Origin: an uncultured virus (IMG/VR IMGVR_UViG_2860815047_000004)
Taxonomy: Duplodnaviria > Heunggongvirae > Uroviricota > Caudoviricetes
Virus record (IMG/VR): IMGVR_UViG_2860815047_000004
DNA: 64,000 nucleotides
Strand: one strand, 5' to 3'
In this document: piece by piece, positions 1 to 64,000 of the stretch
Layout: each line of letters starts with the position of its first letter
How positions within the stretch are numbered: position 1 is the first letter of the stretch
Notes under the pieces: generated by a model
Seen by the model: only the letters and a program-made list of their open reading frames with translations
Databases searched by the model: none
Told to the model about the DNA's origin: nothing
Position numbers and translations under genes: made by a program

Positions 1-18
1 ATATGAAGGAGTGAATTA

Positions 19-570
19 ATGAACCAGTTTACAGATACAACTAATAATATTTGGAGGGTAATCAATAGACATAAGAGATTGATAATCGCTATTGTTATAA
101 TCGCTACTGTTGGGTACCTCGTGTTTGGCAGAAGCTCAGGATTAACACAGGATAAGTTTCAAGATAAAATATACAAAGTTTCAAACGGAGTTATTGATAT
201 TAATGATTCGAAAATTGAGAAGGTTAATGATGGGTCATCTGTCTATATGGCCAAATGGAATGGTTTCACAATTACGGCATCTGTAGATAGTAAAGACCGT
301 ATCATTTTTCCCTATGGTGTCATTGGCCTTCCTTCAAATCAAATGGATGAAATTTCCTTAGGGCAATACCAAGAAATAATGAAAGCATTAAGTAGTGTAG
401 CAGATTCAAAACTTTCTGATGAAGATAAGGAACGATTAATTTTAAATGAATTGAATTTTAATAATGTAATTGAGACAGGAACAAAACATTCCGCCTCTAA
501 AAATGGAATAAAGTATGAATTGATTGGCACAGAGGGTGCCTTATTATTTATGCTTGGCAATAAGAAATAA
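19..570 (+). CDS. Hypothetical membrane-anchored protein
   Basis: RBS AAGGAG; one N-terminal hydrophobic helix (LIIAIVIIATVGYLVF). Confidence 0.7.
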   Translation: MNQFTDTTNNIWRVINRHKRLIIAIVIIATVGYLVFGRSSGLTQDKFQDKIYKVSNGVIDINDSKIEKVNDGSSVYMAKWNGFTITASVDSKDRIIFPYGVIGLPSNQMDEISLGQYQEIMKALSSVADSKLSDEDKERLILNELNFNNVIETGTKHSASKNGIKYELIGTEGALLFMLGNKK

Positions 571-612
571 TTGTGAAAAATCATAAATGCACAATAAGGG
601 AGAGGATGACTT

Positions 613-840
613 ATGGTAGCCAAAATGATAACTGTCTGGTACAAATATGATGATAAGGGCAACGAAGCCAAACTAAATCATATTGAAAATGGTTGGGTAA
701 ATGGAGACTATCCAAAACCAAAAGATCCATCATACTCAAATCAAGAAGCATGGAAGAAAAGTGATTGGGAAAGAAAGTATGCTTATTTAGATGAACAATA
801 TCGAGTATTGAGCGTTCCACCAGCTTTTTGGATTAAATAA
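613..840 (+). CDS. Hypothetical phage protein
   Basis: RBS GAGGA, 75-aa ORF. Confidence 0.7.
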   Translation: MVAKMITVWYKYDDKGNEAKLNHIENGWVNGDYPKPKDPSYSNQEAWKKSDWERKYAYLDEQYRVLSVPPAFWIK

Positions 841-858
841 TGAACCAGCAGGGGGAGT

Positions 859-1089
859 ATGCAAATGATCAAGGTTTATACAAGAGGTCATAAGATACCA
901 GAAAAGATTAAGTCTTGCATCTCTGAATGGAATTATTGGTCTTGGATTGTTGCTGCAAATAGTGAAAAGGGCAATAAAAGTGCAAAGCGGCTTATTGAAA
1001 AGATTGAATCGGATCCAGACAAAATTGCGGAATATAAAACTGAAGACGGAATTGAAGTATATGTAAGCTACATGGATCCAGTGAAATAA
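859..1089 (+). CDS. Hypothetical phage protein
   Basis: RBS GGGGGAG, 76-aa ORF. Confidence 0.65.
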   Translation: MQMIKVYTRGHKIPEKIKSCISEWNYWSWIVAANSEKGNKSAKRLIEKIESDPDKIAEYKTEDGIEVYVSYMDPVK

Positions 1090-1103
1090 AAAAGAGCATT
1101 AAA

Positions 1104-1286
1104 CTAAATGCTCTTCTTCATACCACATCTGCGACACTCACGTAAAAACACACCACTTTTCACTGAACTCTTGAATAAAGCGTAATCACAGTTGTCGCAG
1201 CGTCCATATTTAACATCAGGATACTCCTTATAATCATACACAATTGCTACATCGTAGCCATTAGTCTCAAAATCTTTCTCTTCCAT
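1104..1286 (-). CDS. Small zinc-ribbon protein
   Basis: CDNC and CRRC pairs; RBS AGGTG. Confidence 0.7.
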   Translation of the reverse strand: MEEKDFETNGYDVAIVYDYKEYPDVKYGRCDNCDYALFKSSVKSGVFLRECRRCGMKKSI

Positions 1287-1356
1287 TAAATTTCACCTAC
1301 ACAAAGTATTTAACACTACTATAATACCAGACGATGTATATAAGGAGGGGTTTTAT

Positions 1357-1608
1357 TTGATTGGAATAGCATATTTCTTAATACTCTGGCTGGGTATTGG
1401 CTTTCTGACAGGATTTAAGGCCTTATTCGTTGATCAGGTTTATGATGAAGAGTTTAAGCAGGAACTGATTGATTCATTTTCACCAGGTATGGAGCAGAAT
1501 ATGATTGAACTGTTCTTTAAGAATAAAATAAATATCATGGTGTTTTACATATTAATTGGATTGCTGCCACTGGCCATAAAAATTGCTGGTCTGCTGAAGA
1601 GGAGTTAG
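1357..1608 (+). CDS. yopE: Small two-TM phage protein, YopE-like
   Basis: 83 aa with two hydrophobic segments; synteny. Confidence 0.7.
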   Translation: MIGIAYFLILWLGIGFLTGFKALFVDQVYDEEFKQELIDSFSPGMEQNMIELFFKNKINIMVFYILIGLLPLAIKIAGLLKRS

Positions 1609-1610
1609 CT

Positions 1611-1826
1611 ATGCCGGTTATCGATACCTTTTTTGTTATTCAATTTGAAAATGATGATTACTTCAAGTCATTTAAATTAGATGGAAGTGGTTATAAGACA
1701 TCTAAGGGGCTTCATAGCGCTTCTAAGTTCACTACAATGTCAGAAGCCTTAGCGATCGCAAATGAGCTACATATGGAGTTTAAAGCCACTTCTGCCATAA
1801 GGCAAATTGAAGTTATTACTAGGTGA
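1611..1826 (+). CDS. yopF: Hypothetical phage protein, YopF-like
   Basis: 71 aa, RBS GAGGAG; synteny. Confidence 0.6.
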   Translation: MPVIDTFFVIQFENDDYFKSFKLDGSGYKTSKGLHSASKFTTMSEALAIANELHMEFKATSAIRQIEVITR

Positions 1827-1837
1827 GGAGTGTTCAG

Positions 1838-1969
1838 GTGTACTGGATTGAATGGATTGAGGATGGGGAGAAGAAAAGTATTGTTGCTGAGGGCTGGGTG
1901 GAATGGGTCACAATCCTGGAAGACCTTTATCAGCAACGATTTGAGTATGTTGAATGGAAGAGAATTTAA
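1838..1969 (+). CDS. yopG: 43-aa phage protein MYWIEWIEDGEKK..., YopG-like (not in ORF track)
   Basis: GTG start after GAGGAG; translated by hand. Confidence 0.65.
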   Translation: MYWIEWIEDGEKKSIVAEGWVEWVTILEDLYQQRFEYVEWKRI

Positions 1970-2017
1970 AAAACACAAGTCTAAATAAAATTAATGTAAA
2001 GGGAGAAGGTTTTTAGA

Positions 2018-2563
2018 ATGGAAGAATTAAATCATTATAGAAAATGCCTTAATGTGAATTACGAATCCATTATTTTATTGGTAGCAACCCCAAAAGGGAA
2101 ATATCCTTCAAAAAGTGTTGATTTAAAAACAAAAGAATTTGTTAATGAGATATTATATAAAGAGTATTACATTGATATTTATGAAAAAGGTAAAAAAGAA
2201 ATTCTTCAGGATACAGCGTTTAAACTTTTTACATTGCCATTAATCGGAGATTCATTTGATCACAAAGTAAATAGGACTGTTGCGAATAGCAGGGCATCTG
2301 AAGATAAAGTTGAGGCATTTTTTGTGTTACAAAGTATTAATAAAGAATTTCAAGAAAACAATTCAAATATCAACATAGATAAAGCAATAAAGAGAGGAGA
2401 AGAAAGTGCTAAACTCTTTTTAAATTGTTACCCATTAGGTACACATGATGTTTCCGTGATACCGGTTGAAAGAGGGAACGAAGGGGTAGAGCTATTACTT
2501 GACATGAAGTTTAAAGATAATGCCTCTGAGTACTATTTTGATTTCACATATTTTGGCGGTTGA
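2018..2563 (+). CDS. Hypothetical protein
   Basis: 181-aa ORF, RBS GGGAGAAGG. Confidence 0.7.
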   Translation: MEELNHYRKCLNVNYESIILLVATPKGKYPSKSVDLKTKEFVNEILYKEYYIDIYEKGKKEILQDTAFKLFTLPLIGDSFDHKVNRTVANSRASEDKVEAFFVLQSINKEFQENNSNINIDKAIKRGEESAKLFLNCYPLGTHDVSVIPVERGNEGVELLLDMKFKDNASEYYFDFTYFGG

Positions 2564-2901
2564 TGGACATGGATGAAACATTTATCAATAATCTAAATAA
2601 GAACAAATTTGATAATGAAGAGTTTAAAAATGGTTTTAGTGCAGGAGCTGAATACAAAGATCAAATGGAAAAACGGATACGTGATCTTGAATCAGTGTTG
2701 CTTGGGTTTATTGGGTATGAAGACGAGTGGCTACTAACAAAAGCAGGTTTAAATAAACGTACTAAGTCAGTCTTAGTCAACATGATTATTGATCAGCGAA
2801 ATCTTACCCGTGCTCTTTATAAAAAATTAGATGAAGAAACAAAAAAGAAATTAAAAAGTGAAATTGAGATGTGCATTTGGCCGGGAGAAAGTGAGCAATA
2901 A
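2560..2901 (+). CDS. Hypothetical protein
   Basis: 113-aa ORF coupled to the previous gene. Confidence 0.6.
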   Translation: MMDMDETFINNLNKNKFDNEEFKNGFSAGAEYKDQMEKRIRDLESVLLGFIGYEDEWLLTKAGLNKRTKSVLVNMIIDQRNLTRALYKKLDEETKKKLKSEIEMCIWPGESEQ

Positions 2902-2907
2902 AGACAA

Positions 2908-2960
2908 ATACGTTTAATTATACGTATCGAATTTGCAAACTTTTTAAATGTATTTATAAT
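2908..2960 (+). promoter_or_regulatory. SigA-like promoter with inverted repeat upstream of hicB
   Basis: TTGCAA (2933) and TATAAT (2955); inverted repeat ATACGT-N8-ACGTAT at 2908-2927. Confidence 0.5.
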
Positions 2961-2983
2961 CTTCAATAAGGAGTTGATTATAA

Positions 2984-3394
2984 ATGAATTGGGTATCTTA
3001 CCCCTCTATTTTACACTTTGCAAATGATGGTATTACAGTAACCTTTCCAGACCTTCCTGGGTGTGTAACCTGTGGATCGAATGACACAGAGGCAATTAGC
3101 ATGGCAAAAGAAGCTTTAGGGCTTCATTTATATGGGTTAGAAATGGACGGAGAGAAGTATCCTGGCCCTTCACCGTTTTCGGAAATTAAGACAGCGGAAA
3201 ATGAAGTTGTGTGCTTGATTGATATACCTATGCATGCATTCCGCGATGAATATAGACGTAAATCAGTCAAGAAAACATTAACTATTCCTGCGTGGTTGAA
3301 TGAAGTGGCTGAAGAAAAGAACATTAATTTTTCTCAGGTGCTGCAGGATACATTAAAAGATAAACTCGGACTAAATATCTTTAAGGCACAATAA
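2984..3394 (+). CDS. hicB: HicB-family antitoxin, orphan
   Basis: YPSI..GITVTFPDLPGCVTCG...EAISMAKEALGLHL HicB motif; C-terminal RHH-like VKKTLTIPAWLNE. Confidence 0.9.
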   Translation: MNWVSYPSILHFANDGITVTFPDLPGCVTCGSNDTEAISMAKEALGLHLYGLEMDGEKYPGPSPFSEIKTAENEVVCLIDIPMHAFRDEYRRKSVKKTLTIPAWLNEVAEEKNINFSQVLQDTLKDKLGLNIFKAQ

Positions 3395-3410
3395 GGATTC
3401 TTATTGTGCC
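3385..3410 (+). terminator. Hairpin after hicB
   Basis: GGCACAATAAG-gatt-CTTATTGTGCC. Confidence 0.6.
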
Positions 3411-3485
3411 GGTTTACATAAAATACGAATTTTAAACAGATGAGTATTCCTTAAAAAATAATTAGAATAAAAATAAAATAAATAC

Positions 3486-3537
3486 TTGTAATTCTGACAA
3501 CTCTAATGTATATTATAAACAAGGGAACATTAGTTGG
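3486..3537 (+). promoter_or_regulatory. aimR promoter with degenerate SOS (Cheo) box
   Basis: TTGTAA-17-TATATT; GGAACATTAGTTGG at 3524-3537. Confidence 0.5.
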
Positions 3538-3555
3538 GAAGGGGTGGAGTAACCA

Positions 3556-4695
3556 ATGAATCTTAAGCAGATGATTAAGAATGAATGTGAAAAAGACAGC
3601 CAGCTCGCAGCGAAACTCTCAAAAATAGCAGGGTACGAAAAGGTTAATGGTTTTTACAAATTCATCAACACCCCAGAGAAAGAAATGGACAACTTAGGCG
3701 GTTTAATTAATATTGTTAAAAGCTTGTTTCCTGATAATGAGGAGCAGCTTCTAAGTGATTACTTCTTATCACTGGATCCCAACAAAAAATGCGCTAGACA
3801 ATCTGTTGAATACTCCGATATCAATCAATGGGATTCATTAACAGACAAGATTATTTTAAATTTATGCCACTCAAAAAACACAACAAGTCAAGAATGGGGC
3901 AACATCTACAACATACATAGAAAGCTATATAAAAACGAAATCTCAATACCAGAAGCAATAAGAGAATGTGGGAGATGTAAAGCTCCAGAAATGTCATTTT
4001 TTTCAGATGCAATGCTGATGTATAAATACTTGAATATTGGTGAGTTCGGATTGATGAAAAGCACCTTAACACTTTTAGATTTTAAAAGCTTACCAGAAGG
4101 ATTTATAAAAGATTCGTACAAAAGTAGAGTGTCAATGTTAAAAGCGAATATAAGCTTAAACGAAAACAATTTAATCGAAGCAAGGAAACATTCAAATATT
4201 GCAATAATGCAGTCCAATGTGAACCGAATATGTTTCTTTGCACATCTGACAATAGGTAATACCCTAATTTTCGAAAATTATGAAGAAGCTATGCTGGCGT
4301 ATGTTGAGGCAAAGAAGTATGTTCTGAATGATACTCATGAAGAAATGCTAAATGGCGCTCTTTGCTTCTTAGCTAATGTATGGATCAAGGAAAATCTATG
4401 GGTTAACTATGAATCAAATGAAATCAAATATCAACAGCTAAGGGCTTTTTATTACATAAAAAGTAATAATCTCGACAAGGCTAACGAATTATTAGAAAAC
4501 TTATCAAAAAGAGATCAAGATGAAAATGAATTAGGATTTTATTTTTATTATAAAGGTTTAATATCGAGGCAAAAATCTGATTTTTTTAAATCAATAACAT
4601 ATTTTAAAGAATCAGATGATAAATATTTTATCCAATTGGCAATAATAGAACTCGAAAAATTAGGCTGTGACCCGGAGCTGCTAAATTTAATTTAG
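3556..4695 (+). CDS. aimR: Arbitrium receptor AimR (RRNPP, HTH plus TPR), phi3T type
   Basis: 379 aa; MIKNECEKD..AGYEKVNGFYKF..LDPNKKCARQSVEYSDINQWD as in phi3T AimR; followed by aimP. Confidence 0.95.
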   Translation: MNLKQMIKNECEKDSQLAAKLSKIAGYEKVNGFYKFINTPEKEMDNLGGLINIVKSLFPDNEEQLLSDYFLSLDPNKKCARQSVEYSDINQWDSLTDKIILNLCHSKNTTSQEWGNIYNIHRKLYKNEISIPEAIRECGRCKAPEMSFFSDAMLMYKYLNIGEFGLMKSTLTLLDFKSLPEGFIKDSYKSRVSMLKANISLNENNLIEARKHSNIAIMQSNVNRICFFAHLTIGNTLIFENYEEAMLAYVEAKKYVLNDTHEEMLNGALCFLANVWIKENLWVNYESNEIKYQQLRAFYYIKSNNLDKANELLENLSKRDQDENELGFYFYYKGLISRQKSDFFKSITYFKESDDKYFIQLAIIELEKLGCDPELLNLI

Positions 4696-4724
4696 AATTT
4701 AGTACTTGAAAGGAGGTGAATTTA

Positions 4725-4856
4725 ATGAAAAAAATTATTTTCGGTACAGCCATTTTAGCATCATTAGCAATTTCATTCATTGCAGGTCAACATTCAGTTA
4801 ATACGGCATCAGCTTCTGATGAGATCTCTGTAGCAAGTGCAATTCGGGGAGCTTAA
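4725..4856 (+). CDS. aimP: Arbitrium pro-peptide AimP, mature peptide SAIRGA (not in ORF track)
   Basis: RBS AAAGGAGGTGA; MKKIIFGTAILASLAISFIAGQHSVNTASASDEISVASAIRGA (43 aa, signal peptide plus hexapeptide). Confidence 0.97.
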   Translation: MKKIIFGTAILASLAISFIAGQHSVNTASASDEISVASAIRGA

Positions 4857-4888
4857 TAATACAACAGGATACTACATAATCAATGGTT

Positions 4889-4920
4889 AGACGTTTGATC
4901 CAGTGGATCAGGCGTCTTTT
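4889..4920 (+). terminator. aimP intrinsic terminator
   Basis: AGACGTTTGATCC-agt-GGATCAGGCGTCT followed by a T-run. Confidence 0.8.
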
Positions 4921-4934
4921 CTAATTTTAAGAGA

Positions 4935-4971
4935 ATGTTCCAGAAATTCATAATATAAAAAACAAGAACAT
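4935..4971 (+). promoter_or_regulatory. AimR operator upstream of aimX
   Basis: ATGTTC-N25-GAACAT; 6-bp inverted repeat with the 25-bp spacer typical of AimR sites. Confidence 0.85.
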
Positions 4972-4983
4972 GGAGGAATTAAA

Positions 4984-5139
4984 ATGAAAAAGCATTTCGG
5001 ACAATCACTTTCTTATGAGGATATGGCTAAGGGATACATGGAAATGGGAGACCTTAACTTAGAAATTTCCCAGGAAGATAATCATCTTGAAAATGAAGCA
5101 GAAATGGTTAGATCAAAATATAAAGCAAAGGTATCCTAA
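4984..5139 (+). CDS. aimX: AimX, 51-aa MazE-mimic lysis promoter (not in ORF track)
   Basis: MKKHFGQSLSYEDMAKGYMEMGDLNLEISQEDNHLENEAEMVRSKYKAKVS; RBS GGAGG; position after the operator. Confidence 0.9.
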   Translation: MKKHFGQSLSYEDMAKGYMEMGDLNLEISQEDNHLENEAEMVRSKYKAKVS

Positions 5140-5288
5140 TGAAGATTAAAGCCAAATCAGCAGACATTTTAACACATACAAAGGGGATGTGTTATTTGTC
5201 TTGGATAAAAATAAAATAAATTGTTGCATATTATTCTATCAACATATATAATGAAGTTACAAGATGAACGTTGTTGGGAGATGAAACA

Positions 5289-5501
5289 ATGGAAACAACC
5301 AGTGCCACTCAAAAGGAAGAGTTGAAGATTACATCATTAAGACAATATCAATACATAAAACAACTAAAGAACTTCACACGAGTCAATCTCCACCTAGAGG
5401 ATCCAGATGTGTTTACACCTAATAATGTAACTACAATGAGAAAAAATCATAAAGAATACAACCTCATTAAAGAACAAAAAAATTCTATAAAATGTATTTA
5501 A
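5289..5501 (+). CDS. First small gene of the sro/yopM-R repression operon (SroA position)
   Basis: ATG after GGGAG; promoter TTGCAT..TATAAT upstream; synteny. Confidence 0.65.
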   Translation: METTSATQKEELKITSLRQYQYIKQLKNFTRVNLHLEDPDVFTPNNVTTMRKNHKEYNLIKEQKNSIKCI

Positions 5502-5515
5502 GGAGTAAAAATAAA

Positions 5516-5746
5516 ATGAATAATAAATATTATACAGAAGAAAACAAGGCTAAAGTTTGGAAAAAGCATATGATCGTTTTAAAGTTTCTAGAGCAGGCTG
5601 AGATAGCAGTAGCTTATAATGAGTTCCTACGAAGAGAAGCGACAAGTGATGAATGGGTTGGGTTCGAAGAGGAGCTTTATGAGGAATTGACGGGGATGCC
5701 AATTATAAACGTCTGTAAGGACGAGAGGGTAAATGTCCTAAACTGA
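5516..5746 (+). CDS. Second small gene of the operon (SroB / phi3T_93 position)
   Basis: MNNKYYTEENKAKVWKKH...; RBS AAGGAG; synteny. Confidence 0.7.
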   Translation: MNNKYYTEENKAKVWKKHMIVLKFLEQAEIAVAYNEFLRREATSDEWVGFEEELYEELTGMPIINVCKDERVNVLN

Positions 5747-5784
5747 ATTTTATTATAGGATAAAAATAAATTAGGTGTGATAAA

Positions 5785-5949
5785 ATGAATACAGACATCT
5801 TAATTAACGCTCTTAAAGAATACGACATGTTAAAGCAAATGGAAATCTGTAACGCCAATATAATGCTGCTGAGTAATATTCAAGGTGAGAATGAATGGAT
5901 TGTTGCGTGGAAAGAATTTGATCAATACTTAATGAAAAAAATGATATGA
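5785..5949 (+). CDS. 54-aa third small gene of the operon (SroC position; not in ORF track)
   Basis: MNTDILINALKEYDML...; RBS AGGTG. Confidence 0.65.
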   Translation: MNTDILINALKEYDMLKQMEICNANIMLLSNIQGENEWIVAWKEFDQYLMKKMI

Positions 5950-5958
5950 GGTGTCATT

Positions 5959-7017
5959 ATGGAAGCTCAAAAGAAAGCGTCAACACTAAGGGATTATTCA
6001 ATATACAATAACATAAATAGGTGGTTTGATGAATTAGATTTAAGAAACAGGGATCGAGAAACTGGAGAAATTGAAAAGTCTAATACTAGAGCCACGTATG
6101 AAAGGCATATAAGAGAGTTTTTCAACCACTATGCTGCCAAGGATATTGAATATTTAACTGAGAGTGACCTGGCGATCAAGAAGAGCGACCTGTATGATTA
6201 TCGAACTCATTTGGCTAAAAATAAAAGTAACTCCAATTCAACAATTAACAATAAGATTGCCGCACTGAAAAGTATGATTAAGTATCTTGAATCTGAACAT
6301 GAGTGTGATTCATCTGTATTTAATTTTAGACCTCTTCCAACAGAAAAGAACCCAGCAGGGTCTTTTGAAGGAATATCTGAAGCTGATGAATTTGCTGAGG
6401 CAGCGTATGTTACTGAGCGTCAGAACAGATTAATGAAAAAGATGTTTATTTTGTTTAGTGCACGTACTGGTGGGCGTAAATCAGAGGTGCTTAGAGTTGG
6501 GTGGGATGATATTACTTATTCAGAAAAGCACCAATGCTATCTCGTCAACTTTAAAAAAACTAAGCAAAAAAAGGCTAGGCCAGTTGGAATTTCCACAGCT
6601 TTCTATGAAGAGTTGTTGCTGTTAAAGCAAGAGTATGGGGAACATGAACTGTTATTTCATAAGTTAACAGTTGATTCAATACAGGATATGTGGAATCGCG
6701 TATGTAGAGTTATGGGTATTCCCAAAGAAAGAAAGATAACTCCGCATAGTTTACGCAATACTGCAACAAACTTTTCTTACAGCGTTAATAGTGATATTAA
6801 AAAAGTGGCAGCGTTCTCTGGTCACAGCAATATCAATACTTTAAATGACCATTATTTAGTCAATGAAAGGGATTATTCTCAAGATCCAGGGGTTTTGGTT
6901 GATCAAAAAGAAGACATGTCCTTTTTAGAAGATGTTACCTTAGAGCAATATAAAGAATTCTTTTTAAAATCAGACATGTATATACAGAGTAAACTTAAAA
7001 TGTTTTTGAACAAGTGA
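5959..7017 (+). CDS. yopP: Tyrosine recombinase-family protein YopP/SroD
   Basis: TGGRKSE (R), TKQKK (K), HSLR (HxxR), GHSNINTLNDHY (H, Y). Confidence 0.88.
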   Translation: MEAQKKASTLRDYSIYNNINRWFDELDLRNRDRETGEIEKSNTRATYERHIREFFNHYAAKDIEYLTESDLAIKKSDLYDYRTHLAKNKSNSNSTINNKIAALKSMIKYLESEHECDSSVFNFRPLPTEKNPAGSFEGISEADEFAEAAYVTERQNRLMKKMFILFSARTGGRKSEVLRVGWDDITYSEKHQCYLVNFKKTKQKKARPVGISTAFYEELLLLKQEYGEHELLFHKLTVDSIQDMWNRVCRVMGIPKERKITPHSLRNTATNFSYSVNSDIKKVAAFSGHSNINTLNDHYLVNERDYSQDPGVLVDQKEDMSFLEDVTLEQYKEFFLKSDMYIQSKLKMFLNK

Positions 7018-7093
7018 TATAAATAATCACATAAAAGCTTTACTTGCTTATGAAAATAATGATAAATTTAATATGATTATGTGAGGTGATAAT

Positions 7094-8443
7094 GTGTCTG
7101 AAGTTTTGTTAACAACGGATAAACTTTATAAGTTAAAAACTGAAATAGAGAAAAATCTTATTGATATTAAAAGTGATTCCAATATGGTGAAGGAATTAAA
7201 AGCCACAATGGCGGACAAATACAAGGCACTCCCTGGTTATATCCAAGAAATTTTAAATAATAATGATAACAACGTACAGCGTTTAAACGAAAAAGAAGTG
7301 TACATTGTTTCAAAAGAGATGTATTCAATTCTTGGGGCTCCAGCTTTAGATCCCTCAAATTATTTTCCAACCAGATTGGCAAAAGAGCTTGAAGGTGGGA
7401 GAGTATTCGCCGGTGAAGAAGTAGTTAAGCTACCATACAAGTTCAAAAATGTGATTAAAATTAAAGAGGATAACTATGTCACTTCCATTACTGCCAAGGA
7501 ACTTAGTGAGTTATATAATAGCTCCATCCTGCAGTACAATTACAATACTCAGCGTGAAGGAAAATACATTAAGGGCAGCCTTATCCCTGTACCTAAAACA
7601 AACCCTAAATCAGTTGATGAGATCAAAGAATTGTTTATTAAAGGCGATTTAATTGTATCAATGCTAACTTTTAACGCTCGTCTTGGAACATCTGATGGTG
7701 ATGAAGAAGTTGAATATGATCCAAGCGACCAAACCCTCACTGTAACACGAGGAACCTTATTAGATGCTCTTGATGGATATCATCGAATTTCAGGTATTGT
7801 TAAGGCCATTGCTGAAGTCCCTGAATTAGATCAACCATTCATTTTAAATGTGCTCAATTACGATGAAGAAAAGGCTAAGGTTCACTTTGCTCAAATGAAT
7901 ACCATAAACCCAGTTGAAAAATCCAGAATTGAAGAATTGGGACAAAAACGGTATTCTTCAACCGTTGTCGAGCAGCTGAAATTTAAAAGTGAACTTAAAA
8001 ATAAAATAAGCCCACAAAGTGAAATTGGTATCGATAGCAATTTCCTTGTAACATATTATACTTTATCAGAAGCTATAGACGATGCATTTGAGCTGAAATC
8101 TCGAAAAGATGCGTTGAAAATTGCGAAATACTTGGTAGACTTTTTTGATAACCTTTTTTATGCCTTCCCAGACGAATTTCTTGAAGATGATTTATCGTCC
8201 ATTAGAAAGCAATCATACATTAATCATAACGTAATGTTTTACGGTTATGTTTATTTGGCCAAGAAGATGAAGGAAAACAATGTAGAACTAAACAAGCTTG
8301 AAAATATCCTTAATACGATTGACTTTAGTAAAAGCGGAAGAGTGTTTGAAGAATTAGGAAGACAAAATAATGAGAATCAACTAAAGAATATTATGAAGAA
8401 GAAACTTAAGCGAATGTTTTATCATGAAATTGCTGTTGTTTAA
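7094..8443 (+). CDS. yopQ: YopQ/SroE, ParB-like/DGQHR-domain repressor component
   Basis: LDGYHR motif; synteny. Confidence 0.85.
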
Positions 8444-8463
8444 AGCCTAAAGGAGAATTTAAT

Positions 8464-9447
8464 ATGAGTGAAATATATAATGCTGAATTGAAGGAAAAGT
8501 TTTTAGAGAAATACGAAAGTGAAGCAACAAGAAACCATTATTGGCTAAGGCTAAGGGATTTCTCAGCTACAGAAAAAATACTTCAAAAAGACATATTTAA
8601 TTTTTCTTTGGAAGAGCTGCGTACGTTATTTTTCGATTTGGATAGCAAATCTATAGACTCATTAAGAGGAGCACGAGCTGTAATTGGACAATACACAACC
8701 TGGGCAATGGAAAATGGCTTGGCAAACAGTAACATCAACAAAGTGTATCAGATACAGGATGGTGACTTAAAGCAGTTTATAGATAAAAACAAAAAAACAC
8801 TATTCACCAATAAAGAAGTAGAAGAGTATGTTGATTTTATGATTAATTATCAGGATAAGGCCATGATACAGGCTATTTATGAAGGTATAGATGGTTATCA
8901 GCATTCAGAGTTACTGAATTTAACAGGTGACGATTTACTCGATGATAACAAGGTAAAGCTAGTAGATGATAAACATGGTGTAAGAATAATTACTGTAAGC
9001 GATAAATGTTATGAGTTACTTAAGCGTGCTAATGACCAAAGAACATATCATCTTAGCAATGGTTCGCCAGATAGTAGCCTTAAAAACAAATTTGCCACAT
9101 TAGTTAAAAGCGAAAATATTTTTAGGCTAAAATATAAGAGCTCTAATCAGAGTATGAAAGCTGACAAATTTTTAATTCATCGTTCTTTTAGTCAGTTTCA
9201 AAAATTTTTAGAAGAACCCTTCTTTACACCTAAAAATCTTATCAATTCAGGAAAGCTCAACATGGCGTATGCGATATATAAAGAGAAGGGTGAATTAAAA
9301 GTACCTGATTATAAACAAATAACTCGACAATATGGGTTCTTGAATGAAGACGCGGAGTTTAATTCACAAACACTGAGGAAAGTAGTGAATATGGAGAACT
9401 TAGAAAAATATTGTATCAAGTCTGAAGTAATTGAGACTAATTCTTAA
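8464..9447 (+). CDS. yopR: YopR/SroF/MrpR integrase-fold master repressor
   Basis: 327 aa; integrase-like layout lacking catalytic R and HxxR; synteny. Confidence 0.85.
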
Positions 9448-9466
9448 TCCCTGTTACAGGGATTAA
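9444..9466 (+). terminator. Palindrome at the end of the operon
   Basis: TTAATCCCTGT-t-ACAGGGATTAA. Confidence 0.6.
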
Positions 9467-9667
9467 CTTTACATAACTTTCAGAGTAAAAATAAAACAAA
9501 TGTGAGTTAACTCGTGGTATTTTTAAAAAAATATCAGGATTTTGTTCATATTTTTCAGAATTCGACAAAGTTAGACAGAGACAAATTTGCACATATGCAG
9601 TAAAATAGTTCTATACACTAAAAAGGGTACAAGGAGGTTCGCTAGGTCAAACTCCCTAGCGATTAAG

Positions 9668-9889
9668 TCAATGTTTGATTTTCCATTCATAGAGGTCTTC
9701 AATCGAACAGTTTAGGGCAATAGCAATGATTCTCGCTGTTTTTATATTCATAGAAGGTCTAACGCCATTAGCGTAATCACTTAACCTTTGCTTACTGATG
9801 CCTGTTAGGTTCGAAAGTTGCCCTAGGGACATTCCTCTACGTTCAAGGAGAATGGATATCAAACATTGTCCGATTTCAACCTCAAGCAT
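9668..9889 (-). CDS. yopS: XRE/Cro HTH regulator
   Basis: SLGQLSNLTGISKQRLSDYANG HTH; RBS GGAGG before MLEVEIG. Confidence 0.85.
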   Translation of the reverse strand: MLEVEIGQCLISILLERRGMSLGQLSNLTGISKQRLSDYANGVRPSMNIKTARIIAIALNCSIEDLYEWKIKH

Positions 9890-9966
9890 CGGACAACCTC
9901 CTGATATAGTATTGCTTATCATACTATATCAATTCTTTCCAAGTTTTTAAATGAAAGAAAAAAGAT

Positions 9967-10025
9967 TTGCCACTAACTAGGTAAAAGGTTATAATTAAGT
10001 CAACAAAAAAGGGAACATAGGTTCG
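9967..10025 (+). promoter_or_regulatory. SigA promoter with LexA/DinR SOS box
   Basis: TTGCCA-17-TATAAT; GGAACATAGGTTCG at 10012-10025. Confidence 0.75.
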
Positions 10026-10054
10026 GTTGATTACTACCAGAGAGAGGGAAACGT

Positions 10055-10354
10055 ATGTCAGAAAAGGATTATTTCATTCAAGGGGAGCTGTGCATACCTT
10101 TTTTTGGCAGAATAAAAGCCAAGAATGAAGAGGAAGCACTTTTGTTCGCATATCAATCAATTAAAAAGAAATTAAGAAATAAAACAGGGAAAATGGGGTT
10201 TCTTCAAAAAGATCAAGAAAAATATGAGGCACTATTTGATGTAGATATCATGTGTACAGAGGATGCTGAATTAACAACCTCTTATGCCGAAGAAATAGAC
10301 GATTCGTTTGAAAATGAGGATTATAAATCTTCACAATTGTTATCATCGAAGTAA
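10055..10354 (+). CDS. Hypothetical protein, putatively SOS-induced
   Basis: 99-aa ORF after the SOS-box promoter. Confidence 0.7.
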   Translation: MSEKDYFIQGELCIPFFGRIKAKNEEEALLFAYQSIKKKLRNKTGKMGFLQKDQEKYEALFDVDIMCTEDAELTTSYAEEIDDSFENEDYKSSQLLSSK

Positions 10355-10428
10355 AAATACATACACATCTTGTCAGTCATCATGAGACATAAAAAATTGG
10401 TGACTTTTTAGTCAGACTGGAGCATACA

Positions 10429-10674
10429 ATGGATTTTAATCTTGAAATTGACTTGAAAGACATTATGAGATCAGTTTCCATGAGTGTTGGTTCTAAGAAC
10501 ATCCAAAGTGGAGAGTACTACATAGACATTATTTTTAAAAACAATGGGGATTGTTTGAGGATTAGAATGGATCATGCTTCAGTTTTAGAATTTAGAGATA
10601 AAATAAATGAAACTCTTTGGAAATTGGATGGCATGAAGACGTATATGAAGACAGCAGCTTTACAGTATGAGTAA
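10429..10674 (+). CDS. Hypothetical protein
   Basis: 81 aa, RBS GGAG. Confidence 0.65.
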   Translation: MDFNLEIDLKDIMRSVSMSVGSKNIQSGEYYIDIIFKNNGDCLRIRMDHASVLEFRDKINETLWKLDGMKTYMKTAALQYE

Positions 10675-10782
10675 AGCTGATTTTTTTAAAATTATTCAGA
10701 ATAAAAATAAAATAAGTATTTACAACATATGGTTGAGGTTATATAATCAAATTAGAATCAGGAAAGGAGATAGCTTTAATTA

Positions 10783-11007
10783 TTGATTAATGAACCAACT
10801 AACAATCAAATAAGAACCATGGTTTTAAAGAAATATGCAAAGCTCTTAGCATCATGTGAAAGGTCTTTGCGCAGCATAGAGAATAATGAAATCAGAATGG
10901 CAATTGGGGATCTAGATTTTGTTAAAGATAATTTAGAGGAAATACAATACATACTTCGTGATGTTGTGAATCAGCATGAATATATTAAGAATAAAAATAA
11001 AATGTAA
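10783..11007 (+). CDS. Hypothetical protein
   Basis: 74 aa; promoter TTTACA..TATAAT and RBS AAGGAG upstream. Confidence 0.65.
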   Translation: MINEPTNNQIRTMVLKKYAKLLASCERSLRSIENNEIRMAIGDLDFVKDNLEEIQYILRDVVNQHEYIKNKNKM

Positions 11008-11039
11008 GTTTTATTGAGTTTTGAAACGAGGGAGGAATA

Positions 11040-11267
11040 ATGATGCAAAATGGATTTAAAAAATTCAAAGTTGGATTTAGAGGTGGAATTGAACTCGAGT
11101 TTACCAATGAGGATATAGTAGCTATTGAAGAGCAACCTGGTGGCCAAACGTGCCTCACTCTTATTAACGGTTATCGAATGGTATTCAGTAACCCCGTAAA
11201 CAAGTTGAAAGAAATTTTTCAATGGAGTGATAAAAATCTTATAAAAGCAAAGGAGGGTTCAGAATGA
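11040..11267 (+). CDS. Hypothetical protein
   Basis: RBS GGAGG. Confidence 0.7.
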   Translation: MMQNGFKKFKVGFRGGIELEFTNEDIVAIEEQPGGQTCLTLINGYRMVFSNPVNKLKEIFQWSDKNLIKAKEGSE

Positions 11268-11454
11268 CGTGGATAGATTTAGTGAGGAATTACTTTCCCG
11301 ATGCCAATGATAAGCAGTGTGATTTTATATTGTGGGAAAAACTGCTTTCCCTTTAGCTTCTGTGGAAACTATTGAAAATCAGTTACAGGAATACCAAACA
11401 AACATTTTTGCAGATAGAAGGAGTAATCGGGTTATTAAGGAGGTTATGGAGTGA
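11264..11454 (+). pseudogene. Small phage gene with -1 frameshift in an A-run (or a sequencing error)
   Basis: MTWIDLVRNYFPDANDKQCDFILWEK; adding one A near 11340 continues TAFPLASVETIENQL... to a TGA coupled with the next gene. Confidence 0.55.
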
Positions 11455-11756
11455 ACAAAATCACAATTAAAACATGCGATAAGGTTGAAGTCACAAAAGC
11501 ACAGGCACGAGCAATTGAGGAAGGGAAGAAATTTTATTTAAGAATGGCTGATAATGACCCTCAGAGAGTGAACGACTTAACAAATGGGGACAAAAAAGAA
11601 TTTGCGCGCCTTCAATTTGTAGGGAAACAATTTGTCATCAATAATGGTGACGTCGAACCGTGGACTGGATTGTTTGAACCACTGAATAGTATGTATGCTT
11701 ATGATCTTAATAAGGCAATTTTAAAGGGATATATCGTGAAGGAGGGCGCGGAGTGA
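11451..11756 (+). CDS. Hypothetical phage protein
   Basis: 101 aa, translationally coupled. Confidence 0.75.
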   Translation: MNKITIKTCDKVEVTKAQARAIEEGKKFYLRMADNDPQRVNDLTNGDKKEFARLQFVGKQFVINNGDVEPWTGLFEPLNSMYAYDLNKAILKGYIVKEGAE

Positions 11757-11965
11757 TGGCATTTCATAAAGAAGTGGTTGAAACTATATACAAAACGGTT
11801 GTTATTTGCGATAAATGCGGCAAAGAGAAGGTTTTAAACATAGGTTACCCGTTAACGTGGGAGGGGCATATGAATGGTGCTTTGCGCCATGATTACACAT
11901 TCACGGAGAAGGGGAACGGTTTTGAAACTCTATGTCCTGACTGTCAGAAGGAGGGTGCGGAATGA
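11753..11965 (+). CDS. Zinc-finger protein
   Basis: CDKC and CPDC. Confidence 0.75.
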   Translation: MMAFHKEVVETIYKTVVICDKCGKEKVLNIGYPLTWEGHMNGALRHDYTFTEKGNGFETLCPDCQKEGAE

Positions 11966-12174
11966 AAGCCAAATCAATTCAACTTTTCAATCTGTTTGAC
12001 GAATTGAACGAACAGGTGAACAACGTCATGCATGACGCAGTGATTTCCAAAAAGAGAAACAGGCTCGATATGATAGATCAAGGTGCAAAAGAGGCCGAGC
12101 GGATCATAAGAGAAATTCAAATGCTTGTCAATTCGATGCGGCGGAAGAAGGTGGACATGGAATGCCAAAAGTGA
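11962..12174 (+). CDS. Small coiled-coil protein
   Basis: 70 aa, coupled ATGA. Confidence 0.7.
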   Translation: MKAKSIQLFNLFDELNEQVNNVMHDAVISKKRNRLDMIDQGAKEAERIIREIQMLVNSMRRKKVDMECQK

Positions 12175-12344
12175 ATGGAACATTGATCGGATACCATTGC
12201 GACGACTGCGAGGAATGGACATTCTTAGAAAGGCCTGCCAGCACATCCGAAATTTATTGCCCTTTTTGTGGAGAACAAAATCTTGCGATAGATTCTGATG
12301 ATTTAAGTTTACTGGAAGAAATAATGAAGGTGGACGCGGAATGA
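12162..12344 (+). CDS. Zinc-ribbon protein
   Basis: CDDC and CPFC. Confidence 0.7.
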   Translation: MPKVNGTLIGYHCDDCEEWTFLERPASTSEIYCPFCGEQNLAIDSDDLSLLEEIMKVDAE

Positions 12345-12559
12345 GTAAATTCATCGTTTTTAAAATGGATGACATCAAAGACCATTTAACTATTGAAGAA
12401 CAGCTCCTTTTATGGACGTCCATCGAAAAGATTAACGTATGCAGAGAAGCCGAAGGGAAAAAGTTTAATAATTATGCCGTCATCAACCAGGATGAACCCT
12501 ATATCAACGAGGTAACGGACATTATGAGAAAGCATGGACATTGGGAGGACGCGGAGTGA
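12341..12559 (+). CDS. Hypothetical phage protein
   Basis: 72 aa, coupled ATGA. Confidence 0.75.
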   Translation: MSKFIVFKMDDIKDHLTIEEQLLLWTSIEKINVCREAEGKKFNNYAVINQDEPYINEVTDIMRKHGHWEDAE

Positions 12560-12684
12560 TGGAAGATATTCTTTGCCCTAGCTGCGGCGAAAGTGAATTA
12601 GAACTATGGCATATGGACATTTACGAATGCCCGGAGTGCGGGACTATGATTCCGGGTGAAGCATTGGAGGGGGCCGCGGAATGA
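12559..12684 (+). CDS. 41-aa zinc-ribbon protein (not in ORF track)
   Basis: [14 protein letters not shown]...YECPECG...GAAE. Confidence 0.7.
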
Positions 12685-13112
12685 GTAAGAGGTCTAACCT
12701 GTTATTAAGGAATAATGTGAAATCAAATCAAAGAGAAAAATTCATTGCAAATGGTATTCCCTATGATGAGCTTGATACACAAATGATCAATTTAATTGAT
12801 ATTTTGAATTACAAGATTGGATTGAAAACACGCCACTGTTGTTTTGGACATAAACCATACGAGGAAATTCAAGTAATGTTTGAAGAAGAAGTGAATTTAA
12901 AAGAAGACCAAATTCTCGAATTGGCAGAATTAGCGGGGAGAGAATGGAAAGGTCTTCAGTTAAGCTTCAGCAAATGGGCACGGTTCTCCCCAATGATGTT
13001 CAATTGGTCATTAGTGTTATCGAAAAGATTTAGAAATCCAGAAGATCCAAATAAATACCGATACCTAAGATCAGTTGAAGAATTCTTTGAGAACTATGCC
13101 GCAATGAAGTGA
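12681..13112 (+). CDS. Hypothetical phage protein
   Basis: 143 aa; TRHCCFGH motif. Confidence 0.75.
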
Positions 13113-13153
13113 TTAAAAGATGCATTTTAAACTAAATTAAAAATAAGTGGAGA

Positions 13154-13960
13154 GTGATTAAGGTGGGAAAAGACATTAAAAGTGAGCAAATTGAAGCAAC
13201 CATTAACGAAAATAACGAAATGGGAGTATTTGAACACAGAACTATCCGGGAACAACACATGTACCGGGATGAGATTTTGGATCGGATAAAAGCTGTTCCT
13301 CTTCTAGGGAGCTCTACAGAGATAACAGTTGAGATGGCAGCGGAGTACTACATGGTTCCTGTTGATACGATTAAAACTGTCATCAAAAGAAACAGGAATG
13401 AATTTAATGATTATGCTGAAATAAGAGTTTTGAAAGGTAAGAGTTTAAAAGAATTTTGTCAGGTTCATGATGAACCTCGCAAATTAATAAGCCCAAAAGT
13501 CAGAAGTTTGCAAATCGTTAATCGAAGAGGCCTCCTTAGACTAGGTATGTTGCTTACTGAATCAGAAGTCGGGAAATCAATTAGACATTACTTGTTGAAT
13601 GTAGAGGAAGCAACTCCAAAGCAAATTGCTATCTGGGCAGCACAAAGAGAAATTGCAAGAACAGAAAGAAAACAACTCACAGATGCAATTAAGGAGTTTT
13701 ATGAAGGAAATATGAAGGATTCTCATGCATACACAAACTTTACCCAACTAGTGTATATGGTGTGTTTTGATAAAAACAAAAAGGGTCTAATGGAGGTATA
13801 TGATTTGGATGAAAAGGATCAGCTAAGAGATGCGATGACTACAGAAGATCTTAGAAAAGTCGTACAGGCTGAAAAAGCTATTTCAGTATTGGTTCAATTG
13901 GGCAAAGATTACGCAGAGATCAAAGATGAGCTGCTAAAAAATAAGCACAAGTTTCAATAA
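13154..13960 (+). CDS. Putative phage DNA-binding/antirepressor-like protein
   Basis: TVEMAAEYYMVPVDTIKTVIKRN..RRGLLRLGMLLTESEV; bounded by TAAAA-N6-TTTTA sites. Confidence 0.65.
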   Translation: MIKVGKDIKSEQIEATINENNEMGVFEHRTIREQHMYRDEILDRIKAVPLLGSSTEITVEMAAEYYMVPVDTIKTVIKRNRNEFNDYAEIRVLKGKSLKEFCQVHDEPRKLISPKVRSLQIVNRRGLLRLGMLLTESEVGKSIRHYLLNVEEATPKQIAIWAAQREIARTERKQLTDAIKEFYEGNMKDSHAYTNFTQLVYMVCFDKNKKGLMEVYDLDEKDQLRDAMTTEDLRKVVQAEKAISVLVQLGKDYAEIKDELLKNKHKFQ

Positions 13961-13994
13961 AAGTAAAATTTTAAAGAGAAAGGTTGATGGAAAG

Positions 13995-14198
13995 ATGAAA
14001 TTTGCACCAATGGATAAAGTTAAATTTAAAACAGATAGCCATTTCAACAAACTTCGAACATTAAAAAAAAGAGTTCCTGAATTTGACGATCCTTCACTCG
14101 GTGAATGCTGGGAATTTGAAGAAGATGGGTTAAAACAATTTGATTGGGAGGAGAATTACGAATTTGTCGCTAGACCCAAACATTTTAATTGGGATTAA
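13995..14198 (+). CDS. Hypothetical phage protein
   Basis: 67-aa ORF. Confidence 0.7.
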   Translation: MKFAPMDKVKFKTDSHFNKLRTLKKRVPEFDDPSLGECWEFEEDGLKQFDWEENYEFVARPKHFNWD

Positions 14199-14221
14199 AA
14201 ATAGTATCTAATAAGATTTTA

Positions 14222-14479
14222 ATGAAAAGGAGCTGTTATAAAGTGAAAGATATCCGAGTTGTTTATGACAGAAACAAAACTTTAGAAGCGGTCGTAGTCC
14301 AGTTTGGAGACTATATGTGTGAGCTAACGGATTCGCAAGTGATTGATGAAGAAAATAAAGAATTCGATGTACTTAATGATGAATATCAAGGAACTTGGAA
14401 ATATGAAAATGGACAACACTGCGAAGTCAAAATTTATGATGGGGTAGACAAGTGGGTTTGTCAAGCATTCTTACACTGA
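14222..14479 (+). CDS. Hypothetical protein (start uncertain)
   Basis: ORF 14189-14479; RBS AAGGAG suggests a later start. Confidence 0.55.
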   Translation: MKRSCYKVKDIRVVYDRNKTLEAVVVQFGDYMCELTDSQVIDEENKEFDVLNDEYQGTWKYENGQHCEVKIYDGVDKWVCQAFLH

Positions 14480-14524
14480 AAAAGTAAAATGTTCTTCAGA
14501 TGATATAACGGAGGGGAAATAAAG

Positions 14525-14863
14525 ATGACGGAATCACAATTAAGGGAAGAAAATGAAAATTTGAAAAGGCAAGTAGATCATATGAAAGAAGTCTATAAAG
14601 AAAATATGCATCTTCATATGGCAGTAAGACAGGGCGAACAGTTAAAGGCTAACCTACAAGCTTATTTACGACAAGATGACCGAGTATATAGCCCTCATTT
14701 CATTACACCAAAACAAAAACAATATATCGCGATTCTGTTCAAAAAACATGGTTTGTCTCCACTCAGTAAAGCAAAACGAAAAATAGTTAGGCGATTTAAT
14801 GGGGGCGGTCTGATTTCAGAGCACGAAGCACATCAAGTTATACAAATGTATGAAAGAAAGTAA
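14525..14863 (+). CDS. Hypothetical phage protein
   Basis: 112 aa, RBS GGAGGGG. Confidence 0.75.
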   Translation: MTESQLREENENLKRQVDHMKEVYKENMHLHMAVRQGEQLKANLQAYLRQDDRVYSPHFITPKQKQYIAILFKKHGLSPLSKAKRKIVRRFNGGGLISEHEAHQVIQMYERK

Positions 14864-15018
14864 TAGTTAATCTTGACTCGGTTGTTTCAACTGTAACCAA
14901 GAAGGAAAGAGATTTTTAATTTAGGCTACAGAATTACAATAAAAAGACTGTTTTAAAGAAAGGGTGAGAACCGATAGTCAATTTCAAAAAATTTAGTGAT
15001 CCTGAATATATTAAGCAG

Positions 15019-15642
15019 ATGGAAATTGAGAGAAATGAACGTGAGCGGATATATCAAGAAAAGGAGACTTTAAGAAAGAAAACGGTGTGCTTCACTGGTC
15101 ATAGGCCGAACAAATTGGGTGGATACGATATGAAAAATCCAACAATGCTTAAACTCAAAGATAAGCTGCTTGAAGTAATTGAAGAATTAATCAATAAGGA
15201 AAACAAGTCCAGGTTCATAACTGGTGGAGCGTTAGGAACTGATCAGGCTGCATGCTGGTGTGTACATATTCTAAAGAAGAAATACCCACATATCAAAAAC
15301 ATAATTGCTACACCTTTCAAAGAACAAGATAAAGTGTGGTCTGAAGAACAAAAAATGTGGTACAAACGTATGCTTGATGTGGCAGATGAGTTTATTAATG
15401 TTGAAGAATTAGATAAATATAAAGTTAGTGGAGCTGTACCAGGAGAGTTTTCGCCGGCTAAGATGCAAAAGCGAAATGAATACATGATTGATCACAGTGA
15501 AGCAATAGTAGCTGTTTATGACGGAAGTAAAAGTGGGACAAGGAATTGTCTGTATTACGCTAGGAAAACATACTTAGGACATCAAATTTGGAGACTACAT
15601 CCAAAATGTGATTTTGAATTAGATATATCATATACACCTTAA
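15019..15642 (+). CDS. yoqJ: SLOG/YpsA (DUF1273) family protein
   Basis: VCFTGHRP, FITGGALGTD, MQKRNEYMIDHS, YDGSKSGT. Confidence 0.85.
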   Translation: MEIERNERERIYQEKETLRKKTVCFTGHRPNKLGGYDMKNPTMLKLKDKLLEVIEELINKENKSRFITGGALGTDQAACWCVHILKKKYPHIKNIIATPFKEQDKVWSEEQKMWYKRMLDVADEFINVEELDKYKVSGAVPGEFSPAKMQKRNEYMIDHSEAIVAVYDGSKSGTRNCLYYARKTYLGHQIWRLHPKCDFELDISYTP

Positions 15643-15667
15643 TAACCCAGCGGGAGGTAATAAAGCA

Positions 15668-15868
15668 TTGAATCCTTTTAACTACAGATCTGAACAGAGA
15701 GGATATGAGCAAGAATACTATGGGGGTTATTGTAATCAAGTGAGAAACCTTGGTTTAAAACCTATCCCATTTCACAGGTTTCAGGATTTTTTAAGGGAAA
15801 GCTACAATTCAACAAGAACAAAGAAGGAAAGAATGAGATTTCTAATTAAGATCACAGAATCACAATAA
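15668..15868 (+). CDS. Hypothetical phage protein
   Basis: 66 aa, RBS GGGAGG. Confidence 0.65.
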   Translation: MNPFNYRSEQRGYEQEYYGGYCNQVRNLGLKPIPFHRFQDFLRESYNSTRTKKERMRFLIKITESQ

Positions 15869-16038
15869 AAGGATTATTTCATAGTAAGGAGGAAGGCACA
15901 TAGGTTATTTAAAGCACATAATTGATACAGCCTGGTTTAACTTAGTTTGGTTTAGATGGCATCTTGGAGCGGACATAAGCGTATTTGATGGCTGCGGATG
16001 GAATACATATAAATGCTTAAAGGGTAAAAATAAAATAA

Positions 16039-16269
16039 GTGGAGGTTATAAGGGTGATAAAAAGGAATCTACTTAGCAACCACGTTGATGAGATTATTGG
16101 TGAATATTACGCTGGAAAAGGATATTCAGTCCATAGCATTGAACGCCAGGAAAATGGACAACTGATCGTAGTTACGGAGCGAGCAGCAGAGGAGAAACAA
16201 CCGGTAAAAGTTGATATTGCTTTTGATTTTGTACATAGAAGACCACATAAGAAGAAGTATTTAGCTTAA
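16039..16269 (+). CDS. Hypothetical phage protein
   Basis: ORF; likely start at GTG 16054 after GGAGG. Confidence 0.7.
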   Translation: MEVIRVIKRNLLSNHVDEIIGEYYAGKGYSVHSIERQENGQLIVVTERAAEEKQPVKVDIAFDFVHRRPHKKKYLA

Positions 16270-16282
16270 AAAAGGCAAAGAG

Positions 16283-16699
16283 TCAAAGCTCTTTACCATC
16301 AGGTGTTTTCCTTAACCGGTTCGCAATGTACTTCATTACGTTTACTGCAATCGACACTAATGCAATAATCAATGCTATTTCAAATAAGAGGATGTATCCA
16401 AAATTCACATTAAGCTTTTCAAAGTAATCGCTGGTAAATGAAAGAAGTTTATAAATTCCTAGCATAAAAACAATAAAGGAAACTCCTAAAATTACAAGTG
16501 ACTTTTTAGAATAATCTTTAGCATGTTCAAAATTATAAATCATTATTGATAAAAATAACAAACCCGTAGCAATCTTGTGGGATAGCGAATCATCGGCCGA
16601 AAATGATTGCACTACTATACTGATGATTAATCCAGTAATACCGATTGTTTTATTCAAGGAATCACCCACTCGTATGTAAGTTAGGTATGAGTTTACCAA
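16283..16699 (-). CDS. yoqO: Four-TM membrane protein, YoqO-like
   Basis: Four hydrophobic helices; orientation and synteny. Confidence 0.7.
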   Translation of the reverse strand: MVNSYLTYIRVGDSLNKTIGITGLIISIVVQSFSADDSLSHKIATGLLFLSIMIYNFEHAKDYSKKSLVILGVSFIVFMLGIYKLLSFTSDYFEKLNVNFGYILLFEIALIIALVSIAVNVMKYIANRLRKTPDGKEL

Positions 16700-16777
16700 T
16701 TAAAGGGGATTTTCTCAAGGCAATAAACATTAAAGTTAAATTAAAATCGTGATTTTAAACAGAATAGGAGGAAACGA

Positions 16778-17302
16778 ATGAATCAAGATATTCAGTTTTT
16801 AAAAGAACTTCAGCAAGAGTTGAAAAATCAAGACAACGACGGACAAGCTGCACCACGTTTCTGGACAGTTGGTGATTATGAATGGGTCGAAGCTCGAGAG
16901 GAAAATGCAGAACGGTATTCTGTATACCTGCCATATATTGCAGAAGCATATGTTTTAGATGATTATTTAGAAGATTTAAAAGAAGATAGTGAGCTATCTA
17001 AGGAAGCATTAACAGAGTTGAAAAATGACGACTTTGATGATCCTCTTGAGTGGATTCAAAAATACATTGATGAAGAAGCAGAATTAATTCCAGAAAGAAA
17101 GGTTCATATTGTACGGCCGGATACAATGTTTTTGACCAAAGAAGAAGCGAAGAGCCACATCAATTTGAACAAGCATCACTACACTTCAGAAGCTCATACT
17201 TATGCAATGACAGCTTGGAGGGCACCAAAAGTAGAGCAGTTGCTTAACATACTTGAAACGTTTGATTGGAATTCAATTAAAGACAGTCAATACAATCTAT
17301 AA
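16778..17302 (+). CDS. Hypothetical phage protein
   Basis: 174 aa, RBS AGGAGG. Confidence 0.8.
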   Translation: MNQDIQFLKELQQELKNQDNDGQAAPRFWTVGDYEWVEAREENAERYSVYLPYIAEAYVLDDYLEDLKEDSELSKEALTELKNDDFDDPLEWIQKYIDEEAELIPERKVHIVRPDTMFLTKEEAKSHINLNKHHYTSEAHTYAMTAWRAPKVEQLLNILETFDWNSIKDSQYNL

Positions 17303-17313
17303 GGGGTGGGAAA

Positions 17314-17622
17314 ATGAATACATATGTAGTTACAAAAGAAACTGAAAATTATCTATATGAAATAAATAAACAAATTGTTTATGCCGGTAATAATAAAGAT
17401 GCTGCCTTTGGTCATAAACCTGAAACAAGTGAGAGCAGACTAATTTTAGACGTCTGGTTTAATGGCCTAATTGTTAAATCATTCAGCAGAAATCCTAATG
17501 GCAACTGGCGCGTTTTATTTGATAAAATGGCAATCGCGAAGAAAGAAGTTGAAGACTACAGCAGAAAATTAAACAAGGCACAAGACCTTGTAGAGATGAT
17601 AGAGAGAGCTGAACAAGTCTAG
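17314..17622 (+). CDS. Hypothetical phage protein
   Basis: 102 aa, RBS GGGGTG. Confidence 0.75.
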   Translation: MNTYVVTKETENYLYEINKQIVYAGNNKDAAFGHKPETSESRLILDVWFNGLIVKSFSRNPNGNWRVLFDKMAIAKKEVEDYSRKLNKAQDLVEMIERAEQV

Positions 17623-17707
17623 ATAAAAGATAATTTTCAACTAAACATATAAGGATGGATCGTTATCGAAATTATAAGCAAATCTGATAACGATCGCAGA
17701 GGGGATG

Positions 17708-17860
17708 TTAATCTCTATAGTGACGTCTCTTCTCAAAATAATCTTGATACTCATTCTGCTTTAGTTTGGACTTGAATACAAACCAAATTATAGCACCTAG
17801 TGAATAATCCATGACTTTATCAAAAATCCAAGTTGTGAAAAGATCCATTAGAATTTTCAT
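17708..17860 (-). CDS. 50-aa small membrane peptide (not in ORF track)
   Basis: RBS GGAGGTGA; MKILMDLFTTWIFDKVMDYSLGAIIWFVFKSKLKQNEYQDYFEKRRHYRD; downstream hairpin near 17657-17696. Confidence 0.7.
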   Translation of the reverse strand: MKILMDLFTTWIFDKVMDYSLGAIIWFVFKSKLKQNEYQDYFEKRRHYRD

Positions 17861-18050
17861 TGCCTTTCACCTCCGAGACAAAAATGTCCTTTCTCTTTTA
17901 GATGGCATGGGTAAGACAACGCCTCTATTAATAAAAGAGTGAAAAGCAATAGAAAAATCAAAAAAGAATTCAAAAAAAATTGAGATGGAATAAATGACAG
18001 AAACACAATCAAATGGCGGTGATAGCCATAGGTGATATGGAGGAAAGTCA

Positions 18051-18272
18051 ATGGCGCAAATATATGCGTGCTTTCTAAACGGCAAACTATATGGTTGTGG
18101 TGACATGGAGTATATGAACGATCTATTTAGAGATTATGTTGTTACCTGTGAGATGCATGGAAGAGACGATTGCACATTCCAAATAACTACGAAAAAGAAA
18201 GCTCGCAGATTATTGATTAACGAAACTATAGGCGAAAACAGTGAAGCATTAAAACGATTGGAGAGTGAATAA
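18051..18272 (+). CDS. Hypothetical phage protein
   Basis: RBS GGAGG, 73 aa. Confidence 0.7.
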   Translation: MAQIYACFLNGKLYGCGDMEYMNDLFRDYVVTCEMHGRDDCTFQITTKKKARRLLINETIGENSEALKRLESE

Positions 18273-18482
18273 ATGCGGTTTTGGATTATATATGGAGTGT
18301 ATGTTTTTATTTTCGCATATTCGATCACACAGCTTATGACGTTTGAGTCGGGTAACTATACCGGCTTGGCAGTATTTTTGCTTCCCCTTATATTGTCGTC
18401 GTTTATAACAGCATTAGTCGTTTCCCTCGGGTTATTCGGAAGTAGTTCTCATAGCGGACATGGAGATGGAGGAGGAGAATAA
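18273..18482 (+). CDS. Small two-TM protein
   Basis: Two hydrophobic helices and a Gly/Ser tail. Confidence 0.7.
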   Translation: MRFWIIYGVYVFIFAYSITQLMTFESGNYTGLAVFLLPLILSSFITALVVSLGLFGSSSHSGHGDGGGE

Positions 18483-18576
18483 ATGAGAATATTCTAAATG
18501 ATTTTGTGGGCTACAATATTTGGTGATTATTATGGGATCAAAATAAAATAGTTATTTTAAAGGATGTGATTTATTT

Positions 18577-18774
18577 ATGGGGAGAATCAATGAAGATGTT
18601 TTTCCTTGTGAGATTTGTGAAGAAACCATTGTTTATGAGCCATCTCTTGAATTTAGAGTAAAATGCGATTACTGCAATGCAGAATATTTAATTGAACGAA
18701 CTGTAAAGATAACATTGTTATCAAAAGTGAAAATTCACAAGGAAAGGGGTATGAAAAATGAAAGAATTATTTAA
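18577..18774 (+). CDS. Zinc-ribbon protein
   Basis: CEIC and CDYC. Confidence 0.6.
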   Translation: MGRINEDVFPCEICEETIVYEPSLEFRVKCDYCNAEYLIERTVKITLLSKVKIHKERGMKNERII

Positions 18775-18991
18775 TTGGCAGAGAATAATGTTTTCTCCTA
18801 GGGTGTTATTAAATCACTCGAAATATAAGAATAGTCATACGAAAGTCATTGAGGATGGTTGGCGCTTTGATTGTCATATAGGGAAATATTATAAGTGGAT
18901 TGAGATGGAATAGAACTAACTTAAAGTGTTAATGTAATAGATTTTGAATTTTGTTAAGAAAGAGACATTAAGGAATTATGTAACGGAGAGG

Positions 18992-19804
18992 TTAGACTCT
19001 CCAGGATTCAAAGGAAGGAATACGGAGTTTGCCATGCTTAGTCTTAAATCTGTGTTTAACCTTACATAAGATCGGTTCTACAAATACATATTCATCAGAT
19101 TCAGACTTTACTTGTTTCATAGAGTGGAACTTACTTCGTTCCGCATTCGGCATGAATTCCATAAATCCAGCTGTTGTACCATCAGGATAAGACAGAAGAA
19201 ACTTTATATCCTCTTTGGTGTAGCCAGTGATAAGCACATCTGTGTAATCATAATTAATCACTTTCAGCCAGCTATGGGAACGTTTATTGATTTCATAAGG
19301 GGAGTTAGCTTTCTTTAGTACGATTCCTTCAAGATTCTTTTCTTTGGCCAGATTAAAGTAAGCTAATCCGTTTCCTTGCAGGCCTTCAATTACAAAGACA
19401 TTATCGTGATCAAGGTTTAGGTCTGAAAGCATGCTCTTACGTTCAGTGAGCGGCTTATTAGCGATTGAATACCCGTCAATATAGATTACATCGAATACAC
19501 AATAAACCACCTTATGAGCTGATTTCTTAGACATAAAGCGTTCCATTACAGCTTCAAAATCAGGAGCACCGCCTGGGGCAGCTACAATGATTTCACCGTC
19601 TAAAACAGTTCCATTGGGTATATCAAGATCCAACAGTTCTGGGAACTTGCTTGTTACTTCATTGTTGTGACGAGTATAAAGCTTTATCTGATCATTAAAC
19701 TTGGAGAGGATCAGTCTAATTCCATCAAACTTCAGCTCGGTAATATAATCATCGTCATCAAATGGCTCTTTTATTGAATGCAATAGCATTGGCGATACAA
19801 ACAA
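18992..19804 (-). CDS. ligB: ATP-dependent DNA ligase
   Basis: ELKFDGIR, LDGEI, VFDVI, EGIVLK, WLKV motifs. Confidence 0.95.
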   Translation of the reverse strand: MFVSPMLLHSIKEPFDDDDYITELKFDGIRLILSKFNDQIKLYTRHNNEVTSKFPELLDLDIPNGTVLDGEIIVAAPGGAPDFEAVMERFMSKKSAHKVVYCVFDVIYIDGYSIANKPLTERKSMLSDLNLDHDNVFVIEGLQGNGLAYFNLAKEKNLEGIVLKKANSPYEINKRSHSWLKVINYDYTDVLITGYTKEDIKFLLSYPDGTTAGFMEFMPNAERSKFHSMKQVKSESDEYVFVEPILCKVKHRFKTKHGKLRIPSFESWRV

Positions 19805-19873
19805 AATATCACCTCCTACTTAGAACATATTAGCTAAGCGGAGATGATATATAAAGCGATATGGCAGTGGTAC

Positions 19874-20548
19874 TTAATGGGATTCAATGAGCTCAGGTGA
19901 ATTGTTTTTAGGTGAATTCACTAAAGATGAAACTTGATAAGCTTCCATGTCATCAGAGTCATACGGTAACAGTAAGTTTTGAAGATAATCAGGATCCGTG
20001 TTTTTGGGGTTTAGCCATTCCTTTTCGTTCTCATCAGTAAGAATGACCGGCATCCGATCATGAATGTCTTCCATAAGCTCATTGGGTTTTGTCGTGATGA
20101 TTGTACAGGTGTATAACTGATTGCCTTCTGGCGTATTCCACTTTTCATATAAGCCTGCAAATGAAAAGAGATTGGAGGATTTGAGCTTAATCCGCATAGG
20201 AATCTTAGTCTTCGGATCGAGACGTTTCCATTCATAAAAACTGTCTGCAGGGATAATGCAGCGTTTGCTTACAAGCGGCTTTCTGAAGCTTGCTTTCTCG
20301 GCCAATGTTTCAGCACGAGCATTAATCATTTTATAGCCGATCTTTTCATCTTTAGCCCAGGGCGGGATAAGACCCCATCTAAGTTTGCCCAGCCGGTTGT
20401 TCGATCCGTCATTAATGATTGTCAGGATGTTTTGTGAAGGAGCAACGTTATAGCTTGGATGGTATTCTTCTTTAGACAAAAATTGATCTATATTGAACTG
20501 TTCGATGATGTCATCAAACTCAGAAAATAAAGTGAACCTGCCACACAT
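19874..20548 (-). CDS. yoqW: SRAP/YedK abasic-site protecting protein
   Basis: MCGRF N-terminus, INARAET, IHDRMPVIL. Confidence 0.95.
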   Translation of the reverse strand: MCGRFTLFSEFDDIIEQFNIDQFLSKEEYHPSYNVAPSQNILTIINDGSNNRLGKLRWGLIPPWAKDEKIGYKMINARAETLAEKASFRKPLVSKRCIIPADSFYEWKRLDPKTKIPMRIKLKSSNLFSFAGLYEKWNTPEGNQLYTCTIITTKPNELMEDIHDRMPVILTDENEKEWLNPKNTDPDYLQNLLLPYDSDDMEAYQVSSLVNSPKNNSPELIESH

Positions 20549-20618
20549 GTTCATCATCCTTTAGGGTTTTTGAATATTGTACAGGCTTGATGCACGAAAA
20601 TCAAAAAGGAGGAATGTG

Positions 20619-20831
20619 ATGCAACAAACAGTTGAGGTTAAAGAAGTAGATGTGTTGATTAGAGGGATATGGACAAAGAAGAAGTTCACGGATATTCAAA
20701 AGGGACAAACATTTAAGATTGATGAAAATGGGAAATCAACAAAATACATAGCAAGAACCGAACCTTATTGGGATGAGATGTATGAGACTTACATAATTGA
20801 TTTATTTGATAAAAATAAAATGAGTGAATGA
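20619..20831 (+). CDS. yoqX: Hypothetical phage protein, YoqX-like
   Basis: RBS AGGAGG before MQQTVEV; synteny. Confidence 0.65.
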
Positions 20832-20907
20832 GAATCAGAGAGAACAGATAGCATAGATGAAGATAAAACAGAGATTTTTTAAGAATAAAAATAAATGGAG
20901 GATGACA

Positions 20908-21258
20908 ATGAGGGAAATTAAGTTCCGGATGTATTCAAAAAAGAAAAAAGTAATGCACTATTGGGATCATATAAAGCAGTTTCAGTTGGCAGCGCTAGAT
21001 GACAATGATGAAAATGAAAAATACAGTTCATGGATGCAATACACGGGGATGAAGGACAAATACCACCGAGAGATTTATGAGGGGGATATCATTCAAGATG
21101 TAGATGGTTTTCATTGGAGAGTCTACTGGAAAGACGGATCTTTTTGGGCTAAGGGTGGAGAAATGAATGATGATCAACATCTCATAGAACTCGAGTCAGT
21201 CTGGTGGGATGTAGCAGGAAACATTTACGAAGATTCTGAGCTTTTGGAAACTGAATAA
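20908..21258 (+). CDS. YopX-family protein
   Basis: MREIKFR..MQYTGMKDK..EIYEGDII..GNIYE. Confidence 0.9.
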   Translation: MREIKFRMYSKKKKVMHYWDHIKQFQLAALDDNDENEKYSSWMQYTGMKDKYHREIYEGDIIQDVDGFHWRVYWKDGSFWAKGGEMNDDQHLIELESVWWDVAGNIYEDSELLETE

Positions 21259-21291
21259 AAACGATATTTTACAGAAAGAGGATGAATAAAA

Positions 21292-21423
21292 ATGTTTACT
21301 TGCTTCTGCAACGAATGTGAAAAAGTAATTGCAAAAGATGATGTTGATTTAGTAGAAGTCCCTTGGGAAGGAGATTGGAAACACGTGCATTTAAAATGCG
21401 GTAGCATTGTGTCTTGGATTTAA
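21292..21423 (+). CDS. 43-aa Cys/His protein (not in ORF track)
   Basis: MFTCFCNECEK...HLKCGS; RBS GAGGA. Confidence 0.6.
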   Translation: MFTCFCNECEKVIAKDDVDLVEVPWEGDWKHVHLKCGSIVSWI

Positions 21424-21520
21424 CTTGTATGTCTAATTTAAAGGGGGTGATAACAATGTGAGTTACCTATGTGATTTGAGTTTTAAGAATAAAACAAAAA
21501 TAAAAAGGAGTGTTTATTAA

Positions 21521-22345
21521 TTGTTACGGATTAAAAACAGAATAGAGGAATTGCTAAAAAAGACTAAAGGAGCAGAAAAGAGAGACTTTGGACGGTACAC
21601 TCTAATCTGCCCACCTCACCGCGAAGTGAAGCTATTAAATTATAACACAGTTAAGAAGACTTTTCCAATCTTGGTGACAGCTTTGGTTTCATTCCTGAAT
21701 CCAGTGAGTATTTTAGCAGCGGACAAGTATCGGAACTTTGAAGAGCTACAAGCAAATGAATCACCGTTCAATTTTAGCGTGTTCACAAAAGAGCAAGGCA
21801 CTGATGTAATAATTCTTGCTCCCCATGGAGGTGGCATAGAAGGGGGGACAAGCGAGCTTGCAAAGGAATTAAGCGAAGCATACTCTACATATCTTTTTGA
21901 AGCTTTAAAGATACCAGGAGCATTTGATTTACATTTAACAAGTACGAATTTTGATGAACCACGAGCACTTGAAATGTTACAGGAGCATGAGTTCACACTG
22001 TCACTTCATGGCTATGCAAGTAATGTGGAACATGTTTTGGTTGGCGGCACAGATCGGGACAAAGCTGAAGCGATAACAAGTACATTAAATAATGCCGGCT
22101 ACTCTGCAGAGCTTCTAGCTGAGGGTACGAGGCTATCCGGAAGCAGTCCAAATAATGTGGCCAATAAAAATAAAACAGGAAAGAGCATTCAACTGGAATT
22201 GAGCACTGGACTACGCAAATCAATGTTCAACACCTTTTCTCTGAAAGGACGCTCTGGCACAAGAAATGAGACCTTTTATAACTTCATTGACACTCTATCA
22301 GGGTTTCTCAATGAAAATGTAGAAGGGAAGGGTTTGACAACATGA
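21521..22345 (+). CDS. yoqZ: Poly-gamma-glutamate hydrolase (PghP/DUF867 family)
   Basis: APHGGGIEGGTSE, HLTSTNFDEP, SLHG, IQLELS. Confidence 0.92.
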   Translation: MLRIKNRIEELLKKTKGAEKRDFGRYTLICPPHREVKLLNYNTVKKTFPILVTALVSFLNPVSILAADKYRNFEELQANESPFNFSVFTKEQGTDVIILAPHGGGIEGGTSELAKELSEAYSTYLFEALKIPGAFDLHLTSTNFDEPRALEMLQEHEFTLSLHGYASNVEHVLVGGTDRDKAEAITSTLNNAGYSAELLAEGTRLSGSSPNNVANKNKTGKSIQLELSTGLRKSMFNTFSLKGRSGTRNETFYNFIDTLSGFLNENVEGKGLTT

Positions 22346-24084
22346 ACATGCAACAGCCCTTATACTATTTTGTTGATGCTCTGGATTGGGGAATTGATGA
22401 TAAAGGGTCAAATGCAATTGAAACAACAGAAGGATTAAACCGAGCTTTAGAATACGCAAGCTCAAAATCATTTTATAAAGTACATATTCCAAAAGGTATC
22501 TATTTGATCGATGCTGTGAATACAACAAAGCGGTTACCTGAATTCGGTGGAGGTATCAATGTTCCTTCGAATATTGAGCTAATACTTCATCCAGAGGCTA
22601 TATTTAAAGTGCGGCCAAATGATTATCAGGGTTACTCCTGTTTTTATATCGGCCAAGCAAGTAATGTTACGATTCGTGGCGGTCAAATTATTGGGGATCG
22701 ACATGAGCATGATTATTCGAAAATTACCTCAATAAAGAAGACGCATGAATGGGGCTTTGGTATCCATGTTAATGGAAGTAGCAATGTGCTAATTGAAAAT
22801 GTACAAGTTTCTGACTGTATTGGAGACAACATTTGGATAGCGGCTGATGGAATGATGAACACTTCAGGAACATATACGCCCTCAAAGAATGTAACCGTTC
22901 GAAAGTGTACGCTTTTAAGAGGAAGAAGAAATAATCTGGCTACCAATGGTTGTGAAGGTCTTCTTGTCGATGACTGTGATATAGAAGAAGCTGGGGGAGA
23001 TACAATTGGGCCACAATTAGGAATTGATTTAGAGGGTTTTGGAGAAAACGGAATTAAATACGATCACCCGTATAAATTAACTGTGCGAAACTGCAGGTTT
23101 AAAAACAATGGACGTGGATCCGTTACAGCGCACACAAGCGGCAAGGTAATTATTGAAGGAAACTACAGTGACCATGTTATTTCCTATGGATATAGCACGG
23201 ATGTCAGTGTTAAGGACAACAAGATTATTAATAAGGGAAAATCCAAGAAATATGGAATTGACTCGGTGGGTGTTTCAAGCACGGAGTCAGGAAATAGAGT
23301 ACAAATCAGTGGTAACACTGTAAGAGGGTTTGAAATAGGCATTTGTTTAAGAGGTAAAGGGATTGATGTAATGGACAATATACTTGAAAACATAACGGCT
23401 TGTCCGATTGCAACACATGAAGCAGAAGATGTTTTTATTTCGAATAATCATATTGAAAACAGCGATTGTATACAAGTTCAAGTGCGAAACTCAAAAGATG
23501 TGAGAGTTACAAATAATAAAGGGGGAAATACAACATCTGCTTATGCCATTAAAATCATGGATTCTAACCGTGTAAGTTTTGCTATTAATGAATTTGCAAA
23601 TGTGCACGGGGGAGCTTACTGTGAGAGGTCTCAATCAGTTCGTTTAAAGTTGAATGACTTATTCTTAAGCGGTAGTGGATACGGCATCTTTTGGGATAAG
23701 GATTCTGAAGTGTACTTCAACGGAAATGAAATTCATAATCCAAGAAATGTTGCAATCAAAGGTACATCCGAGAAATACAGCTGTCAGATCAGCAAGAATC
23801 AGATTTATTTCTGTAAGTCATTGATTGCTATCCACTTAGTAGGTGGTTCAGAACACATGCTAAACAATAATGAAATCATGTTTAATCGCTCAACAGACCA
23901 AGGATATGGTGTTTATTTAGAGAATACAAATAAGGTACGTCTCGTAAAAAACGATACGCGTGGAATAGGAGGTAAGTTACTATCTCACCCGTATTGCACA
24001 GATAAAGCAAAGAATACAACCTTAATTTATAACACATATAACAGTGGAACACTGAAGACTGCAGAAGGAGATATTGTAGTCTAA
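22342..24084 (+). CDS. yorA: Right-handed parallel beta-helix protein
   Basis: 580 aa of Asn/Ile/Gly-rich beta-helix repeats; pectin-lyase-like N-terminus. Confidence 0.88.
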   Translation: MNMQQPLYYFVDALDWGIDDKGSNAIETTEGLNRALEYASSKSFYKVHIPKGIYLIDAVNTTKRLPEFGGGINVPSNIELILHPEAIFKVRPNDYQGYSCFYIGQASNVTIRGGQIIGDRHEHDYSKITSIKKTHEWGFGIHVNGSSNVLIENVQVSDCIGDNIWIAADGMMNTSGTYTPSKNVTVRKCTLLRGRRNNLATNGCEGLLVDDCDIEEAGGDTIGPQLGIDLEGFGENGIKYDHPYKLTVRNCRFKNNGRGSVTAHTSGKVIIEGNYSDHVISYGYSTDVSVKDNKIINKGKSKKYGIDSVGVSSTESGNRVQISGNTVRGFEIGICLRGKGIDVMDNILENITACPIATHEAEDVFISNNHIENSDCIQVQVRNSKDVRVTNNKGGNTTSAYAIKIMDSNRVSFAINEFANVHGGAYCERSQSVRLKLNDLFLSGSGYGIFWDKDSEVYFNGNEIHNPRNVAIKGTSEKYSCQISKNQIYFCKSLIAIHLVGGSEHMLNNNEIMFNRSTDQGYGVYLENTNKVRLVKNDTRGIGGKLLSHPYCTDKAKNTTLIYNTYNSGTLKTAEGDIVV

Positions 24085-24196
24085 ATAAAACTGTAGTTTA
24101 AAAGAAAACAAATTAAATAGAAAGTGGTTTATATGGATATTTTTGGGGTAATGTCTGAGTGTAATATAATTAAAACACTCAGAGGAGGAATTAGGT

Positions 24197-24721
24197 GTGA
24201 AAAACAACATTGGTAAAATTGGAGTTGTTGGAACTTTACTCGTAAGTGGTTTGCTTTGTGATTTTGGGGCAGGAGTAAATGCAAAAGAGCTAAATCAAAG
24301 TAGGAAAGATACTGAAAGCAATAATTACCACCAACCAATCAATGTACTTAAGACCGCCTCAAATATTAAGAGCCCAGATTTTTCGACAACTGCAGATGAT
24401 TGGCAAGATGCCGGAACTACATACGGCGATACCAAGTTTGACAAGTATTCGACTGCTGCAGTCGTTCAAACATTAGGATTTGCATTAAATTTGCCAACAG
24501 GGGGATGGTCTTCTTATTTAGCTGGACTAGCTAACATGATTATTCTAGGTGAATATAAAATTGTTTACTTTAAGGATAAGCAGGAATTTAAGATGGCAGG
24601 GGCAACTCTAATGACAAAGCACCATGTAACGATTTATGAAGATAAGGATCGAAAGAAAAAAATCGGAAGTGACAGCTTTATCATCACAGACAAAGGCGGC
24701 CCAAAAGTTGCTGAAATGTAA
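24197..24721 (+). CDS. Secreted protein, possible antimicrobial precursor
   Basis: Signal peptide ending VNA; internal hydrophobic hairpin. Confidence 0.7.
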   Translation: MKNNIGKIGVVGTLLVSGLLCDFGAGVNAKELNQSRKDTESNNYHQPINVLKTASNIKSPDFSTTADDWQDAGTTYGDTKFDKYSTAAVVQTLGFALNLPTGGWSSYLAGLANMIILGEYKIVYFKDKQEFKMAGATLMTKHHVTIYEDKDRKKKIGSDSFIITDKGGPKVAEM

Positions 24722-24730
24722 GAGATAAAA

Positions 24731-24760
24731 AATAATCCTCCCTTAGGTGGGAGGATTATT
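24731..24760. terminator. Bidirectional terminator
   Basis: AATAATCCTCCC-ttaggt-GGGAGGATTATT. Confidence 0.8.
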
Positions 24761-25004
24761 ATATGCTGTTTATTATGCTGTAAACTAATGCTACAACAAA
24801 CAATGGATATGAAATAATGGCAATTAATTTTGAGGATTTGCTCTTATTTTTTTCAAATGTGTATATGAGTGCGAATCCTAAAAAGAATATTGTGACAAAC
24901 CAAGAAGAATAGGACGGGTACAATGCAATAAGTAAGACAATAAGAGTGGATAACGCAAAAGAAGAGTTTAGTGTTATTTTCTGATCGTTTTTCAAATGAA
25001 CCAC
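24759..25004 (-). CDS. Small three-TM membrane protein
   Basis: RBS AAGGAGG; three hydrophobic helices. Confidence 0.7.
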   Translation of the reverse strand: MVHLKNDQKITLNSSFALSTLIVLLIALYPSYSSWFVTIFFLGFALIYTFEKNKSKSSKLIAIISYPLFVVALVYSIINSI

Positions 25005-25067
25005 CTCCTTACACGTATTACCCCATATAAAAACACTTAAACATTATACTTAAGGGAGCTTGATTAA

Positions 25068-25445
25068 ATGATCAATATTTTAAGCAAAGAACAAGATGGA
25101 GCAATCCGGTATTTCAAGAACAAGCTGAATATATCTGAAAAACTGTACATATCCCTGATTAATTTTAATCTACTTAGAGATAAACACGAAGACTTTGGCA
25201 ATAGACTATATGAGCTTTATAAGGCAGACCCTTATCTGTATATCAGAGCACTTAAAGAAGGTTATGTGGTTGATCAGCCAATTGAATTTAATGAAGCAAT
25301 TGTGCGGTTCTATGATGGTGAAGAACTTGCTGTAATTCATAAGACCACTGGGAAGAGATATAACGTGAATATAAAAATGAAAAAGCTTCCTGACGGTTTT
25401 ACGCTACAAGCAATGAACATGTGGTCATGGAGTGAAGTTGTTTAA
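25068..25445 (+). CDS. yorC: Hypothetical phage protein, YorC-like
   Basis: 125 aa; synteny. Confidence 0.7.
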   Translation: MINILSKEQDGAIRYFKNKLNISEKLYISLINFNLLRDKHEDFGNRLYELYKADPYLYIRALKEGYVVDQPIEFNEAIVRFYDGEELAVIHKTTGKRYNVNIKMKKLPDGFTLQAMNMWSWSEVV

Positions 25446-25549
25446 TTTTATGAATTTTCACTTGTTTTGATTTGTTATGTCGTAAAGTGGGTACAATTAA
25501 GGATTAGCAGGAAAAGGTTCACTCATAATAATGTAAGGAGGTGTTTAAT

Positions 25550-25717
25550 GTGTTGGTATTTGAATATGGCAAAACGAAGCAAGAAGCTCTGTCCAACCTA
25601 TGTAGAAAAATGATCCGTGAGTACCCAGATGAAAGTTTCTCAACAGACTCCGCAAAAGTTTCTGATTATGGTAATGAAGGATCAGATAAGAGATACGTAG
25701 CTGAATTTCAGGTATAG
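25550..25717 (+). CDS. 55-aa protein (not in ORF track)
   Basis: RBS AAGGAGGTG; followed by hairpin AGAAGCGCC..GGCGCTTCT. Confidence 0.6.
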   Translation: MLVFEYGKTKQEALSNLCRKMIREYPDESFSTDSAKVSDYGNEGSDKRYVAEFQV

Positions 25718-25967
25718 AATAGTTTGTTATACAGAAGCGCCTTTGCTTGGGCGCTTCTTAACTCTCAATATCATTTTATAAAATTACACGCGCTATTGGG
25801 GTGTGGAAACAAGAAGATCAATCTTCAGAAGCAGCCGGCACTGCAATTGATAAAGACACTCATCACAAGAAAGAACTATTTTTTAGGATAAAAATAAAAT
25901 AGTTGTTGACCGTTGCGTTTTGATGATGTAAGATTAAGTTATCCCAAAGAGAGAAAGGAGGAAAGAG

Positions 25968-26342
25968 ATGAAGAAGGAATTAAAGATACTGAATGTATCT
26001 GACGAAGCCTTACATACCTACAAAAATGATGTCAAAAGGAATTACGACATTGACGAAGACCAAGCAAGAAGAAAATTAACCAGGAATGTGATGTTGGTAA
26101 AGGAATTTAAACCAAGAGGAATTAAAAGAGGTCTTTTTTCTAAAACATACTCATATGGAAACTTAAAGATCACAATTCGACATGGAACAGTAATAAGGAT
26201 TGAAAATGTAAAAGGTGATCCTGAACCTTGGGACTTTCCAAAAAAGAGATACATAGAATTAAACAAGCTACTTGGCATTAAGGATTGTAAGTTTAGTAGC
26301 AAGTCTTATTATAGGCATTTTAAGAGCAAAAATAAAATATAA
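25968..26342 (+). CDS. yorE: Hypothetical protein, first gene of the replication operon
   Basis: Promoter TTGACC..TAAGAT, RBS AAGGAGG; synteny. Confidence 0.75.
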   Translation: MKKELKILNVSDEALHTYKNDVKRNYDIDEDQARRKLTRNVMLVKEFKPRGIKRGLFSKTYSYGNLKITIRHGTVIRIENVKGDPEPWDFPKKRYIELNKLLGIKDCKFSSKSYYRHFKSKNKI

Positions 26343-26369
26343 TAAAAAAGAAAGAGGTTGATTATTTAA

Positions 26370-27284
26370 ATGGCAGAAAATAAAACAGTATTACGTGAAG
26401 CATCAAATGTTGTAACTATTGAGGGGACACTTGCTGAGGTAAAACACACTGAGTGGAAAAGTGGTAAAGGGCTAAATATTGAACTAGATATTGAGGTTGC
26501 ACCAAATGAAGTGCATACAGTAAAAGGCTTTTCAAAATATAAGAAAGCTGATGGCACAGATAATGCTATTGCAAAAGGTTATCAAACCATTATCAGTGAA
26601 TATAAGTCCATTGCAGAACATGGGAGAGACGAAGCTGACAAAGTGAGAATTACCCAAGGAAACATTGGATTGAATGAATATTACTCTCAAGGGATTTTAA
26701 AGGCGTATCCACAGTTAACGACTAACTTTGTAAATAGACTGGACGCCAATGAAGAATTCAATCCAAGAGCAGAATTTGATGTTGAGCTGTTTGTAAAGAA
26801 TGTAACCGAAGAAAAAATAAAAGGTGAAGAAACGGGCAGAGTTAATTTAAATGGTTATATTCCTTTATATGGTGGGAAAGTAATTCCGTTTGAATTTGTA
26901 GTCACAAAAGAAGGGTCTCAATACGTTGAAAATAATTATGATAAAGGGTCTACGGTTAATGTTTTTGGAAAGATTATTAACTTCAAAGAGCAAAAAGTAA
27001 CGACCAAAACAGCAGCATTTGGTGAAGACAAGAAAGAAATCACTACTAATTCGAAAAGAGAGTACCTAATTACAGGTGGCAATGATCCATATGACGAGGA
27101 TAATAAGAATGCTTTTAATGCAGATGCAATTAAAAAAGCGTTGACTGAAAGAGAGATTTACCTAGATGGACTTAAGAATGAAAGTGACAATGAGAACAAT
27201 AAAAAGTCTGGGTTTGGCGGAAGTGCTCCTAATAACAAGCCTTCAAAGCCGGTTGAAATTTCAGATGATGACCTACCTTTTTAA
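26370..27284 (+). CDS. yorF: Putative ssDNA-binding protein
   Basis: OB-fold-like sequence; C-terminal DDDLPF tail. Confidence 0.85.
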
Positions 27285-27373
27285 AGGATAAAAATAAAAT
27301 AACTAAACTAAAAAATACATAACTGGGGTGGGCTTTGACTAACCCATCAAATCATAATTAAAGGAGAGTTTAA

Positions 27374-28345
27374 ATGGCAATCGATATTTTCAATCCTCAG
27401 GTTTCAGTAGTCGCAAAAGGTTTAGAAGGAAAAGTTATTACTATCTATGGTTCTAACAACTTGGGTAAGACAAAACAAAGCACACGAATGACGAAGCCTT
27501 TATACTTGCCATTTGAAAAAGGTTTGAATGCCATCGCAGGCGTTAAATTTATGGCTATTAATAGCTGGGCGGATTTTAAGAAGGTTAATAAACAGTTAAC
27601 CAAAAATGCAGAAAAGGCAAAAGAAACGTATCAGACAATTATTGTTGATGAAGTAGATGCATTTGCTAAATATGCAACCAGATATGTTTGCGAACAATAT
27701 GATGTAGAACGGATTAAAGATGGAAATGATGGGTTTGGTCTTTGGAAAGAGTATGAAACAGAAGTATGGGAAGAAATTAATAAACTGATTGGTGTAGGAT
27801 TCACCGTTATCTTTATTGCTCATGCTGCAGAGGACAAAAAAGGAAAAGTTTATCCTAAGGGTGATAAACGTGTATTGGCCCCTGTTATTGATAACAGTGA
27901 TATTGTACTTTATCTAAGTTCTAATGGTGTTGATGAAGACAGAAAGGTTATCAAATCAAGCGCTTGGTTGGCTGAAACAGAAGAGCACTTTGCACGCAGC
28001 CGTTTCGATTACATTGACACATACCTCCCTGAGTTCACTGCAGAGAGCCTGGAAAAAGCCATCATAGAAGCAGTTGAAAGACAGGAAGAAGCAGAAGGTA
28101 TTATTGCTGTTACATATGAAGAGCAAAAACAAAACAACGCTTCAGAAGAGCTTGATTACGACTCATTGATGGAGCAAATCAAAGAAGTTGGAATTAAGCT
28201 CAATGGAGAAGGACGATTGGAAGAGGTTAATGAGATTACAGAGAAGCATTTAGGCAAGGGAGTAAAAGTGACTGAATGCAGCCGCAAACAAGTAAACGTT
28301 ATGTCTGTAATTTTGGATGACCTAAAAGATCTTCTATCTAAATAA
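27374..28345 (+). CDS. yorG: AAA ATPase, Sak4-like annealing protein
   Basis: GSNNLGKT Walker A, IIVDE Walker B. Confidence 0.88.
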   Translation: MAIDIFNPQVSVVAKGLEGKVITIYGSNNLGKTKQSTRMTKPLYLPFEKGLNAIAGVKFMAINSWADFKKVNKQLTKNAEKAKETYQTIIVDEVDAFAKYATRYVCEQYDVERIKDGNDGFGLWKEYETEVWEEINKLIGVGFTVIFIAHAAEDKKGKVYPKGDKRVLAPVIDNSDIVLYLSSNGVDEDRKVIKSSAWLAETEEHFARSRFDYIDTYLPEFTAESLEKAIIEAVERQEEAEGIIAVTYEEQKQNNASEELDYDSLMEQIKEVGIKLNGEGRLEEVNEITEKHLGKGVKVTECSRKQVNVMSVILDDLKDLLSK

Positions 28346-28386
28346 ACTGGGGGGATTATTCCCTCCTCCTTAATAGGGGTGATTAT

Positions 28387-28857
28387 TTGGGAAGACAAGT
28401 CAAATGTCCATATTGTGAGACAAAATTAGATAAAGATTTAGCGATTCCTTATAAAAAAAGATACTACCATGAACAGTGCTTCAACACATGGAGACAAGAG
28501 GCAGACCATCGAAAAGAGTTACTTCAATACATATGCAACTTATATGGTCTTGCATCTCCGACAGGTATGATGCTAAAACAGATCAAAGAGTTTCAAGAGG
28601 ATTATGGTTATAAGCTAAAAGGAATCGAGCTTGCGCTTAAGTACTTTTATGAAACACTGGCGAATCATCCAAGAGAAGGTGATGGCATTGGAATTGTCCC
28701 TTTTGTATATGACGAGGCCAAGCGACATTACATAAAACAAAAGGCAATACAAAAATCAGCTGAAGACCCTAAGAACCACAAAAGAGAAGAAATCACTTTA
28801 ATTATAAAAAAGGGATTGCGAAAGAAAAGGGGACTTCTTGACATCTCAACATTATAG
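28387..28857 (+). CDS. yorH: Zinc-finger replication protein
   Basis: CPYC..HEQC; synteny. Confidence 0.8.
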   Translation: MGRQVKCPYCETKLDKDLAIPYKKRYYHEQCFNTWRQEADHRKELLQYICNLYGLASPTGMMLKQIKEFQEDYGYKLKGIELALKYFYETLANHPREGDGIGIVPFVYDEAKRHYIKQKAIQKSAEDPKNHKREEITLIIKKGLRKKRGLLDISTL

Positions 28858-28871
28858 GAAGGAGAGTCCAT

Positions 28872-30389
28872 TTGCTACAAGACAAAAAAGCAATTATACA
28901 AGTGTTGGGGAGCATATTAAAGGAACCCTCGCTCTTATCTGAAAGTAACGGATACAACCTATCAAAGACCGACTTTCCCGAAAGATTTCATTCAATTCTC
29001 TTTGCTGCAATGTGTAACTTATTTAATCAAGGCACAGAGGTCATAAATGAAGTAGAGATTGATGGATATCTAAAAAACTATGGAATTCAGTATAAAGTTT
29101 TCAATGACAATGACGGTATAAATTATATTCATACAATACAGAATTTGGCCGAAGTCGAAAACTTTGAGTTTTATTATAACCGTTTAAAAAAGTTTAGTTT
29201 AATCAGGGAAATGCATGGACTAGGGTTTGACGTTAGAGAGATATACGATCATACAATAATTGATCCTAGAGAGCAAGAGGCTATGCAGGAACGTTTTGAT
29301 AAGAAGTCAATAGAAGAAATACTTTCACATTACGAAATGAAGATTATTGAAGTAAAAGATAAATTCAAAACAAACAGTCAAAGCAAGGGTATTCAAGCTG
29401 GAGAGGGTGTCCATCTGTTTTTAGATAGGTTAAAGCTCTCACCAGATATTGGAGTACCTTTGAACAGTGAAATTCAAACTTCAATTTTTAGGGGATCTCG
29501 AAGAAAAAAGTTCTATTTGAGATCAGGTACCACTGGAGGAGGTAAGACAAGAAACATGGTTGCAGATGCCTGCTTCTTAGGCGCAACCCAAATTTACAAT
29601 ATCAAAGAAAACCAATGGGAAGATAACCTTTTTAGAGAGAACGCATCTGTAATTTCAACGGAAATGGTACCTGAGGAACTGCAAAGTATAGCAATAGCAT
29701 ATATCTCAGGTGTACCAGAAGAGAAAATACTTCGAAATTCCGCTACAAAGTCTGAAGAAGAAAGAATTAGAAAGGCGGCAGATATATTAGAGGAATCACC
29801 TATTTGGTTTGAACATTTGCCGGATTTCAATATCAAAGAAATAGAAGAGACTATCGAGAAAAACGTTAGAAAATACAATGTCGGGTATATTTATTTTGAT
29901 TATATCCATTCATCTGTAACCATTTTTTCAGAAATGAGCAGAAACAGTGGAATAAGCTTAAGAGAAGACCAAATTTTATTGCTTATGGCCGATAAGTTAA
30001 AGGCTTTATGTAATAAATATGATGTTTTTATGATGAGTGCAACGCAGCTGAACGGTGAATGGAAGGACGCTTGGCTAAAAGGTCTACAAATTGATGCTAA
30101 TTATTTAAGGGGAAGTAAGGCTATTGCAGATAAAACTGACGTAGCGATGATTATTCTTCCATTAAGCAAAAAAGAGAAGGAAGCTGCTTCAGACATAATG
30201 AAGAATGGCTTTGGATACAAGATGCCTAACTTTGTTGTCCATGTATTTAAGAATCGTGGGAATAAACATGATAAGCTGAAGATTTTTACATACATAAACA
30301 TGGATATCATGAGAACGGAAGATTGTTTCACAACAAATATTGATAACGAATTAATCACAGTTGAAAAATTGAATATTAAAGCAGGATAA
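28872..30389 (+). CDS. yorI: DnaB-like replicative helicase
   Basis: GTTGGGKT, ISTEM, FDYI, ATQLN, LRGSKAIAD. Confidence 0.93.
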   Translation: MLQDKKAIIQVLGSILKEPSLLSESNGYNLSKTDFPERFHSILFAAMCNLFNQGTEVINEVEIDGYLKNYGIQYKVFNDNDGINYIHTIQNLAEVENFEFYYNRLKKFSLIREMHGLGFDVREIYDHTIIDPREQEAMQERFDKKSIEEILSHYEMKIIEVKDKFKTNSQSKGIQAGEGVHLFLDRLKLSPDIGVPLNSEIQTSIFRGSRRKKFYLRSGTTGGGKTRNMVADACFLGATQIYNIKENQWEDNLFRENASVISTEMVPEELQSIAIAYISGVPEEKILRNSATKSEEERIRKAADILEESPIWFEHLPDFNIKEIEETIEKNVRKYNVGYIYFDYIHSSVTIFSEMSRNSGISLREDQILLLMADKLKALCNKYDVFMMSATQLNGEWKDAWLKGLQIDANYLRGSKAIADKTDVAMIILPLSKKEKEAASDIMKNGFGYKMPNFVVHVFKNRGNKHDKLKIFTYINMDIMRTEDCFTTNIDNELITVEKLNIKAG

Positions 30390-30404
30390 GGGGTGTAGCA
30401 CCCT

Positions 30405-31541
30405 TTGAAATATGACAAGGACAGAATAAAAGAAAGCCTTACGCTTGAGGATATACATAAGATATTAAAAGAATTGGGTAGCGAAAATAATCAATGGGAT
30501 CAACAAGGGAACCCAATATACAGAACCGTTTGCCATAACGCTTCTGGGGGAAGCTACAAGCTGTATTATTATCACGAAGCAAAGCAATTTCATTGCTATA
30601 CAGAATGTGGAGATACATTCGATGTCTTTGAACTTGTTATACGAGCAAAAAGTCAAAAAGGGATCAATATGCCTTTCAATCAAGCCATTGAGTATGTTGC
30701 AAGGCTGGCTGGGAGAACATTTGGTTTCGGTAATAGAGAGACATTCACGAATAATGATTTAATTGATGACTGGGAATGGATGGGGAAGTTCAATAAGAAG
30801 AAAAAGATAGCCATTGAACTTCCCAGCTTCAATGAGACTGTTTTAGATGTATTTATGCCTTATCCTCATCAAATGTGGTTAGACGAGGGGATAAGCATGC
30901 AAACATTAAATGACTTTGAAATTGGCTACTATTTTAGAAGCTACACAGAAGGTATAACCATTCCACATCGAGATTTAAATAATAGATTGATTGGCATACG
31001 TAGACGATCTCTTATTAAAGAGGAAGTTGATGCCGGCTATAAATATATGCCTTTAAAAGTTGGGAATACCCTGTATAATCATCAGACCATGATGAATTTA
31101 TATGGATTACATAAAACAAAAGATTCTATTGAAAGGTTTAAAAAAGCTTTAATTTTTGAATCGGAAAAGTCTGTGTTAAAATGCCAGGATTTTTATGAAG
31201 AAGCAAATTTCACATGTGCAGTCTGTTCAAACAACATTTCAAATTTTCACCGTGATATCTTACTTTCTCTTGGAGTGGAAGAAGTGTTTATTGCTTTAGA
31301 TAAATATAGACCACCGAAAGAGCATGAGACAGAGGAGATGTATCAACGTAAACTGCTAGAGTATCAGAAAAAAATCTTGAAGCTTGCAGTAAAATTTACG
31401 CCATATGTTCGTGTGTATGTTTTATGGGATTTTGAAAACATGTTGGATTATAAAGACAGTCCAGCTGATAAGGGAAAAGACGTTTTAGAGGAGTTGATGA
31501 GAAGAAAAATTGAAATCAATACGAATGAAGGAGGGATTTAG
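30405..31541 (+). CDS. yorJ: DNA primase (zinc finger plus TOPRIM)
   Basis: CH..CYTEC; IFESEKS, IALDK, YKDSP. Confidence 0.88.
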   Translation: MKYDKDRIKESLTLEDIHKILKELGSENNQWDQQGNPIYRTVCHNASGGSYKLYYYHEAKQFHCYTECGDTFDVFELVIRAKSQKGINMPFNQAIEYVARLAGRTFGFGNRETFTNNDLIDDWEWMGKFNKKKKIAIELPSFNETVLDVFMPYPHQMWLDEGISMQTLNDFEIGYYFRSYTEGITIPHRDLNNRLIGIRRRSLIKEEVDAGYKYMPLKVGNTLYNHQTMMNLYGLHKTKDSIERFKKALIFESEKSVLKCQDFYEEANFTCAVCSNNISNFHRDILLSLGVEEVFIALDKYRPPKEHETEEMYQRKLLEYQKKILKLAVKFTPYVRVYVLWDFENMLDYKDSPADKGKDVLEELMRRKIEINTNEGGI

Positions 31542-33271
31542 TGGCTTATAAGATCATTGGCAACAATGATTATAATTTCAATCCATTATCGACAATTTTA
31601 AAAAACAGAGGGATTGAAAATCCGAAGAGCTTTATTGATGTGAACCAGAGCTCAGTCATTCATTTTTCAAAACTCAATAACATTGATAAAGCATCTGATT
31701 GTTTAATAAAGCATTTAGAGGATAAAAATAAAATATTTGTTCAAGTGGATAGCGATGTAGATGGGTACACATCCAGTTCAATCATTATCAATTATATAAA
31801 GAAGATTTGTCCAAAAGCAAATATACATTACCGAATTCAAGATGGGAAGGAACATGGGATTTTTATTGATACAATTCCTGATGATGTTGACTTAGTCATA
31901 ATCCCAGACGCGGGCTCAAGTCAATTTGAGGAACATGAGGCTCTTAATAAGAGAGGCACAGAAATAATTGTTATTGATCACCATGAATGTGAACGAGAGT
32001 CTGAACATGCGATCGTAGTAAATAATCAACTTTCGCCTAATTATTCGAATAAAACTCTAACAGGTGCAGGTATGGCATATAAATTTTGCCAGGCAGTTGA
32101 TGAAAAGCTAAATAAAAATGAAGCCGAACAATTCTTAGACCTTGTATCTATTGGTAACATTGCTGATTCGGCTGATTCAAGAAACCTTGAAACCAGGTAT
32201 TTTATGAATGAAGGCTTGAAGAAAATTAAGCATCCATTATTAAAGAAGCTGTTTAAGAAGCAAGATTTTTCAACCAAAGGTGACAAGAACATACAGAATA
32301 CACAGTTCTTTATTAACCCTTTAATTAACGCTGCCATTAGGGTTGGAAGCAGTGAAGAAAAAGATCAAATGATGAGAGCATTCCTTCTTTCTAAAGAAAA
32401 GGTTCCCTACAAAAAACGTGGGCAAAGTGAAACAGAGCTTGTGTCAATACATGATGACACAGTTAGAATTCTAGGAAATCTAAAAGCTAAGCAGAAACGG
32501 ATTGCAGATGCAGCTGGAGCGGAAATTAAAAATAGAATAGAGGAAAAAAGTTTAACAGCGAATAAAGTACTCATTGTTTACATTGAAGGAATTCTAGATA
32601 AGAGTCTAACTGGTCTGGTTGCCAATCAGCTTGCAGAAGAATATAAAAAGCCGGTCTTGTTAGCCAGAAACGATCCCGATAAAGGTGAAGATATCTTGAG
32701 TGGCTCTATACGTGGGTATGACAAAGGGTTTATAAAGGATTTTAAGAAAGTGCTTATAGATACTGGATTGTTTGAGTTTGTTGAAGGTCACCCAAATGCA
32801 GCTGGTTTTGCAATTAAACGACAGAATTTAATTCTGGTGAACAAAGTGCTGAATGAAAAATTTAAAGACATTGATATTGAAGAAGATGTTCAAAATGTTG
32901 ATTTTGAGATACCAGCTAATCAACTTAGAAAGGAATTTTTAATTAAGCTGTATAGCTATAAAGATTATTGGGGCTATAAGGTCGAAGAACCATTAGTAGC
33001 AATAACAGAACTAGAAGTTGATGTTGATCAAATTGAACACATCGGGAAAAAGAACAAGACAACAATCAAGTTTAAACATGGAGATATTGAATACATACGC
33101 TTTAAAAGCGATACAGAATACTTTGAGAAACTTGCTCAATCAAATGGAACTTTAATACTTAATGTTGTTGGTAAGGCAAGGGTAAATGAATATAAGGGTA
33201 GACAAACACCTCAAATTGAAATTTATGACTTGGAGGTGGTTTGTACAAAGAAAAAAGAGCTTGTGTTTTAA
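31541..33271 (+). CDS. yorK: RecJ-like ssDNA exonuclease
   Basis: DSDVDG, IDHH, GSIR, GHPNAAG. Confidence 0.93.
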   Translation: MAYKIIGNNDYNFNPLSTILKNRGIENPKSFIDVNQSSVIHFSKLNNIDKASDCLIKHLEDKNKIFVQVDSDVDGYTSSSIIINYIKKICPKANIHYRIQDGKEHGIFIDTIPDDVDLVIIPDAGSSQFEEHEALNKRGTEIIVIDHHECERESEHAIVVNNQLSPNYSNKTLTGAGMAYKFCQAVDEKLNKNEAEQFLDLVSIGNIADSADSRNLETRYFMNEGLKKIKHPLLKKLFKKQDFSTKGDKNIQNTQFFINPLINAAIRVGSSEEKDQMMRAFLLSKEKVPYKKRGQSETELVSIHDDTVRILGNLKAKQKRIADAAGAEIKNRIEEKSLTANKVLIVYIEGILDKSLTGLVANQLAEEYKKPVLLARNDPDKGEDILSGSIRGYDKGFIKDFKKVLIDTGLFEFVEGHPNAAGFAIKRQNLILVNKVLNEKFKDIDIEEDVQNVDFEIPANQLRKEFLIKLYSYKDYWGYKVEEPLVAITELEVDVDQIEHIGKKNKTTIKFKHGDIEYIRFKSDTEYFEKLAQSNGTLILNVVGKARVNEYKGRQTPQIEIYDLEVVCTKKKELVF

Positions 33272-33283
33272 GGGGGATGAAAA

Positions 33284-36200
33284 TTGATTGGATGTCACTG
33301 CCACACTGATAAAAGTAACATAAGACTACTCGATTCAACAAACTCAGTTGGAGAATTGCTTAAGACAGCTGTTCAGATGAATTATAAAGGATTGGCTATT
33401 ACTGACCATGAGGTTCTTTCAGCGCATTTGGAAGCGATTAAGACTGTCAGAGAAATGAAGAAGAAGGGAGATATGCCTGCAGATTTTAAACTCATATTGG
33501 GGAATGAAGCATATTTAGTCGATTCACTGGAAGAAGTCCGCGATAACTATAAGTCAGGACAGACAAAGTTTCCGCACTTTCTAATGTTGGCAATTGACCC
33601 TAAAGGACACGAGCAGCTAAGAATACTATCTTCACAAGCCTGGGAAAATTCATTTTACACAGGAACAATGGAAAGAGTGCCAACAGTTAAAAAGGATGTA
33701 GAAGAACTGCTTAGCAAAGATCCAGGTCATATTATCGCTACAACAGCTTGTCTTGGCTCTGAGGTGAATATCAATTTACTCAGAATCAAAGAATGCGAAG
33801 AAAGCGGAGACATTCAGTCAATCAAGCAGCACAAATTAAAAATTCATGAGTTTATAACATGGTGTGTAAAAGTCTTTGGGAAAGATAAGTTCTTTATTGA
33901 GCTTCAGCCAGCTTTAAGTGAAGAACAGATTTATTGTAATAAGAAACTTGTTGATATAGCTAACGGCTATGGATTGAAAGTGATTGTCACCACCGATGCA
34001 CACTTTCTTAGGCCGGAAGACAGGGCAATTCATCAAGCCTTTTTAAACGCCAAGGATGGAGAGAGAGAAGTCGACTCTTTTTATGAGGCATGTTTTGTTC
34101 AGAATGTTGATGAAATTCATGAGAGAATGGACTACATGGACAAAGAGATCATCAATGAGGCCATTGAAAACACATTACTAATTGGAGAGATGATTGAAGA
34201 CTATACTATTGAGCACGAACCAATTATTCCAAAAATGGAGCTACCACAGTTTAAATTGAGGCATTTATTTAAACCAGCATATAATGAGTATGAGTACATA
34301 AAGAAGATGTCTGAATCGAAAGATGAGCAGGACAGATATCTCTTGAAATTAATTGAAGATGGCTTTGATGATAAGTTGAAAACAAATGAACTAACAAAGG
34401 ATGCATTTCACAAAATATTAAATAGGATTAATGTTGAGCTAGGAGAGCTTTGGGAAATCAGCCAAAAGCTAAACCAGTCCATGCCTTCTTATTACATAAC
34501 AGTCAGAGAAATAATTAATATTATTTGGGATGATGAGTGTGGTGGAGATAGTTTAGTTGGGGCAGCCAGGGGAAGTGCGGCAGGATATCTCGTTAACTAT
34601 TTACTCGACAACACTCAATTTAACCCAATGCAATATGATTTACCACATTGGAGACATATACATAAATCTAGACCTGATCTTCCAGATATCGATATTGATA
34701 CTGAAGGATCAAAAAGACAAAAAATTCTTAAGGCACTTAGAACAAGATTTGGAGACAAACGTGTTCTTCAAATTGCTACTTTTGGAACTGAGGGCTCAAA
34801 ATCAGCGCTTAAGACAGCATGTAGAGGCTTAGGGATAGATAACGATATATCTGAATATTTAAGTGGGATGATTCCTTATGAAAGAGGGTCTAACTGGCCA
34901 TTAACGCATTGTTTTTATGGTGACATAGAAACTAACAGAAAACCAATGAAAGAGTTTATTAGAGAGGTTGAGCAATACCCCAATCTTAAAGAAACAGCTC
35001 TGAAAATTGAAGGATTAACTAATAAACGGTCTTCTCACGCAGCTGGAGTTATTATCTTTAACAATGAATATACAAAGTCGAATGCAATGATGAAAACTCC
35101 TAAAGGAGCTTTTATTACACAGTTTAACATGGGTGATAGTGAAGCCATGGGCTCGGTAAAGTTTGATCTTCTGACCATTGAGGCTTTAGATAAGATTCGA
35201 GTAACCTTAGACCAGTTAATCGAGAACAAAGAAATTGAATGGCAAGGAAACTTAAAGGAAACATACAAGAAATACATTCATCCAGACGTAATTGAATATG
35301 AAGATCCAAGGCTGTGGGAAATGGCTGGTAATGGAGAGGTAATGGATTTGTTCCAGTTTTCGACCGAGGTCGGCCACCAATCTGTGATTAAAGTTAAACC
35401 CAAAAGCCTGCTTGAGGCGGCAGTCACAAACTCTTTAATGCGTTTAATGTCTGATGGAGAAGAGCAACCTGTTGACACATATGTAAAGTATAAGAACAAT
35501 ATGTCACTATGGTATGAAGAAATGCGCAATTATGGTCTAAGCAATGCCGGGATAAAGGTGGTTGAAAGATATTTAAAAGACATTTATGGAGTTGCTGACA
35601 CTCAAGAAGTTGTCATGCAAATGGTAATGGATAAAGATATAGCCGGTTTCGATATTAAGGAGTCAAATTATTTAAGGAAATCCATAGCAAAGAAAAAAGA
35701 AGATGTATTAAAAGAAGTTCAGAACTTATTCTTCAAGAAAGGGAAGGAGGTTGGTGCGTCAGACGCTCTTTTGAATTATGTGTGGAATGTTCAATTTAAA
35801 AGACAGTTTGGCTACAGTTTCAGTCTACTTCATACTTTAGCGTATTCCATTATTGCGTTACAGGAGTTGAACTTAAACTACCGATATAACCCTTTATACT
35901 GGAACACTGCCTGTTTGACAGTTAACAGTGGTGGTGTTGAAAATGAAGAAGAAGCAGGAGACAAAGACGGAAATAAGAAGACTCAGAAAACTGACTATGG
36001 GAAAGTTGCTTCGGCTATAGGAAGCATACGCCATCGAGGTATAAAGGTTGATTTACCTGATGTTAATAAGGCTGGTTTTGGTTTTAAGGCAGATATTCAA
36101 AACAATTCAATTATCTTTGGAATGAAAGGCATGAATGGAATTGGAGATGAAATAGTTCACCGAATAATTTCAAATAGGCCATACGAGTCCTTTGAAGAAT

Positions 36201-37213
36201 TCCTTGATAAATTATTCTATACAGGAAAAATCAAAAAAGGCCAAGTAATACAATTGATTAAGGGAGGCTGCTTTGATGCCTTTGATGACCGAAAAGAAAT
36301 CATGAAAAAGTACATCACAATAATTGCCGAACCTAAAAAGAAATTAACCATGGCAAATATAGGTATGATGTTAGAAAACGATTTGATTCCTGAACAATTT
36401 GCTTTAGAAGTTAGGTGCTTTAAATTTAAAGAATATATTTCAAAGAAAGTCTTTAAGACAATCGAATCACCTAAAGATAAGCTTTATTTATTAGATGATG
36501 CAGCGTCTGAGTTCTTTAATCAAAACTTTGATGAAAATTGTGTGGTGGATTTTCACAATGAACATCTCATAATCTCAGAGAATGCATTTAAAAAAGAATA
36601 TGACAAAAAGATGACTGCATTAAAAAAATGGTTAGGAACTGATGAGGCTCTAAAACTTTTAAATCGAAGACTACTCAATAATGAGTGGGTTAAATATGCT
36701 AGCGGTACATATGGCAAATGGGAAATGGATTCATTGAGCTATTATTATACCGATCATGAGCTTTCTGGTGTTAACTTTGCTAAATATGACATTGTTGATT
36801 TTTATGAGCTACCAGAAGAGCCGGTTAAAGGGAAGTCATATCAATGGAGAGGGAGAACTCTCTATGAATATGGAACAACTCGGATTGCAGGAACCGTATT
36901 AGACAGGGATAAAAACAAGCACACAATCACACTCCTTACACCTACAGGAGTGGTAACAGTTAAACAGTGGGCTGGTAGCTTTGGACATTATAATAAACAG
37001 ATTTCTCGACCTGTTGCCGGCGGCAAGAAAGAGGTTGTTGAGAAGTCTTGGTATACCAGAGGAACTTTGCTCATGTTCACTGGATTCAGAAGAGGCAATA
37101 ACTTTATTCCTAAAGTATATAAGAACAGTATCTATAGTCACACGGTCTGTAGAATTGATCATGTTGATAGTGAAGGCAATATTAGTTTAACAACTAAAAG
37201 AGCTGAGGCATAG
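33284..37213 (+). CDS. yorL: DNA polymerase III alpha subunit (DnaE)
   Basis: PHP domain (HCHT, ITDH), RGSAAG, PDIDID, HAAGVI, KFDLL. Confidence 0.96.
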   Translation: MIGCHCHTDKSNIRLLDSTNSVGELLKTAVQMNYKGLAITDHEVLSAHLEAIKTVREMKKKGDMPADFKLILGNEAYLVDSLEEVRDNYKSGQTKFPHFLMLAIDPKGHEQLRILSSQAWENSFYTGTMERVPTVKKDVEELLSKDPGHIIATTACLGSEVNINLLRIKECEESGDIQSIKQHKLKIHEFITWCVKVFGKDKFFIELQPALSEEQIYCNKKLVDIANGYGLKVIVTTDAHFLRPEDRAIHQAFLNAKDGEREVDSFYEACFVQNVDEIHERMDYMDKEIINEAIENTLLIGEMIEDYTIEHEPIIPKMELPQFKLRHLFKPAYNEYEYIKKMSESKDEQDRYLLKLIEDGFDDKLKTNELTKDAFHKILNRINVELGELWEISQKLNQSMPSYYITVREIINIIWDDECGGDSLVGAARGSAAGYLVNYLLDNTQFNPMQYDLPHWRHIHKSRPDLPDIDIDTEGSKRQKILKALRTRFGDKRVLQIATFGTEGSKSALKTACRGLGIDNDISEYLSGMIPYERGSNWPLTHCFYGDIETNRKPMKEFIREVEQYPNLKETALKIEGLTNKRSSHAAGVIIFNNEYTKSNAMMKTPKGAFITQFNMGDSEAMGSVKFDLLTIEALDKIRVTLDQLIENKEIEWQGNLKETYKKYIHPDVIEYEDPRLWEMAGNGEVMDLFQFSTEVGHQSVIKVKPKSLLEAAVTNSLMRLMSDGEEQPVDTYVKYKNNMSLWYEEMRNYGLSNAGIKVVERYLKDIYGVADTQEVVMQMVMDKDIAGFDIKESNYLRKSIAKKKEDVLKEVQNLFFKKGKEVGASDALLNYVWNVQFKRQFGYSFSLLHTLAYSIIALQELNLNYRYNPLYWNTACLTVNSGGVENEEEAGDKDGNKKTQKTDYGKVASAIGSIRHRGIKVDLPDVNKAGFGFKADIQNNSIIFGMKGMNGIGDEIVHRIISNRPYESFEEFLDKLFYTGKIKKGQVIQLIKGGCFDAFDDRKEIMKKYITIIAEPKKKLTMANIGMMLENDLIPEQFALEVRCFKFKEYISKKVFKTIESPKDKLYLLDDAASEFFNQNFDENCVVDFHNEHLIISENAFKKEYDKKMTALKKWLGTDEALKLLNRRLLNNEWVKYASGTYGKWEMDSLSYYYTDHELSGVNFAKYDIVDFYELPEEPVKGKSYQWRGRTLYEYGTTRIAGTVLDRDKNKHTITLLTPTGVVTVKQWAGSFGHYNKQISRPVAGGKKEVVEKSWYTRGTLLMFTGFRRGNNFIPKVYKNSIYSHTVCRIDHVDSEGNISLTTKRAEA

Positions 37214-37239
37214 GAGGCAGGATTATCAATAAAAATTTT

Positions 37240-37947
37240 ATGAATAAAAATAAAATAAAAGAACACATTTTTAAGTCCGTTTATGGTATGATGATTTTAA
37301 TTCCCTTAGCCACTTTTTCTTACATAAGTTATGAGCAACATTTACATAAAACAGAGGGAAATGAAGACTCAATAAAAGAATCATTTTATAAGAAGCCTAG
37401 ACAAATTAGGATCCCATCAAGTGAAAATATTGTCTTACAGCTTTTTAAAAAAGCTCAAACGAACAAAGAACAACAATTAAAAAGGCATACAGAGAAGATT
37501 ATCTCAACAAAACTCATTAAACCCAAGAAAAGTAAGAAAAGGCACAGGAAGGGAGGTGAGACGGTAAAGCATAAACTTTTTAAGAGTAAAAATAAAATAT
37601 ATAAACACAGAAAAGAAAACAAGACGCCGGCAGCAAAGAAAACCATCCAGGTTAAGCTGAGTGCTTATATTGCCCACTGCCAAGAAGGATGCACAGGAAC
37701 AACTAGAACAGGTGTTGATGTTACTCAATCAATCTATTACAAAGGGTATCGTGTTATTGCAACCGATCCAAGTGTTATTCCTTTGAATTCAATTGTTGAA
37801 GTAAGAATTGGTGGAAATACATTTAAAGCAATTGCAATTGATACTGGAGGCGCAATTATTGGGAATAAAGTGGACTTGCTCGTAGCAACCGAGCGTGACG
37901 CAGTTAATTTTGGTAAACAAAGTGGGACAATCTCGATTATTAGTTAG
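37240..37947 (+). CDS. yorM: 3D-domain cell-wall protein
   Basis: IATDPSVIPL, AIDTGGAI, VDLL; N-terminal TM. Confidence 0.9.
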   Translation: MNKNKIKEHIFKSVYGMMILIPLATFSYISYEQHLHKTEGNEDSIKESFYKKPRQIRIPSSENIVLQLFKKAQTNKEQQLKRHTEKIISTKLIKPKKSKKRHRKGGETVKHKLFKSKNKIYKHRKENKTPAAKKTIQVKLSAYIAHCQEGCTGTTRTGVDVTQSIYYKGYRVIATDPSVIPLNSIVEVRIGGNTFKAIAIDTGGAIIGNKVDLLVATERDAVNFGKQSGTISIIS

Positions 37948-37958
37948 GAGGCGGTTAA

Positions 37959-38162
37959 TTGCCGAAGTTTTGGTCTTATCCAGAAGGGTTAAAAGTCATC
38001 ATAAATGAGAATGCAAAGAACGCTTGTCCTCATCATGTTGGACGGAAAGGGAAAATTATTGAGTTGCTTCACTCTGCCACATATGATTACGCAGTCAGTG
38101 ATGAAACAGGTGATATTACATTCTTCAAGGAGCATGAATTAAATCCAGCTAAAGGAGGTTAA
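37959..38162 (+). CDS. yorP: YorP-family protein
   Basis: MPKFWSYPEGLKV; synteny. Confidence 0.8.
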   Translation: MPKFWSYPEGLKVIINENAKNACPHHVGRKGKIIELLHSATYDYAVSDETGDITFFKEHELNPAKGG

Positions 38163-38166
38163 TTGT

Positions 38167-38325
38167 ATGTTTAAAAAGGGAGAGAAGGTGATTGCGGGTT
38201 TCACAGGAGAGATTGGTGTTGTTGCGCAAGTTGATAAAGGATATGAACAATTAGAAGTTGAGTATCCAGACGGCTCATATAGAGTGATTGGCTTCAGCAA
38301 TGTAAGAAGGGTGGAAGATAAATGA
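38167..38325 (+). CDS. yorQ: 52-aa protein, YorQ-like (not in ORF track)
   Basis: MFKKGEKVIAGFTGEIGVV; RBS AAGGAGG. Confidence 0.7.
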   Translation: MFKKGEKVIAGFTGEIGVVAQVDKGYEQLEVEYPDGSYRVIGFSNVRRVEDK

Positions 38326-38819
38326 CGATGATTATTTTAGAAGGCACTGACTGCTGCTACAAATCAACAGTAGCAGAAAAGCTAAGCAAAGAACTCGGAT
38401 ACCCGGTAATAAAAGGATCCAGCTTTGAATTGGCCAAGAGCGGTAATGAGAAGCTATTTGAACACTTTAGCAAGCTGGCTGATGAGGACAATATAATTAT
38501 TGACCGATACATATATTCAAATTTGGTTTATGCGAGAAAATTCAAGGATTACTCTATCTTAACGGAAGAGCAACAAAGGGCAATTGAGGAAAAGATTAGA
38601 GATAAAGCAAAAGTGATCTACTTATATGCTGATCCAAAAATTATTAAGCAGCGTTTACTTGAACGTGGTGATGAATACATAAATGACCGGGATATTGAGC
38701 CGGTTTTAGAACTTTACAACCAGGTAATTGATGAAATGGGTTTACATATGAACTCTTGGGATACAAACGAGTGGAATAGTGATGAAATTGTAGAGGATAT
38801 TATTCATTTGATTGGATAG
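38322..38819 (+). CDS. yorR: Nucleotide kinase
   Basis: EGTDCCYKST P-loop, IIDR. Confidence 0.88.
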   Translation: MTMIILEGTDCCYKSTVAEKLSKELGYPVIKGSSFELAKSGNEKLFEHFSKLADEDNIIIDRYIYSNLVYARKFKDYSILTEEQQRAIEEKIRDKAKVIYLYADPKIIKQRLLERGDEYINDRDIEPVLELYNQVIDEMGLHMNSWDTNEWNSDEIVEDIIHLIG

Positions 38820-38876
38820 GTTTGGAATTGGAATAAAAGAACATATCAGCTATAAAAATGAAAAAGGGGAACTTAA

Positions 38877-39833
38877 ATGACAAAAGAGCTTTTAGGAAGT
38901 TTGGAATTAAACAGAATTTATCAATTCGATGTATTAAAAGGATTGAAATTAGTACCATCTAATTGTATCGATCTAATAATTGCAGACCCACCTTATTTTG
39001 GGGTAGTTAAAGATAAATGGGACAATCAATGGGGCAATGATTATGATAAATTTAAAGATTGGATTTGTGAGATAATAAAAGAATTTGATAGAGTACTGAA
39101 GGTAAACGGTACTTTATATTTATATGGATGGTTTAATAACATGTTGCCTCTGTATGATGAAATCAAGAAAAACTTTTTTCTTAGACAGAATATCACTGTT
39201 CATAAGGGTGTAAAATCTATTGCTGGAAGAACATCAAGTAAGCTTAAACAGTTTCCAACAGCAACAGAATATCTATGGATTTTAACTAAGCAAGATACAG
39301 TAGGCAGATTGAAGGATGGTTCGAGTGTTCTTGATCCAATACATAATGTTCTTCAACAAGGAATCAAGGCACTTGACTTAAAAATGAAAGACATAAATAA
39401 AATTTGGGGACATCCAATCAATTCAGGAATAGCAGGACATTATTTCAGAGATAAGTCTCAACCTGCATTTATTACAAAAGAGAAATATAATCAATTAATT
39501 TCTCACGGTTGTTCTTTTGAAAAGACTTGGGAGGAATTAAAACAAATGTATGAAGATAACCGGATTAAATTTAATCTCCCTAGGGGAGTGACAGATGTCT
39601 GGGAAATTGATTTTTACAAAGATGAAAGATATGGACACAGCACTCAAAAACCACTTGATTTGTGTGAGCGAATTATTACATCTAGTTCAAATCAACATGA
39701 TAATATTCTAATACCTTTTGTTGGATCGGGAAGTGAATGTGTAGCAGCTCAAAAACTAAACCGTAATTATTTAGGGTTTGAAATTGATTTTGATTACATA
39801 AAGATCGCTAACAAGCGTCTAGATTGCATTTGA
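38877..39833 (+). CDS. Beta-class N4-C/N6-A DNA methyltransferase
   Basis: IIADPPY (motif IV), HSTQKP, PFVGSGS (motif I). Confidence 0.93.
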   Translation: MTKELLGSLELNRIYQFDVLKGLKLVPSNCIDLIIADPPYFGVVKDKWDNQWGNDYDKFKDWICEIIKEFDRVLKVNGTLYLYGWFNNMLPLYDEIKKNFFLRQNITVHKGVKSIAGRTSSKLKQFPTATEYLWILTKQDTVGRLKDGSSVLDPIHNVLQQGIKALDLKMKDINKIWGHPINSGIAGHYFRDKSQPAFITKEKYNQLISHGCSFEKTWEELKQMYEDNRIKFNLPRGVTDVWEIDFYKDERYGHSTQKPLDLCERIITSSSNQHDNILIPFVGSGSECVAAQKLNRNYLGFEIDFDYIKIANKRLDCI

Positions 39834-39907
39834 TTTTGTATTTAAAAGAGGAATATGACATAATTTGTAGAACTTATTACGGATAGAATAATTGGGAGTG
39901 TTGTATT

Positions 39908-40486
39908 ATGTCCGTAAGAATTTTACATTGTGGTGAATCTATAGAGAATTATAATATTTGCATAGATAATAAGATTGTTGGATTTACTAAAAGAACTGCA
40001 ACAATAGGTGATTTAATTTATATCTCTGTAAAGAAGGATAATGAAAGCTTCTGCGGAGTCCGAGGCGTAATTGCTGAGATTACAGATGAAAGACCTTGGA
40101 GAGACGAAGATAATTATGTGCAATCTTTTCACTTGAAGGATATGGAGTTTTGCAATCCGTTTCCCCTAAAAGTCCTTGCTGAAATCGGAGGGAAATATTG
40201 GGGCGCGAAATATATGCAATCCTCGAAAGCAATTAAAGACAAAGAAGCCATAAGTTTGTTAAATAGTAACTTTTTAAAACCAAATGAAAAGTCTTTACAT
40301 AAATCTTTAAAAGCAACATTTGAAGAAATAGATACTGAATTATCCCCAATCGAAATCATGGGCACCTATACAACCATAAAATTTCACAGTGAACAACATA
40401 AATCCAGAGGATTGGAAACCCTTGTTAATAAGAATTTTTATAATTTATTTGATGATTATCAGAAAAGATCGTCTATTCATCATTAG
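39908..40486 (+). CDS. EVE/PUA-like domain protein, N-terminal part of a possible nuclease
   Basis: ENYNIC..GDLIYI..GVRGVI..PW pattern. Confidence 0.55.
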   Translation: MSVRILHCGESIENYNICIDNKIVGFTKRTATIGDLIYISVKKDNESFCGVRGVIAEITDERPWRDEDNYVQSFHLKDMEFCNPFPLKVLAEIGGKYWGAKYMQSSKAIKDKEAISLLNSNFLKPNEKSLHKSLKATFEEIDTELSPIEIMGTYTTIKFHSEQHKSRGLETLVNKNFYNLFDDYQKRSSIHH

Positions 40487-40494
40487 GGAGTGAA

Positions 40495-41076
40495 ATGTCT
40501 AATGGAATGGTCAAGGGGATAAGTAGCATCCCAGATGCTTTGCTAATAAACTTCAACAAACGTAACATTGCTTCACCATTTCAACTGAATTTAATAGAAT
40601 ACGAATGTTATGGACAAAATAAAACAAAGCTAATGGATAAATTCAACTACCTGAACGGTCATATTATACCTCAATTAATGAGGTTTGCATCTGCATTTAG
40701 CATCGCTACAGATAGCAGTTTAAGAGACTCTACAATAAAATCTTGGGTTGAAAAAATAATTGAACACATATATGCAGATGAGGATATCATAATAAAGGTA
40801 TCTGGTTGGATTAGGGAGATACACCCTGATATCAATGAACAAAAAATTTCATTGGAATTACATAAATTGCTAACAAAATCTTTTCATGAAAACCTGAGAA
40901 TTATGTTAATAATAGATGAGTTAACAACTGATCAAAAAGACACAATAAAAAATATTATTGGCTCATTTAAACTGGGCAGTGAAAAAAACATTGAGTTTTT
41001 AGGATTTGTAGTAAGGCTAGAACAGAGAATTAATGTGATCAATGATAATGAATATGCATTATCTCTACAGAAATAA
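40495..41076 (+). CDS. Putative PD-(D/E)XK nuclease domain
   Basis: IPDALL..LIEYE..QLMRF..MLIIDE. Confidence 0.55.
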   Translation: MSNGMVKGISSIPDALLINFNKRNIASPFQLNLIEYECYGQNKTKLMDKFNYLNGHIIPQLMRFASAFSIATDSSLRDSTIKSWVEKIIEHIYADEDIIIKVSGWIREIHPDINEQKISLELHKLLTKSFHENLRIMLIIDELTTDQKDTIKNIIGSFKLGSEKNIEFLGFVVRLEQRINVINDNEYALSLQK

Positions 41077-41177
41077 ATTTTGACAAGGATGGAGGTGCTC
41101 AAAAAGAGTACCTTTTAAATTCAATATTTTGAGAATGAAAATAAAATATCTCTTTTATAGAGAAAGGGGAGACTGTA

Positions 41178-41729
41178 ATGGGTTATAGACATTATATGTA
41201 TAAAATCAGCAAGGAACTTGTAAACGAAATAAAATCAATGAATTACGATGAATTGTCCAAAAAGTTCGGTGTAATAGGAGAAGAAGGTTATTTCTATATA
41301 GGTAACCTGCCTAAAGAGGAAATTTGGGAGTTTGGGAAGTTGTATTGGGATGATACAGCCGACCGCATTTATTCAAAGGGACACCCCCTCTTTGAAAGAG
41401 AAGAAGTTATGAATGAATTATCGGATTATGTTCCATATATTGTTGGTAAAGAAGGGCTTGAAGAAGCTATTGAAATTTATAAAAACAAAGTCATTGCAAT
41501 GTACGAGAACTTGCTTATTGATGATAAAAATGGAACTGCTTCAGTAAAACAAGAGCAGCATATTAAGAACAACTTATCTGAGTGGACAAGAGGATGGGCG
41601 TTAAATACGGATATTAATGATTCATGGCTAACATCTTCTTGGAAATACGAATACAGCATTTTTGAGCTGGTCAGATTATTAAAAACCATAGATTTTGAGA
41701 AAGAGACAATATTATTTTACGGTTGGTGA
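41178..41729 (+). CDS. Hypothetical phage protein
   Basis: 183 aa; bounded by TAAAA-N6-TTTTA sites. Confidence 0.8.
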   Translation: MGYRHYMYKISKELVNEIKSMNYDELSKKFGVIGEEGYFYIGNLPKEEIWEFGKLYWDDTADRIYSKGHPLFEREEVMNELSDYVPYIVGKEGLEEAIEIYKNKVIAMYENLLIDDKNGTASVKQEQHIKNNLSEWTRGWALNTDINDSWLTSSWKYEYSIFELVRLLKTIDFEKETILFYGW

Positions 41730-41945
41730 TCTAAATAAAAGATCAATTTTATTTAATCCTTTTAATTTTTGTTCATCTAATTCTAAAATATCACCTAGTT
41801 GAATTGTGAATGGATAGTTCCTTTGTGTTACTGCGATACTCGATTTTTCGATTTCACTCGCATAATATACATAATCAGTAATGCCAATTTTATTTAGGGC
41901 AATCTGTCCGCAGCTCATTCCGTCAAATAAACTTAGTACTTTCAC
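41712..41945 (-). CDS. N-terminal part (motifs I-III) of a C5-cytosine methyltransferase, inverted
   Basis: KVLSLFDGMSCG, YASEIEK, LGDI; RBS GGAGTG. Confidence 0.9.
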   Translation of the reverse strand: MKVLSLFDGMSCGQIALNKIGITDYVYYASEIEKSSIAVTQRNYPFTIQLGDILELDEQKLKGLNKIDLLFRSPTVK

Positions 41946-41994
41946 TAAATCACTCCATATAATTTATTTTTATTCTAAATAAAATTGATCTTTT
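41737..41994. mobile_element. Invertible segment flanked by perfect 19-bp inverted repeats
   Basis: AAAAGATCAATTTTATTTA (41737-41755) and TAAATAAAATTGATCTTTT (41976-41994). Confidence 0.9.
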
Positions 41995-42703
41995 GCTAGG
42001 CGGGAGTCCATGTCAGAACCTCACTATAACTGTAGCTGATCGAGAAGAGCATTTTACAGGATTGGCAGGAGATAAATCAAAATTGTTCTTTGAGTATGTG
42101 AGGGCCTTAAAAACAGTTAAGCCCAGGTATTTTTTATATGAAAATGTTGAGAGCATGAAAGAGAAGGATAAAGAAACGATTACTAAGAACTTAGGCGTTG
42201 AACCAATAATGATAGACAGTGGACTACTTTCTGCACAGGAAAGAAAAAGATATTACTGGACTAACATTCCAAACGTTAAACAACCCAATGAAAGGCACCA
42301 GGTCTTAGCAGATATTCTTGAGGAAAACGTTGATGAAAAATATTATTACAATCTTAATTATGATTTTTATGGGTTGCATAAGCGAGTAGCTGCAAGGCTC
42401 GATTTATACAACTATGATATTTTACAAAGGGTATACAGTCCTCATTTTAAAGCTCCAACCTTAACAGCATGTAGAGGTGGTCATAAGCAAAAGAAAGTTA
42501 TACATAATGATAGAGTTAGAAAGCTTACTCCTCTGGAATACGAGAGACTGCAAACGGTGCCTGAAGGTTATACAAAAGGTGTTGCAGACAGTCATAGATA
42601 CAACATGCTTGGGGACGGATGGACAGTTGATGTAATAGCTCATATTTTAAGCTACGCTGATTTTTCAACGTCAAAGGGAGTGCAAACAGAAGCGGCAATT
42701 TAA
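41993..42703 (+). CDS. C-terminal part (motifs IV-X) of the C5-cytosine methyltransferase
   Basis: GGSPCQ, YENV, QERKR, RLQTVP, LGDGW; no RBS of its own. Confidence 0.92.
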   Translation: MLGGSPCQNLTITVADREEHFTGLAGDKSKLFFEYVRALKTVKPRYFLYENVESMKEKDKETITKNLGVEPIMIDSGLLSAQERKRYYWTNIPNVKQPNERHQVLADILEENVDEKYYYNLNYDFYGLHKRVAARLDLYNYDILQRVYSPHFKAPTLTACRGGHKQKKVIHNDRVRKLTPLEYERLQTVPEGYTKGVADSHRYNMLGDGWTVDVIAHILSYADFSTSKGVQTEAAI

Positions 42704-42744
42704 ATAAAATTTGTCTTTTAAAGAGTAAAAATAAAATACGAGAG

Positions 42745-42972
42745 GTGAAGTCTGCGGTGAAATATCCAGAAAGCTTAAAAGAGGAAGCCGAAAGAATTAA
42801 AGACGAAGTAAGAAGCGGCAAATTAGACGAGGGGAAAATAAAAGCCATTGCTAAGGCTGCAGTTGAGCTTTTAAGATCCGAAGAGAAGAGCCATACATAT
42901 TATGCAGAAGTTGCTGGTGCGATTGCTGCAAACCTAGAAGAGTTTTTTAAGACTTACCTAAAAGAGGATTAA
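42745..42972 (+). CDS. Hypothetical phage protein
   Basis: 75-aa ORF. Confidence 0.7.
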   Translation: MKSAVKYPESLKEEAERIKDEVRSGKLDEGKIKAIAKAAVELLRSEEKSHTYYAEVAGAIAANLEEFFKTYLKED

Positions 42973-43009
42973 TACAACAGGATAAAAAGAAAGGATAAAG
43001 GGATGTTTA

Positions 43010-43237
43010 TTGAAAAGGTACTATGTTAGATGTAAAGATCACAATGACGAAAACGCTTCTTTGGTAATTGAAGCAGCGTCTACAGAAGAGGCTAAACGAA
43101 AGGTATTAGACATACATAAGGTAAAGATTGTTTATAACGTGAGCATTGGTGAAGGTGGGGGGACAAATTACCTTCAGAGAAAACATTCACCGTACATAAA
43201 AAATAACAACAGCAAGGCGGTAATTATCTTTTCATAA
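43010..43237 (+). CDS. Hypothetical phage protein, YorX-like
   Basis: 75 aa; synteny. Confidence 0.65.
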   Translation: MKRYYVRCKDHNDENASLVIEAASTEEAKRKVLDIHKVKIVYNVSIGEGGGTNYLQRKHSPYIKNNNSKAVIIFS

Positions 43238-43251
43238 GGGAGGACGGATCC

Positions 43252-43449
43252 GTGCACATATCTGACCCAATAAAAGAAACACTTGTGCAAAATATAGATC
43301 AACTTAGTAGCAGAGTTGATGAGTTGTTCATTTATCTGGAAAATGAGTTGCCTTCAACATCTGAAAGACAATGGAAAACTATAGACAAAAAATTCGGTGA
43401 GATTTTTACTAAATCTAAGGAATTACAAAATTACATAAGTTGTTTATAA
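43252..43449 (+). CDS. Hypothetical phage protein
   Basis: RBS GGGAGG, 65 aa. Confidence 0.65.
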   Translation: MHISDPIKETLVQNIDQLSSRVDELFIYLENELPSTSERQWKTIDKKFGEIFTKSKELQNYISCL

Positions 43450-43632
43450 AGGTGAGCAATATCCCCTTGATATAAGGACATCTGTGTTACTTAATATTCA
43501 AAATCATCAGTATTTCTTAACAATTATTTATATGATTGGTAGCATTTATTAAAGAAAGAAGGTGATTTATGAGATTGTTTGATAAGTATTGGTGCCAGAT
43601 GAGAATTATATTTTTACAAAGGGGATATTTTA

Positions 43633-44394
43633 ATGAACAATTATTTTTATCGAACGATCTTAGCACTAGTTGCTGTATTTGTCCTGGCCTTTTCAACATT
43701 TCCTCCGAACAGTGACGCAAAGAGCACAATCTCAACAGATAATGTCGATAAGGGTAAAGTAAAGTCAGAGGCAGAATTTATTGCAGATTACACTATTGAT
43801 GTGAGTAAAAAGACTAAGGAAAAACTTCTATCCAAGGCAGAAAAAGCAATTGAAGATGGAGACATTAACTATCATAAATCAAACGAAAAGGTATTTGACA
43901 ATGCATCAGTTAGAGCTATTAAGTATGATGATGGTACAGTAACTTATTCGGTTTCTTATTTATACGTGGACACTGAAAAAGTAGACAGAGTTAGCTCATT
44001 TAATGTTTCGTTTGATAGCGATATGAATATTGAAGAATACTATGAAGTTGACATGAAGAAAATCAGCAGTACTCAAAACGAAATGAATTATTGGGTTAAT
44101 GGTGTTAAGGATGAAGATAAGTCTGGCGTCTTTGAAACAAAACAAACTTCAGAGGACAAAGTAAGTTCATCTAACATGATGAGTGCTCAGAAGAGTTGGA
44201 CTGGATGCGTATCAGATTGCTTAGGTGATAAGAATATTAGCCAATGGGCAATTACCGGTTTAGCTATTTTATGTGGAGCTGCATGTACAGCTGGTGTTCC
44301 AGCAACAGCGGGGACTGCTTGCTATGCTTGTGTAAATTCTGCTGGTATTATTGGTGTAAATGCATTCTTTGATTGTATGGAGAAGTGTAAATGA
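43633..44394 (+). CDS. Secreted precursor with Cys-rich hydrophobic C-terminus (halocin C8-like bacteriocin)
   Basis: Signal peptide (SDA), acidic pro-region, C-terminal about 65 aa with 8 Cys. Confidence 0.75.
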   Translation: MNNYFYRTILALVAVFVLAFSTFPPNSDAKSTISTDNVDKGKVKSEAEFIADYTIDVSKKTKEKLLSKAEKAIEDGDINYHKSNEKVFDNASVRAIKYDDGTVTYSVSYLYVDTEKVDRVSSFNVSFDSDMNIEEYYEVDMKKISSTQNEMNYWVNGVKDEDKSGVFETKQTSEDKVSSSNMMSAQKSWTGCVSDCLGDKNISQWAITGLAILCGAACTAGVPATAGTACYACVNSAGIIGVNAFFDCMEKCK

Positions 44395-44555
44395 TCAATA
44401 TCTTGAGTAAGATACTATTTATTTTGTCTGGTTGCGCATTGTTGATCTTTGGGATAATTTTAAAGGATGGATCAATGGCTTTTGGATTGTTTGTCTTATT
44501 CTTCATAGCGGCAATAATTGTTCGTGTATTTCATAAACGAACTCAAAACCATTAG
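44391..44555 (+). CDS. 54-aa two-TM protein, putative immunity (not in ORF track)
   Basis: ATGA-coupled; MINILSKILFILSGCALLIFG..FGLFVLFFIAAIIVRVF. Confidence 0.7.
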   Translation: MINILSKILFILSGCALLIFGIILKDGSMAFGLFVLFFIAAIIVRVFHKRTQNH

Positions 44556-44573
44556 CAGCAACCTTATTGTACT

Positions 44574-44600
44574 GTAGGGGAGGAAACTCTCCTACTTTTT
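44574..44600 (+). terminator. Intrinsic terminator
   Basis: GTAGGGGAG..CTCTCCTAC followed by TTTTT. Confidence 0.75.
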
Positions 44601-44687
44601 AAAAAATATTTAGAATAAAAATAAAATAGTTATTGATTAATTGATGAGATGCGAGTATATTAGAAATATAGGAAGCGAGGTGATGCA

Positions 44688-44873
44688 TTGGAGTGTGTTA
44701 AATGCAAGGATCACATTGGCGACATAGTTTATTACATAAGAATAACTGACAACAAAGAATATAAGGAATTCGCGGTACATAAAGAATGTGGAGAAGCAAT
44801 CAAGAAAGAATGCATTGAAAATTGTAAAGACATGAAATTAGAAAAGACATTGGGTTACTTGCAACTACTTTAA
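44688..44873 (+). CDS. Small Cys/His protein
   Basis: CVKC..HKEC; promoter TTGATT..TATATT upstream. Confidence 0.65.
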   Translation: MECVKCKDHIGDIVYYIRITDNKEYKEFAVHKECGEAIKKECIENCKDMKLEKTLGYLQLL

Positions 44874-44929
44874 GAGTAAAAATAAAATATTCCTTTTATC
44901 GAGATTCAAATGAAATGGAGAGATGTTAA

Positions 44930-45160
44930 ATGGATAAATTGAAAGTTTGTTTACATAAAAAAGGTGCTCATACGTTAGAAAGAACTGTTAATGGGGGCTG
45001 GATATTAGATTCAAAACAAATTACTCAGGATCAAGCAATTAATGAACTAGCTGAAGCGGTTAGTGATTTAGGATATTGGTGCCAAGTAGCAAAAGATGTT
45101 TTAGAAGAAGAAGACTTCAATGCAGTTCAAGAGGCGTATGAATACAAAGAGGAGGTATAA
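44930..45160 (+). CDS. Hypothetical protein
   Basis: 76 aa, RBS GGAG. Confidence 0.7.
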   Translation: MDKLKVCLHKKGAHTLERTVNGGWILDSKQITQDQAINELAEAVSDLGYWCQVAKDVLEEEDFNAVQEAYEYKEEV

Positions 45161-45358
45161 ATGGCTAAAACAAGACTAAACGGTTATTGGGATAACCGGC
45201 TAGATGCAAATGAAACCGTCTATGTAGATAGAGTATATAAGAAAGGATATGTAACAGGATTTAAGTATTTACAAGTTGGGGAGCATGAAGTTATTTCACC
45301 ATTTAGGGCTACATATGAAGAGTTAGAGGGGAAATTTAATCAACGGAAATATTCATAA
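45161..45358 (+). CDS. Hypothetical protein
   Basis: RBS GAGGAGG. Confidence 0.7.
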   Translation: MAKTRLNGYWDNRLDANETVYVDRVYKKGYVTGFKYLQVGEHEVISPFRATYEELEGKFNQRKYS

Positions 45359-45430
45359 TTTCCCGGGCAAGCGCAGTATACGACAAATTAGAACAATCAG
45401 AGATCACTGTTTTAAGAAAGGGTGGAGTAA

Positions 45431-45769
45431 ATGGCCAACACACAATCTTTAAAAGAGAAAAAAGAAAAGCTAGAGAAAGAGAAAAGGATTTTAGAAGAGA
45501 AACTGAAAGATGTTGAGTCTAATATTACTAAAATTAATAATATGCAAAAGCCTTATGTAGCAAATGTCTCAGCATATAGTGGGCATTACTCAATGCAATT
45601 TGAAAAAGAGGAAAAAGCAAAGAAAAAGCTATATGAATATGCAAGTAAAAGATATTTCAAAAATGGGTTGAATTATGGTGTTTATCTTTATAAGTGGAAT
45701 GAAGACGGGAGCAAAACACTCTTGGAATCAATTCCACTAGGACGTGAAAATTTTGAGCCTAGGCTGTAA
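45431..45769 (+). CDS. Hypothetical coiled-coil protein
   Basis: 112 aa, RBS GGAG. Confidence 0.7.
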   Translation: MANTQSLKEKKEKLEKEKRILEEKLKDVESNITKINNMQKPYVANVSAYSGHYSMQFEKEEKAKKKLYEYASKRYFKNGLNYGVYLYKWNEDGSKTLLESIPLGRENFEPRL

Positions 45770-45955
45770 GAGGCTATTTAAAGCAATCAATTATAAATAA
45801 AATTCAATTTTTATAAAGAAAGGAGCAACTGAAATGCAGGATAAATTAACTTCAGCAGTTCGCTTTATTGAGGTTAATCGGGATGAAATGGGTGACAAGA
45901 AATCACTAAACATGCTTTTAAAAGCCTTAAAGAAAATCATCAATGAGGGAGAAAA

Positions 45956-46276
45956 ATGAGGTTTCACATACTTGAAGAGAAACAAATGAGGAACATCGGT
46001 TTTACAGATCACGTGAAATCAAAGTGGTACTTCATAAAAACAATCCAGCCTAACATCACATTTAATTTAACAATACATAAAAAGAGTCTAAAAGGTGAAA
46101 TTGATGTTCTAAGCGAAAGATGTTTGCAACCTTATGATTATCAGTACTACATGAATGCTAATACAAGAGAAAAACTTGAATTTCCACATATCATACATGA
46201 TAAAGTCCAAGAAATTATGTCCTACTTAATTGAAGAGGGAATTATCTCAGATTACACATTGGGCAGTTACATTTAA
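45956..46276 (+). CDS. Hypothetical protein
   Basis: 106 aa, RBS GAGGGAG. Confidence 0.7.
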   Translation: MRFHILEEKQMRNIGFTDHVKSKWYFIKTIQPNITFNLTIHKKSLKGEIDVLSERCLQPYDYQYYMNANTREKLEFPHIIHDKVQEIMSYLIEEGIISDYTLGSYI

Positions 46277-46288
46277 GGAGGTGGATAA

Positions 46289-46696
46289 GTGGTACGCCAT
46301 AAAGCAACATTTGAAGGGAAGGTAATTAAGAAAAGTTGGACATTAGGTCTGTGTGATGCCCTTGTCCCAATTGAGCAGCAATGTGAATTCCAGACATTTT
46401 TTGAAGGAATCATCGACTTAGACCCAATTGAAGTTGGTGGAAAGGTTTATATTCCTGGGTTTAACGAATACGTAGTCGTAACAGACAGGCAGCGCAACAC
46501 AAAAAATGAATGGACATATCAGACTGATAAGGTAATTAAAACAATTGAAGATAAAAAAAGTCTTGAAAAAGCAATTCAAAAACAAGAAAAAATCGAGGAA
46601 TTTAATCAGCAACTTAAACAAGAATATGAACGCTTTAAAGAGCAAGAAGAAAAACGTAAAGCTTCCTGGTGGAAGAGGCTAATTAAAAAAGACTAA
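46289..46696 (+). CDS. yosD: Hypothetical phage protein, YosD-like
   Basis: 135 aa; synteny. Confidence 0.65.
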   Translation: MVRHKATFEGKVIKKSWTLGLCDALVPIEQQCEFQTFFEGIIDLDPIEVGGKVYIPGFNEYVVVTDRQRNTKNEWTYQTDKVIKTIEDKKSLEKAIQKQEKIEEFNQQLKQEYERFKEQEEKRKASWWKRLIKKD

Positions 46697-46710
46697 AGGA
46701 GAGATATTTA

Positions 46711-47058
46711 TTGAATAAGGATACAAAAGATATTTGGAACGGTTTCTTTATCGGATCAGGTTCTCTAATTGTAGTTGGGTTACTCATTTTTGTTGAAGCA
46801 TTGACTATGTCACTAGTTGTCTATTATGGATTGAATCACGTATTAAATCCTTTGCTTATTGATACATACAACATTCAAAATGTCCATGTCACTTTACCTC
46901 ATTCATTTGTTATTGGTGTTTTACTCAACGTATTTGTCAAAGGTGTAAAACGGTCAGATCAGGAAAAAGATGAGAACATTTTCAAGAAAGCCGGTAAGTC
47001 TTTACTTCATTCAGCTTTTGCATTGATTGTTCTGTATGTCAGTACATTGTTTATTTAA
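46711..47058 (+). CDS. yosE: Membrane protein, YosE-like
   Basis: 115 aa, multiple TM segments; synteny. Confidence 0.65.
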   Translation: MNKDTKDIWNGFFIGSGSLIVVGLLIFVEALTMSLVVYYGLNHVLNPLLIDTYNIQNVHVTLPHSFVIGVLLNVFVKGVKRSDQEKDENIFKKAGKSLLHSAFALIVLYVSTLFI

Positions 47059-47069
47059 CGAGGAGAAAC

Positions 47070-47408
47070 TTGCATGAACTTAAATACATGGAGAGTGATG
47101 TTATGGAATTAACAAAGAAGATTACAACAGCTAGAGGTACATATGAAATTAAATTGTTAGTTGAAGAAGGAAAAATTTTAAGATGGAACATCCTAGAATG
47201 GGAGGTTAAGGATCTTGCTACGGGGAGCATACTGGCTGCGGGGAATGGAGTCCCTGGATTAGCCATGCAGTTAGATTTAGGGAAATTGAGTTTAATAACA
47301 CAAGTTAAAAAAATTATTGAAAAAGTAGAAGCGGATGAATTGCGAAAGAAAAATAGGAAGGAAGACATTGAAGAATTTAATGGCTGGAGCGGTGTTCTGA
47401 ACGCATAA
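47070..47408 (+). CDS. Hypothetical phage protein
   Basis: C-terminus DIEEFNGWSGV, paralogous to 47844-48137. Confidence 0.7.
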   Translation: MHELKYMESDVMELTKKITTARGTYEIKLLVEEGKILRWNILEWEVKDLATGSILAAGNGVPGLAMQLDLGKLSLITQVKKIIEKVEADELRKKNRKEDIEEFNGWSGVLNA

Positions 47409-47434
47409 CTGGATAAAGATTGAGGAGGATTGTA

Positions 47435-47806
47435 ATGAGAGGAATAAAGTTCCGTTCTTGGATTAAGGACAAAAAAGAGATGATTTATGAATTTACTTTA
47501 AAGCAGCCAACGACCAGTCATTGTAAGAAAAACATCCTTATGCAGTACACGGGACTTAAGGATAAGTACGGTCGGCATATTTATGAGGGGGACATCATCC
47601 AAACATCTTATATGAAAACTAGAGGTTGCGCTTACCGTTGTGTTTTCTCTGCAGAGTTCGGCGGATACTTATTTGAGCCTTTTGTTATTGGAGATAAAGA
47701 TGCTCCTCTAATAGGTGTCGAGGAATTTGCCCAACAGTGGGAAGATGTCAAACACGGTGAAGTTATCGGAAATATTTATGAAGATCCAGAGATTTTAAGT
47801 AATTGA
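47435..47806 (+). CDS. YopX-family protein (second copy)
   Basis: MRGIKFR..MQYTGLKDK..IYEGDII..EVIGNIYE. Confidence 0.9.
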   Translation: MRGIKFRSWIKDKKEMIYEFTLKQPTTSHCKKNILMQYTGLKDKYGRHIYEGDIIQTSYMKTRGCAYRCVFSAEFGGYLFEPFVIGDKDAPLIGVEEFAQQWEDVKHGEVIGNIYEDPEILSN

Positions 47807-47843
47807 ATAAAAGTTTTATTTCATTGAAAACGAGGGGCGAATA

Positions 47844-48137
47844 ATGAAAAGTTTTGAAAAACTTGTTGTAATTGATGGATATCAATTTAGAATCACATTC
47901 TTTGCCAAAGAAACCAGTCGCCTCGGACAGTGGTTAATAGACGAAGTTGTGGTTAAGGACAATGAAAAAAACAAAGTTGTATACCGAGGCAATCCATTCT
48001 TCGGAAGTGCCCAGACACTTAAAGGTGCGTTTGAAGAGTCTGCAAGAGCTGCAAGAAAACGTTTATTAAGAAGCAAAGAAATTAATAACGATATTAAAGA
48101 ATTGGAAAGCTGGGATGGAGTTATAAATTTTAATTAA
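47844..48137 (+). CDS. Hypothetical phage protein
   Basis: C-terminus DIKELESWDGV; bounded by TAAAA-N6-TTTYA sites. Confidence 0.7.
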   Translation: MKSFEKLVVIDGYQFRITFFAKETSRLGQWLIDEVVVKDNEKNKVVYRGNPFFGSAQTLKGAFEESARAARKRLLRSKEINNDIKELESWDGVINFN

Positions 48138-48349
48138 AAGGATGATTTTAAGGAGTTGATTAGACATTAGTATAAGTCAAAGGCAGTCTCAACGTATTCG
48201 GGAAGCTCTGATAAGTTCAAATGCAACTGCTGAGGAAATTGGAATGGATAAAGCATTATCAGAAGTTCTCGATCTACTCAAGAGAAGAATTTTGGAGCTG
48301 GAATCTTTGTATTATCCAGAGTGGGAATATGAAAATGCAAAAGTGAAGC

Positions 48350-48661
48350 TTGAAGAGCTTAGAGAAATGGTTAATAGAATTAATACACTTCGAGGAATCG
48401 GAAAGGATGATGAGGATGAATAAAAAATTCGGATTGTGCATTAGAGGAGAACTTGTTAAAACTTATGATGATGCGGTTAAAGCTCACATAGATGCTATTT
48501 TTGCTCAAGAAGAAATTGGAGTTCCACATGAGGTGATTCAAATGAATTTACATATGGATGAGGCAATTGAATTCCTCAATAAGTATGATAGCAGTTCAAA
48601 AAGCGCACAAGATGCTCAGACTTTATTAAGAAATTTAAGGACACTATTCCAACAAAACTAA
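48350..48661 (+). CDS. Hypothetical protein (start uncertain)
   Basis: ORF; likely start near 48407-48416. Confidence 0.55.
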   Translation: MKSLEKWLIELIHFEESERMMRMNKKFGLCIRGELVKTYDDAVKAHIDAIFAQEEIGVPHEVIQMNLHMDEAIEFLNKYDSSSKSAQDAQTLLRNLRTLFQQN

Positions 48662-48695
48662 ATAAAATCACAGTTTCATAGGAAGGGGAAGTAGT

Positions 48696-48845
48696 ATGAG
48701 TGCAGCAAGAAAGTGGAGAGATTTGAGAAGCAAATTAATTGGATATAAGGTCTACGGTAAATTCAGCGATGTTGTTATTGACCATATTCTCAATGATATG
48801 GATAAGTTAGACGTAAGACATGACAAAGATAAAAACAAAAAATAA
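48696..48845 (+). CDS. 49-aa protein (not in ORF track)
   Basis: MSAARKWRDLRSKLIG...; RBS AAGGGG. Confidence 0.6.
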   Translation: MSAARKWRDLRSKLIGYKVYGKFSDVVIDHILNDMDKLDVRHDKDKNKK

Positions 48846-48863
48846 AGAAAAGGGAGTTGTGGA

Positions 48864-49214
48864 ATGGGAGCTGCTAAACAGTTATACGTTAAGCGCAGTC
48901 ACTTTGTAACTTTGGATGAAGCAAAAGAAAATACGCAAGTACATATGAAAAATGGTGGTTCTTACACTGCTTTAAAAGGAGAGCTGATTGCGACCAACCT
49001 TGAAGGGGATCAAATGGTTATCACACAAGAGCAGAAAGAAGATTATATCCCAGTATCAATGTCAGAGCTTTCTGATTTAAAAGCTAAGATGGCCAAAGGT
49101 TACATGGAAATGGGAGATATTAATTTAGAAATGTCTGAAGCATTCCATTATGCTGAAAATGAAGCAGAAACAACTACAAACAGCTTAGTTAACGGGGAAT
49201 ATAAAGAATATTGA
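48864..49214 (+). CDS. yosL: YosL, protein with C-terminal MazE-mimic segment
   Basis: MAKGYMEMGDINLEMSEAFHYAENEAE; directly upstream of nrdI. Confidence 0.88.
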   Translation: MGAAKQLYVKRSHFVTLDEAKENTQVHMKNGGSYTALKGELIATNLEGDQMVITQEQKEDYIPVSMSELSDLKAKMAKGYMEMGDINLEMSEAFHYAENEAETTTNSLVNGEYKEY

Positions 49215-49606
49215 TTTTTACATATGAAAGCAAGACAGGTAACGTGAAAAGGTTTGCCCAAGCATTACAAAGGGAGTTAAACTTCGATGTCATTGAAATT
49301 ACAGATGACTTAATCGTTGAAGAAGAATTCATACATATTACATATACGATAGGCTTTGGGGAAGTACCTGAAAGGACTTTGAATTTTATTATTAAGAATA
49401 AAAATAAAATAAAAGGTGTTGTTGTGAGTGGTAACAAGGTTTGGGGTGATAACTATGGTTTAGCTGGGGACAAGCTCTCAGCAATGTTCCACGTACCATT
49501 GTTATTAAAGTTTGAACTAAGTGGAACAAAACAAGATTTGCAGAAGATTAATCGGGAGGTACAACTTATTGACAAACACAATACCAAAGTGGATCAAGCT
49601 CAATAA
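49211..49606 (+). CDS. nrdI: Class Ib RNR flavodoxin
   Basis: SKTGNVKRF, SGNKVWG, KFELSG. Confidence 0.95.
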   Translation: MIFTYESKTGNVKRFAQALQRELNFDVIEITDDLIVEEEFIHITYTIGFGEVPERTLNFIIKNKNKIKGVVVSGNKVWGDNYGLAGDKLSAMFHVPLLLKFELSGTKQDLQKINREVQLIDKHNTKVDQAQ

Positions 49607-51920
49607 TGAGATCATGATTCAGAAAGACGGTAAGTTTCAATTTGAGAAGGATAAGGAGGCAGTGCACAGCTACTTTGTTGATTACATTAATCAAAATACA
49701 GTCTTTTTCCATGACTTAAAAGAGAAACTGGATTATCTGATTAAAAATGATTATTACGAAGAAGAATTCTTAAGCGAATACACATTTGAGCAGATTAAAT
49801 CGATTTTTAAACTTGCTTACAGTTACAAATTCAGATTCCCATCTTTCATGAGTGCCTTTAAGTTCTACAATGACTATGCATTGAAGACAAACGACAAAAC
49901 AAAGATCCTGGAGAGATATGAGGATCGCGTCTCAATTGTAGCTTTATTTTTCGCAGGTGGAGTCTATGAGAAAGCGGTTAAGAATGTGCGTACTATGATG
50001 AAACAAGAGTATCAGCCGGCAACGCCTACTTTCCTTAATGCAGGTCGTAAGCGAAGAGGAGAAATGGTGAGCTGCTTCCTACTTGAAGTGGGAGACAGTT
50101 TGAATGATATTTCACGGGCGATCGATATTTCCATGCAGCTGTCTAAATTGGGCGGCGGTGTTGCATTAAACCTAAGCAAATTACGAGCCAAGGGTGAAGC
50201 AATTAAAGACGTAGAGAATGCAACTAAAGGTGTCGTAGGTGTTATGAAGCTATTGGATAATGCTTTTAGATATGCCGATCAAATGGGTTGATTTGGCCCC
50301 TTTCGTCAGAAATGGCGATCGAAAACCTCTTTAATTCATGGGAACTCCTACAGGGACAATCATGAGCGAAGCAAGACTAAAGTCTTGAACGTGCAACGAC
50401 TAGCCGAAAGGCGTAGGCTGCAAGCTATTGGCAGTCGAAACAGGAGGCATCCTAAAAGGATGAAGATATAGTCTAACCTTCATGGCAACATGAAGCAGCC
50501 GTCTGGCGGGGCGTGCTTAGCGAACACGTCTGAATGGTCTGCAAAGACAAGGGTCTGGAGCAGCTTATCTAAGCGTGTTCCATCCAGATATTACAGACTT
50601 CCTGGATACCAAAAAAATCTCAGCAGATGAAGATGTCCGGGTTAAAACACTGTCTATTGGTGTAGTTCTTCCTGATAAATTTATTGAATTGGCAAGAGAA
50701 GATAAGGATTTTTACATGTTCTATCCTCATTCAGTTTACAAAGAATATGGGCAGTATCTTGATGAGATGGACATCAATAAAATGTATGATGTGCTTGTTG
50801 AAAACCCTAGGGTTAGAAAAGCAAAAGGAAATGCTCGAAAGCTGTTGGAGCAATTGGCCATTTTAAGAAGTGAATCTGGATATCCTTATATCATGTTTGC
50901 TGACAATGTAAATAAAGTGCATCCAATGAACATATTTCAAAAGTGAAGTTTTCTAATTTGTGCTCTGAAGTCCTCCAAGCATCACAAGTGTCAGTCTATA
51001 CAGATTACGATCAGGAAGATGAAATTGGATTAGATATTTCATGTAATCTTGGATCCATGAACATTGTAAATGCAATGAATAATCAATCAGTTGCTTCAAC
51101 GGTTAGAATAGCAATTGACTCATTGACAACTGTTACAAGAAAAACAAACATTGTTAATGCCCCAGCTGTTGCGAGAGCAAATACACTAATGCGTTCAATT
51201 GGTCTAGGGCAGATGAACCTGCATGGTTTTCTAGCTCAAAATAAAATTGCTTATGAAAGTGAAGAAGCTAAGGACTTTGCAAATACATACTTTATGATGG
51301 TTAACTTCTACTCCTTGCAGCGTTCAATGGAAATTGCAAAAGAAACAGGGGAGACATACTACAAGTTTGATGGGTCGACCTACAAATCAGGTGAGTATTT
51401 TGATAAGTACGTGACAAATGATTATAGCCCTAAACATGAAAAGGTTAAAAGCCTGTTTGGAGATCAACATATTCCTAATATTGAAGATTGGATGAAGCTT
51501 AAAGAGGATGTAATGAAATATGGCTTGTATCATTCGTATAGGCAGGCTATTGCACCTACAGGAAGCATCTCATACGTTCAATCATCTACGGCCGGCGTAA
51601 TGCCTATTATGGAGAGAATCGAGGAACGTACATACGGAAACAGTAAGACATATTATCCAATGCCAGGTTTATCGGCTCAGAATTGGTTCTTTTATAAGGA
51701 AGCATACGACATGGATATGTTTAAGGTAGTTGATCTTATTGCCACTATTCAGCAGCACGTCGACCAAGGCATTTCGTTTACGCTGTTTTTGAAAGATACG
51801 ATGACGACGCGCGATCTAAACCGGATTGACTTATACGCGCATCATAAGGGAATCAAGACGCTTTATTATGCACGGACTAAAGATACGACACAGGAGGGGT
51901 GTTTGTCATGCGCGGTTTAA
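49569..51920 (+). CDS. nrdE: Class Ib RNR alpha subunit; exons 49569-50288 and 50542-51920; -1 frameshift at about 50925
   Basis: PATPTFLNAG, VSCFL, spliced MG|QRQGSG, FSNLCSE, SCNLGS, APTGSIS, CLSC. Confidence 0.93.
50289..50541 (+). ncRNA. Group I intron in nrdE (253 nt, no ORF)
   Basis: Exon ends in U; P1 GGGT/GCCC; AAGATATAGTCTA core; terminal G; removal restores the frame. Confidence 0.92.
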
Positions 51921-52150
51921 GTGAGGAGAGACAGAAGAGTATACGACGTGGAGACATAATTATCTACTACTTCGGGGGTACATTAATTAATGCGAAAGTT
52001 ATTCAAGCGTATGAAGGTGGGTACCTCGAAGTTCGCCATAAAGACTTCCCGATACTGAACTGCTTATTAGGATACCGGGACGAGATCAAGACATCGGAAG
52101 TGTTGGGTGTAGTTAAGCATAAAGGCAAACGGGGAAAGGAGGACGAATAA
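51899..52150 (+). CDS. Hypothetical protein between nrdE and nrdF
   Basis: 83-aa ORF, RBS GGAGGG. Confidence 0.6.
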   Translation: MFVMRGLSEERQKSIRRGDIIIYYFGGTLINAKVIQAYEGGYLEVRHKDFPILNCLLGYRDEIKTSEVLGVVKHKGKRGKEDE

Positions 52151-54137
52151 TTGACGAACGCAAACGAAATCCATACGGCGGCCGATTGGTCGCGGCACGA
52201 AGACGACTTTACCCAAATGTTTTACAACCAAAACGTAAAGCAGTTTTGGCTTCCGGAAGAGATCGCATTAAACGGCGATCTTCTCACTTGGAAGTATTTG
52301 GGTAAAAATGAGCAGTATACGTACATGAAGGTGCTCGCCGGCCTGACACTGCTTGATACAGAGCAGGGGAACACGGGCATGCCGATTGTGGCCGAGCACG
52401 TCGAAGGCCATCAGCGGAAAGCGGTTCTTAATTTCATGGCGATGATGGAAAACGCGGTGCACGCGAAGTCTTACAGCAACATCTTTCTAACTTTGGCTCC
52501 AACCGAGAAGATCAATGAAGTCTTCGAATGGGTGAAAAACAATAGGTTTCTTCAAAAGAAAGCAAGAACAATTGTTTCAATTTATAAAGCAGTTCAGAAA
52601 AACGATGATATTTCCTTATTCAAAGCAATGGTTGCATCTGTGTTTCTGGAAAGTTTCCTTTTCTACTCAGGGTTTTATTATCCACTTTACTTTTATGGAC
52701 AAGGGAAGCTCATGCAGAGCGGGGAAATTGTGAATTTGATTATCCGTGACGAAGCCATTAAGTGCTAGTGGCATTTAGCAGTAATGTTAAATGAAAACCT
52801 ATCTAAAAAGGGGAAATCTTATAGCTAAGATAATCCTTTGCTAAATTCTAATCATCATTAAATTCAATATTTAGGAGTGTTGCCTTGTATTATGTCTATA
52901 TGATAATGAATAAACAAAATAAGAAGATTTACATTGGCTTAACCAAAAATGTTAACAACGCTGACGATAGATTTAAACAACATATTCGCTATTTAAAAGG
53001 AAACTATCATCATAATCATAAATTGCAAAGAGACTTTAACTTGCATAAATGCACTGATATGTATACACATCACTTATTATGCAAATGTTCTAGCATCAAA
53101 CTTGCTGAAAAAATGGAGAAGTTTTTCATTGCATACTATAACAGTAAATATTGTGGATTTAACCTAAATGACGGCGGGCTTTCAAATAAAGGATACAAGC
53201 AATCTGATTATGCAAAAAAGGTTGCAAGTGAAGTTCACTCTAAGCTAATTGGAGAAAAAAATCCTTTCTTTGGAAGACGACATTCTGAGAAAACAAAAAT
53301 GATTATTTCTAAAAAGAACAAAGGGAGAAATAAAGGTATCCCTAAGAGCGATAGTCATATAAAGAAAATGATTGAAAACAATGCTAGAGCAAAAAAAGTC
53401 TTCGTTGGCGGTCAAATATACAGCAGTTGTTCGCAAGCTCAATTACATACGGGCATAGACAGGAAGAAAATATCAAAGCTTGCATCAGACGATTCAATAA
53501 CAAACATATACTTTATAAAATAAAAACAATTTTAATGATGATTAGATAAATGCCCAACGACTATTCCATTGGCGGTGGAATTCCGCAACAGAAGTAGGGC
53601 GCAAGTGATTGGCGTGGGTGAGAATCCCTTAAATCGAAACGGTAGGAATCCTAAATTAGGATTGTGATATAGTCTGCTCTGCATGGCGACATGCAGCTGT
53701 GGTTAGTCCACGCTTTAAGTATAGCGAACTTAAGGGAACATCAAGGACATGGAACATATATCGGTTTATTAGCTCAAGAGATATATAAGAAACAAACGCC
53801 TCAGAAGCAAAAAGAACTGTATGAATGGGCTTTATGCTTGCTACAAGAGCTTTATGAAAATGAATTGGAGTATACAGAAGATGTTTATGATCAGGTTGGT
53901 TTAGCTCCAGATGTAAAGAAATTCATCAGATACAACGCAAATAAAGCATTAAACAACTTGGGCTTTGATCATCTGTTCGAGGAAGAAGACGTTAACCCAA
54001 TCGTTATTAATGGATTGAGTACTAAAACTAAGTCGCATGACTTCTTTAGCCAAAAAGGGAATGGGTACAAAAAAGCAACGGTGGAGCCATTAAAGGATTC
54101 AGATTTCATTTTTACCGAGAAAGGATGTATTCAATGA
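52151..54137 (+). CDS. nrdF: Class Ib RNR beta subunit; exons 52151-52758 and 53747-54137 (332 aa)
   Basis: [15 protein letters not shown], spliced RDEAI|HG, HDFFS. Confidence 0.94.
52759..53746 (+). ncRNA. Group I intron in nrdF (988 nt) carrying a homing endonuclease
   Basis: P1 GCCAT/GTGGC with U.G pair; GATATAGTCT core; terminal G; splice rebuilds an ATA codon. Confidence 0.92.
52885..53523 (+). CDS. Intron-encoded GIY-YIG homing endonuclease with NUMOD3 motif
   Basis: [31 protein letters not shown]. Confidence 0.9.
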   Translation: MYYVYMIMNKQNKKIYIGLTKNVNNADDRFKQHIRYLKGNYHHNHKLQRDFNLHKCTDMYTHHLLCKCSSIKLAEKMEKFFIAYYNSKYCGFNLNDGGLSNKGYKQSDYAKKVASEVHSKLIGEKNPFFGRRHSEKTKMIISKKNKGRNKGIPKSDSHIKKMIENNARAKKVFVGGQIYSSCSQAQLHTGIDRKKISKLASDDSITNIYFIK

Positions 54138-54373
54138 GATTAATTAAATTAGAGCAGCCAAATTGCAATCCCTGCAAAATGGTGTCCAATTACTTAAATG
54201 ATGCAGGAGTCAAATATGAGACAGTTGATGTAACACAGAATCCGGAAGTGGCAGCACAATTTGGTGTCATGGGTGTACCGGTAACTTTCTTGCTTAATGA
54301 GCAAGGAGAAGAAGTAAAGCGGAGTATTGGTTTTAAGCCTAATGAACTTGATGAGTTGTTAAAGGAATTATGA
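54134..54373 (+). CDS. yosR: NrdH/thioredoxin-like redoxin
   Basis: CNPC active site, GVPV. Confidence 0.9.
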
Positions 54374-54633
54374 AAAAAGGGTGATTTTATTGTAATTAAA
54401 AGGGAGGGCTGACCATATTCGGTTGGAATTTTAACAGGCTTTTGTGGTGGAAGTACATATTGTTATTGGTTTTTTTAATCACTATAATACCCTTATGGAT
54501 AATTGATTGGATAACCTTCTGCAAGATTAAACGTGTAGACTGGATTATTCAACGGTACTCAGATTGGGTTGCTTATTTAATTTTTGGATAATAGATGTTT
54601 CACATAAAAAACTAAAGGAGTTAATAAAACATA

Positions 54634-55062
54634 ATGCAAATTAAAATCAAATATTTAGATGATACACAAACAAGGATCAGCAAAATTGAGAAAGGGGATT
54701 GGATTGATCTCCGAGCGGCTGAAGATGTAGCAATCAAAAAGGACGAATTTAAACTTATCCCTTTAGGAGTAGCAATGGAGCTACCGGAAGGATATGAGGC
54801 TCATGTTGTTCCACGTTCAAGTACATTTAAAAACTTTGGCATCATTGAGACAAACTCAATGGGTGTTATTGATGAGTCCTACAAGGGAGACAATGATTTC
54901 TGGTTCTTTCCGGCTTATGCATTACGGGATACAGTAATTAAAAAAGGGGAACGTATCTGTCAGTTCAGAATCATGGAGAAGATGCCTGCAGTTGAATTGA
55001 TTGAGGTAGATCATTTAGGCAACAATGATCGAGGAGGTCATGGATCGACTGGAACTAAGTAA
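54634..55062 (+). CDS. dut: dUTPase
   Basis: [25 protein letters not shown]. Confidence 0.95.
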
Positions 55063-55160
55063 CAGAAGACAAGTCCTGACTGAGGTCTTAATGATGTGTG
55101 TCTCCAGTGGAGGGGTGCAGTCAGGACTCTTTATAAAGTACCCTGTTCTTAAGAATTTAA

Positions 55161-55595
55161 TTAAGCTTTTGCTTCTTGTTTGGCATTATCGCAATACAAT
55201 TGGTAAAGCTCTGAATCATCCCAGCCATTAAAGTCTTTTTGCTCGGGAATGTATGCGGAAATATTAAGTTGCTGACCTTTATTGGTATAGTCTGATGTAA
55301 ATTCATCCATCTCCGTATAAATAATGACCTTCTTAAATGGAGAAGTTGGTGAGATTGCATTTTTAATTACTTCTAAAATCCTGCTAACACCAGTTTTATT
55401 TGGTTGAAGTGTTTCTTTTAGCAACGAAATAACTTCTTCAATGCAGTTGATGGCAGATGTGCTTTTATGTTTTAAGTTGTCATAAACATGAAGAATTTCC
55501 TTGTCCATTTCATATGTGTAGGTAAATGCACTCTTGCTATGGAAACCTACATTTTTAATAGAACCTTGAATAATAGGATATTGAGTAATGCTCAT
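55161..55595 (-). CDS. Hypothetical protein
   Basis: 144 aa, RBS AAGGTGG. Confidence 0.65.
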   Translation of the reverse strand: MSITQYPIIQGSIKNVGFHSKSAFTYTYEMDKEILHVYDNLKHKSTSAINCIEEVISLLKETLQPNKTGVSRILEVIKNAISPTSPFKKVIIYTEMDEFTSDYTNKGQQLNISAYIPEQKDFNGWDDSELYQLYCDNAKQEAKA

Positions 55596-55619
55596 TAAAT
55601 ATTACCACCTTTTCGTATA

Positions 55620-55916
55620 TTGAGAATTTTGAGACAAGTATATTATACCAGTAATCAGGAAAAAGGACTAAATAAAAGAAGACTTTTATCTAAAACAATA
55701 AGGAGGAAAAAGACCATAAACAAAAACAGTTATAAAGATTTGCAAGCAAAATATGACAACATGCTCTTCAGGAATGGTCTGTGTTTAGGATTTATTCAAA
55801 AACATGGGCTTGAAGATGTGTTTTTGGAGCATATGAAACAAGTTGCAGCTTATGAAGAAGACCAAAGGTATAGAGTTGCAGCAGTTAATTTTTTGAGTTT
55901 ATTAGAATCAAATTAA
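55620..55916 (+). CDS. Hypothetical protein (true start probably near 55716)
   Basis: RBS AAGGAGG at about 55700 lies inside the called ORF. Confidence 0.5.
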   Translation: MRILRQVYYTSNQEKGLNKRRLLSKTIRRKKTINKNSYKDLQAKYDNMLFRNGLCLGFIQKHGLEDVFLEHMKQVAAYEEDQRYRVAAVNFLSLLESN

Positions 55917-55935
55917 AACAAAAAGGGGCAAAGAT

Positions 55936-56202
55936 ATGGAAAATATTTATCGCTATTATAAATTAAACAAAGGATTACAGGCTGTGAAAGTTGTCTCTGA
56001 GTTGTTTCCTAAAGAAAGCGAAGCTTATAGAGAACTGATTAAAATTGAAATTGGAATTTTGGAGGAAAAGAGAGAGCTTCTTAATGGCAAAGGAAAAGTG
56101 AACAAACTGGATCAGAAACAAAAAACAGACCTGGGAAGACAGCTAACAGATAAGCTCGATGAAGTTTTAGAAATTGTTGAAAGGTTTAGCAATCATGGAT
56201 AA
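55936..56202 (+). CDS. Hypothetical protein
   Basis: 88 aa. Confidence 0.7.
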   Translation: MENIYRYYKLNKGLQAVKVVSELFPKESEAYRELIKIEIGILEEKRELLNGKGKVNKLDQKQKTDLGRQLTDKLDEVLEIVERFSNHG

Positions 56203-56494
56203 ACACATAGAGAAAATAAAAGCCCATCTAAAAGAAATAGAAAATCTTAAACAAGGCCTCCAATTATTTAGCGAGGATGAAGAGGAACATATAAGCTTAC
56301 TAGCTAAGATTCAACATCAGTTTGATTTAATTTCAGACGAATCAATGGAAGGGTTTAAAGAGTTAACTTTACATATAAGAAATACAGGTCAGAAAAGAAT
56401 ACAACGGGGAATTGACCAGCTGCCTCATGCAATTAAAGAAAGTGTAAGTGAAGACATCAAAGACATGAAGAGAGCTGGAGAGTTGTTTGATTAG
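56195..56494 (+). CDS. Hypothetical helical protein
   Basis: ORF coupled to the previous gene. Confidence 0.65.
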   Translation: MDKHIEKIKAHLKEIENLKQGLQLFSEDEEEHISLLAKIQHQFDLISDESMEGFKELTLHIRNTGQKRIQRGIDQLPHAIKESVSEDIKDMKRAGELFD

Positions 56495-56648
56495 TTTTAG
56501 TTGTTTATAGAATAAAAATAAAATAAGGGGATGTATTAGAATTACATACTTTACGTTATTACTTGCAGCATACTTATTTGCACTAAACATTAATGAAATT
56601 AGATTAATTACACGAGGAGAACAGAATGTATACGCTAAAGTTACGCAT

Positions 56649-56951
56649 ATGCTTTCTAACACACCGTATAAAGAACTGAAGAAAAATAAGAACTTAGTAT
56701 ATGCCATTACATTGTTCAAGGGGATTTCATTCATTATCCCCTTGGCTACTATTGGATTGATTACGCATGGTAACTTGCTAATGTTAGCTTGGACAGCTTT
56801 TGCTTTAATCTATACCGGTTTAACAATGTTTAAAATTCTTGATGTTTTGGAAGGTGACTCAAACAATAAACAAAACAAGTTTGTGCACATGCTATTTGTT
56901 TGCGGTAATATTATCTTCGTGATTAACTTTATTATTGGTCGTTTCATTTAA
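56649..56951 (+). CDS. Membrane protein (frame may extend upstream to about 56541)
   Basis: Three TM segments. Confidence 0.6.
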   Translation: MLSNTPYKELKKNKNLVYAITLFKGISFIIPLATIGLITHGNLLMLAWTAFALIYTGLTMFKILDVLEGDSNNKQNKFVHMLFVCGNIIFVINFIIGRFI

Positions 56952-57565
56952 GCGTCTAATTCATGAAACGGTTCGAGCCATTTAAGTCCAGGTCTAGAGG
57001 GATGTCTTGGTGAATTCTTAACTGTGAGAAGCCTGTTGTAATGGGTTTTGATAACAAATGCCTCGTCTTTATTTATTCCTTTTAGGAGCTGTTTAACATC
57101 TTGGCATTGTTTATTAAAACTTCGTTTATCAAATCGTTTTGGACAATCACCCCAAGCAAAGATTACCTTTTTAGATTCTTTGGCTAAATTGGCTATAATT
57201 TGATGATTAGTCTTAACGGTAGCTTCATACAGGATCCTGTTCTCTTTTTGAAGCTTATGAATTATTGAGGATAATTCCGCTGAATTTGTTTCGTAAAAAG
57301 GATAGAGATTGACAATATGAATGGATCCAACTTCATTTAATGAGTGGCTAAAATTACACAACTTAGTTATAGTGAGGTCGGATACTTCTTTGTCAGCAAT
57401 ACTTGGATTTAACATAATAAACACATATGAAGAATCTAAATTATTGTTAAGCTTTATTGATAAACAATATCTTGCTTCAATTGAGTCTGTTAATCTTTCA
57501 GTTTTACAGTCCAGTACTTCTTTAACCACTGCTGGCTTGTATTTGTAAATAGACAAAAAGATCAC
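56948..57565 (-). CDS. DUF1643-family protein
   Basis: FIMLNPSIAD, VNLYP, FAWG, PRHP. Confidence 0.85.
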   Translation of the reverse strand: MIFLSIYKYKPAVVKEVLDCKTERLTDSIEARYCLSIKLNNNLDSSYVFIMLNPSIADKEVSDLTITKLCNFSHSLNEVGSIHIVNLYPFYETNSAELSSIIHKLQKENRILYEATVKTNHQIIANLAKESKKVIFAWGDCPKRFDKRSFNKQCQDVKQLLKGINKDEAFVIKTHYNRLLTVKNSPRHPSRPGLKWLEPFHELDA

Positions 57566-57626
57566 CTCTTTCCATTATGTGGGCAAGAATATTTTACCAA
57601 ACGACGGAATTGAAAGGAAGGAAATT

Positions 57627-58466
57627 ATGAGTCAATTTGATAAGCAGTACAACACAATCATAAATGACATAATTAATAATGGAGTATCTGACGAAGAATT
57701 CGATGTGAGAACCAAGTGGGATACAGATGGAACACCAGCACATACACTAAGTGTAATCAGTAAACAAATGCGGTTTGATAATTCCGAAATACCAATTTTA
57801 ACGACTAAAAAAGTCGCCTGGAAAACGGCAATCAAGGAACTGCTTTGGATATGGCAATGTAAATCAAATGATGTTAACGAATTAAACAAGATGGGCGTAC
57901 ATATTTGGGATCAGTGGAAACAAGAAGATGGTACAATCGGCAAAGCATATGGCTACCAGCTTGGCAAAAAGAACAGAATGCTAAACGGTGAGAAAGTTGA
58001 CCAGGTTGATTATCTTCTTCATCAGTTGAAAAATAATCCATCATCACGCAGACATATTACAACGCTTTGGAATCCTAATGAATTAGACTCGATGGCATTG
58101 ACGCCCTGTGTTTATGGCACTCAATGGCTTGTAAAAGGCGGGAAGTTGCATTTAGAAGTTTTCTGTCGCAGTAATGATCTCGCACTCGGGAATCCGTTTA
58201 ATGTGTTCCAGTACAATGTATTGCAGCGTATGATTGCTCAAGTTACTGGATATGAGCTAGGTGAGTATATCTTCAATATTGGAGACTGTCACGTGTACAC
58301 TCGTCATATAGACAATTTAAAAATTCAAATGGACAGAGAGCAATATGAAGCACCTGAACTATGGATCAATCCAAACGTAAAAGACTTTTATGATTTCACA
58401 ATTGATGATTTCAAATTGATTAATTATAAACATGGAGACAAGCTTTACTTTGAGGTAGCAGTATAA
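57627..58466 (+). CDS. thyA: Thymidylate synthase (ThyP3 type, 279 aa)
   Basis: PILTTKK, YGYQ, SRRH, LTPC, RSND, GDCHVY. Confidence 0.96.
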   Translation: MSQFDKQYNTIINDIINNGVSDEEFDVRTKWDTDGTPAHTLSVISKQMRFDNSEIPILTTKKVAWKTAIKELLWIWQCKSNDVNELNKMGVHIWDQWKQEDGTIGKAYGYQLGKKNRMLNGEKVDQVDYLLHQLKNNPSSRRHITTLWNPNELDSMALTPCVYGTQWLVKGGKLHLEVFCRSNDLALGNPFNVFQYNVLQRMIAQVTGYELGEYIFNIGDCHVYTRHIDNLKIQMDREQYEAPELWINPNVKDFYDFTIDDFKLINYKHGDKLYFEVAV

Positions 58467-58972
58467 TGCTATCTCTTATTGCTTGCTGCGATAAATCAAT
58501 GGCCATTGGATATGAAAATAATTTGCTTTACCATATTCCTGAAGACATGAAACGTTTTAAAGAACTCACTTCAGGAAAGCTGTGTATACAGGGAAGGCTT
58601 ACATATGAATCGATCGTACACATTACAGGTAAACCACTTCAGAACCGAAGGAATATCATATTAACCAAAAACAAGGATTTCAAGCCTGATCACTCTTCGT
58701 TCGTTTATCATTCAATTGACGGTGTGTTGAAGCTTATACGAGGACAATTGGATAAAGATGAAGAAGTAATGGTCATTGGAGGAGGCGTTATTTACGAGGC
58801 ATTCTTACCACATGCTGATAAGGTTTATTTGACGATTGTTGATTCAGTTGCTGAGAAGGCAGATTCATATTTTCCAAGGTTAAATGACGATTGGAGAGTA
58901 ATTGAAAAGGATCATAGAAAAGCAGAAAACAATACCACATTTAATTATTCATTTGTGACTTACTCAAAATAA
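58466..58972 (+). CDS. dfrA: Dihydrofolate reductase
   Basis: AIGYEN..IPEDMKRFK, GRLTYESI, RRNIIL, IGGG, ADSYFP. Confidence 0.95.
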   Translation: MLSLIACCDKSMAIGYENNLLYHIPEDMKRFKELTSGKLCIQGRLTYESIVHITGKPLQNRRNIILTKNKDFKPDHSSFVYHSIDGVLKLIRGQLDKDEEVMVIGGGVIYEAFLPHADKVYLTIVDSVAEKADSYFPRLNDDWRVIEKDHRKAENNTTFNYSFVTYSK

Positions 58973-59100
58973 ATTAAGAATAAAAATAAAATAGTTATAG
59001 ACTTTTGGGAAGTTGAATGATAAGATAAAGACAAGTTAAAAGCTTGTCTTTTTTTACATACTTTTAGAATAAAAATAAAATAATAAATAGGAGTGACGTT

Positions 59101-59466
59101 GTGAGAACTGCAAAAGATTATCTTGTTTCCATTTCCAAACCTCTTGTTGCAATTGAGGAGACTAAACAACGACTTCAAAATGAAATTGATAACCTTTATA
59201 AAGAGCTGGGGAAAGTTGATAAAGAGCTCAATGAATTTTATCACAAGTTAGAAGAGGAAAAATTTAATGCTTCAGAGGGATATCATCTTTCATTAAAAGG
59301 TCAAAAGATATTGAGAAAGCGAAGAAGTTTAAAACAAGAGCTCCAATTATTGAACACTCTTTTTGGGAGTTTAAACAATAACGGATGGACTCTTGAATCA
59401 CTAAAAATTGCAGAATATAAAATTAGCAAAAAGAAAAACAAGCATTTACAGTATGAATCGGTTTAA
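59101..59466 (+). CDS. Coiled-coil phage protein
   Basis: 121 aa, RBS AGGAG. Confidence 0.7.
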   Translation: MRTAKDYLVSISKPLVAIEETKQRLQNEIDNLYKELGKVDKELNEFYHKLEEEKFNASEGYHLSLKGQKILRKRRSLKQELQLLNTLFGSLNNNGWTLESLKIAEYKISKKKNKHLQYESV

Positions 59467-59525
59467 AAACATAATCCACATTCACATTGTGAATACATAT
59501 TTAATCCTTATAAGGAGGTGATTAG

Positions 59526-59882
59526 TTGAAACAAAAAGAGCAAGAATTGTTGTCAAAGAAAGAACAGCTTGAAGTTGATGTTTTAGAAAAGGAAGCAACT
59601 TTACTCCGGCTAGAAGTGGAACAAGAAGATTTCAATCTCCACAAAATTGGGGAGATCGGAGTACTTAAAGATTTTCTCTTATACATAAAGAAATACAGAG
59701 CAATGTTTACTGTGCAGCAAGCAGAAGAATTTAGAGATATGGATGACCGAATGAAAGAAATTATCAAAGTTCATGATGAACGAGTTATGGTTGATGAAGC
59801 AGCTTTAGAGGGGTTTATTGAGGAAATTGAGGATCAAATTAATTTAATTGTAAGTGGAGGAGATAGGGAATGGAAAGCGTAA
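59526..59882 (+). CDS. yosX: Hypothetical phage protein, YosX-like
   Basis: RBS AAGGAGGTG; 118 aa; synteny. Confidence 0.65.
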   Translation: MKQKEQELLSKKEQLEVDVLEKEATLLRLEVEQEDFNLHKIGEIGVLKDFLLYIKKYRAMFTVQQAEEFRDMDDRMKEIIKVHDERVMVDEAALEGFIEEIEDQINLIVSGGDREWKA

Positions 59883-60577
59883 ATAAAACGGCTATTGATA
59901 GTGCGAGCACAGTATTCGAAAAGGTAGGCGAGGATTATATCGGAAGCAAGTCGAGGTTCGGCGATATTCTAATCGGGGCACCATATTCGGAAGCATTCGT
60001 AAAAGCCTACGCAAACGAACGAAAAGATGTCCTCGTGATTCCGCAGACAATTGAATATACTGCGTTTCTCCACAACGAGGAAATGAAGAAAGTCGCTACA
60101 CACGGTCAGGCTCCGATTGTAAGCGCCCAAGCCCGCCGTGATGAAATCGTTGAGCAGGCGAAGGCGGACGTTGAGCGACTTAAGGAGAATAACAGACGTT
60201 GGAGAGCGTTCAACATTTCGTTAAAGATTAACCGAAATGGGCGATCCGTTGAGGCTGTCGCAAAGAAGCCGAATAGTAGAACGGCGTTTTATGGAATCGC
60301 CAAAGCCGTCCCGTCCGACTGTTTCAACGTTCATATCGGAAAGGCGATTGCGTTAAGACGTGCGTTGGGATTGAAGGTGCCAGACGAATACTTAAACGCT
60401 CCGCAGCCGACTGAGGTTCGTGTAGGCGATGTTGTTAGGTCGACCGTAGATAAATCAAAAAAGTACGTAATAGCGAAAGGCGAGGAAGCATGGAGCGATG
60501 GCATGGCAGGCCTCTCGTCGATTGTCGCTAAACATGGAAGAATCATCGACGACTCACGCGAAGAGGTGGGCGAATGA
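59870..60577 (+). CDS. Hypothetical phage protein in a GC-richer patch
   Basis: GIAKA.PSDCFNVHIGKAIALRRALG phage motif. Confidence 0.8.
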   Translation: MESVNKTAIDSASTVFEKVGEDYIGSKSRFGDILIGAPYSEAFVKAYANERKDVLVIPQTIEYTAFLHNEEMKKVATHGQAPIVSAQARRDEIVEQAKADVERLKENNRRWRAFNISLKINRNGRSVEAVAKKPNSRTAFYGIAKAVPSDCFNVHIGKAIALRRALGLKVPDEYLNAPQPTEVRVGDVVRSTVDKSKKYVIAKGEEAWSDGMAGLSSIVAKHGRIIDDSREEVGE

Positions 60578-60786
60578 AGACGGTAAATGTTACGTATTTC
60601 AGGCCGAGCGGAAAGTTTTACACAGACGAAACGATCGAAATTTCCGAGGAGCTTAACGGATATCATGCGTTGCGTAAGGAGATACCGAAGCATCATCGTA
60701 TACAGGGTATGCGAATGCTCGTGCAGGATAGCGGAGACGGAAAAGAGCCCTACATTGTCCCGCATCTATACGATTCGATCTATTAA
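60574..60786 (+). CDS. Hypothetical phage protein
   Basis: TYFRPSGKFYT; coupled start. Confidence 0.75.
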   Translation: MKTVNVTYFRPSGKFYTDETIEISEELNGYHALRKEIPKHHRIQGMRMLVQDSGDGKEPYIVPHLYDSIY

Positions 60787-60803
60787 CGAAAGGAGGCGCG
60801 TGA

Positions 60804-60983
60804 GTGACGTATCATAAACGCTTGAAAACAACGGTGTTTAAAAAGTATAGCGGGTACGATTGGACTTGCGATGGAATGTTTGAAAAACCAAGAGTGAAAG
60901 GCAGCGATAAAAGAAAGCGATCGAAACATGAGCGAATAATCCGAAAAGTGATGGATAAAAAAGAAATTAGTTATTACAACTAA
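60804..60983 (+). CDS. 59-aa basic protein (not in ORF track)
   Basis: RBS AAAGGAGG; GTG start. Confidence 0.6.
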   Translation: MTYHKRLKTTVFKKYSGYDWTCDGMFEKPRVKGSDKRKRSKHERIIRKVMDKKEISYYN

Positions 60984-61022
60984 GTTAATATGAAATCTGT
61001 ATTTTAAAGAGAAGGTGATACA

Positions 61023-61145
61023 GTGAAAGAGTCGTTGAAGAATGATTTTCAAGAGTTTATGAGTATTACAAAAAGCTTTCTTGCTGTTTCAGGAGCAGTC
61101 TTTTGGCTATTGATAATTTCACTTGTTTTTGCTGGAGGATATTAA
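61023..61145 (+). CDS. 40-aa single-TM peptide (not in ORF track)
   Basis: RBS AAGGTGA; MKESLKNDFQEFMSITKSFLAVSGAVFWLLIISLVFAGGY. Confidence 0.6.
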   Translation: MKESLKNDFQEFMSITKSFLAVSGAVFWLLIISLVFAGGY

Positions 61146-61184
61146 AATGAGTCACTCATATGTTCACCAAAGGAGGTGAATAAA

Positions 61185-61223
61185 ATGCCAGTAGTACTTT
61201 ATGGATTTGGAAGAGGAGCATAA
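61185..61223 (+). CDS. 12-aa mini-peptide MPVVLYGFGRGA ending in an arbitrium-type hexapeptide
   Basis: Strong RBS AAAGGAGGTGA at canonical spacing; terminator directly after the stop. Confidence 0.7.
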   Translation: MPVVLYGFGRGA

Positions 61224-61247
61224 AAAGAGAGGGGACAGACCCCTCTT
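61224..61247. terminator. Hairpin between the mini-peptide and the sspC remnant
   Basis: AGAGGGG-acag-ACCCCTCT region; A-run on the left. Confidence 0.7.
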
Positions 61248-61249
61248 GA

Positions 61250-61309
61250 TTAATGAAATTGGCCATTCATACTTTGTTGGGCTAGGCGAACTAAACGCTT
61301 TGTAATCAT
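61250..61309 (-). pseudogene. sspC: 3' remnant of alpha/beta-type SASP gene
   Basis: Minus strand reads ITKRLVRLAQQSMNGQFH*, the SspC C-terminus; the 5' three quarters are missing. Confidence 0.85.
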
Positions 61310-61326
61310 GAACAATAAACAAAGGA

Positions 61327-62271
61327 GTGAAATGTATAGGCATTATTAAAGAACAAAAGGTTGAGGTCAGCTGGAATCCTATGACATCGAGACACTATCA
61401 AACACTAGGATATGAATTTACCTTTTGGAGGGATAAATTTCATGTGCCATATTATCATTTACCACTTACTTCTGAAAAAATGGTTTTAGTTTCTTGTGAC
61501 AAAGAGAAATGCACAAATGTTAAGTCAGTTAAATATAATGAATTTAACCGGTTGTACAAAAATAAAAAATATGAATGTAAAAAACATAGCCATTCTTATT
61601 ATGAGGATAAAGCGAGGGAAAGAGGGTTTATTTTAACATCAGAATACAAAGGTGTAAAAGGTAAAGTTGATTTGATCTGTTTAAAGAATGGTCATAAATC
61701 AACAAAATTGTGGTCTCAAATTAATAATGGATCTAAATGTTTAAAATGTCATCAGGAAAGCCTGAAATTGAGCATTGATTATATTAAAGAAGAATTCTTA
61801 AAGAAAAACTTATTGCTTTTATCAAATGAATACGCCAACGAAAAGAGCAAGTTAGCTTTTAAATGTAAGAATGGACACTATGGAGAAATTGCGTGGAACT
61901 ATTTTCAACAAGGAGGGGGATGCCAGCAGTGCTATAGGAAGAGTCGTTTTAGAGAAGGTAATCCGAGGTGGAATAAGAATAAAACTGATACTCAGAGGAT
62001 AAATGACAGAAAGTATCGTGAATATTTACAGTGGAGAAAGAAAGTTCTACAGAGGGATGATTACACATGTCAAAAATGCTGGCTTAAAAAGAAAAAATAT
62101 TTAACTGCTCACCATATCTATAATTATATGGAGCATAAAGATATTCGACTAGAAGTTGATAACGGGTTGACCTTGTGTGATTCTTGCCATGAACATTTTC
62201 ATAATACATATGGATACACTAACAACAATTATATGCAACTGTTTATGTACTTAAACAAAGAAGGGGGATAA
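61327..62271 (+). CDS. Free-standing HNH endonuclease with zinc-ribbon repeats
   Basis: [23 protein letters not shown]; repeated C..GH..CxxC units. Confidence 0.9.
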
Positions 62272-62272
62272 T

Positions 62273-63100
62273 ATGAAAATCGATTATGTTTCAGATCTTC
62301 ATATTAATCACTGGATACCTTGGAACAATAACCAAATCAAATGGGAAAAGCGAACAAGGGAGATTATTAGAAGGTTAATATCGAATGGAAATGGTGAGGT
62401 ATTAATAATTGCCGGTGATTTTACTGAGTGGAATCAACAGACACTGTGGGTACTTGATGAAGTAGCAAAGCAGTATGAAAAGGTTTACTTCACATATGGT
62501 AATCATGATCTTTATTTACTCAGTAAAAATCAGCAACGAAAATATTCCGATTCATTGGGAAGAGTGAAAGATTTAATTCAGAAGGCAGCAGACATCAATA
62601 ATGTCACTCCATTAATAAAGTCTACGGATACATACAAAGGAAAAGTCTTTGCTGGAGATGTCATGTGGTATCTTCCAAAAGGAAATGAAGGATGGGATTT
62701 CTTCAAAGGTGTCTCTAATGATTCAAACTATATCAGTCTTAATGGATACAGCAAAGAAGATGGAGTACGAGCAATGTGGAAAGAATCAATGGGATGGTAT
62801 GACACTCTTGAAAATGCACAAGTTGATGTATTTGTCTCACATGTTCCACCTGTTCACAATCCTTATTCTCCATTTGAGCCTAATACATGCTACATGGTTG
62901 ATGTCCCGTTCATTAACGCAAAACATTGGGTTTGTGGCCATGATCATTTACAAGCTGAGTTTGACAAAGATGGAACGAGCTTTCACATGAACTGTATTGG
63001 ATATCCGTATGACTATGATAATTATCCGAGTGTCAATGTGATACCTGGTGAAGAAGTAGATTCATATAAAACGTTTGAGCTTAAGACATTTGAGATTTAG
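62273..63100 (+). CDS. yotB: Calcineurin-like metallophosphoesterase
   Basis: SDLH, AGD, GNHD, SHVPP, GHDH. Confidence 0.92.
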
Positions 63101-63334
63101 ATTCAGTTAAAATTCTAATTTTATTTAAAAGGGGGAGTGATAATATGTTTAATGTTTCAAAAGCAATTAAGGAAATGTCAAAAGAAAGTGCTACCGTTGT
63201 AGATAACAGCATATTAAATGAAGTTGGTGAGATTCTTAATGGCTTAAATGTTGATTTCACAACAGCAAAAATAGATAGAAAAACAACGAAACTACGCTTA
63301 GATTGATAAAATATTGGTTTAATCTCTAAAGTGC

Positions 63335-63715
63335 TTGAAAAGGGGAGTTATGGTTTTGAATAAGAGAATAAAGAAGAAGATTCGAAATAGAGTTGAATCA
63401 TGGATTATTTATAAAAATCCTAATGGGTCATATAATTCATTGGGTGTAAACAAATTTGGAGAAGTACCCTCCCATGCACGCCCTTTGCATCCTGAATATG
63501 AAACACTAGGAGAGGTCTTAAATTCATTCCCTAAAGGATTTTGCTTTCCTTTGGTTGAGTTGACAAAAGAAGAAGAAAACATGTTGTTCTTTGATCATTA
63601 CCCTATAGAGTGCGGCGGCTGGCATACAGGAGATAGAGATACGTGGGGAATTTGGGGACAGAGATATTTATTGAAAAAGGTATCGGATGGGTGTTGCGAA
63701 TACGTCTCAAAATAA
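63335..63715 (+). CDS. Hypothetical protein
   Basis: ORF; likely start at 63350 after GGGGAG. Confidence 0.65.
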   Translation: MKRGVMVLNKRIKKKIRNRVESWIIYKNPNGSYNSLGVNKFGEVPSHARPLHPEYETLGEVLNSFPKGFCFPLVELTKEEENMLFFDHYPIECGGWHTGDRDTWGIWGQRYLLKKVSDGCCEYVSK

Positions 63716-63755
63716 AATATTTATTTTCTATTTTATCCAGAGAGGGGAAATGATA

Positions 63756-63995
63756 ATGGATTACACAAAACTGTTAGAAGAAAAGTACCCAATTAGCATT
63801 ATTCAGTATGTAAGACAGAGAGAGGGTTTAGATAAGAAAGACGGCGCCATGGATAAAGAAATTTTAGAAATGACGAACTCAGAAGTGTTTAGAGATGTCC
63901 TAGCTTGGAATGGCCTTCTTGGAGGATGGGATTATACAATTAAAGATTGGATTGAGAGCATTTATGGAATCGATCTTGATGACCTTGAAAATTGA
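63756..63995 (+). CDS. Hypothetical phage protein
   Basis: RBS GAGGGG before MIMDYTK. Confidence 0.7.
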   Translation: MDYTKLLEEKYPISIIQYVRQREGLDKKDGAMDKEILEMTNSEVFRDVLAWNGLLGGWDYTIKDWIESIYGIDLDDLEN

Positions 63996-64000
63996 AAGTC

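Follow-up and report, generated by a model that had tools for sequence, protein, structure and literature searches.

Slot-specific TAAAA-N6-TTTTA words as candidate recombination joints at gene junctions of SPbeta-like phages

A 64,000-nt stretch of an SPbeta-like Bacillus prophage (the window, i.e., the whole stretch analysed) carries many copies of the word TAAAA-N6-TTTYA. What do these copies do, and why do their six central bases differ? A sequence-only reading had proposed integron-like cassettes in which the spacers act as slot addresses. We compared the window with SPbeta, phi3T, and 47 IMG/VR loci. The features are listed in Table 1.

The word and its position between genes

A search with TAAAANNNNNNTTTYA gave 40 strand matches in the window, compared with 3.47 ± 1.92 (largest 9) in 100 dinucleotide-preserving shuffles; the observation is thus confirmed. 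The matches fall on 23 distinct places, close to the about 25 copies first counted: 17 are perfect TAAAA-N6-TTTTA palindromes, four have the right arm TTTCA, and two match on the minus strand only (left arm TGAAA). The copy at 61473 lies within an HNH ORF and looks like a chance match. Among the sites listed by the sequence-only reading, the one at 24086 is a one-mismatch copy (TTTAA) and not exact. The SPbeta genome has the word at 36 places, of which 31 lie outside annotated genes.

The usual position is directly 3' of a stop codon and directly 5' of a ribosome-binding site, and the 12 positions noted earlier as overlapping or following a stop all agree with ORF ends. The site overlaps the stop at 13958, 15866, 21256, and 48135; a single base separates the stop from the site that follows at 13114, 17624, 24086, 42705, 47808, and 48663; and at 41736 and 63108 this distance is 6–7 nt. 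With crude gene calls, the proposed association with stop codons was found at 12/23 sites, where a stop ends at most 8 nt before the site or at most 3 nt inside it; a start codon lies 10–40 nt downstream of 13/23. The ORFs 13154-13960, 41178-41729, and 47844-48137 are each flanked by two sites, and the replication core, from 21256 to 37373, has no exact match, both as described before.

Many start codons lie about 17–21 nt after a site, and the sites are on the gene strand. Such a fixed place would suit a word that works in the mRNA as a hairpin, a processing site, or a translational signal before the ribosome-binding site. We regard this as highly improbable: an RNA stem formed by the arms is unstable (+0.7 to +2.2 kcal/mol), 32-mers at the sites have no folding advantage over random ones from the window (−1.49 vs −2.28 kcal/mol), the outer flank positions show no covariation, and the slot-specific conserved centres are left without a reason.

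Strict conservation is limited to the five inner base pairs of each arm. Conservation further out is weak and could stem from stop codons on the left side and, on the right, from the purine-rich bases that lead into the ribosome-binding site. As the outer arm conservation may have this origin, it counts against reading the words as recombination joints.

Table 1 Sites and related features of the window (a point marks features without a strand)
Feature	Position	Strand	Remark
Junction site, centre TACGAA	3419..3434	.	upstream of aimR homologue; same centre, same place in 13/13 loci L043-L055
Candidate reader of the sites (by inference), YopP-like tyrosine recombinase	5959..7017	+	catalytic R-K-HxxR-H-Y kept
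MrpR (YopR) homologue, master repressor	8464..9447	+	binds another element, not these sites
Junction site, centre TGTAAG	10998..11013	.	centre identical at SPbeta 83688, neither flank homologous
Junction site, centre GATGCA	13114..13129	.	window-SPbeta homology stops 8 nt past site
Junction site, centre GTAAAA	13958..13973	.	TAA is stop of ORF 13154-13960; SPbeta homology from 13961
Junction site, centre AGACTG	14940..14955	.	window, SPbeta, phi3T: three different flank combinations around same centre
Junction site, centre GGATTA, right arm TTTCA	15866..15881	+	word match; locus comparison
Junction site, centre TCGTGA	16742..16757	.	SPbeta homology stops at 16758
Junction site, centre GATAAT, right arm TTTCA	17624..17639	+	SPbeta homology from 17623; SPbeta slot is GATAGT
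Junction site, centre TAGTTA	18544..18559	.	word match
Junction site, centre ACGATA	21256..21271	.	overlaps stop of ORF 20857-21258
One-mismatch copy, right arm TTTAA	24086..24101	+	in earlier site list
AAA_24 protein	27374-28345		domain match
RecJ-like exonuclease	31541-33271		domain match
Site, centre GAATCA	37373..37388	.	within YorM-like ORF 37240-37947; 4 centre variants among relatives
Junction site, centre TATCTC	41142..41157	.	14/14 copies identical
Junction site, centre GATCAA	41736..41751	.	left end of inversion; 29/29 centres identical
Inverted 228-bp segment	41752..41979	-	leader, ribosome-binding site, first ~72 codons of C5-cytosine methylase
Internal inverted GATCAA core, one arm mismatch	41980..41995	.	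in methylase frame, codes K-I-D-L-L; right end of inversion
3' remainder of methylase gene	41996..42703	+	from motif GGSPCQ; PF00145
Junction site, centre TTTGTC	42705..42720	.	25/25 identical
Junction site, centre TATTCC	44883..44898	.	X5 and X9 contigs lose homology inside site, at 44890
Junction site, centre TTCAAT	45798..45813	.	X5 and X9 contig homology restarts exactly at 45798
Junction site, centre GTTTTA, right arm TTTCA	47808..47823	+	29/29 identical
Junction site, centre GGATGA	48135..48150	.	overlaps stop of ORF 47844-48137; 32/33 identical
Junction site, centre TCACAG, right arm TTTCA	48663..48678	+	21/21 identical; X1 contig begins at 48662
Degenerate copy, left arm AAAAA, centre GGGTGA	54374..54389	+	slot of relatives is GGGTAA
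Junction site, centre GAAGAC	55673..55688	.	word match; relatives compared
Junction site, left arm TGAAA	60991..61006	-	followed by ribosome-binding site
Junction site, centre TTCTAA	63108..63123	.	word match; SPbeta comparison

Centres, breakpoints, and an inversion

Among 21 x 35 site pairs between the window and SPbeta, 12 have identical centres (0.62 expected). All 12 are collinear, and their 60-nt flanks show no homology on either side in eight, homology on one side in four, and on both sides in none. One of these centres, TGTAAG, recurs at phi3T 76355, with a weak match of the left flank only. The 34 IMG/VR loci around the YosL homologue (45–97% amino acid identity) hold 20 different centres in total, in a single order, and 13 further loci show the same pattern of ordered centres for the left part of the window. 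The centres GATCAA, GTTTTA, TTTGTC, TCACAG, and GGATGA are near-invariant, each with many flank types. The genes next to same-centre sites encode proteins of unrelated families (blastp E > 1e-4), e.g., six upstream and nine downstream of GTTTTA, and left and right flank types form four-gamete quartets at 7/13 addresses. The TTTCA arm variant goes with the right flank type (19/19 at TCACAG, 3/3 at GTTTTA).

To avoid circularity in testing the constraint on the centres, slots were set by one homologous flank. Where the flanks diverge by 26%, 4.2% of the centre positions differ and 125/146 pairs are identical; these pairs, like those counted for centres, neighbour families, quartets, and breakpoints, are not phylogenetically independent. 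The comparison supports the 6-bp centre as a likely slot address, its order shared by all relatives and kept while both flanks change.

Homology between relatives stops at a median of 1–2 nt outside the 16-bp core. The 380 distinct same-centre pairs in which the right flank alone is homologous lose it at a median of 1 nt beyond the core (287 of them within 3 nt), and the 305 pairs with homology on the left alone at 2 nt (170 within 3 nt). Between SPbeta and phi3T, a breakpoint occurs at 13/31 site-bearing junctions and at 25/152 others (odds ratio 3.7, p 0.003), and a 3.2-kb block with 99.97% identity has sites at both ends. Spacers are kept per slot, as the earlier reading expected for SPbeta-like alignments. 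The comparison thus supports the sites as probable joints where relatives differ.

Several observations count against this reading. Of the 74 breakpoints between SPbeta and phi3T, 30 are within genes, and 25 site-less junctions are also hit; hence the sites are not the sole joints. The ends of the "s" fragment of phi3Ts are not at sites, and some replacements in contigs of relatives end 11–24 nt from a site or far from any. In laboratory phi3Ts-SPbeta hybrids, 15/16 junctions are in ordinary homologous regions, according to the available part of a preprint.

As noted before, all spacers differ except for one pair. GATCAA at 41736 and its inverted copy with one mismatch at 41980 (TAAAATTGATCTTTTG) are the sole matched centres of the window, and they form the exact ends of the inverted segment that splits the cytosine methylase gene, again in agreement with the first reading. 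The opposite, un-inverted orientation of these 228 bp is found in L025 (100% identical on both parts), in L010, and in a contig of run X5; the inverted copies at the ends measure 15–19 bp. The comparison supports this inversion as a putative natural experiment for a matched-centre rule.

A predicted exchange mechanism and its alternatives

We consider it fairly probable that the words are in-register recombination joints of an Xer/pdif-like kind, with the centre as address. TAAAA-N6-TTTTA would then mark fixed joints at gene junctions of SPbeta-like phages. The 5-bp inverted arms shared by all copies are predicted to bind a dimer of one protein, and each copy would be assigned to its genome position by its own 6-bp centre. 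If a cell holds two related phage genomes, as prophage and superinfecting phage or by co-infection, strands would be exchanged within the 16-bp core between copies of the same centre, so that exchange is always in register. The left side of one phage would be joined to the right side of the other even if the neighbouring genes lack homology, and two such exchanges would replace a gene or block. A genome in which every centre is different should neither delete nor invert itself; where an inverted copy matches by chance, as inside the methylase gene, the stretch between the copies has been inverted. The likeliest chemistry is that of an Xer-type tyrosine recombinase requiring identity of the 6-bp central region. 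Short inverted arms, a 6-bp centre, and apparent partner choice by centre identity fit the tyrosine-recombinase core-site architecture recognized earlier.

We infer the action of a recombinase, its need for identical centres, and the identity of the protein. The protein could be one of the YopP-like or YomM-like tyrosine recombinases of the phage, or host Xer (CodV/RipX). The window encodes a tyrosine recombinase whose catalytic residues are all intact, which argues for recombination joints: its YopP-like protein aligns best with archaeal XerA (4a8e, E 0.009), and the catalytic residues of the two line up. Against YopP as the reader, the SPbeta and window proteins share 33% identity only, although the arms are invariant, and the catalytic HxxR is replaced by HSFK in SPbeta YopP and is HLFK in YomM.

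The same palindrome, with a 6-bp centre that looks unconstrained, has the classical shape of a dimer operator, and many copies are dispersed in short intergenic spaces of long operons. On this view, the words would bind a phage regulator and would not serve recombination at all, either as silencers comparable to the "stoperators" of mycobacteriophage L5 or as a second target of MrpR or YopP. Lysogens make YopP and MrpR (preprint and PMC10516654, both in part). However, the ChAP-seq of MrpR gave 10 peaks with the motif SPBRE, as far as covered by the sections used of PMC10516654. SPBRE as derived here is unlike the TAAAA-N6-TTTTA word, which lies near just 4/10 bound regions; hence we rejected the word as the MrpR operator. 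The SPbeta-type SPBRE was not found in the window, where the TAAAA-N6-TTTTA arms are unchanged, and thus the words show no covariation with the immunity region. An operator predicts neither core-edge breakpoints nor slot-specific centres that are kept 6/6 when both flanks are replaced. We therefore judge it improbable.

A conserved regulatory or structural junction element is a possible but rather unlikely explanation, with host RecA or phage annealing proteins using the 16 identical bases for short-homology exchange, as proposed for the PeSLs of T4-type phages, which exchange genes at short conserved intergenic motifs (PMC2839356, in the part consulted). A 16-bp identical core could in principle also be used in this way. 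The conserved centres would then be a by-product of repeated exchange. Core-edge breakpoints and reassorted flanks fit such linkers as well as they fit addressed joints. The window encodes an AAA_24 protein and a RecJ-like exonuclease. We take AAA_24 to include Sak4-type phage recombinases. Left unexplained, however, are the identical palindromic arms at every slot and the inversion between copies of 15–19 bp. Moreover, the window contains a different 16-mer, AGAATAAAAATAAAAT, in seven perfect direct copies; an identity of 16 bases by itself thus seems not to destabilize the genome. The word is also not a PeSL, as it has no stable stem and a sigma-70-type promoter scan of 40500-49500 gave no excess (30 promoter-like matches vs 36.3 in shuffles).

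Comparison with known systems

In the literature, we found no published description of these joint sites. They resemble fixed, numbered joints for trading genes between phages. Integron cassettes are single genes between recombination sites with a tyrosine recombinase as reader (PMC8876359), and here, too, single genes are bracketed by sites. The attC sites of integrons are long imperfect palindromes that act in the form of folded single-stranded DNA, and a cassette leaves as a circle and is inserted at attI. Here, we find a 16-bp duplex-type core, different centres on either side of a gene, and neither an attC-type folded site nor an attI/Pc platform; the label "integron-like" is therefore dropped. 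As the two sites around a gene always differ in their centre, a cassette should not be excised as a circle; instead, two phage genomes would be expected to exchange in register. From the proposed cassette exchange system, the joints and addresses are retained on the basis of comparison, and integron-like excision is not.

SPBRE is likewise a repeated intergenic element of the same phage whose reader has a tyrosine-recombinase fold. It differs in sequence, has about 10 copies located at promoters, and its SPbeta form is absent from the window. Its reader MrpR has lost catalytic residues and showed no recombination in vitro (PMC10516654, in the sections used). PeSLs, like the present sites, are short motifs repeated between the genes of a large phage in its variable regions, where genes are inserted, deleted, or replaced (PMC2839356, in part). 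A PeSL consists of a promoter and a terminator hairpin with all copies alike, which makes mini-circles possible; in contrast, the SPbeta word has no stable hairpin and a unique centre per copy.

In Xer sites, half-sites surround a 6-bp central region, the place of exchange, according to the part consulted of a review. difH/XerH, difSL/XerS, and archaeal dif/XerA have two inverted half-sites around a central cleavage and exchange region, as here, and the inner arms of difH and difSL end in GAAAA, close to TAAAA/TGAAA. However, these single-recombinase systems have one chromosomal site for dimer resolution with conserved arms of 10–11 bp, whereas each genome here has about 35 sites with 5 strictly conserved bp per arm and no evident role in dimer resolution.

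The pdif/dif modules of Acinetobacter plasmids, served by host XerC/XerD, similarly have many arm-spacer core copies on either side of accessory genes. Sites with identical or near-identical 6-bp spacers are the ones between which segments are inverted or deleted and modules replaced there (PMC13141974; PMC6449649; both in part). Correspondingly, the one matched pair here goes with an inversion, and module replacement takes place between sites that share a centre. The arms of pdif are asymmetric (XerC and XerD halves) with alternating site orientation, and ours are perfect 5-bp palindromes. Furthermore, pdif sites are on plasmids and use a host enzyme, whereas the present sites are in phages of 125–135 kb with candidate enzymes only. 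Finally, pdif recombination shuffles the order of modules, but the slot centres here have a fixed order throughout the family, and hence exchange is predicted to be allelic and in register.

The junction word and its regulatory readings

The window is from an SPbeta-like Bacillus prophage and holds its early and accessory half. Similarity to SPbeta is confined to patches of 70-93% identity, and the widest coverage of an 8-kb probe by any record of the phage collection does not exceed 21%. The ribonucleotide reductase genes are fragmented (49521-54137), as they are in SPbeta.

Coordinates of predicted genes and of a second repeated word in the window
Feature	Position	Basis
HicB-like antitoxin domain protein, just upstream of the aimR junction site	2984-3394	PF15919
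AimR	3556-4695	Pfam
YopP-like tyrosine recombinase	5959-7017	Pfam
DndB-like YopQ homologue, between the YopP-like recombinase and MrpR	7094-8443	PF14072, E 5e-16, DNA-sulfur-modification-associated domain
MrpR repressor homologue	8464-9447	Pfam
YorF-YorL replication block: DnaB-like helicase, RecJ-like exonuclease, DNA polymerase III alpha	33284-37213 (DNA polymerase III alpha)	Pfam
Two DNA methylases, including an N6/N4 methylase upstream of the split C5 gene	38877-39833 (N6/N4)	Pfam
Split ribonucleotide reductase, dUTPase, thymidylate synthase, DHFR		Pfam
Ribonucleotide reductase large subunit, ORFs	49521-50291, 50575-50946, 50943-51920	Pfam
Ribonucleotide reductase small subunit	52151-52768, 53691-54137	Pfam
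GIY-YIG/NUMOD3 endonuclease ORF, between the two small-subunit parts	52885-53523	Pfam
Copies of AGAATAAAAATAAAAT	3464, 10698, 10988, 44612, 49395, 56509, 58977, 59066 and 18 weaker

The word TAAAA-N6-TTTYA has two 5-bp inverted arms around a 6-bp centre. It is enriched over shuffled sequence, as the sequence-only reading had supposed: TAAAANNNNNNTTTYA gave 40 two-strand matches in the window (23 places) compared to 3.47 ± 1.92 in shuffles. Its claims that the sites lie at stop codons and bracket single genes exactly agree with the ORF list, and the replication core is indeed site-free, with no site between 21256 and 37373. SPbeta has sites at 36 places, spread over early and late regions; 31 fall outside annotated genes. 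The flanks of the sites run in the same direction as the adjoining genes. The exact 16-mer TAAAAGGATGATTTTA is present in 95 IMG/VR stretches, and the chance expectation in a collection of that size is of the same order.

In an alignment of 51 window and SPbeta copies, oriented by their genes, the TAAAA/TTTTA arms are invariant (51/51, by selection), and the 6-bp centre weakly favours G/T (K) at position 1 and A/C at position 6. The six bases beyond each arm have a weak, approximately mirror-symmetric preference (left T-Y-T-R-R-A, right W-W-B-A-R-A), part of which may stem from stop codons, frequent at -3 to -1, and from the purines that lead into the ribosome-binding site. For half-sites of about 10-13 bp, the length that one recombinase monomer covers, the outer positions offer this weak symmetric preference (T-Y-T ... 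A-R-A) alone, with the same possible origin. Left and right outer positions do not covary, as Watson-Crick pairs were observed about as often as expected. In RNA, the two arms pair into an unstable stem (+0.7 to +2.2 kcal/mol), and 32-mers taken around the sites have no folding advantage over random ones. Hence, the word is not kept as a hairpin, and we rejected its reading as an RNA hairpin or terminator on these grounds.

SPBRE, the SPbeta repeated element, was the first guess for the identity of the word. Kohm et al. (2023; PMC10516654) showed that the repressor MrpR, which has the fold of a tyrosine recombinase, uses it as its operator. The guess was dropped because SPBRE, derived from 10 MrpR-bound SPbeta regions, is a different sequence and is absent from the window. 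The best 15-mer shared by the ten SPbeta promoter regions that MrpR binds in ChAP-seq is an unrelated A/T-rich word ending in ATATGTATAT, and TAAAA-N6-TTTTA lies within -300 to +200 in only four of the ten. SPbeta-type SPBRE has one match at 3 mismatches in the window compared to 2.34 expected, although the TAAAA-N6-TTTTA arms are unchanged there. Thus, the word does not co-vary with the immunity region. The window has an MrpR homologue and lacks SPbeta-type SPBRE; presumably, the repressor of this phage reads another operator (hetero-immunity). The two words are easily mistaken for each other and are set apart here. The alternatives named in the sequence-only reading, a repressor operator or an RNA signal, therefore fall away as far as they mean SPBRE, which differs in sequence, or a hairpin, the stem of which is unstable.

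A reading as YonO promoter is not supported because the sites occur in both early and late regions; the YonO paper, in the part available, reports one start site upstream of yonK and gives no promoter sequence. The word also does not correspond to a PeSL-type cassette, i.e., a sigma-70 promoter followed by a stable terminator stem-loop. Between 40500 and 49500, promoter-like matches number 30 compared to 36.3 in shuffles, and terminator-like matches are not located at sites.

A second word, AGAATAAAAATAAAAT, has 26 matches in the window at up to 2 mismatches compared to 1.25 expected, with 24 on the gene strand. Its copies often have a junction site on one side and the ribosome-binding site on the other; three of them (10988, 41132, 44873) supply the left arm of a site with their last TAAAAT. 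The orientation of the word and its likeness to a -10 element suggest a possible phage promoter element. For the rho11s and H2 methylase genes, old records have -10/-35 signals annotated in this leader.

Centre order and exchange points among relatives

Of the window-SPbeta site pairs, 12 share a centre compared to 0.62 expected, and all are collinear. In the 60-nt flanks of these pairs, neither side is homologous in eight cases, one side in four, and both sides in none. Across 34 IMG/VR loci (10 kb on either side of YosL-like homologues, 45-97% identity), only 20 different centres occur, in the constant order GAATCA, TATCTC, GATCAA, TTTGTC, (GAAACT), TATTCC, TTCAAT, GTTTTA, GGATGA, TCACAG, (GGGTAA), GAAGAC/GAATAC, CTAATA. 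The order is also constant for the left part of the window in a second set of 13 loci. Each slot, a genome position with its own centre as address, keeps that centre nearly invariant (e.g., 29/29, 29/29, 25/25, 21/21, 32/33), and the flank types are unrelated, with several to many per address. Where an ORF was called, the adjoining genes belong to unrelated protein families on both sides. The flank types on the two sides occur in reassorted combinations: four-gamete quartets are present at 7 of 13 addresses. The earlier suggestion that the spacer is kept per slot is thus upheld by nearly invariant centres in one fixed order.

Measuring same-slot divergence in slots defined by the centre itself is circular. 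We therefore defined slots by one homologous flank instead. In these slots, the centre differs at 4.2% of positions versus 25.8% for the flank, and 125 of 146 pairs are identical in the centre; the pairs counted here and at the core edges below are not independent events, and the gene calls are crude. Of the 477 site pairs whose 40-nt flank is identical, 25 do not agree in the centre, and in 14 of these the difference amounts to 3-5 bases. Thus, the same flank may adjoin a different address, and such pairs may be relocated cassettes or replaced sites.

The 12-mer 'island' scan is noisy, as AT-rich words recur. Among the listed blocks of up to 60 nt, nine overlap a site, and seven of these nine have low flanks on the left (mean 2.0-3.1 of 36 loci). 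A few islands lie away from sites. One is a 34-nt stretch (45355-45388) without a junction site, which half or more of the 36 relatives share and which is flanked by poorly kept sequence. Another, of 35 nt (53608-53642), is kept in many relatives and is consistent with a possible group I intron core.

For distinct same-centre pairs in which the right flank is homologous and the left is unrelated, homology ends at a median of 1 nt outside the core (287/380 within 3 nt). In the converse case, the median is 2 nt (170/305 within 3 nt). These limits lie well short of the ribosome-binding site or start codon. The TTTCA right-arm variant accompanies the right flank type, which fits an exchange at or to the left of that arm. 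The Bacillus phages SPbeta and phi3T share a 3.2-kb block (99.97% identity) that starts 1 nt ahead of one site and stops within the following one; several further blocks begin or end within 10 nt of a site. With gene junctions in general as the null, SPbeta-phi3T breakpoints fall at 13 of 31 site-bearing and 25 of 152 site-less junctions (odds ratio 3.7, p 0.003). For the window versus SPbeta, the counts are 8/31 and 17/152 (p 0.036), taken over the whole SPbeta genome, though the window covers part of it. Contigs of four public sequencing runs (X1, X4, X5, X9) were placed on 36500-56400, where uncovered parts are not evidence. Homology is back exactly at 45798 in two runs, one contig begins at 48662, and homology is lost inside the sites at 44890 and 41148.

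The sites are not the sole joints between phages. In the SPbeta-phi3T comparison, 30 of the 74 breakpoints are inside genes, and contigs reveal some replacements in relatives that end 11-24 nt from a site or elsewhere. The 's' fragment of phi3Ts is not site-bounded, and the right 48 kb of the hybrid phage Hyb1 are all phi3Ts-like, with no SPbeta/phi3T crossover there. According to the accessible part of a preprint on laboratory hybrids, 15 of 16 junctions are in homologous regions, and one 'non-homologous' junction is placed 'following yosA'; SPbeta site 116415 sits between yorZ and yosA. The proposal that breakpoints fall at the sites hence holds for those at core edges, with the excess at site-bearing junctions, and fails for those inside genes or some way off a site.

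The split methylase gene

A segment of 228 bp lies between two sites, 41736-41751 (centre GATCAA) and 41980-41995, an inverted copy whose last base is mismatched. Read on the minus strand, the segment contains a leader, a ribosome-binding site, and approximately the first 72 codons of a C5-cytosine methylase; the remainder of the gene is on the plus strand from 41996, with GGSPCQ as its first motif. The gene (41712-42703) is split by the inversion, and thus there is no full-length enzyme as it stands. In two compared loci, L025 and L010, the same gene is uninterrupted; both have the GATCAA site upstream of it and the internal inverted copy, which codes for K-I-D-L-L. L025 is 100% identical to the window on both parts of the methylase gene. 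A contig of run X5 has the opposite orientation, and 19 letters fit either side of the joint.

None of 50 sequences, with 406 exact sites in all, has a direct same-centre duplicate; chance expects few, and their absence alone is weak evidence for the centre rule. The methylase pair is the sole inverted same-centre duplicate in this set, and it flanks an inversion. Thus, matching-centre cores coexist at one place, and the same place has the sole core-core rearrangement. Exchange between relatives likewise falls at same-centre cores. As far as these sequences can tell, recombination appears to require matching central regions. Ordinary short-homology recombination at a conserved junction word is a possible alternative, and the AAA_24 protein and RecJ-like nuclease encoded in the window speak for it. 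However, it does not account for the shared palindromic arms or the inversion, and a different 16-mer is seemingly tolerated in seven perfect direct copies in the window.

Proposed mechanism and known systems

Our tentative proposal, to which we give slightly less than even weight, is that SPbeta-like phages carry about 35 genome-wide ordered 'addressed' sites used by site-specific recombination. One Xer-like recombinase, encoded by the phage or the host, would read the common palindromic arms, and the slot-specific 6-bp centre would restrict exchange to the matching slot of another phage. Such a system would be a site-specific substitute for homologous recombination in large phages. Hetero-immune, otherwise non-homologous relatives could swap single genes in register, leaving the gene order unscrambled, and an accidental matching copy inside a gene would become an inversion switch.

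YopP-like and YomM-like proteins and host CodV/RipX are predicted candidates for the reader, a tyrosine recombinase that would bind the arms and cut where they border on the centre. The YopP-like protein of the window retains the catalytic R, K, HxxR, H, and Y, which fall in register in its alignment to archaeal XerA; its identity to SPbeta YopP is only 33%. For YomM, a second recombinase-like protein encoded in the late region, the SPbeta copy and that of a window-like phage are 87% identical; it was not found in one of four records and weakly found in another, both of which are incomplete. SPbeta YopP and YomM (L002 28691-29767; L001 40301-41302) have Lys at the second catalytic Arg (HSFK and HLFK, respectively), and YopP of the window and phi3T has HSLR. 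Arms that are invariant across hetero-immune phages fit a conserved reader; hence, host CodV/RipX remain candidates. MrpR is unlikely to read the sites.

The word is not described in the accessible parts of the SPbeta review, the SPbeta-relatives preprint, the MrpR and YonO papers, and the results of full-text searches. Ever since the 'linker' idea of modular phage evolution, it has been asked how mosaic phages trade non-homologous genes with gene-border precision. In the tractable SPbeta/phi3T system of Bacillus subtilis, the joints can be seen, counted, and told apart by their individual labels, which makes the question directly testable. If the address rule holds, this would be a natural system for in-register cassette replacement, it would account for the turnover of accessory genes such as methylases in these prophages, and it could supply a set of orthogonal recombination sites.

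The sequence-only reading had called the cassettes integron-like, a label that does not fit. Integron attC cassettes have equivalent sites for circle excision and an attI/IntI platform, whereas adjoining sites here always differ in centre, the word has 16 bp in place of a long folded attC, and there is no platform. The pdif/dif modules have asymmetric XerC and XerD arms in alternating orientation, whereas the arms of the word are a perfect palindrome; hence, orientation can come only from the centre. According to the available part of PMC13141974, pdif sites follow the same rule, with rearrangement between matching-centre sites. The word has the Xer-type core architecture of two inverted half-sites and a 6-8-bp central region. 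Xer-type tyrosine recombination, in the part of the review available (PMC5357621), resembles the word in its short inverted arms, its 6-bp centre, and the choice of partner by centre identity, and the inner arms of difH and difSL also end in GAAAA.

Follow-up and report, generated by a model that had tools for sequence, protein, structure and literature searches.

Why should a predicted DNA methyltransferase (MTase) gene of a Bacillus prophage lie in two pieces on opposite strands? The question arises within a 64,000-nucleotide (nt) stretch of DNA (hereafter referred to as the window) from the uncultured-virus record IMGVR_UViG_2860815047_000004, for which an earlier note had offered two answers, namely a phase-variable switch or a single recent recombination event. 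Here we analyse the split gene, the repeat that flanks its inverted piece, and its relatives in other genomes. Our findings suggest that the locus is probably a switch by which an inversion turns an orphan C5 DNA methyltransferase of the prophage ON or OFF, and that it is currently OFF.

Gene content and DNA similarity identify the window as an SPbeta-like temperate Bacillus prophage, an arbitrium phage of the Bacillus subtilis group. It encodes AimR (E 3.7e-97), a Phage_integrase protein, a DndB-like protein and MrpR domains, together with YopX, YoqO, a PolC-like polymerase, split RNR genes, ThyA and DHFR, and its DNA matches SPbeta, phi3T and rho11s. The GC content is ~35%, and nearly all genes are located on the plus strand.

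The MTase gene is divided between two open reading frames (ORFs). The N-terminal fragment (41712–41945, minus strand) encodes 77 amino acids, consisting of MTase residues 1–70 and the seven-residue read-through tail FRSPTVK, and its GTG start codon (41943–41945, minus strand) is preceded, eight bases upstream, by the ribosome-binding site (RBS) GGAG (41953–41956, minus strand). The C-terminal fragment (41993–42703, plus strand) comprises 236 codons from a TTG, covers MTase residues 70–305 and starts with LLGGSPCQ. Against the Pfam family PF00145, which has a curated cut-off of 22 bits, the N fragment matches profile positions 1–68 (E 2.5e-6, 27.6 bits) and the C fragment matches the rest of the profile (E 1.1e-22, 81.3 bits). 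The earlier note had placed the N-terminal part, with its RBS and a start at 41945, on the minus strand and the remainder (41993–42703) on the plus strand, and both assignments are borne out by these matches. P0123, a natural intact 305-residue twin, scores 122.6 bits against the same profile with a match that is unbroken across the junction, its residues 1–135 aligning to profile positions 1–125. In the translations, LFDGMSCG is encoded by the minus-strand fragment, and GGSPCQ and YENVES are encoded by the plus-strand fragment; we take these to be the AdoMet-binding motif I, the catalytic Pro-Cys motif IV and the ENV motif, respectively. The best solved-structure matches of the window MTase are the catalytic domains of DNMT3A/B (E 8e-17). 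On the basis of these sequence matches, the split gene is identified as a C5 cytosine DNA methyltransferase of the PF00145 family, with predicted activity.

A repeat finder recovered the perfect 19-bp inverted repeat that had been claimed to flank the inverted piece. In the present OFF state, the left arm (41737–41755, AAAAGATCAATTTTATTTA on the plus strand) lies at the junction between the upstream flank and the inverted end of the piece coding for the N terminus, and the right arm (41976–41994, TAAATAAAATTGATCTTTT on the plus strand) joins the promoter side to codon 71 onward. The arms are 19 nt long, 100% complementary and 220 nt apart, and the whole unit (41737–41994) spans 258 bp. The 220-bp inner part (41756–41975, minus strand) contains codons 1 to ~64, the GTG, the RBS and a promoter-type element (~41955–41975, minus strand), which resembles a promoter-type element dispersed in the window. 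One detail requires correction, in that the last Leu codon of the N-terminal fragment takes one base outside the arm (41736). Among the inverted repeats of the 64-kb window whose arms are separated by ≤1 kb, this pair is the longest. In 200 simulated windows (first-order Markov), a length of 19 bp was never reached, and the longest repeat was 17 bp (3 of 200).

Reverse-complementing positions 41737–41994 in silico yielded a 918-nt frame of 305 codons, in which the only stop is the terminal one. The flipped gene is identical to the naturally intact gene of the close relative L011 (0 differences over 918 nt after normalization of orientation), the two loci being in opposite states and having different upstream flanks, and its product matches the natural P0123 protein in both parts. 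These results agree with the proposal that a flip restores an in-frame 305-residue enzyme read in the operon direction, and with the statement that neither half has decayed. Codons 1–70, together with the promoter core and the RBS, are inverted relative to codons 71–305, as expected if the gene has been switched off by an inversion.

One of the arms corresponds to conserved sequence in the upstream part of the SPbeta-group MTase promoter. Window positions 41953–41994 match, at 95% and in opposite-strand orientation, the sequence that immediately precedes the MTase genes of SPbeta, phi3T and rho11s, and the rho11s record X05242 has a promoter and an RBS annotated at the equivalent of these positions. 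In the depositors' annotation of H2 (M72412), the −35 element is located at 23–27, inside the arm equivalent, and the −10 element is located at 47–52, between the arm equivalent and the RBS. The MTase genes of SPbeta and rho11s are preceded by the exact 19-mer, and that of H2 by a sequence sharing 18 of its 19 positions. The other arm is coding sequence (LNKIDLL), immediately 5′ of the catalytic GGSPCQ. From the promoter arm to the RBS, the sequence represents a diverged form of the dispersed promoter-type element, of which the window contains 17 copies, all on the plus strand, where 0.08 copies are expected. A consensus promoter and terminator scan missed the annotated promoter, returned 7 promoter-like sites where 8.1 are expected, and found no terminator. 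A third, degenerate copy of the arm (42701–42719, plus strand, 17/19) overlaps the stop codon and has, in the ON form, the opposite orientation to the promoter arm; SPbeta, rho11s and H2 also have such a degenerate copy (16/19) downstream of their MTase genes. No whole-cassette inversion through this downstream copy was found among the eight close loci described below.

A comparison of orientation in related prophages, as the earlier note had proposed, revealed both states. A search with the C-terminal fragment identified seven close DNA relatives (six viral contigs and one B. rugosus genome; 92–100% at the amino acid level), and 31 loci, 7 close and 24 more distant, were compared using both fragments. 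In four of the seven close relatives (L011, L012, L013 and L016), the N part immediately precedes the C part on the same strand; in the other three (L014, L015 and L090), it is inverted at the coordinates observed for the window. No inversion was found among the 24 more distant loci, of which 22 have the two parts in collinear order; in L020 the N part is located ~1 kb upstream, and L094 is without an N part. The upstream flanks belong to five unrelated classes, and similarity begins at the outer edge of the left arm. Two intact genes, those of L012 and of an isolate contig from run X11, share the upstream context of the window.

The 90% protein cluster of the enzyme extends this picture. Among the 15 members listed of 47 (40 of which were read), eight are intact sequences of 303–305 residues from 49 contigs, five are C-fragments of 236–239 residues from 22 contigs, and two are N-fragments; the contig counts may include resequenced or clonal strains, so that the resulting share, about one-third of the sampled genomes with this prophage methylase in the flipped state, is rough. 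Cluster members are named as Bacillus subtilis, velezensis, rugosus and inaquosorum. Comparison of alleles over both parts (235 residues of the C part and 69 residues of the N part) revealed three groups with identical sequences. The first contains the split window and P0130 and the intact L011 and P0123; the second contains the split L014, P0122 and P0131 and the intact P0124; and the third contains the split L090 and P0128 and the intact P0125. Because intact and split members occur in each of these three groups, at least three independent flips are indicated. With three of seven close relatives inverted and three mixed allele groups, the single recent event of the earlier note is contradicted at the level of the family, whereas its other alternative, the switch, is favoured. 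The OFF alleles of L015 and P0129 have no sampled ON twin. At least three one-way flips from ON to OFF would account for the same data.

The same distribution bears on whether the inversion is an assembly artefact, or a private single accident of the window genome. Assemblers that use a word length below the repeat length can be misled by short inverted repeats. However, 19 bp is shorter than the usual assembly word lengths, and the OFF arrangement is found in many independent assemblies, including contigs of >4 Mb, in three named species and in three further DNA loci. Each orientation is present in many independent assemblies, which excludes the artefact that the earlier note had allowed for, and we assign a negligible probability to artefact and private accident taken together.

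Other collections contributed less to the comparison of states. Contigs of the food metagenome X1 include intact-type and inverted-type left junctions, which lie in different upstream flanks and thus represent two phage variants, not one switching population. The right-hand junction, which the two states have in common, was sought in metagenomes, with 0 matches. In the INPHARED phage collection, there is no close copy of the window MTase, and the matches are short ones to the flanks and distant MTases. The nearest record, G001, is without the window MTase and shares the downstream region and the dispersed elements only.

The repeat itself appears to be a later acquisition of the enzyme. In 10 more distant homologs (35–72% amino acid identity), the equivalent of the coding arm, picked by coordinate without re-alignment, matches at just 5–14 of the 19 positions, and the Asn of the present clade is Gly, Pro, Lys, Gln or Asp. 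At the place of the arm, an inverted repeat of ≥11 nt is absent in seven of eight more distant loci, and the eighth has unrelated 11-mers only. Because these distant homologs and loci are without it, we consider the perfect repeat to be derived in the SPbeta-borne clade of the enzyme. Within this clade, it is kept in all eight close loci (the window and its seven relatives), at 19/19 in five and, in L014, L015 and L090, as 17 perfect bases and one mismatch at the inner end of the arms.

Once orientation is normalized, all eight close genes have 305 codons and no internal stop, and a stop or frameshift is present in none of the four flipped genes (window, L014, L015 and L090). The three inverted genomes of the second subgroup (L014, L015 and L090), compared with one another, have dS values of 0.137–0.164, with dN/dS values of 0.12–0.15 in the N and C parts. 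Two of these three have identical intact twins at the protein level, and the low dN/dS may therefore merely reflect evolution in the ON state before recent flips. As judged from the sequences, the absence of decay probably reflects mainly the recency of the flips relative to point mutation, rather than selection on OFF copies.

Such recency is also what would be expected if nothing were programmed and the 19-bp repeat were a mutational hot spot, a fragile site at which the gene is recurrently lost in one direction, the OFF copies being evolutionary dead ends or favoured where the methylase is costly. Wherever a partner of an OFF allele was sampled, the ON and OFF sequences are identical, which indicates recent flips; no invertase adjoins the locus in the window or in five related provirus records; and the two orientations were not met within one flanking context in any one clone or sample (X1 and X11 contigs). 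This account is nevertheless at odds with the survival of the arms through the flip, at full length in the window and nearly so in L014, L015 and L090, and with the intact reading frames of all four OFF loci. Furthermore, the coding arm is conserved throughout the eight loci although it is derived relative to the distant homologs, a changed amino acid included, whereas a purely harmful repeat would be expected to vanish by synonymous change. We therefore regard one-way loss as an unlikely explanation, albeit one that deserves to be weighed.

We favour a programmed switch, in which recombination between the two arms would flip the 220-bp piece on which the −10 region of the promoter, the RBS and codons 1 to ~64 are located. 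In the ON state, the promoter, the RBS and all 305 codons would be collinear with the operon, and the 305-residue enzyme would be produced. In the OFF state, the promoter, of which the −35 element lies in the arm and is identical on both sides, would drive only the 77-residue opposite-strand stub towards the upstream gene, and codons 71–305 would be left with neither promoter, RBS nor proper start. Because the arms are unchanged by each flip, the reverse reaction has the same substrate. We infer that the flip is reversible and beneficial; the benefit is likely to be bet-hedging across hosts, some of which restrict unmethylated and others methylated DNA, or the sparing of the lysogen from methylation. 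The enzyme may have an epigenetic or anti-restriction role.

The OFF state would not be off if the 77-residue N fragment and the 236-residue C fragment assembled in trans into a working enzyme. Two-subunit C5 MTases exist naturally, others have been bisected artificially, and both fragments of the window gene are intact ORFs. Inspection of the sequence, however, found no Shine–Dalgarno sequence ahead of the TTG of the C fragment and no promoter of its own, and the read-through tails of the N fragment vary between genomes, the window's N-fragment allele (70 residues) occurring with four different tails. Thus, no junction product is conserved, and a functional split enzyme seems very improbable.

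If the locus is a switch, what catalyses the inversion? There is close to an even chance, in our estimate, that it proceeds by short-homology recombination or by replication template switching between the arms; for recombination of the RecA type, 19 bp is short. Less probable, though plausible, is a site-specific tyrosine recombinase, for which an orphan YopP-like protein is the first candidate, and a catalyst of some other kind is improbable. No recombinase gene adjoins the switch in the window. Small serine invertases are absent from the window and from the five related provirus records, two of which contain large serine integrases at the record ends.

The candidate invertase is a YopP-like tyrosine recombinase (5959–7017, plus strand; 352 residues, PF00589) encoded in the lysogeny module, and it is tentatively conceivable that this orphan protein recognizes the arms and inverts the segment, which would be a sub-case of the switch that concerns the catalyst only. 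The protein is similar to the XerC-like chain 4a8e, and the box-I Arg, the H-x-x-R motif, a second His and the terminal Tyr are present in the alignment, although the match is weak (E 0.0088). A homolog is encoded in all five related provirus records, and every SPbeta-like phage has the protein. In the literature covered here, yopP is given no function, and according to one of three transcriptome data sets it is active in lysogens. The arm has a core-like layout, consisting of ATAAAA, a 6-bp asymmetric spacer and TTTT; the downstream degenerate copy differs from the arm in the central 6 bp, and no inversion through this variant copy was found in the eight loci. Flips are also frequent despite arms of just 19 bp. 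By contrast, 35 kb separate the gene from the switch, the window DNA contains many AT-rich partial palindromes, and the protein is conserved in SPbeta-like phages whose MTases are without the coding arm. Because H2, SPbeta and rho11s keep the gene without that arm, its conserved role must be another. A more elaborate form of this proposal, which we consider doubtful, holds that the arm is a putative YopP-like site and that the coding sequence was recoded (Gly/Pro to Asn, plus synonymous changes) such that it copies the promoter site in inverted orientation, and the lysogeny machinery would then toggle phage methylation.

A MrpR (YopR)-type master repressor with a recombinase fold (8464–9447, plus strand; PF22823 and PF22822) was also considered as the invertase, with the arm as its SPBRE operator, and was set aside. 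According to the part of PMC10516654 covered here, MrpR is without the residues that recombinase activity requires, the sites that it binds are SPBRE sites, and mtbP is not among the ten bound promoters given there. In SPbeta, the sole close match of the dispersed element is at mtbP; there is none at yorM, and a match with three mismatches is located in the yosA–yorZ intergenic region. Because the close match is confined to mtbP, the dispersed element is probably of the promoter type rather than an SPBRE.

By analogy, the window element appears to fit the published class of partial intergenic, gene-altering invertons. As the covered parts of PMC9881135 and PMC10028968 (Chanin et al. 2023, a preprint) describe them, such elements likewise have one arm in intergenic and the other in intragenic sequence, and inversion alters the product; the window switch differs from the elements described there in that no recombinase gene lies nearby. 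DNA methylases and restriction-modification components are enriched inverton targets in Table 1 of Milman et al. 2023 (PMC9881135). The methylases described in the covered parts of these catalogues are N6, Type I, IIG and BREX enzymes in which domains are swapped, whereas the present enzyme is a phage orphan C5 MTase that would be turned ON and OFF. In the supplements of both catalogues, the terms 'Bacillus subtilis', 'Bacillus velezensis' and 'cytosine' gave 0 matches, and 'methyltransferase' is absent from the supplements of one and 'C-5' from those of the other; these tables may list accession numbers only.

The fimS element of E. coli, the switch of type 1 fimbriae, is likewise a small promoter segment (314 bp) between short inverted repeats, as outlined in the part of 10.1101/2022.09.20.508701 covered here. 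Its inversion links a gene to its promoter or uncouples the two. Whereas fimS contains only a promoter, the window segment adds an RBS and 70 codons, and the OFF state would therefore truncate the protein too. The fimS recombinases FimB and FimE are encoded adjacent to their switch. Phasevarions and the 'epigenetic invertons' of Type I hsdS genes (PMC7672463, PMC4948785 and PMC10123105) also switch a methylase stochastically; unlike the window element, they do so, as far as the covered parts of these papers describe, by simple-sequence-repeat slippage (Type III/I) or by invertase-driven hsdS shuffling. Among the abstracts on phase-variable methylases that we examined, none concerns a C5 MTase or a phage-borne orphan enzyme.

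The closest counterpart is the MTase cassette of the SPbeta group (mtbP and its equivalents in phi3T, rho11s and H2), which occupies the same slot and has the same promoter with the arm and a downstream degenerate copy. MtbP methylates GGCC and thereby protects the phage genome, according to the part of PMC8270828 covered here. The enzymes of this group are multispecific and comprise ~443 residues (SPbeta) or 503 residues (rho11s and H2), whereas the window encodes a different, 305-residue enzyme. No internal copy of the arm within four mismatches is present in the SPbeta, rho11s and H2 MTase genes, the internal match to the promoter arm in H2 being ~10 bp. No inversion affecting a MTase gene of the SPbeta group is described in the abstracts and article parts that our literature searches covered.

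Relative to the known invertons, the present locus adds the setting of the SPbeta model phage family and the lack of an adjacent invertase. Its flipped form is readily overlooked, as annotation pipelines record it as two unrelated fragments (236 residues and 70–85 residues). The system comprises 258 bp in a tractable phage–host pair, and a synonymous change in one arm would lock either state; it therefore also offers a concrete test bed for the function of the conserved YopP-like recombinase. If that protein does act on the arms, they would be the first YopP substrate, and the phage would encode, in the locus, an epigenetic switch for bet-hedging that is open to study in a fully tractable model. 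A reversible flip could allow a temperate phage of the best-studied Gram-positive model to hedge between hosts that cut unmethylated DNA and hosts that cut methylated DNA or, alternatively, to keep its lysogen unmethylated.

Immediately upstream of the switch, the 258-bp invertible unit (41737-41994) that splits the C5 methyltransferase gene, lies a 183-residue open reading frame (ORF; 41178-41729) with no Pfam match. The module that contains it (41142-41736) is bounded by a 25-nt inverted pair of 80% identity (41139-41163 and 41730-41754), which overlaps the left arm of the switch. This module is found in the window, in its close relative L012 and in the isolate contig of run X11, and is missing from the relatives L011, L013 and L016. 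Among eight loci, five unrelated kinds of upstream flank abut the arm, whose outer edge is therefore a mosaic boundary. Further upstream, 2 kb from the C5 methyltransferase, lies a second DNA methylase (N6_N4_Mtase, 318 residues; 38877-39833); the two ORFs that come after it encode 192 and 193 residues, and neither has a Pfam match. This region (38877-41076), lying between a thymidylate-kinase-like gene and the C5 methyltransferase, may represent a variable modification or defence island.

Among solved structures, those that best match the methyltransferase segment at 41993-42703 are the catalytic domains of mammalian DNMT3A and DNMT3B (E values of 8e-17 to 1e-14), whereas the bacterial enzymes M.HhaI and M.HaeIII match far less well (1e-6 to 1e-4). 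In some sources, relatives bear the name 'DNA (cytosine-5)-methyltransferase 3A'. The 90% protein cluster of this enzyme includes P0121, a 303-residue variant present in 12 contigs of the B. velezensis/amyloliquefaciens group. In a rough comparison, P0121 shares its N terminus with the cluster and differs in its C-terminal tail (…DFQRQREHKQKR).

The window has 17 sites, all of them on the plus strand (among them 37582, 42721 and 44872), that match a promoter-type element resembling AAGAGTAAAAATAAAATA with at most two mismatches, against 0.08 expected; the element also recurs in G001, the nearest provirus record. Within the SPbeta stretch examined, its sole close match is at the promoter of the methyltransferase gene mtbP, and the element is therefore probably not SPBRE, the operator bound by the MrpR-type repressor. 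The window's few minus-strand genes include those for an SOS-response-associated peptidase (SRAP; 19874-20557) and an ATP-dependent DNA ligase, together spanning 18992-20557. A HicB-like antitoxin ORF (2984-3394) lies directly 5′ of aimR.

The ribonucleotide reductase genes (49521-54137) are fragmented, with the large subunit in three ORFs (49521-50291, 50575-50946 and 50943-51920) and the small subunit in two (52151-52768 and 53691-54137) around a GIY-YIG/NUMOD3 endonuclease ORF (52885-53523). On either side of the endonuclease ORF lie the arms of a perfect 16-bp inverted repeat (52847-52862 and 53531-53546), the second-longest in the window. The SPbeta ribonucleotide reductase genes carry introns, and by analogy the split genes of the window look like this arrangement.

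Directly 3′ of the methyltransferase stop codon lies a degenerate inverted copy of the promoter site, at 42701-42719 in the window (17 of 19 positions identical to the promoter site) and at 206-224 in locus L008, 2649-2667 in L009 and 1575-1593 in L010 (16 of 19 in SPbeta, rho11s and H2). The promoter site and this copy bracket the SPbeta-group methyltransferase cassette regardless of the methyltransferase enclosed, and may serve as seams for methyltransferase gene exchange among SPbeta-group phages.

Follow-up and report, generated by a model that had tools for sequence, protein, structure and literature searches.

A putative signal-forging minigene in an SPbeta-like phage

The stretch of DNA analysed here (the window, 64,000 nucleotides of the IMG/VR virus record IMGVR_UViG_2860815047_000004, a Bacillus phage) carries, far from its arbitrium genes, a 12-codon minigene that ends in the arbitrium signal of another phage family and probably forges the lysis/dormancy signal of a rival phage. 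Comparison with related phages indicates that this ORF, at positions 61185-61223, is a real small gene that is kept by selection in part of the SPbeta-like phages. We give somewhat better than even chances to the reading that its product is a cytoplasmic mimic that would switch off the AimR receptors of rivals. The observations for this reading are the ORF with its Shine-Dalgarno (SD) site, synonymous conservation, exact identity with a known signal, signals that are not those of the carrier, and codons that are not those of aimP.

Sequence features of the minigene

The minigene (designated mini2; + strand, 61185..61223) encodes MPVVLYGFGRGA followed by a stop codon. Its ATG lies at 61185, the GFGRGA codons span 61203-61220, and the TAA stands directly after them at 61221-61223, in agreement with the original prediction, which had been made from the sequence alone. 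The product of 12 aa is devoid of a signal peptide, and a Tyr residue precedes GFGRGA. The SD site, AAAGGAGGTGAAT (61169..61181, + strand), is located 3 nt upstream of the ATG, and the same 13-mer AAAGGAGGTGAAT precedes the ATG of aimP, also by 3 nt, at 4709-4721. These are the only 2 exact copies in the 64-kb window; when one mismatch was allowed, 3 matches were found vs a mean of 0.25 in shuffled sequences, and none of 100 shuffles reached 3. The 13-nt identity with the region upstream of aimP had been pointed out in the original prediction. The identity is real, but the 13-mer practically matches the optimal Bacillus Shine-Dalgarno sequence, and because of this closeness to the consensus it is regarded as two maximal ribosome sites and not as homology to aimP. 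In relatives, the spacer between SD and start is different (GAATACA). A hairpin predicted at 61161-61183 would include part of the minigene SD in its stem.

Sites of this type are scarce in the window. Only 4 RGA-stop sites were found in its six frames, and only 20 SD-preceded ORFs of 5-20 codons, the minigene being the sole one of these with an arbitrium-like tail. The own arbitrium system of the phage comprises aimR (3556..4695, + strand; Pfam AimR, E 3.7e-97), whose product is 75% identical to phi3T AimR, and aimP (4725..4856, + strand), which encodes a 43-aa pro-peptide with a signal sequence that ends in SAIRGA. The minigene is 56 kb away from this pair. No receptor gene was found beside it within several kb, and a Pfam scan of 7 nearby ORFs detected no AimR domain, the only matches above cut-off corresponding to an HNH endonuclease and a metallophosphoesterase. 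The absence of a signal peptide and of an adjacent aimR, the distance to aimP, and a specificity different from that of the phage's own SAIRGA had all been anticipated, and all were borne out.

Contigs from RNA libraries (4 runs, 2 studies) cover the minigene; as these libraries may contain DNA, the contigs were taken as evidence of presence only. Two contigs of one metatranscriptome stop at 61251, which is a weak hint. No known RNA family was matched, with one sub-threshold match at E 0.29. In the public records seen, the 7- and 12-codon minigenes described here and below were all left unannotated.

Genomic neighbourhood

The minigene is placed between a deleted phi3T_186 gene and the terminator of sspC, within a region of variable cassettes. 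The left border of this region is a conserved junction block (..AATCTGTATTTTAAAGAGAA..; 60989..61015) with 23 matches in IMG/VR, followed by different cassettes, position 60989 being the exact point of divergence for relatives and RNA-library contigs. The block is followed by a 40-aa hydrophobic ORF homologous to phi3T_185 and without Pfam family (61023..61145, + strand), and by MSHSYVHQRR*, a 10-codon remnant of the 62-aa gene phi3T_186 (61147..61179, + strand), which is internally deleted here and whose stop falls inside the minigene SD. The 40-aa ORF and the minigene share the same frame, with a TAA and 13 codons between them. A read-through fusion of both was rejected, since the TAA at 61143-61145 intervenes and in relatives phi3T_186 or another cassette lies between.

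A G+C-rich hairpin (61225..61247) is present on the 3′ side. The original prediction had assigned a hairpin to the minigene stop; such a structure is indeed there (about 61227-61247; 8 bp; −15.3 kcal/mol; none of 200 shuffles folded as well), but it belongs to sspC. It is the intrinsic terminator of this gene, with its T-run on the minus strand; it directly adjoins the stop of the sspC remnant, and the same hairpin is annotated as the sspC stem_loop in SPBc2. It likely also serves the + strand operon, as a stop or a stabilising element at the 3′ end. The minigene is the last cistron of a predicted + strand early-region operon that ends at the sspC terminator.

The sspC gene itself is reduced to a 3′ remnant (...ITKRLVRLAQQSMNGQFH*; 61250..61306, minus strand, within ORF 61250-61315), the rest of the gene being replaced, and homology to sspC of phi3T and SPBc2 ends at 61306. 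The replacing cassette includes an HNH endonuclease gene (61327..62271, + strand; Pfam HNH) and sits in place of the 5′ part of sspC and of a 7-codon minigene found before yotB in relatives, with a right junction sequence that is common to relatives.

A family of minigenes around sspC

A scan of the surroundings of sspC in SPbeta-like phages, as proposed with the original prediction, revealed further SD-preceded mini-ORFs, with tails that vary and that in all cases avoid the AimP of the carrier. A second 12-codon ORF near sspC ends in SASRGA or NPGRGA, and a 7-codon ORF consists of Met plus SIGHGA or Met plus TIGRGG. Five different tails were thus found at three sites, and the catalogue of clade-2 arbitrium signals contains every one of them. 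In the 12-codon forms, the signal is preceded by a conserved x-x-[VT]-L-[YH] stretch, the residue immediately before it being His or Tyr in the sister 12-mers. At homologous sites one catalogued signal is exchanged for another, with no drift, and such switches alter exactly the specificity residues. The SASRGA minigene is intact in Goe11 and likewise in SPbeta of strain 168. The 7-codon form consists of the mature signal with a Met in front and would need removal of Met only, which fits action inside the cell.

The pattern SD + M-x3-L-[YH]-x3-RGA-TAA gave 15 matches in IMG/VR, all of them in SPbeta-like contigs, and omission of the Arg requirement added just 1 match, which was unrelated. In metagenome contigs the same pattern had 1 match (an MPEVLY... 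allele), and in genome contigs 0, a zero that carries no conclusion. A broader scan (SD + ATG + 3-13 codons + RGA-TAA) returned at least 119 loci; among the matches listed, 13 were open in-frame and 9 of these were members of the minigene family, all with 12 codons. The survey of other tails compared, by eye, Table S2 of PMC13220667 with short ORFs that follow an SD and end in GA or GG, and micro-ORFs with ...PGG tails were not found in the window or in 19 aimR-flank loci (L089-L107). We found no published description of these minigenes in the literature, nor any mention of such ORFs in the main texts of PMC13220667 and bioRxiv 10.1101/2025.10.13.681967 or in the Cell supplements.

Conservation and decay

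The GFGRGA ORF was intact in 12 of 29 sspC-anchored IMG/VR relatives, and also in phages Goe14 and SPbetaL1. The remaining sspC-anchored loci comprised 2 with a frameshift, 1 with the start lost (L069), 1 of SPbeta-type degenerate form, about 8 weaker relics and 5 with unrelated sequence; these counts are not independent, because many loci are near-identical relatives. The phage comparison drew on 23 records less 12 (phi3Ts, three Hyb phages, two PP5261xx records, Goe13, BUCT083, SPbetaL2, SPbetaL3, SPbetaL7 and NC_001884). The ORF was frameshifted in phi3T and Goe12, and its site was degenerate in SPBc2/SPbeta and Goe11. The minigene is often lost, and any benefit would therefore be conditional.

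The intact GFGRGA ORF was represented by six DNA alleles, plus one variant RNA-library contig. The allele of the window was identical in 8 IMG/VR loci and Goe14. A parsimony count on the intact alleles resulted in about 7 synonymous vs 3 non-synonymous steps, the latter all outside the six residues of the signal. Against an expected share of 0.28 for synonymous steps, P(≥7 of 10) was 0.007 for this sample of about 10 steps. The L085 allele differs from that of the window in 5 of 39 bases, all synonymous. Within-type variation was also exclusively synonymous in the SASRGA ORF and in the Met+SIGHGA ORF. It had been asked of the minigene that its frame and RGA-stop be conserved in relatives, and synonymous change has left both intact. 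Selection acting on the complementary strand was rejected as a source of this pattern: the variable third positions of the + strand are second positions of the minus-strand ORF, and the only minus-strand ORF over the minigene (61156-61266) runs through the terminator.

An origin as a recent aimP 3′ fragment or recombination scar was also rejected, as real GFGRGA and SASRGA aimP genes use other codons, including other Ser and Arg codon families, and have unrelated flanks. Altogether, the comparisons indicate that the GFGRGA ORF is neither a product of chance nor a recent fragment of aimP.

Signal identity and avoidance of self

The original prediction had tentatively named GFGRGA as a reported signal, and this was confirmed. 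In PMC6458997, GFGRGA and SASRGA are both among the six major families. Among the clade-2 systems of Table S2 of PMC13220667, GFGRGA accounts for 56 of 281, followed by SASRGA (42), NPGRGA (13), SIGHGA (9) and TIGRGG (5). GFGRGA is thus the commonest catalogued clade-2 signal, and together with SASRGA it makes up the two commonest. Its users are other temperate elements of the B. subtilis group.

The own AimP could be read in 14 carriers of an intact GFGRGA ORF, and none of them owns GFGRGA; these carriers own seven signals (SAIRGA, SASRGA, SPSRGA, SIIRGA, GMPRGA, GIVRGA and GVVRGA). The 4 carriers of the SASRGA ORF own GMPRGA, GIVRGA or GVVRGA, and the sole minigene phage at the SASRGA/NPGRGA site that owns SASRGA (L073) carries NPGRGA there. 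Among the carriers read, no minigene tail was equal to the carrier's own AimP. The varied, non-self and catalogued tails, together with the kept frame, make a mimic that targets other phages more likely than tuning of the own AimR. To this extent the original idea of a decoy signal stood, but by no means all relatives have kept the ORF.

Real AimPs of the '...ETFHVAGFGRGA' type are catalogued mainly for strains of the B. subtilis group, in which SPbeta-like phages have their hosts. In two cases, an IMG/VR provirus of the GFGRGA type has the same contig-name prefix as a minigene-carrying SPbeta-like provirus (L012/L032 and L044/L014); a prefix shared with a GFGRGA-type provirus was found in 2 of 12 carriers vs 0 of 17 non-carriers, a weak signal of co-residence. 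Receptors of the '...ETFHVA' GFGRGA type are 320-aa ORFs in 9 of 9 IMG/VR loci, without the HTH part of the SPbeta-type AimR, and this counts against the mimic reading.

Proposed function of the minigene product

In the proposed mechanism, the 12-mer, lacking an export signal, would stay in the cytoplasm with GFGRGA as its last six residues and would behave as an agonist mimic of the rival's AimP, either as such or after loss of its six N-terminal residues. Within the producing cell it would fill the peptide pocket of an AimR of the GFGRGA type, belonging to a co-resident prophage or to a co-infecting phage, and this binding would switch off the rival's aimX. The rival would then be kept in or driven into dormancy while the producer replicates, and the producer's own SAIRGA-type receptor would be left unaddressed. 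The sister minigenes (SASRGA and NPGRGA 12-mers, Met+SIGHGA and Met+TIGRGG 7-mers) may do the same to other rivals. For this mechanism we infer translation, processing, binding, agonism and an ecological pay-off. Added cognate AimP blocks prophage induction (PMC13220667), and signal emitters gain fitness if receivers lysogenise early (bioRxiv 10.1101/2025.10.13.681967).

Two features of the 12-mer count against the mimic. According to PMC6458997, the conserved residues Q299 and E300 of AimR hold the free amino terminus of the hexapeptide, and the 12-mer should therefore need trimming. In addition, the 12-codon minigenes have Tyr or His immediately ahead of the signal, where all real pro-peptides seen have Ala. 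For the wider proposal, the odds appear evenly balanced: each receptor-less, leaderless minigene would encode the exact signal of a different rival family, forming a small arsenal of forged signals in two designs (Met plus signal, and a 12-mer pro-form) at three sites, with at most 2 intact per genome seen, made in the early lytic programme to silence the AimR of co-resident or co-infecting rivals.

Alternative explanations

The forged signal could instead be public. The peptides would be released by lysis or by a non-Sec exporter, trimmed outside by proteases of the host, imported via Opp and would mis-inform rivals in neighbouring cells. We regard this as unlikely, even though real arbitrium signals do act after export, trimming and import, and the conserved x-x-[VT]-L-[YH] stretch might direct processing or export. 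Large hydrophobic residues right before the cut suit subtilisin-like proteases, and such a residue before the signal would be in line with processing of this kind. Cross-talk through the medium does alter rival infections, as reported in bioRxiv 10.1101/2025.10.13.681967. On the other hand, in that same study, conditioned medium of Goe11, which has an intact SASRGA minigene, was without effect on wild-type phi3T, yet the phi3T receptor does answer synthetic SASRGA. Furthermore, the 7-codon Met+signal forms require no processing outside the cell.

There is also a low probability that the minigene is a functionless, decaying relic of an old aimP-like element or of cassette exchange, which looks conserved only through kinship of its carriers. 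The frequent frameshifts, the loss of the start and the degenerate copies would agree with decay, as would the location in a mosaic hot spot and the fact that 10 loci examined carry one identical allele. However, the changes that separate diverged alleles are synonymous (5 of 5 in L085), codon choice departs from that of real aimP genes, the five tails at three sites are all catalogued signals, and homologous sites swap between two such signals with no drift.

Two further readings retain the peptide as an active molecule with another outcome. It is improbable that the extended 12-mer is an antagonist that would anchor its RGA end in the rival AimR, prevent the closed inactive state, leave that receptor active and deaf to its own signal, and push the rival to lysis. 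The N-terminal extension is conserved, and it would disturb the reading of the free N-terminus of the hexapeptide by AimR (PMC6458997); but the 7-codon forms are the exact mature signal, by definition an agonist, and the producer would have no obvious benefit. Similarly improbable is a fine tuning of the phage's own lysis-lysogeny switch through its own AimR, an option also raised in the original prediction, or through another own or host target. Such tuning is suggested by the action of the non-cognate SIIRGA, SASRGA, SPSRGA and GVVRGA on phi3T-type receptors. GFGRGA is absent from these four phi3T cross-talkers, although the AimR of the window is only 75% identical to that of phi3T, and the same GFGRGA ORF occurs in phages with seven different own signals. 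Synthetic GFGRGA failed to block induction in any of SPbeta, phi3T and Goe11 (PMC13220667), so that receptors of the type found in the producer probably do not sense this peptide.

A chance ORF beside a terminator, to which the very short length and the lack of annotation in every public record seen might point, is hardly credible and already disfavoured by the shuffle statistics, the rarity of RGA-stop sites, the specificity of the pattern, the synonymous conservation and the catalogued tails.

Comparison with known systems and implications

Like the canonical clade-2 AimP of phi3T, SPbeta and the GFGRGA-type prophages of the B. subtilis group, the minigene is phage-encoded, carries the mature signal as its last six residues and has the same maximal SD and spacing as the aimP of the window. 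It differs from canonical AimP in size, since the latter has about 40-48 aa with a signal peptide (40-46 aa with an MKK... hydrophobic leader for real AimPs in the same data) and the minigene product has 12 aa and none. It also differs in location, canonical aimP being directly downstream of its cognate aimR and followed by aimX whereas the minigene is 56 kb from aimR, and in the residue before the signal, Ala in AimP (...VA, ...TA or ...MA) and Tyr in the minigene. The codons and flanks of both are unrelated, and the minigene signal is never the carrier's own.

The very short precursors SHP and ComS/XIP of streptococcal Rgg/ComR are Sec-less, have their active part at the C-terminus and address a cytoplasmic TPR-type (RRNPP) receptor. 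The minigene product is also short and Sec-less with a C-terminal signal, a likeness of design only: SHP and ComS are cognate, come from genes adjacent to that of their own receptor and leave the cell through a dedicated ABC transporter, whereas the minigene has no receptor gene beside it. In 1997, Lazazzera, Solomon and Grossman (Cell 89:917) reportedly expressed the mature Bacillus Phr/CSF pentapeptide inside the cell as Met plus signal, and it was active without export or import. That minigene shares its design with the 7-codon sister ORFs, but it was engineered and specified the cell's own signal, whereas the sister ORFs are natural phage genes with foreign signals.

Arbitrium was long regarded as private, from one phage to its own kin. 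PMC13220667 (Cell 2026) and bioRxiv 10.1101/2025.10.13.681967 describe accidental cross-talk between similar signals, in which the peptide of one phage represses the AimR of another, the rival's lysogeny is favoured or its induction blocked, and the emitter profits. This published cross-talk is a side effect of similar secreted own signals, whereas the minigene is a separate, receptor-less and leaderless gene with the exact signal of a rival. If the mimic reading is true, it would represent the first dedicated signal forgery in phage-phage communication and a natural quorum-type peptide acting inside its producing cell. Existing phages would allow the forgery idea to be tested directly in laboratory B. 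subtilis: Goe14, Goe11 and SPbetaL1 have intact copies, and phi3T and Goe12 are natural frameshift mutants. Such genes would be a dedicated weapon in an arms race of inter-phage signalling, and might contribute to the diversification of arbitrium specificities and to their horizontal exchange. Since the 7- and 12-codon genes are missing from public annotation, model phages may therefore differ in interference traits that have gone unnoticed.

Organisation of the GFGRGA minigene locus

The window belongs to an SPbeta-like Bacillus phage, and the closest public matches at the minigene locus were phi3T, Goe12-14 and other Spbetavirus records. The 12-codon ORF (61185-61223, + strand), ATG CCA GTA GTA CTT TAT GGA TTT GGA AGA GGA GCA TAA, encodes MPVVLYGFGRGA, and the 13-mer AAAGGAGGTGAAT lies 3 nt 5′ of its ATG. 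An identical 13-mer lies 3 nt 5′ of the phage's own aimP (4725-4856, tail SAIRGA), these being the only two exact copies in the 64 kb; with up to one mismatch, three matches were found in the window vs a mean of 0.25 in shuffled sequences. The upstream identity with aimP described in the original prediction is therefore exact, but since the 13-mer is what we take to be an ideal Shine-Dalgarno (SD) site, it is read as two maximal ribosome sites and not as kinship of the minigene with aimP. The hairpin noted after the minigene stop is also real, but it belongs to sspC as its terminator, with the T-run on the opposite strand. The sspC gene itself is a remnant of only its last ~18 codons (61250-61306, − strand), with an HNH endonuclease gene (61327-62271, 314-aa ORF, Pfam HNH) in place of the rest. 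This layout (window 61250-62271) was also observed in relatives (L067/L021, L073/L031 and L277; L numbers denote fetched loci).

The region upstream of the minigene contains a 40-aa hydrophobic ORF homologous to phi3T_185 and a 10-codon remnant of phi3T_186 (61147-61179), internally deleted in the window phage and intact, at 62 aa, in phi3T, Goe12 and Goe14. The minigene is the final + strand cistron ahead of the terminator. As the stop of the phi3T_186 remnant falls inside the minigene SD and a predicted hairpin at 61161-61183 pairs part of this SD, translational coupling of the minigene to the remnant ORF is possible. The interval would belong to one of the early clusters described by Kohm et al. 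(bioRxiv 10.1101/2021.11.22.469490). RNA-library contigs from two studies span the minigene, two of them ending at 61251, and such contigs do not prove transcription.

In all six frames of the window, RGA-stop occurs at four sites, corresponding to aimP, the minigene and two sites without match to any signal. A 52-aa alternative-frame ORF (60498-60656) that overlaps two longer ORFs ends in NFRGA-stop; this tail is no catalogued signal, and the ORF is taken as chance. A conserved block of ~25 nt (60989-61015, including AATCTGTATTTTAAAGAGAA) bounds a mosaic cassette region on its left and precedes different cassettes in different phages; the close relative L032 and the RNA-library contigs part from the window exactly at 60989, and no likeness to a sigma-A promoter was apparent in the block.

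Minigenes around sspC carry catalogued arbitrium signals

Analysis of the interval around sspC in SPbeta-like genomes revealed, as had been anticipated, SD-preceded short ORFs with varying tails (GFGRGA, SASRGA and NPGRGA, plus SIGHGA/TIGRGG). Some 70 nt 5′ of the GFGRGA site (mini2) is mini1, of 12 codons and with its own strong SD, which reads MVQTLHSASRGA in SPBc2, Goe11, SPbetaL1, L069 and L080, MVQTLYSASRGA in L231/L278 and MGQVLHNPGRGA in L073; both minigenes are intact, in tandem, in SPbetaL1 and L073. On the far side of sspC, about 40 nt before yotB, the 7-codon mini3 (Met plus six residues) encodes MSIGHGA in 9 of 29 IMG/VR loci (L062, L070, L075, L081, L083-L086, L088), in Goe11 (L246) and in L282, and MTIGRGG in L068. 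A 6-codon variant, MTIGRG, is present at this site in L063, L072 and SPbetaL5 (L249), and mini3 is frameshifted in L082. By hand tally, one or more intact minigenes, of 12 or 7 codons, are present in 19 of the 29 IMG/VR loci; the window carries the GFGRGA gene alone, its mini3 site being taken by the HNH cassette. In the model phage SPbeta (SPBc2), the MVQTLHSASRGA ORF is unannotated, has a strong SD and is located between yosZ and sspC (L002 1443-1481, about 129849-129887 of AF020713.1); the copy at the GFGRGA site of this phage is degenerate, ATA standing where the start should be.

The pattern SD + M-x3-L-[YH]-x3-RGA-TAA matched 15 IMG/VR loci, all at the minigene position in SPbeta-like contigs, and relaxing the Arg added one unrelated match. 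One metagenome contig also matched, and there was no match in genome_contigs.

GFGRGA, put forward as a reported variant in the original prediction, is indeed one: together with SASRGA it is among the six major families in PMC6458997, and it ranks first (56/281) among the 26 peptides of 281 clade-2 systems in PMC13220667 Table S2. In the same table SASRGA ranks second (42/281), NPGRGA seventh (13/281), SIGHGA shares the eighth place (9/281) and TIGRGG ranks lower (5/281). With five different minigene tails, all within a 26-peptide catalogue, coincidence is excluded.

Conservation of the minigenes

The state of the GFGRGA ORF was tallied in an unbiased sample of 29 IMG/VR loci, anchored solely on the sspC 3′ end, and in 11 of the 23 phage records matching the locus, many of these loci being close relatives. 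Among the IMG/VR loci, the ORF is intact with ATG and SD in 12 (including the window-like L074), frameshifted by a 1-base deletion in two (L061, L087), altered from ATG to ATC with GFGRGA retained in one (L069), an SPbeta-type degenerate copy in one (L080) and a weaker start-less relic (e.g. GFGKGV-stop) in about eight; five have unrelated sequence at the site. Among the 11 named phages, it is intact in Goe14 and SPbetaL1, frameshifted in phi3T and Goe12, degenerate in SPBc2 and Goe11, a relic in SPbetaL4 and SPbetaL8, and absent from SPR, SPbetaL5 and SPbetaL6. The frameshifted copies of phi3T (L001 about 1901-1954), Goe12 (L242), L061 and L087, in which a 1-base deletion in the T-run results in MPVVLMDLEEEHKKRGE-stop, are natural null alleles.

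In a parsimony count by hand over six intact DNA alleles of the GFGRGA ORF and one variant RNA-library contig, about 7 steps were synonymous and 3 (V3E, V3L, L5F) non-synonymous, none of the latter within signal residues; if a share of 0.28 is expected to be synonymous, P(≥7 of 10) = 0.007. We read this as selection on the ORF. Five of 39 bases separate the L085 allele from that of the window, each change being synonymous. SASRGA ORF alleles show two synonymous differences and one H6Y, and MSIGHGA alleles synonymous differences only (TCA/TCG/TCT, GGT/GGC), across two flank contexts. Minigene types differ at the specificity residues, with M..L[HY] and RGA-stop constant.

Minigene signals differ from the carriers' own signals

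aimR was found in 24 of 25 records searched, the missed one being a 30%-complete fragment, and the aimP behind it was read, in one case unsuccessfully. The own signals of the 14 carriers of an intact GFGRGA ORF were SAIRGA (2), SASRGA (4), SPSRGA (3), SIIRGA (2), GMPRGA, GIVRGA and GVVRGA (1 each), and GFGRGA in 0/14. Four SASRGA-ORF carriers with readable own signal use GMPRGA, GIVRGA or GVVRGA, and the sole phage with own SASRGA and a minigene at the mini1 site has NPGRGA there. Avoidance of the cognate AimP, as originally predicted, was thus observed in 14/14 GFGRGA-ORF and likewise in the four SASRGA-ORF carriers.

Real GFGRGA systems were located in 28-95 kb proviruses; their sources in the PMC13220667 supplement are strains of B. 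subtilis, B. inaquosorum, B. vallismortis, B. spizizenii and B. halotolerans, with the B. pumilus group supplying a second type. Real GFGRGA and SASRGA aimP genes have other codons than the minigenes and unrelated flanks, which rules out a recent aimP fragment.

The window AimR (3556-4695) is only 75% identical to that of phi3T, both phages using SAIRGA, and 99% identical to those of two IMG/VR relatives (L103, L104). In the '...ETFHVAGFGRGA' systems, AimR is represented by a homologous ORF of 320 aa (Pfam AimR, E 2e-71), preceded by an excisionase-like ORF. In 9/9 loci (L010, L011, L012, L017, L027, L038, L042, L043, L044) this homologue is missing the ~65 N-terminal residues that make up the HTH part of SPbeta-type AimR. 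The homologue is full-length in the '...DYSTAGFGRGA' loci L008 and L050.

Potential role of the minigene

We consider it somewhat probable that the putative minigene product is an intracellular agonist mimic, which would hold rival GFGRGA-type elements dormant. Cognate AimP, when added, blocks prophage induction (PMC13220667), and emitter fitness rises when a rival answers the emitted signal (bioRxiv 10.1101/2025.10.13.681967). Met is ordinarily removed before Ser or Thr, and the 7-codon genes would yield the exact signal once it is removed. In the 12-mers the signal would have to be freed by trimming behind Tyr or His, for which we know of no route, and this step is the weakest link of the mimic mechanism. 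AimR holds the hexapeptide at both ends, its free N-terminal amine being bound by the conserved Q299 and E300 (PMC6458997).

Full-text searches for the minigene hexapeptides returned canonical signals only, those for orphan, leaderless, decoy, mimic or aimP-like arbitrium ORFs only canonical-signal papers, and those for the 12-mers no paper. Orphan or leaderless signals, decoys and sspC are not mentioned in the main texts of PMC13220667 or bioRxiv 10.1101/2025.10.13.681967; the 12-mers are absent from the supplements of the former.

Action of the peptide via the medium, as a public forgery, is unlikely. According to bioRxiv 10.1101/2025.10.13.681967, wild-type phi3T is unaffected by Goe11-conditioned medium; this inertness, despite an intact SASRGA minigene in Goe11 and a phi3T receptor that answers synthetic SASRGA, argues against release at active levels and for intracellular action. 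That the minigene is a relic, with start-less copies in relatives on one side and the synonymous bias on the other, seems slightly less likely still. An antagonist role of the peptide is quite improbable, and tuning of the phage's own receptor is very improbable, given that SPbeta, phi3T and Goe11 are unaffected by GFGRGA (PMC13220667). A chance ORF deserves hardly any weight.
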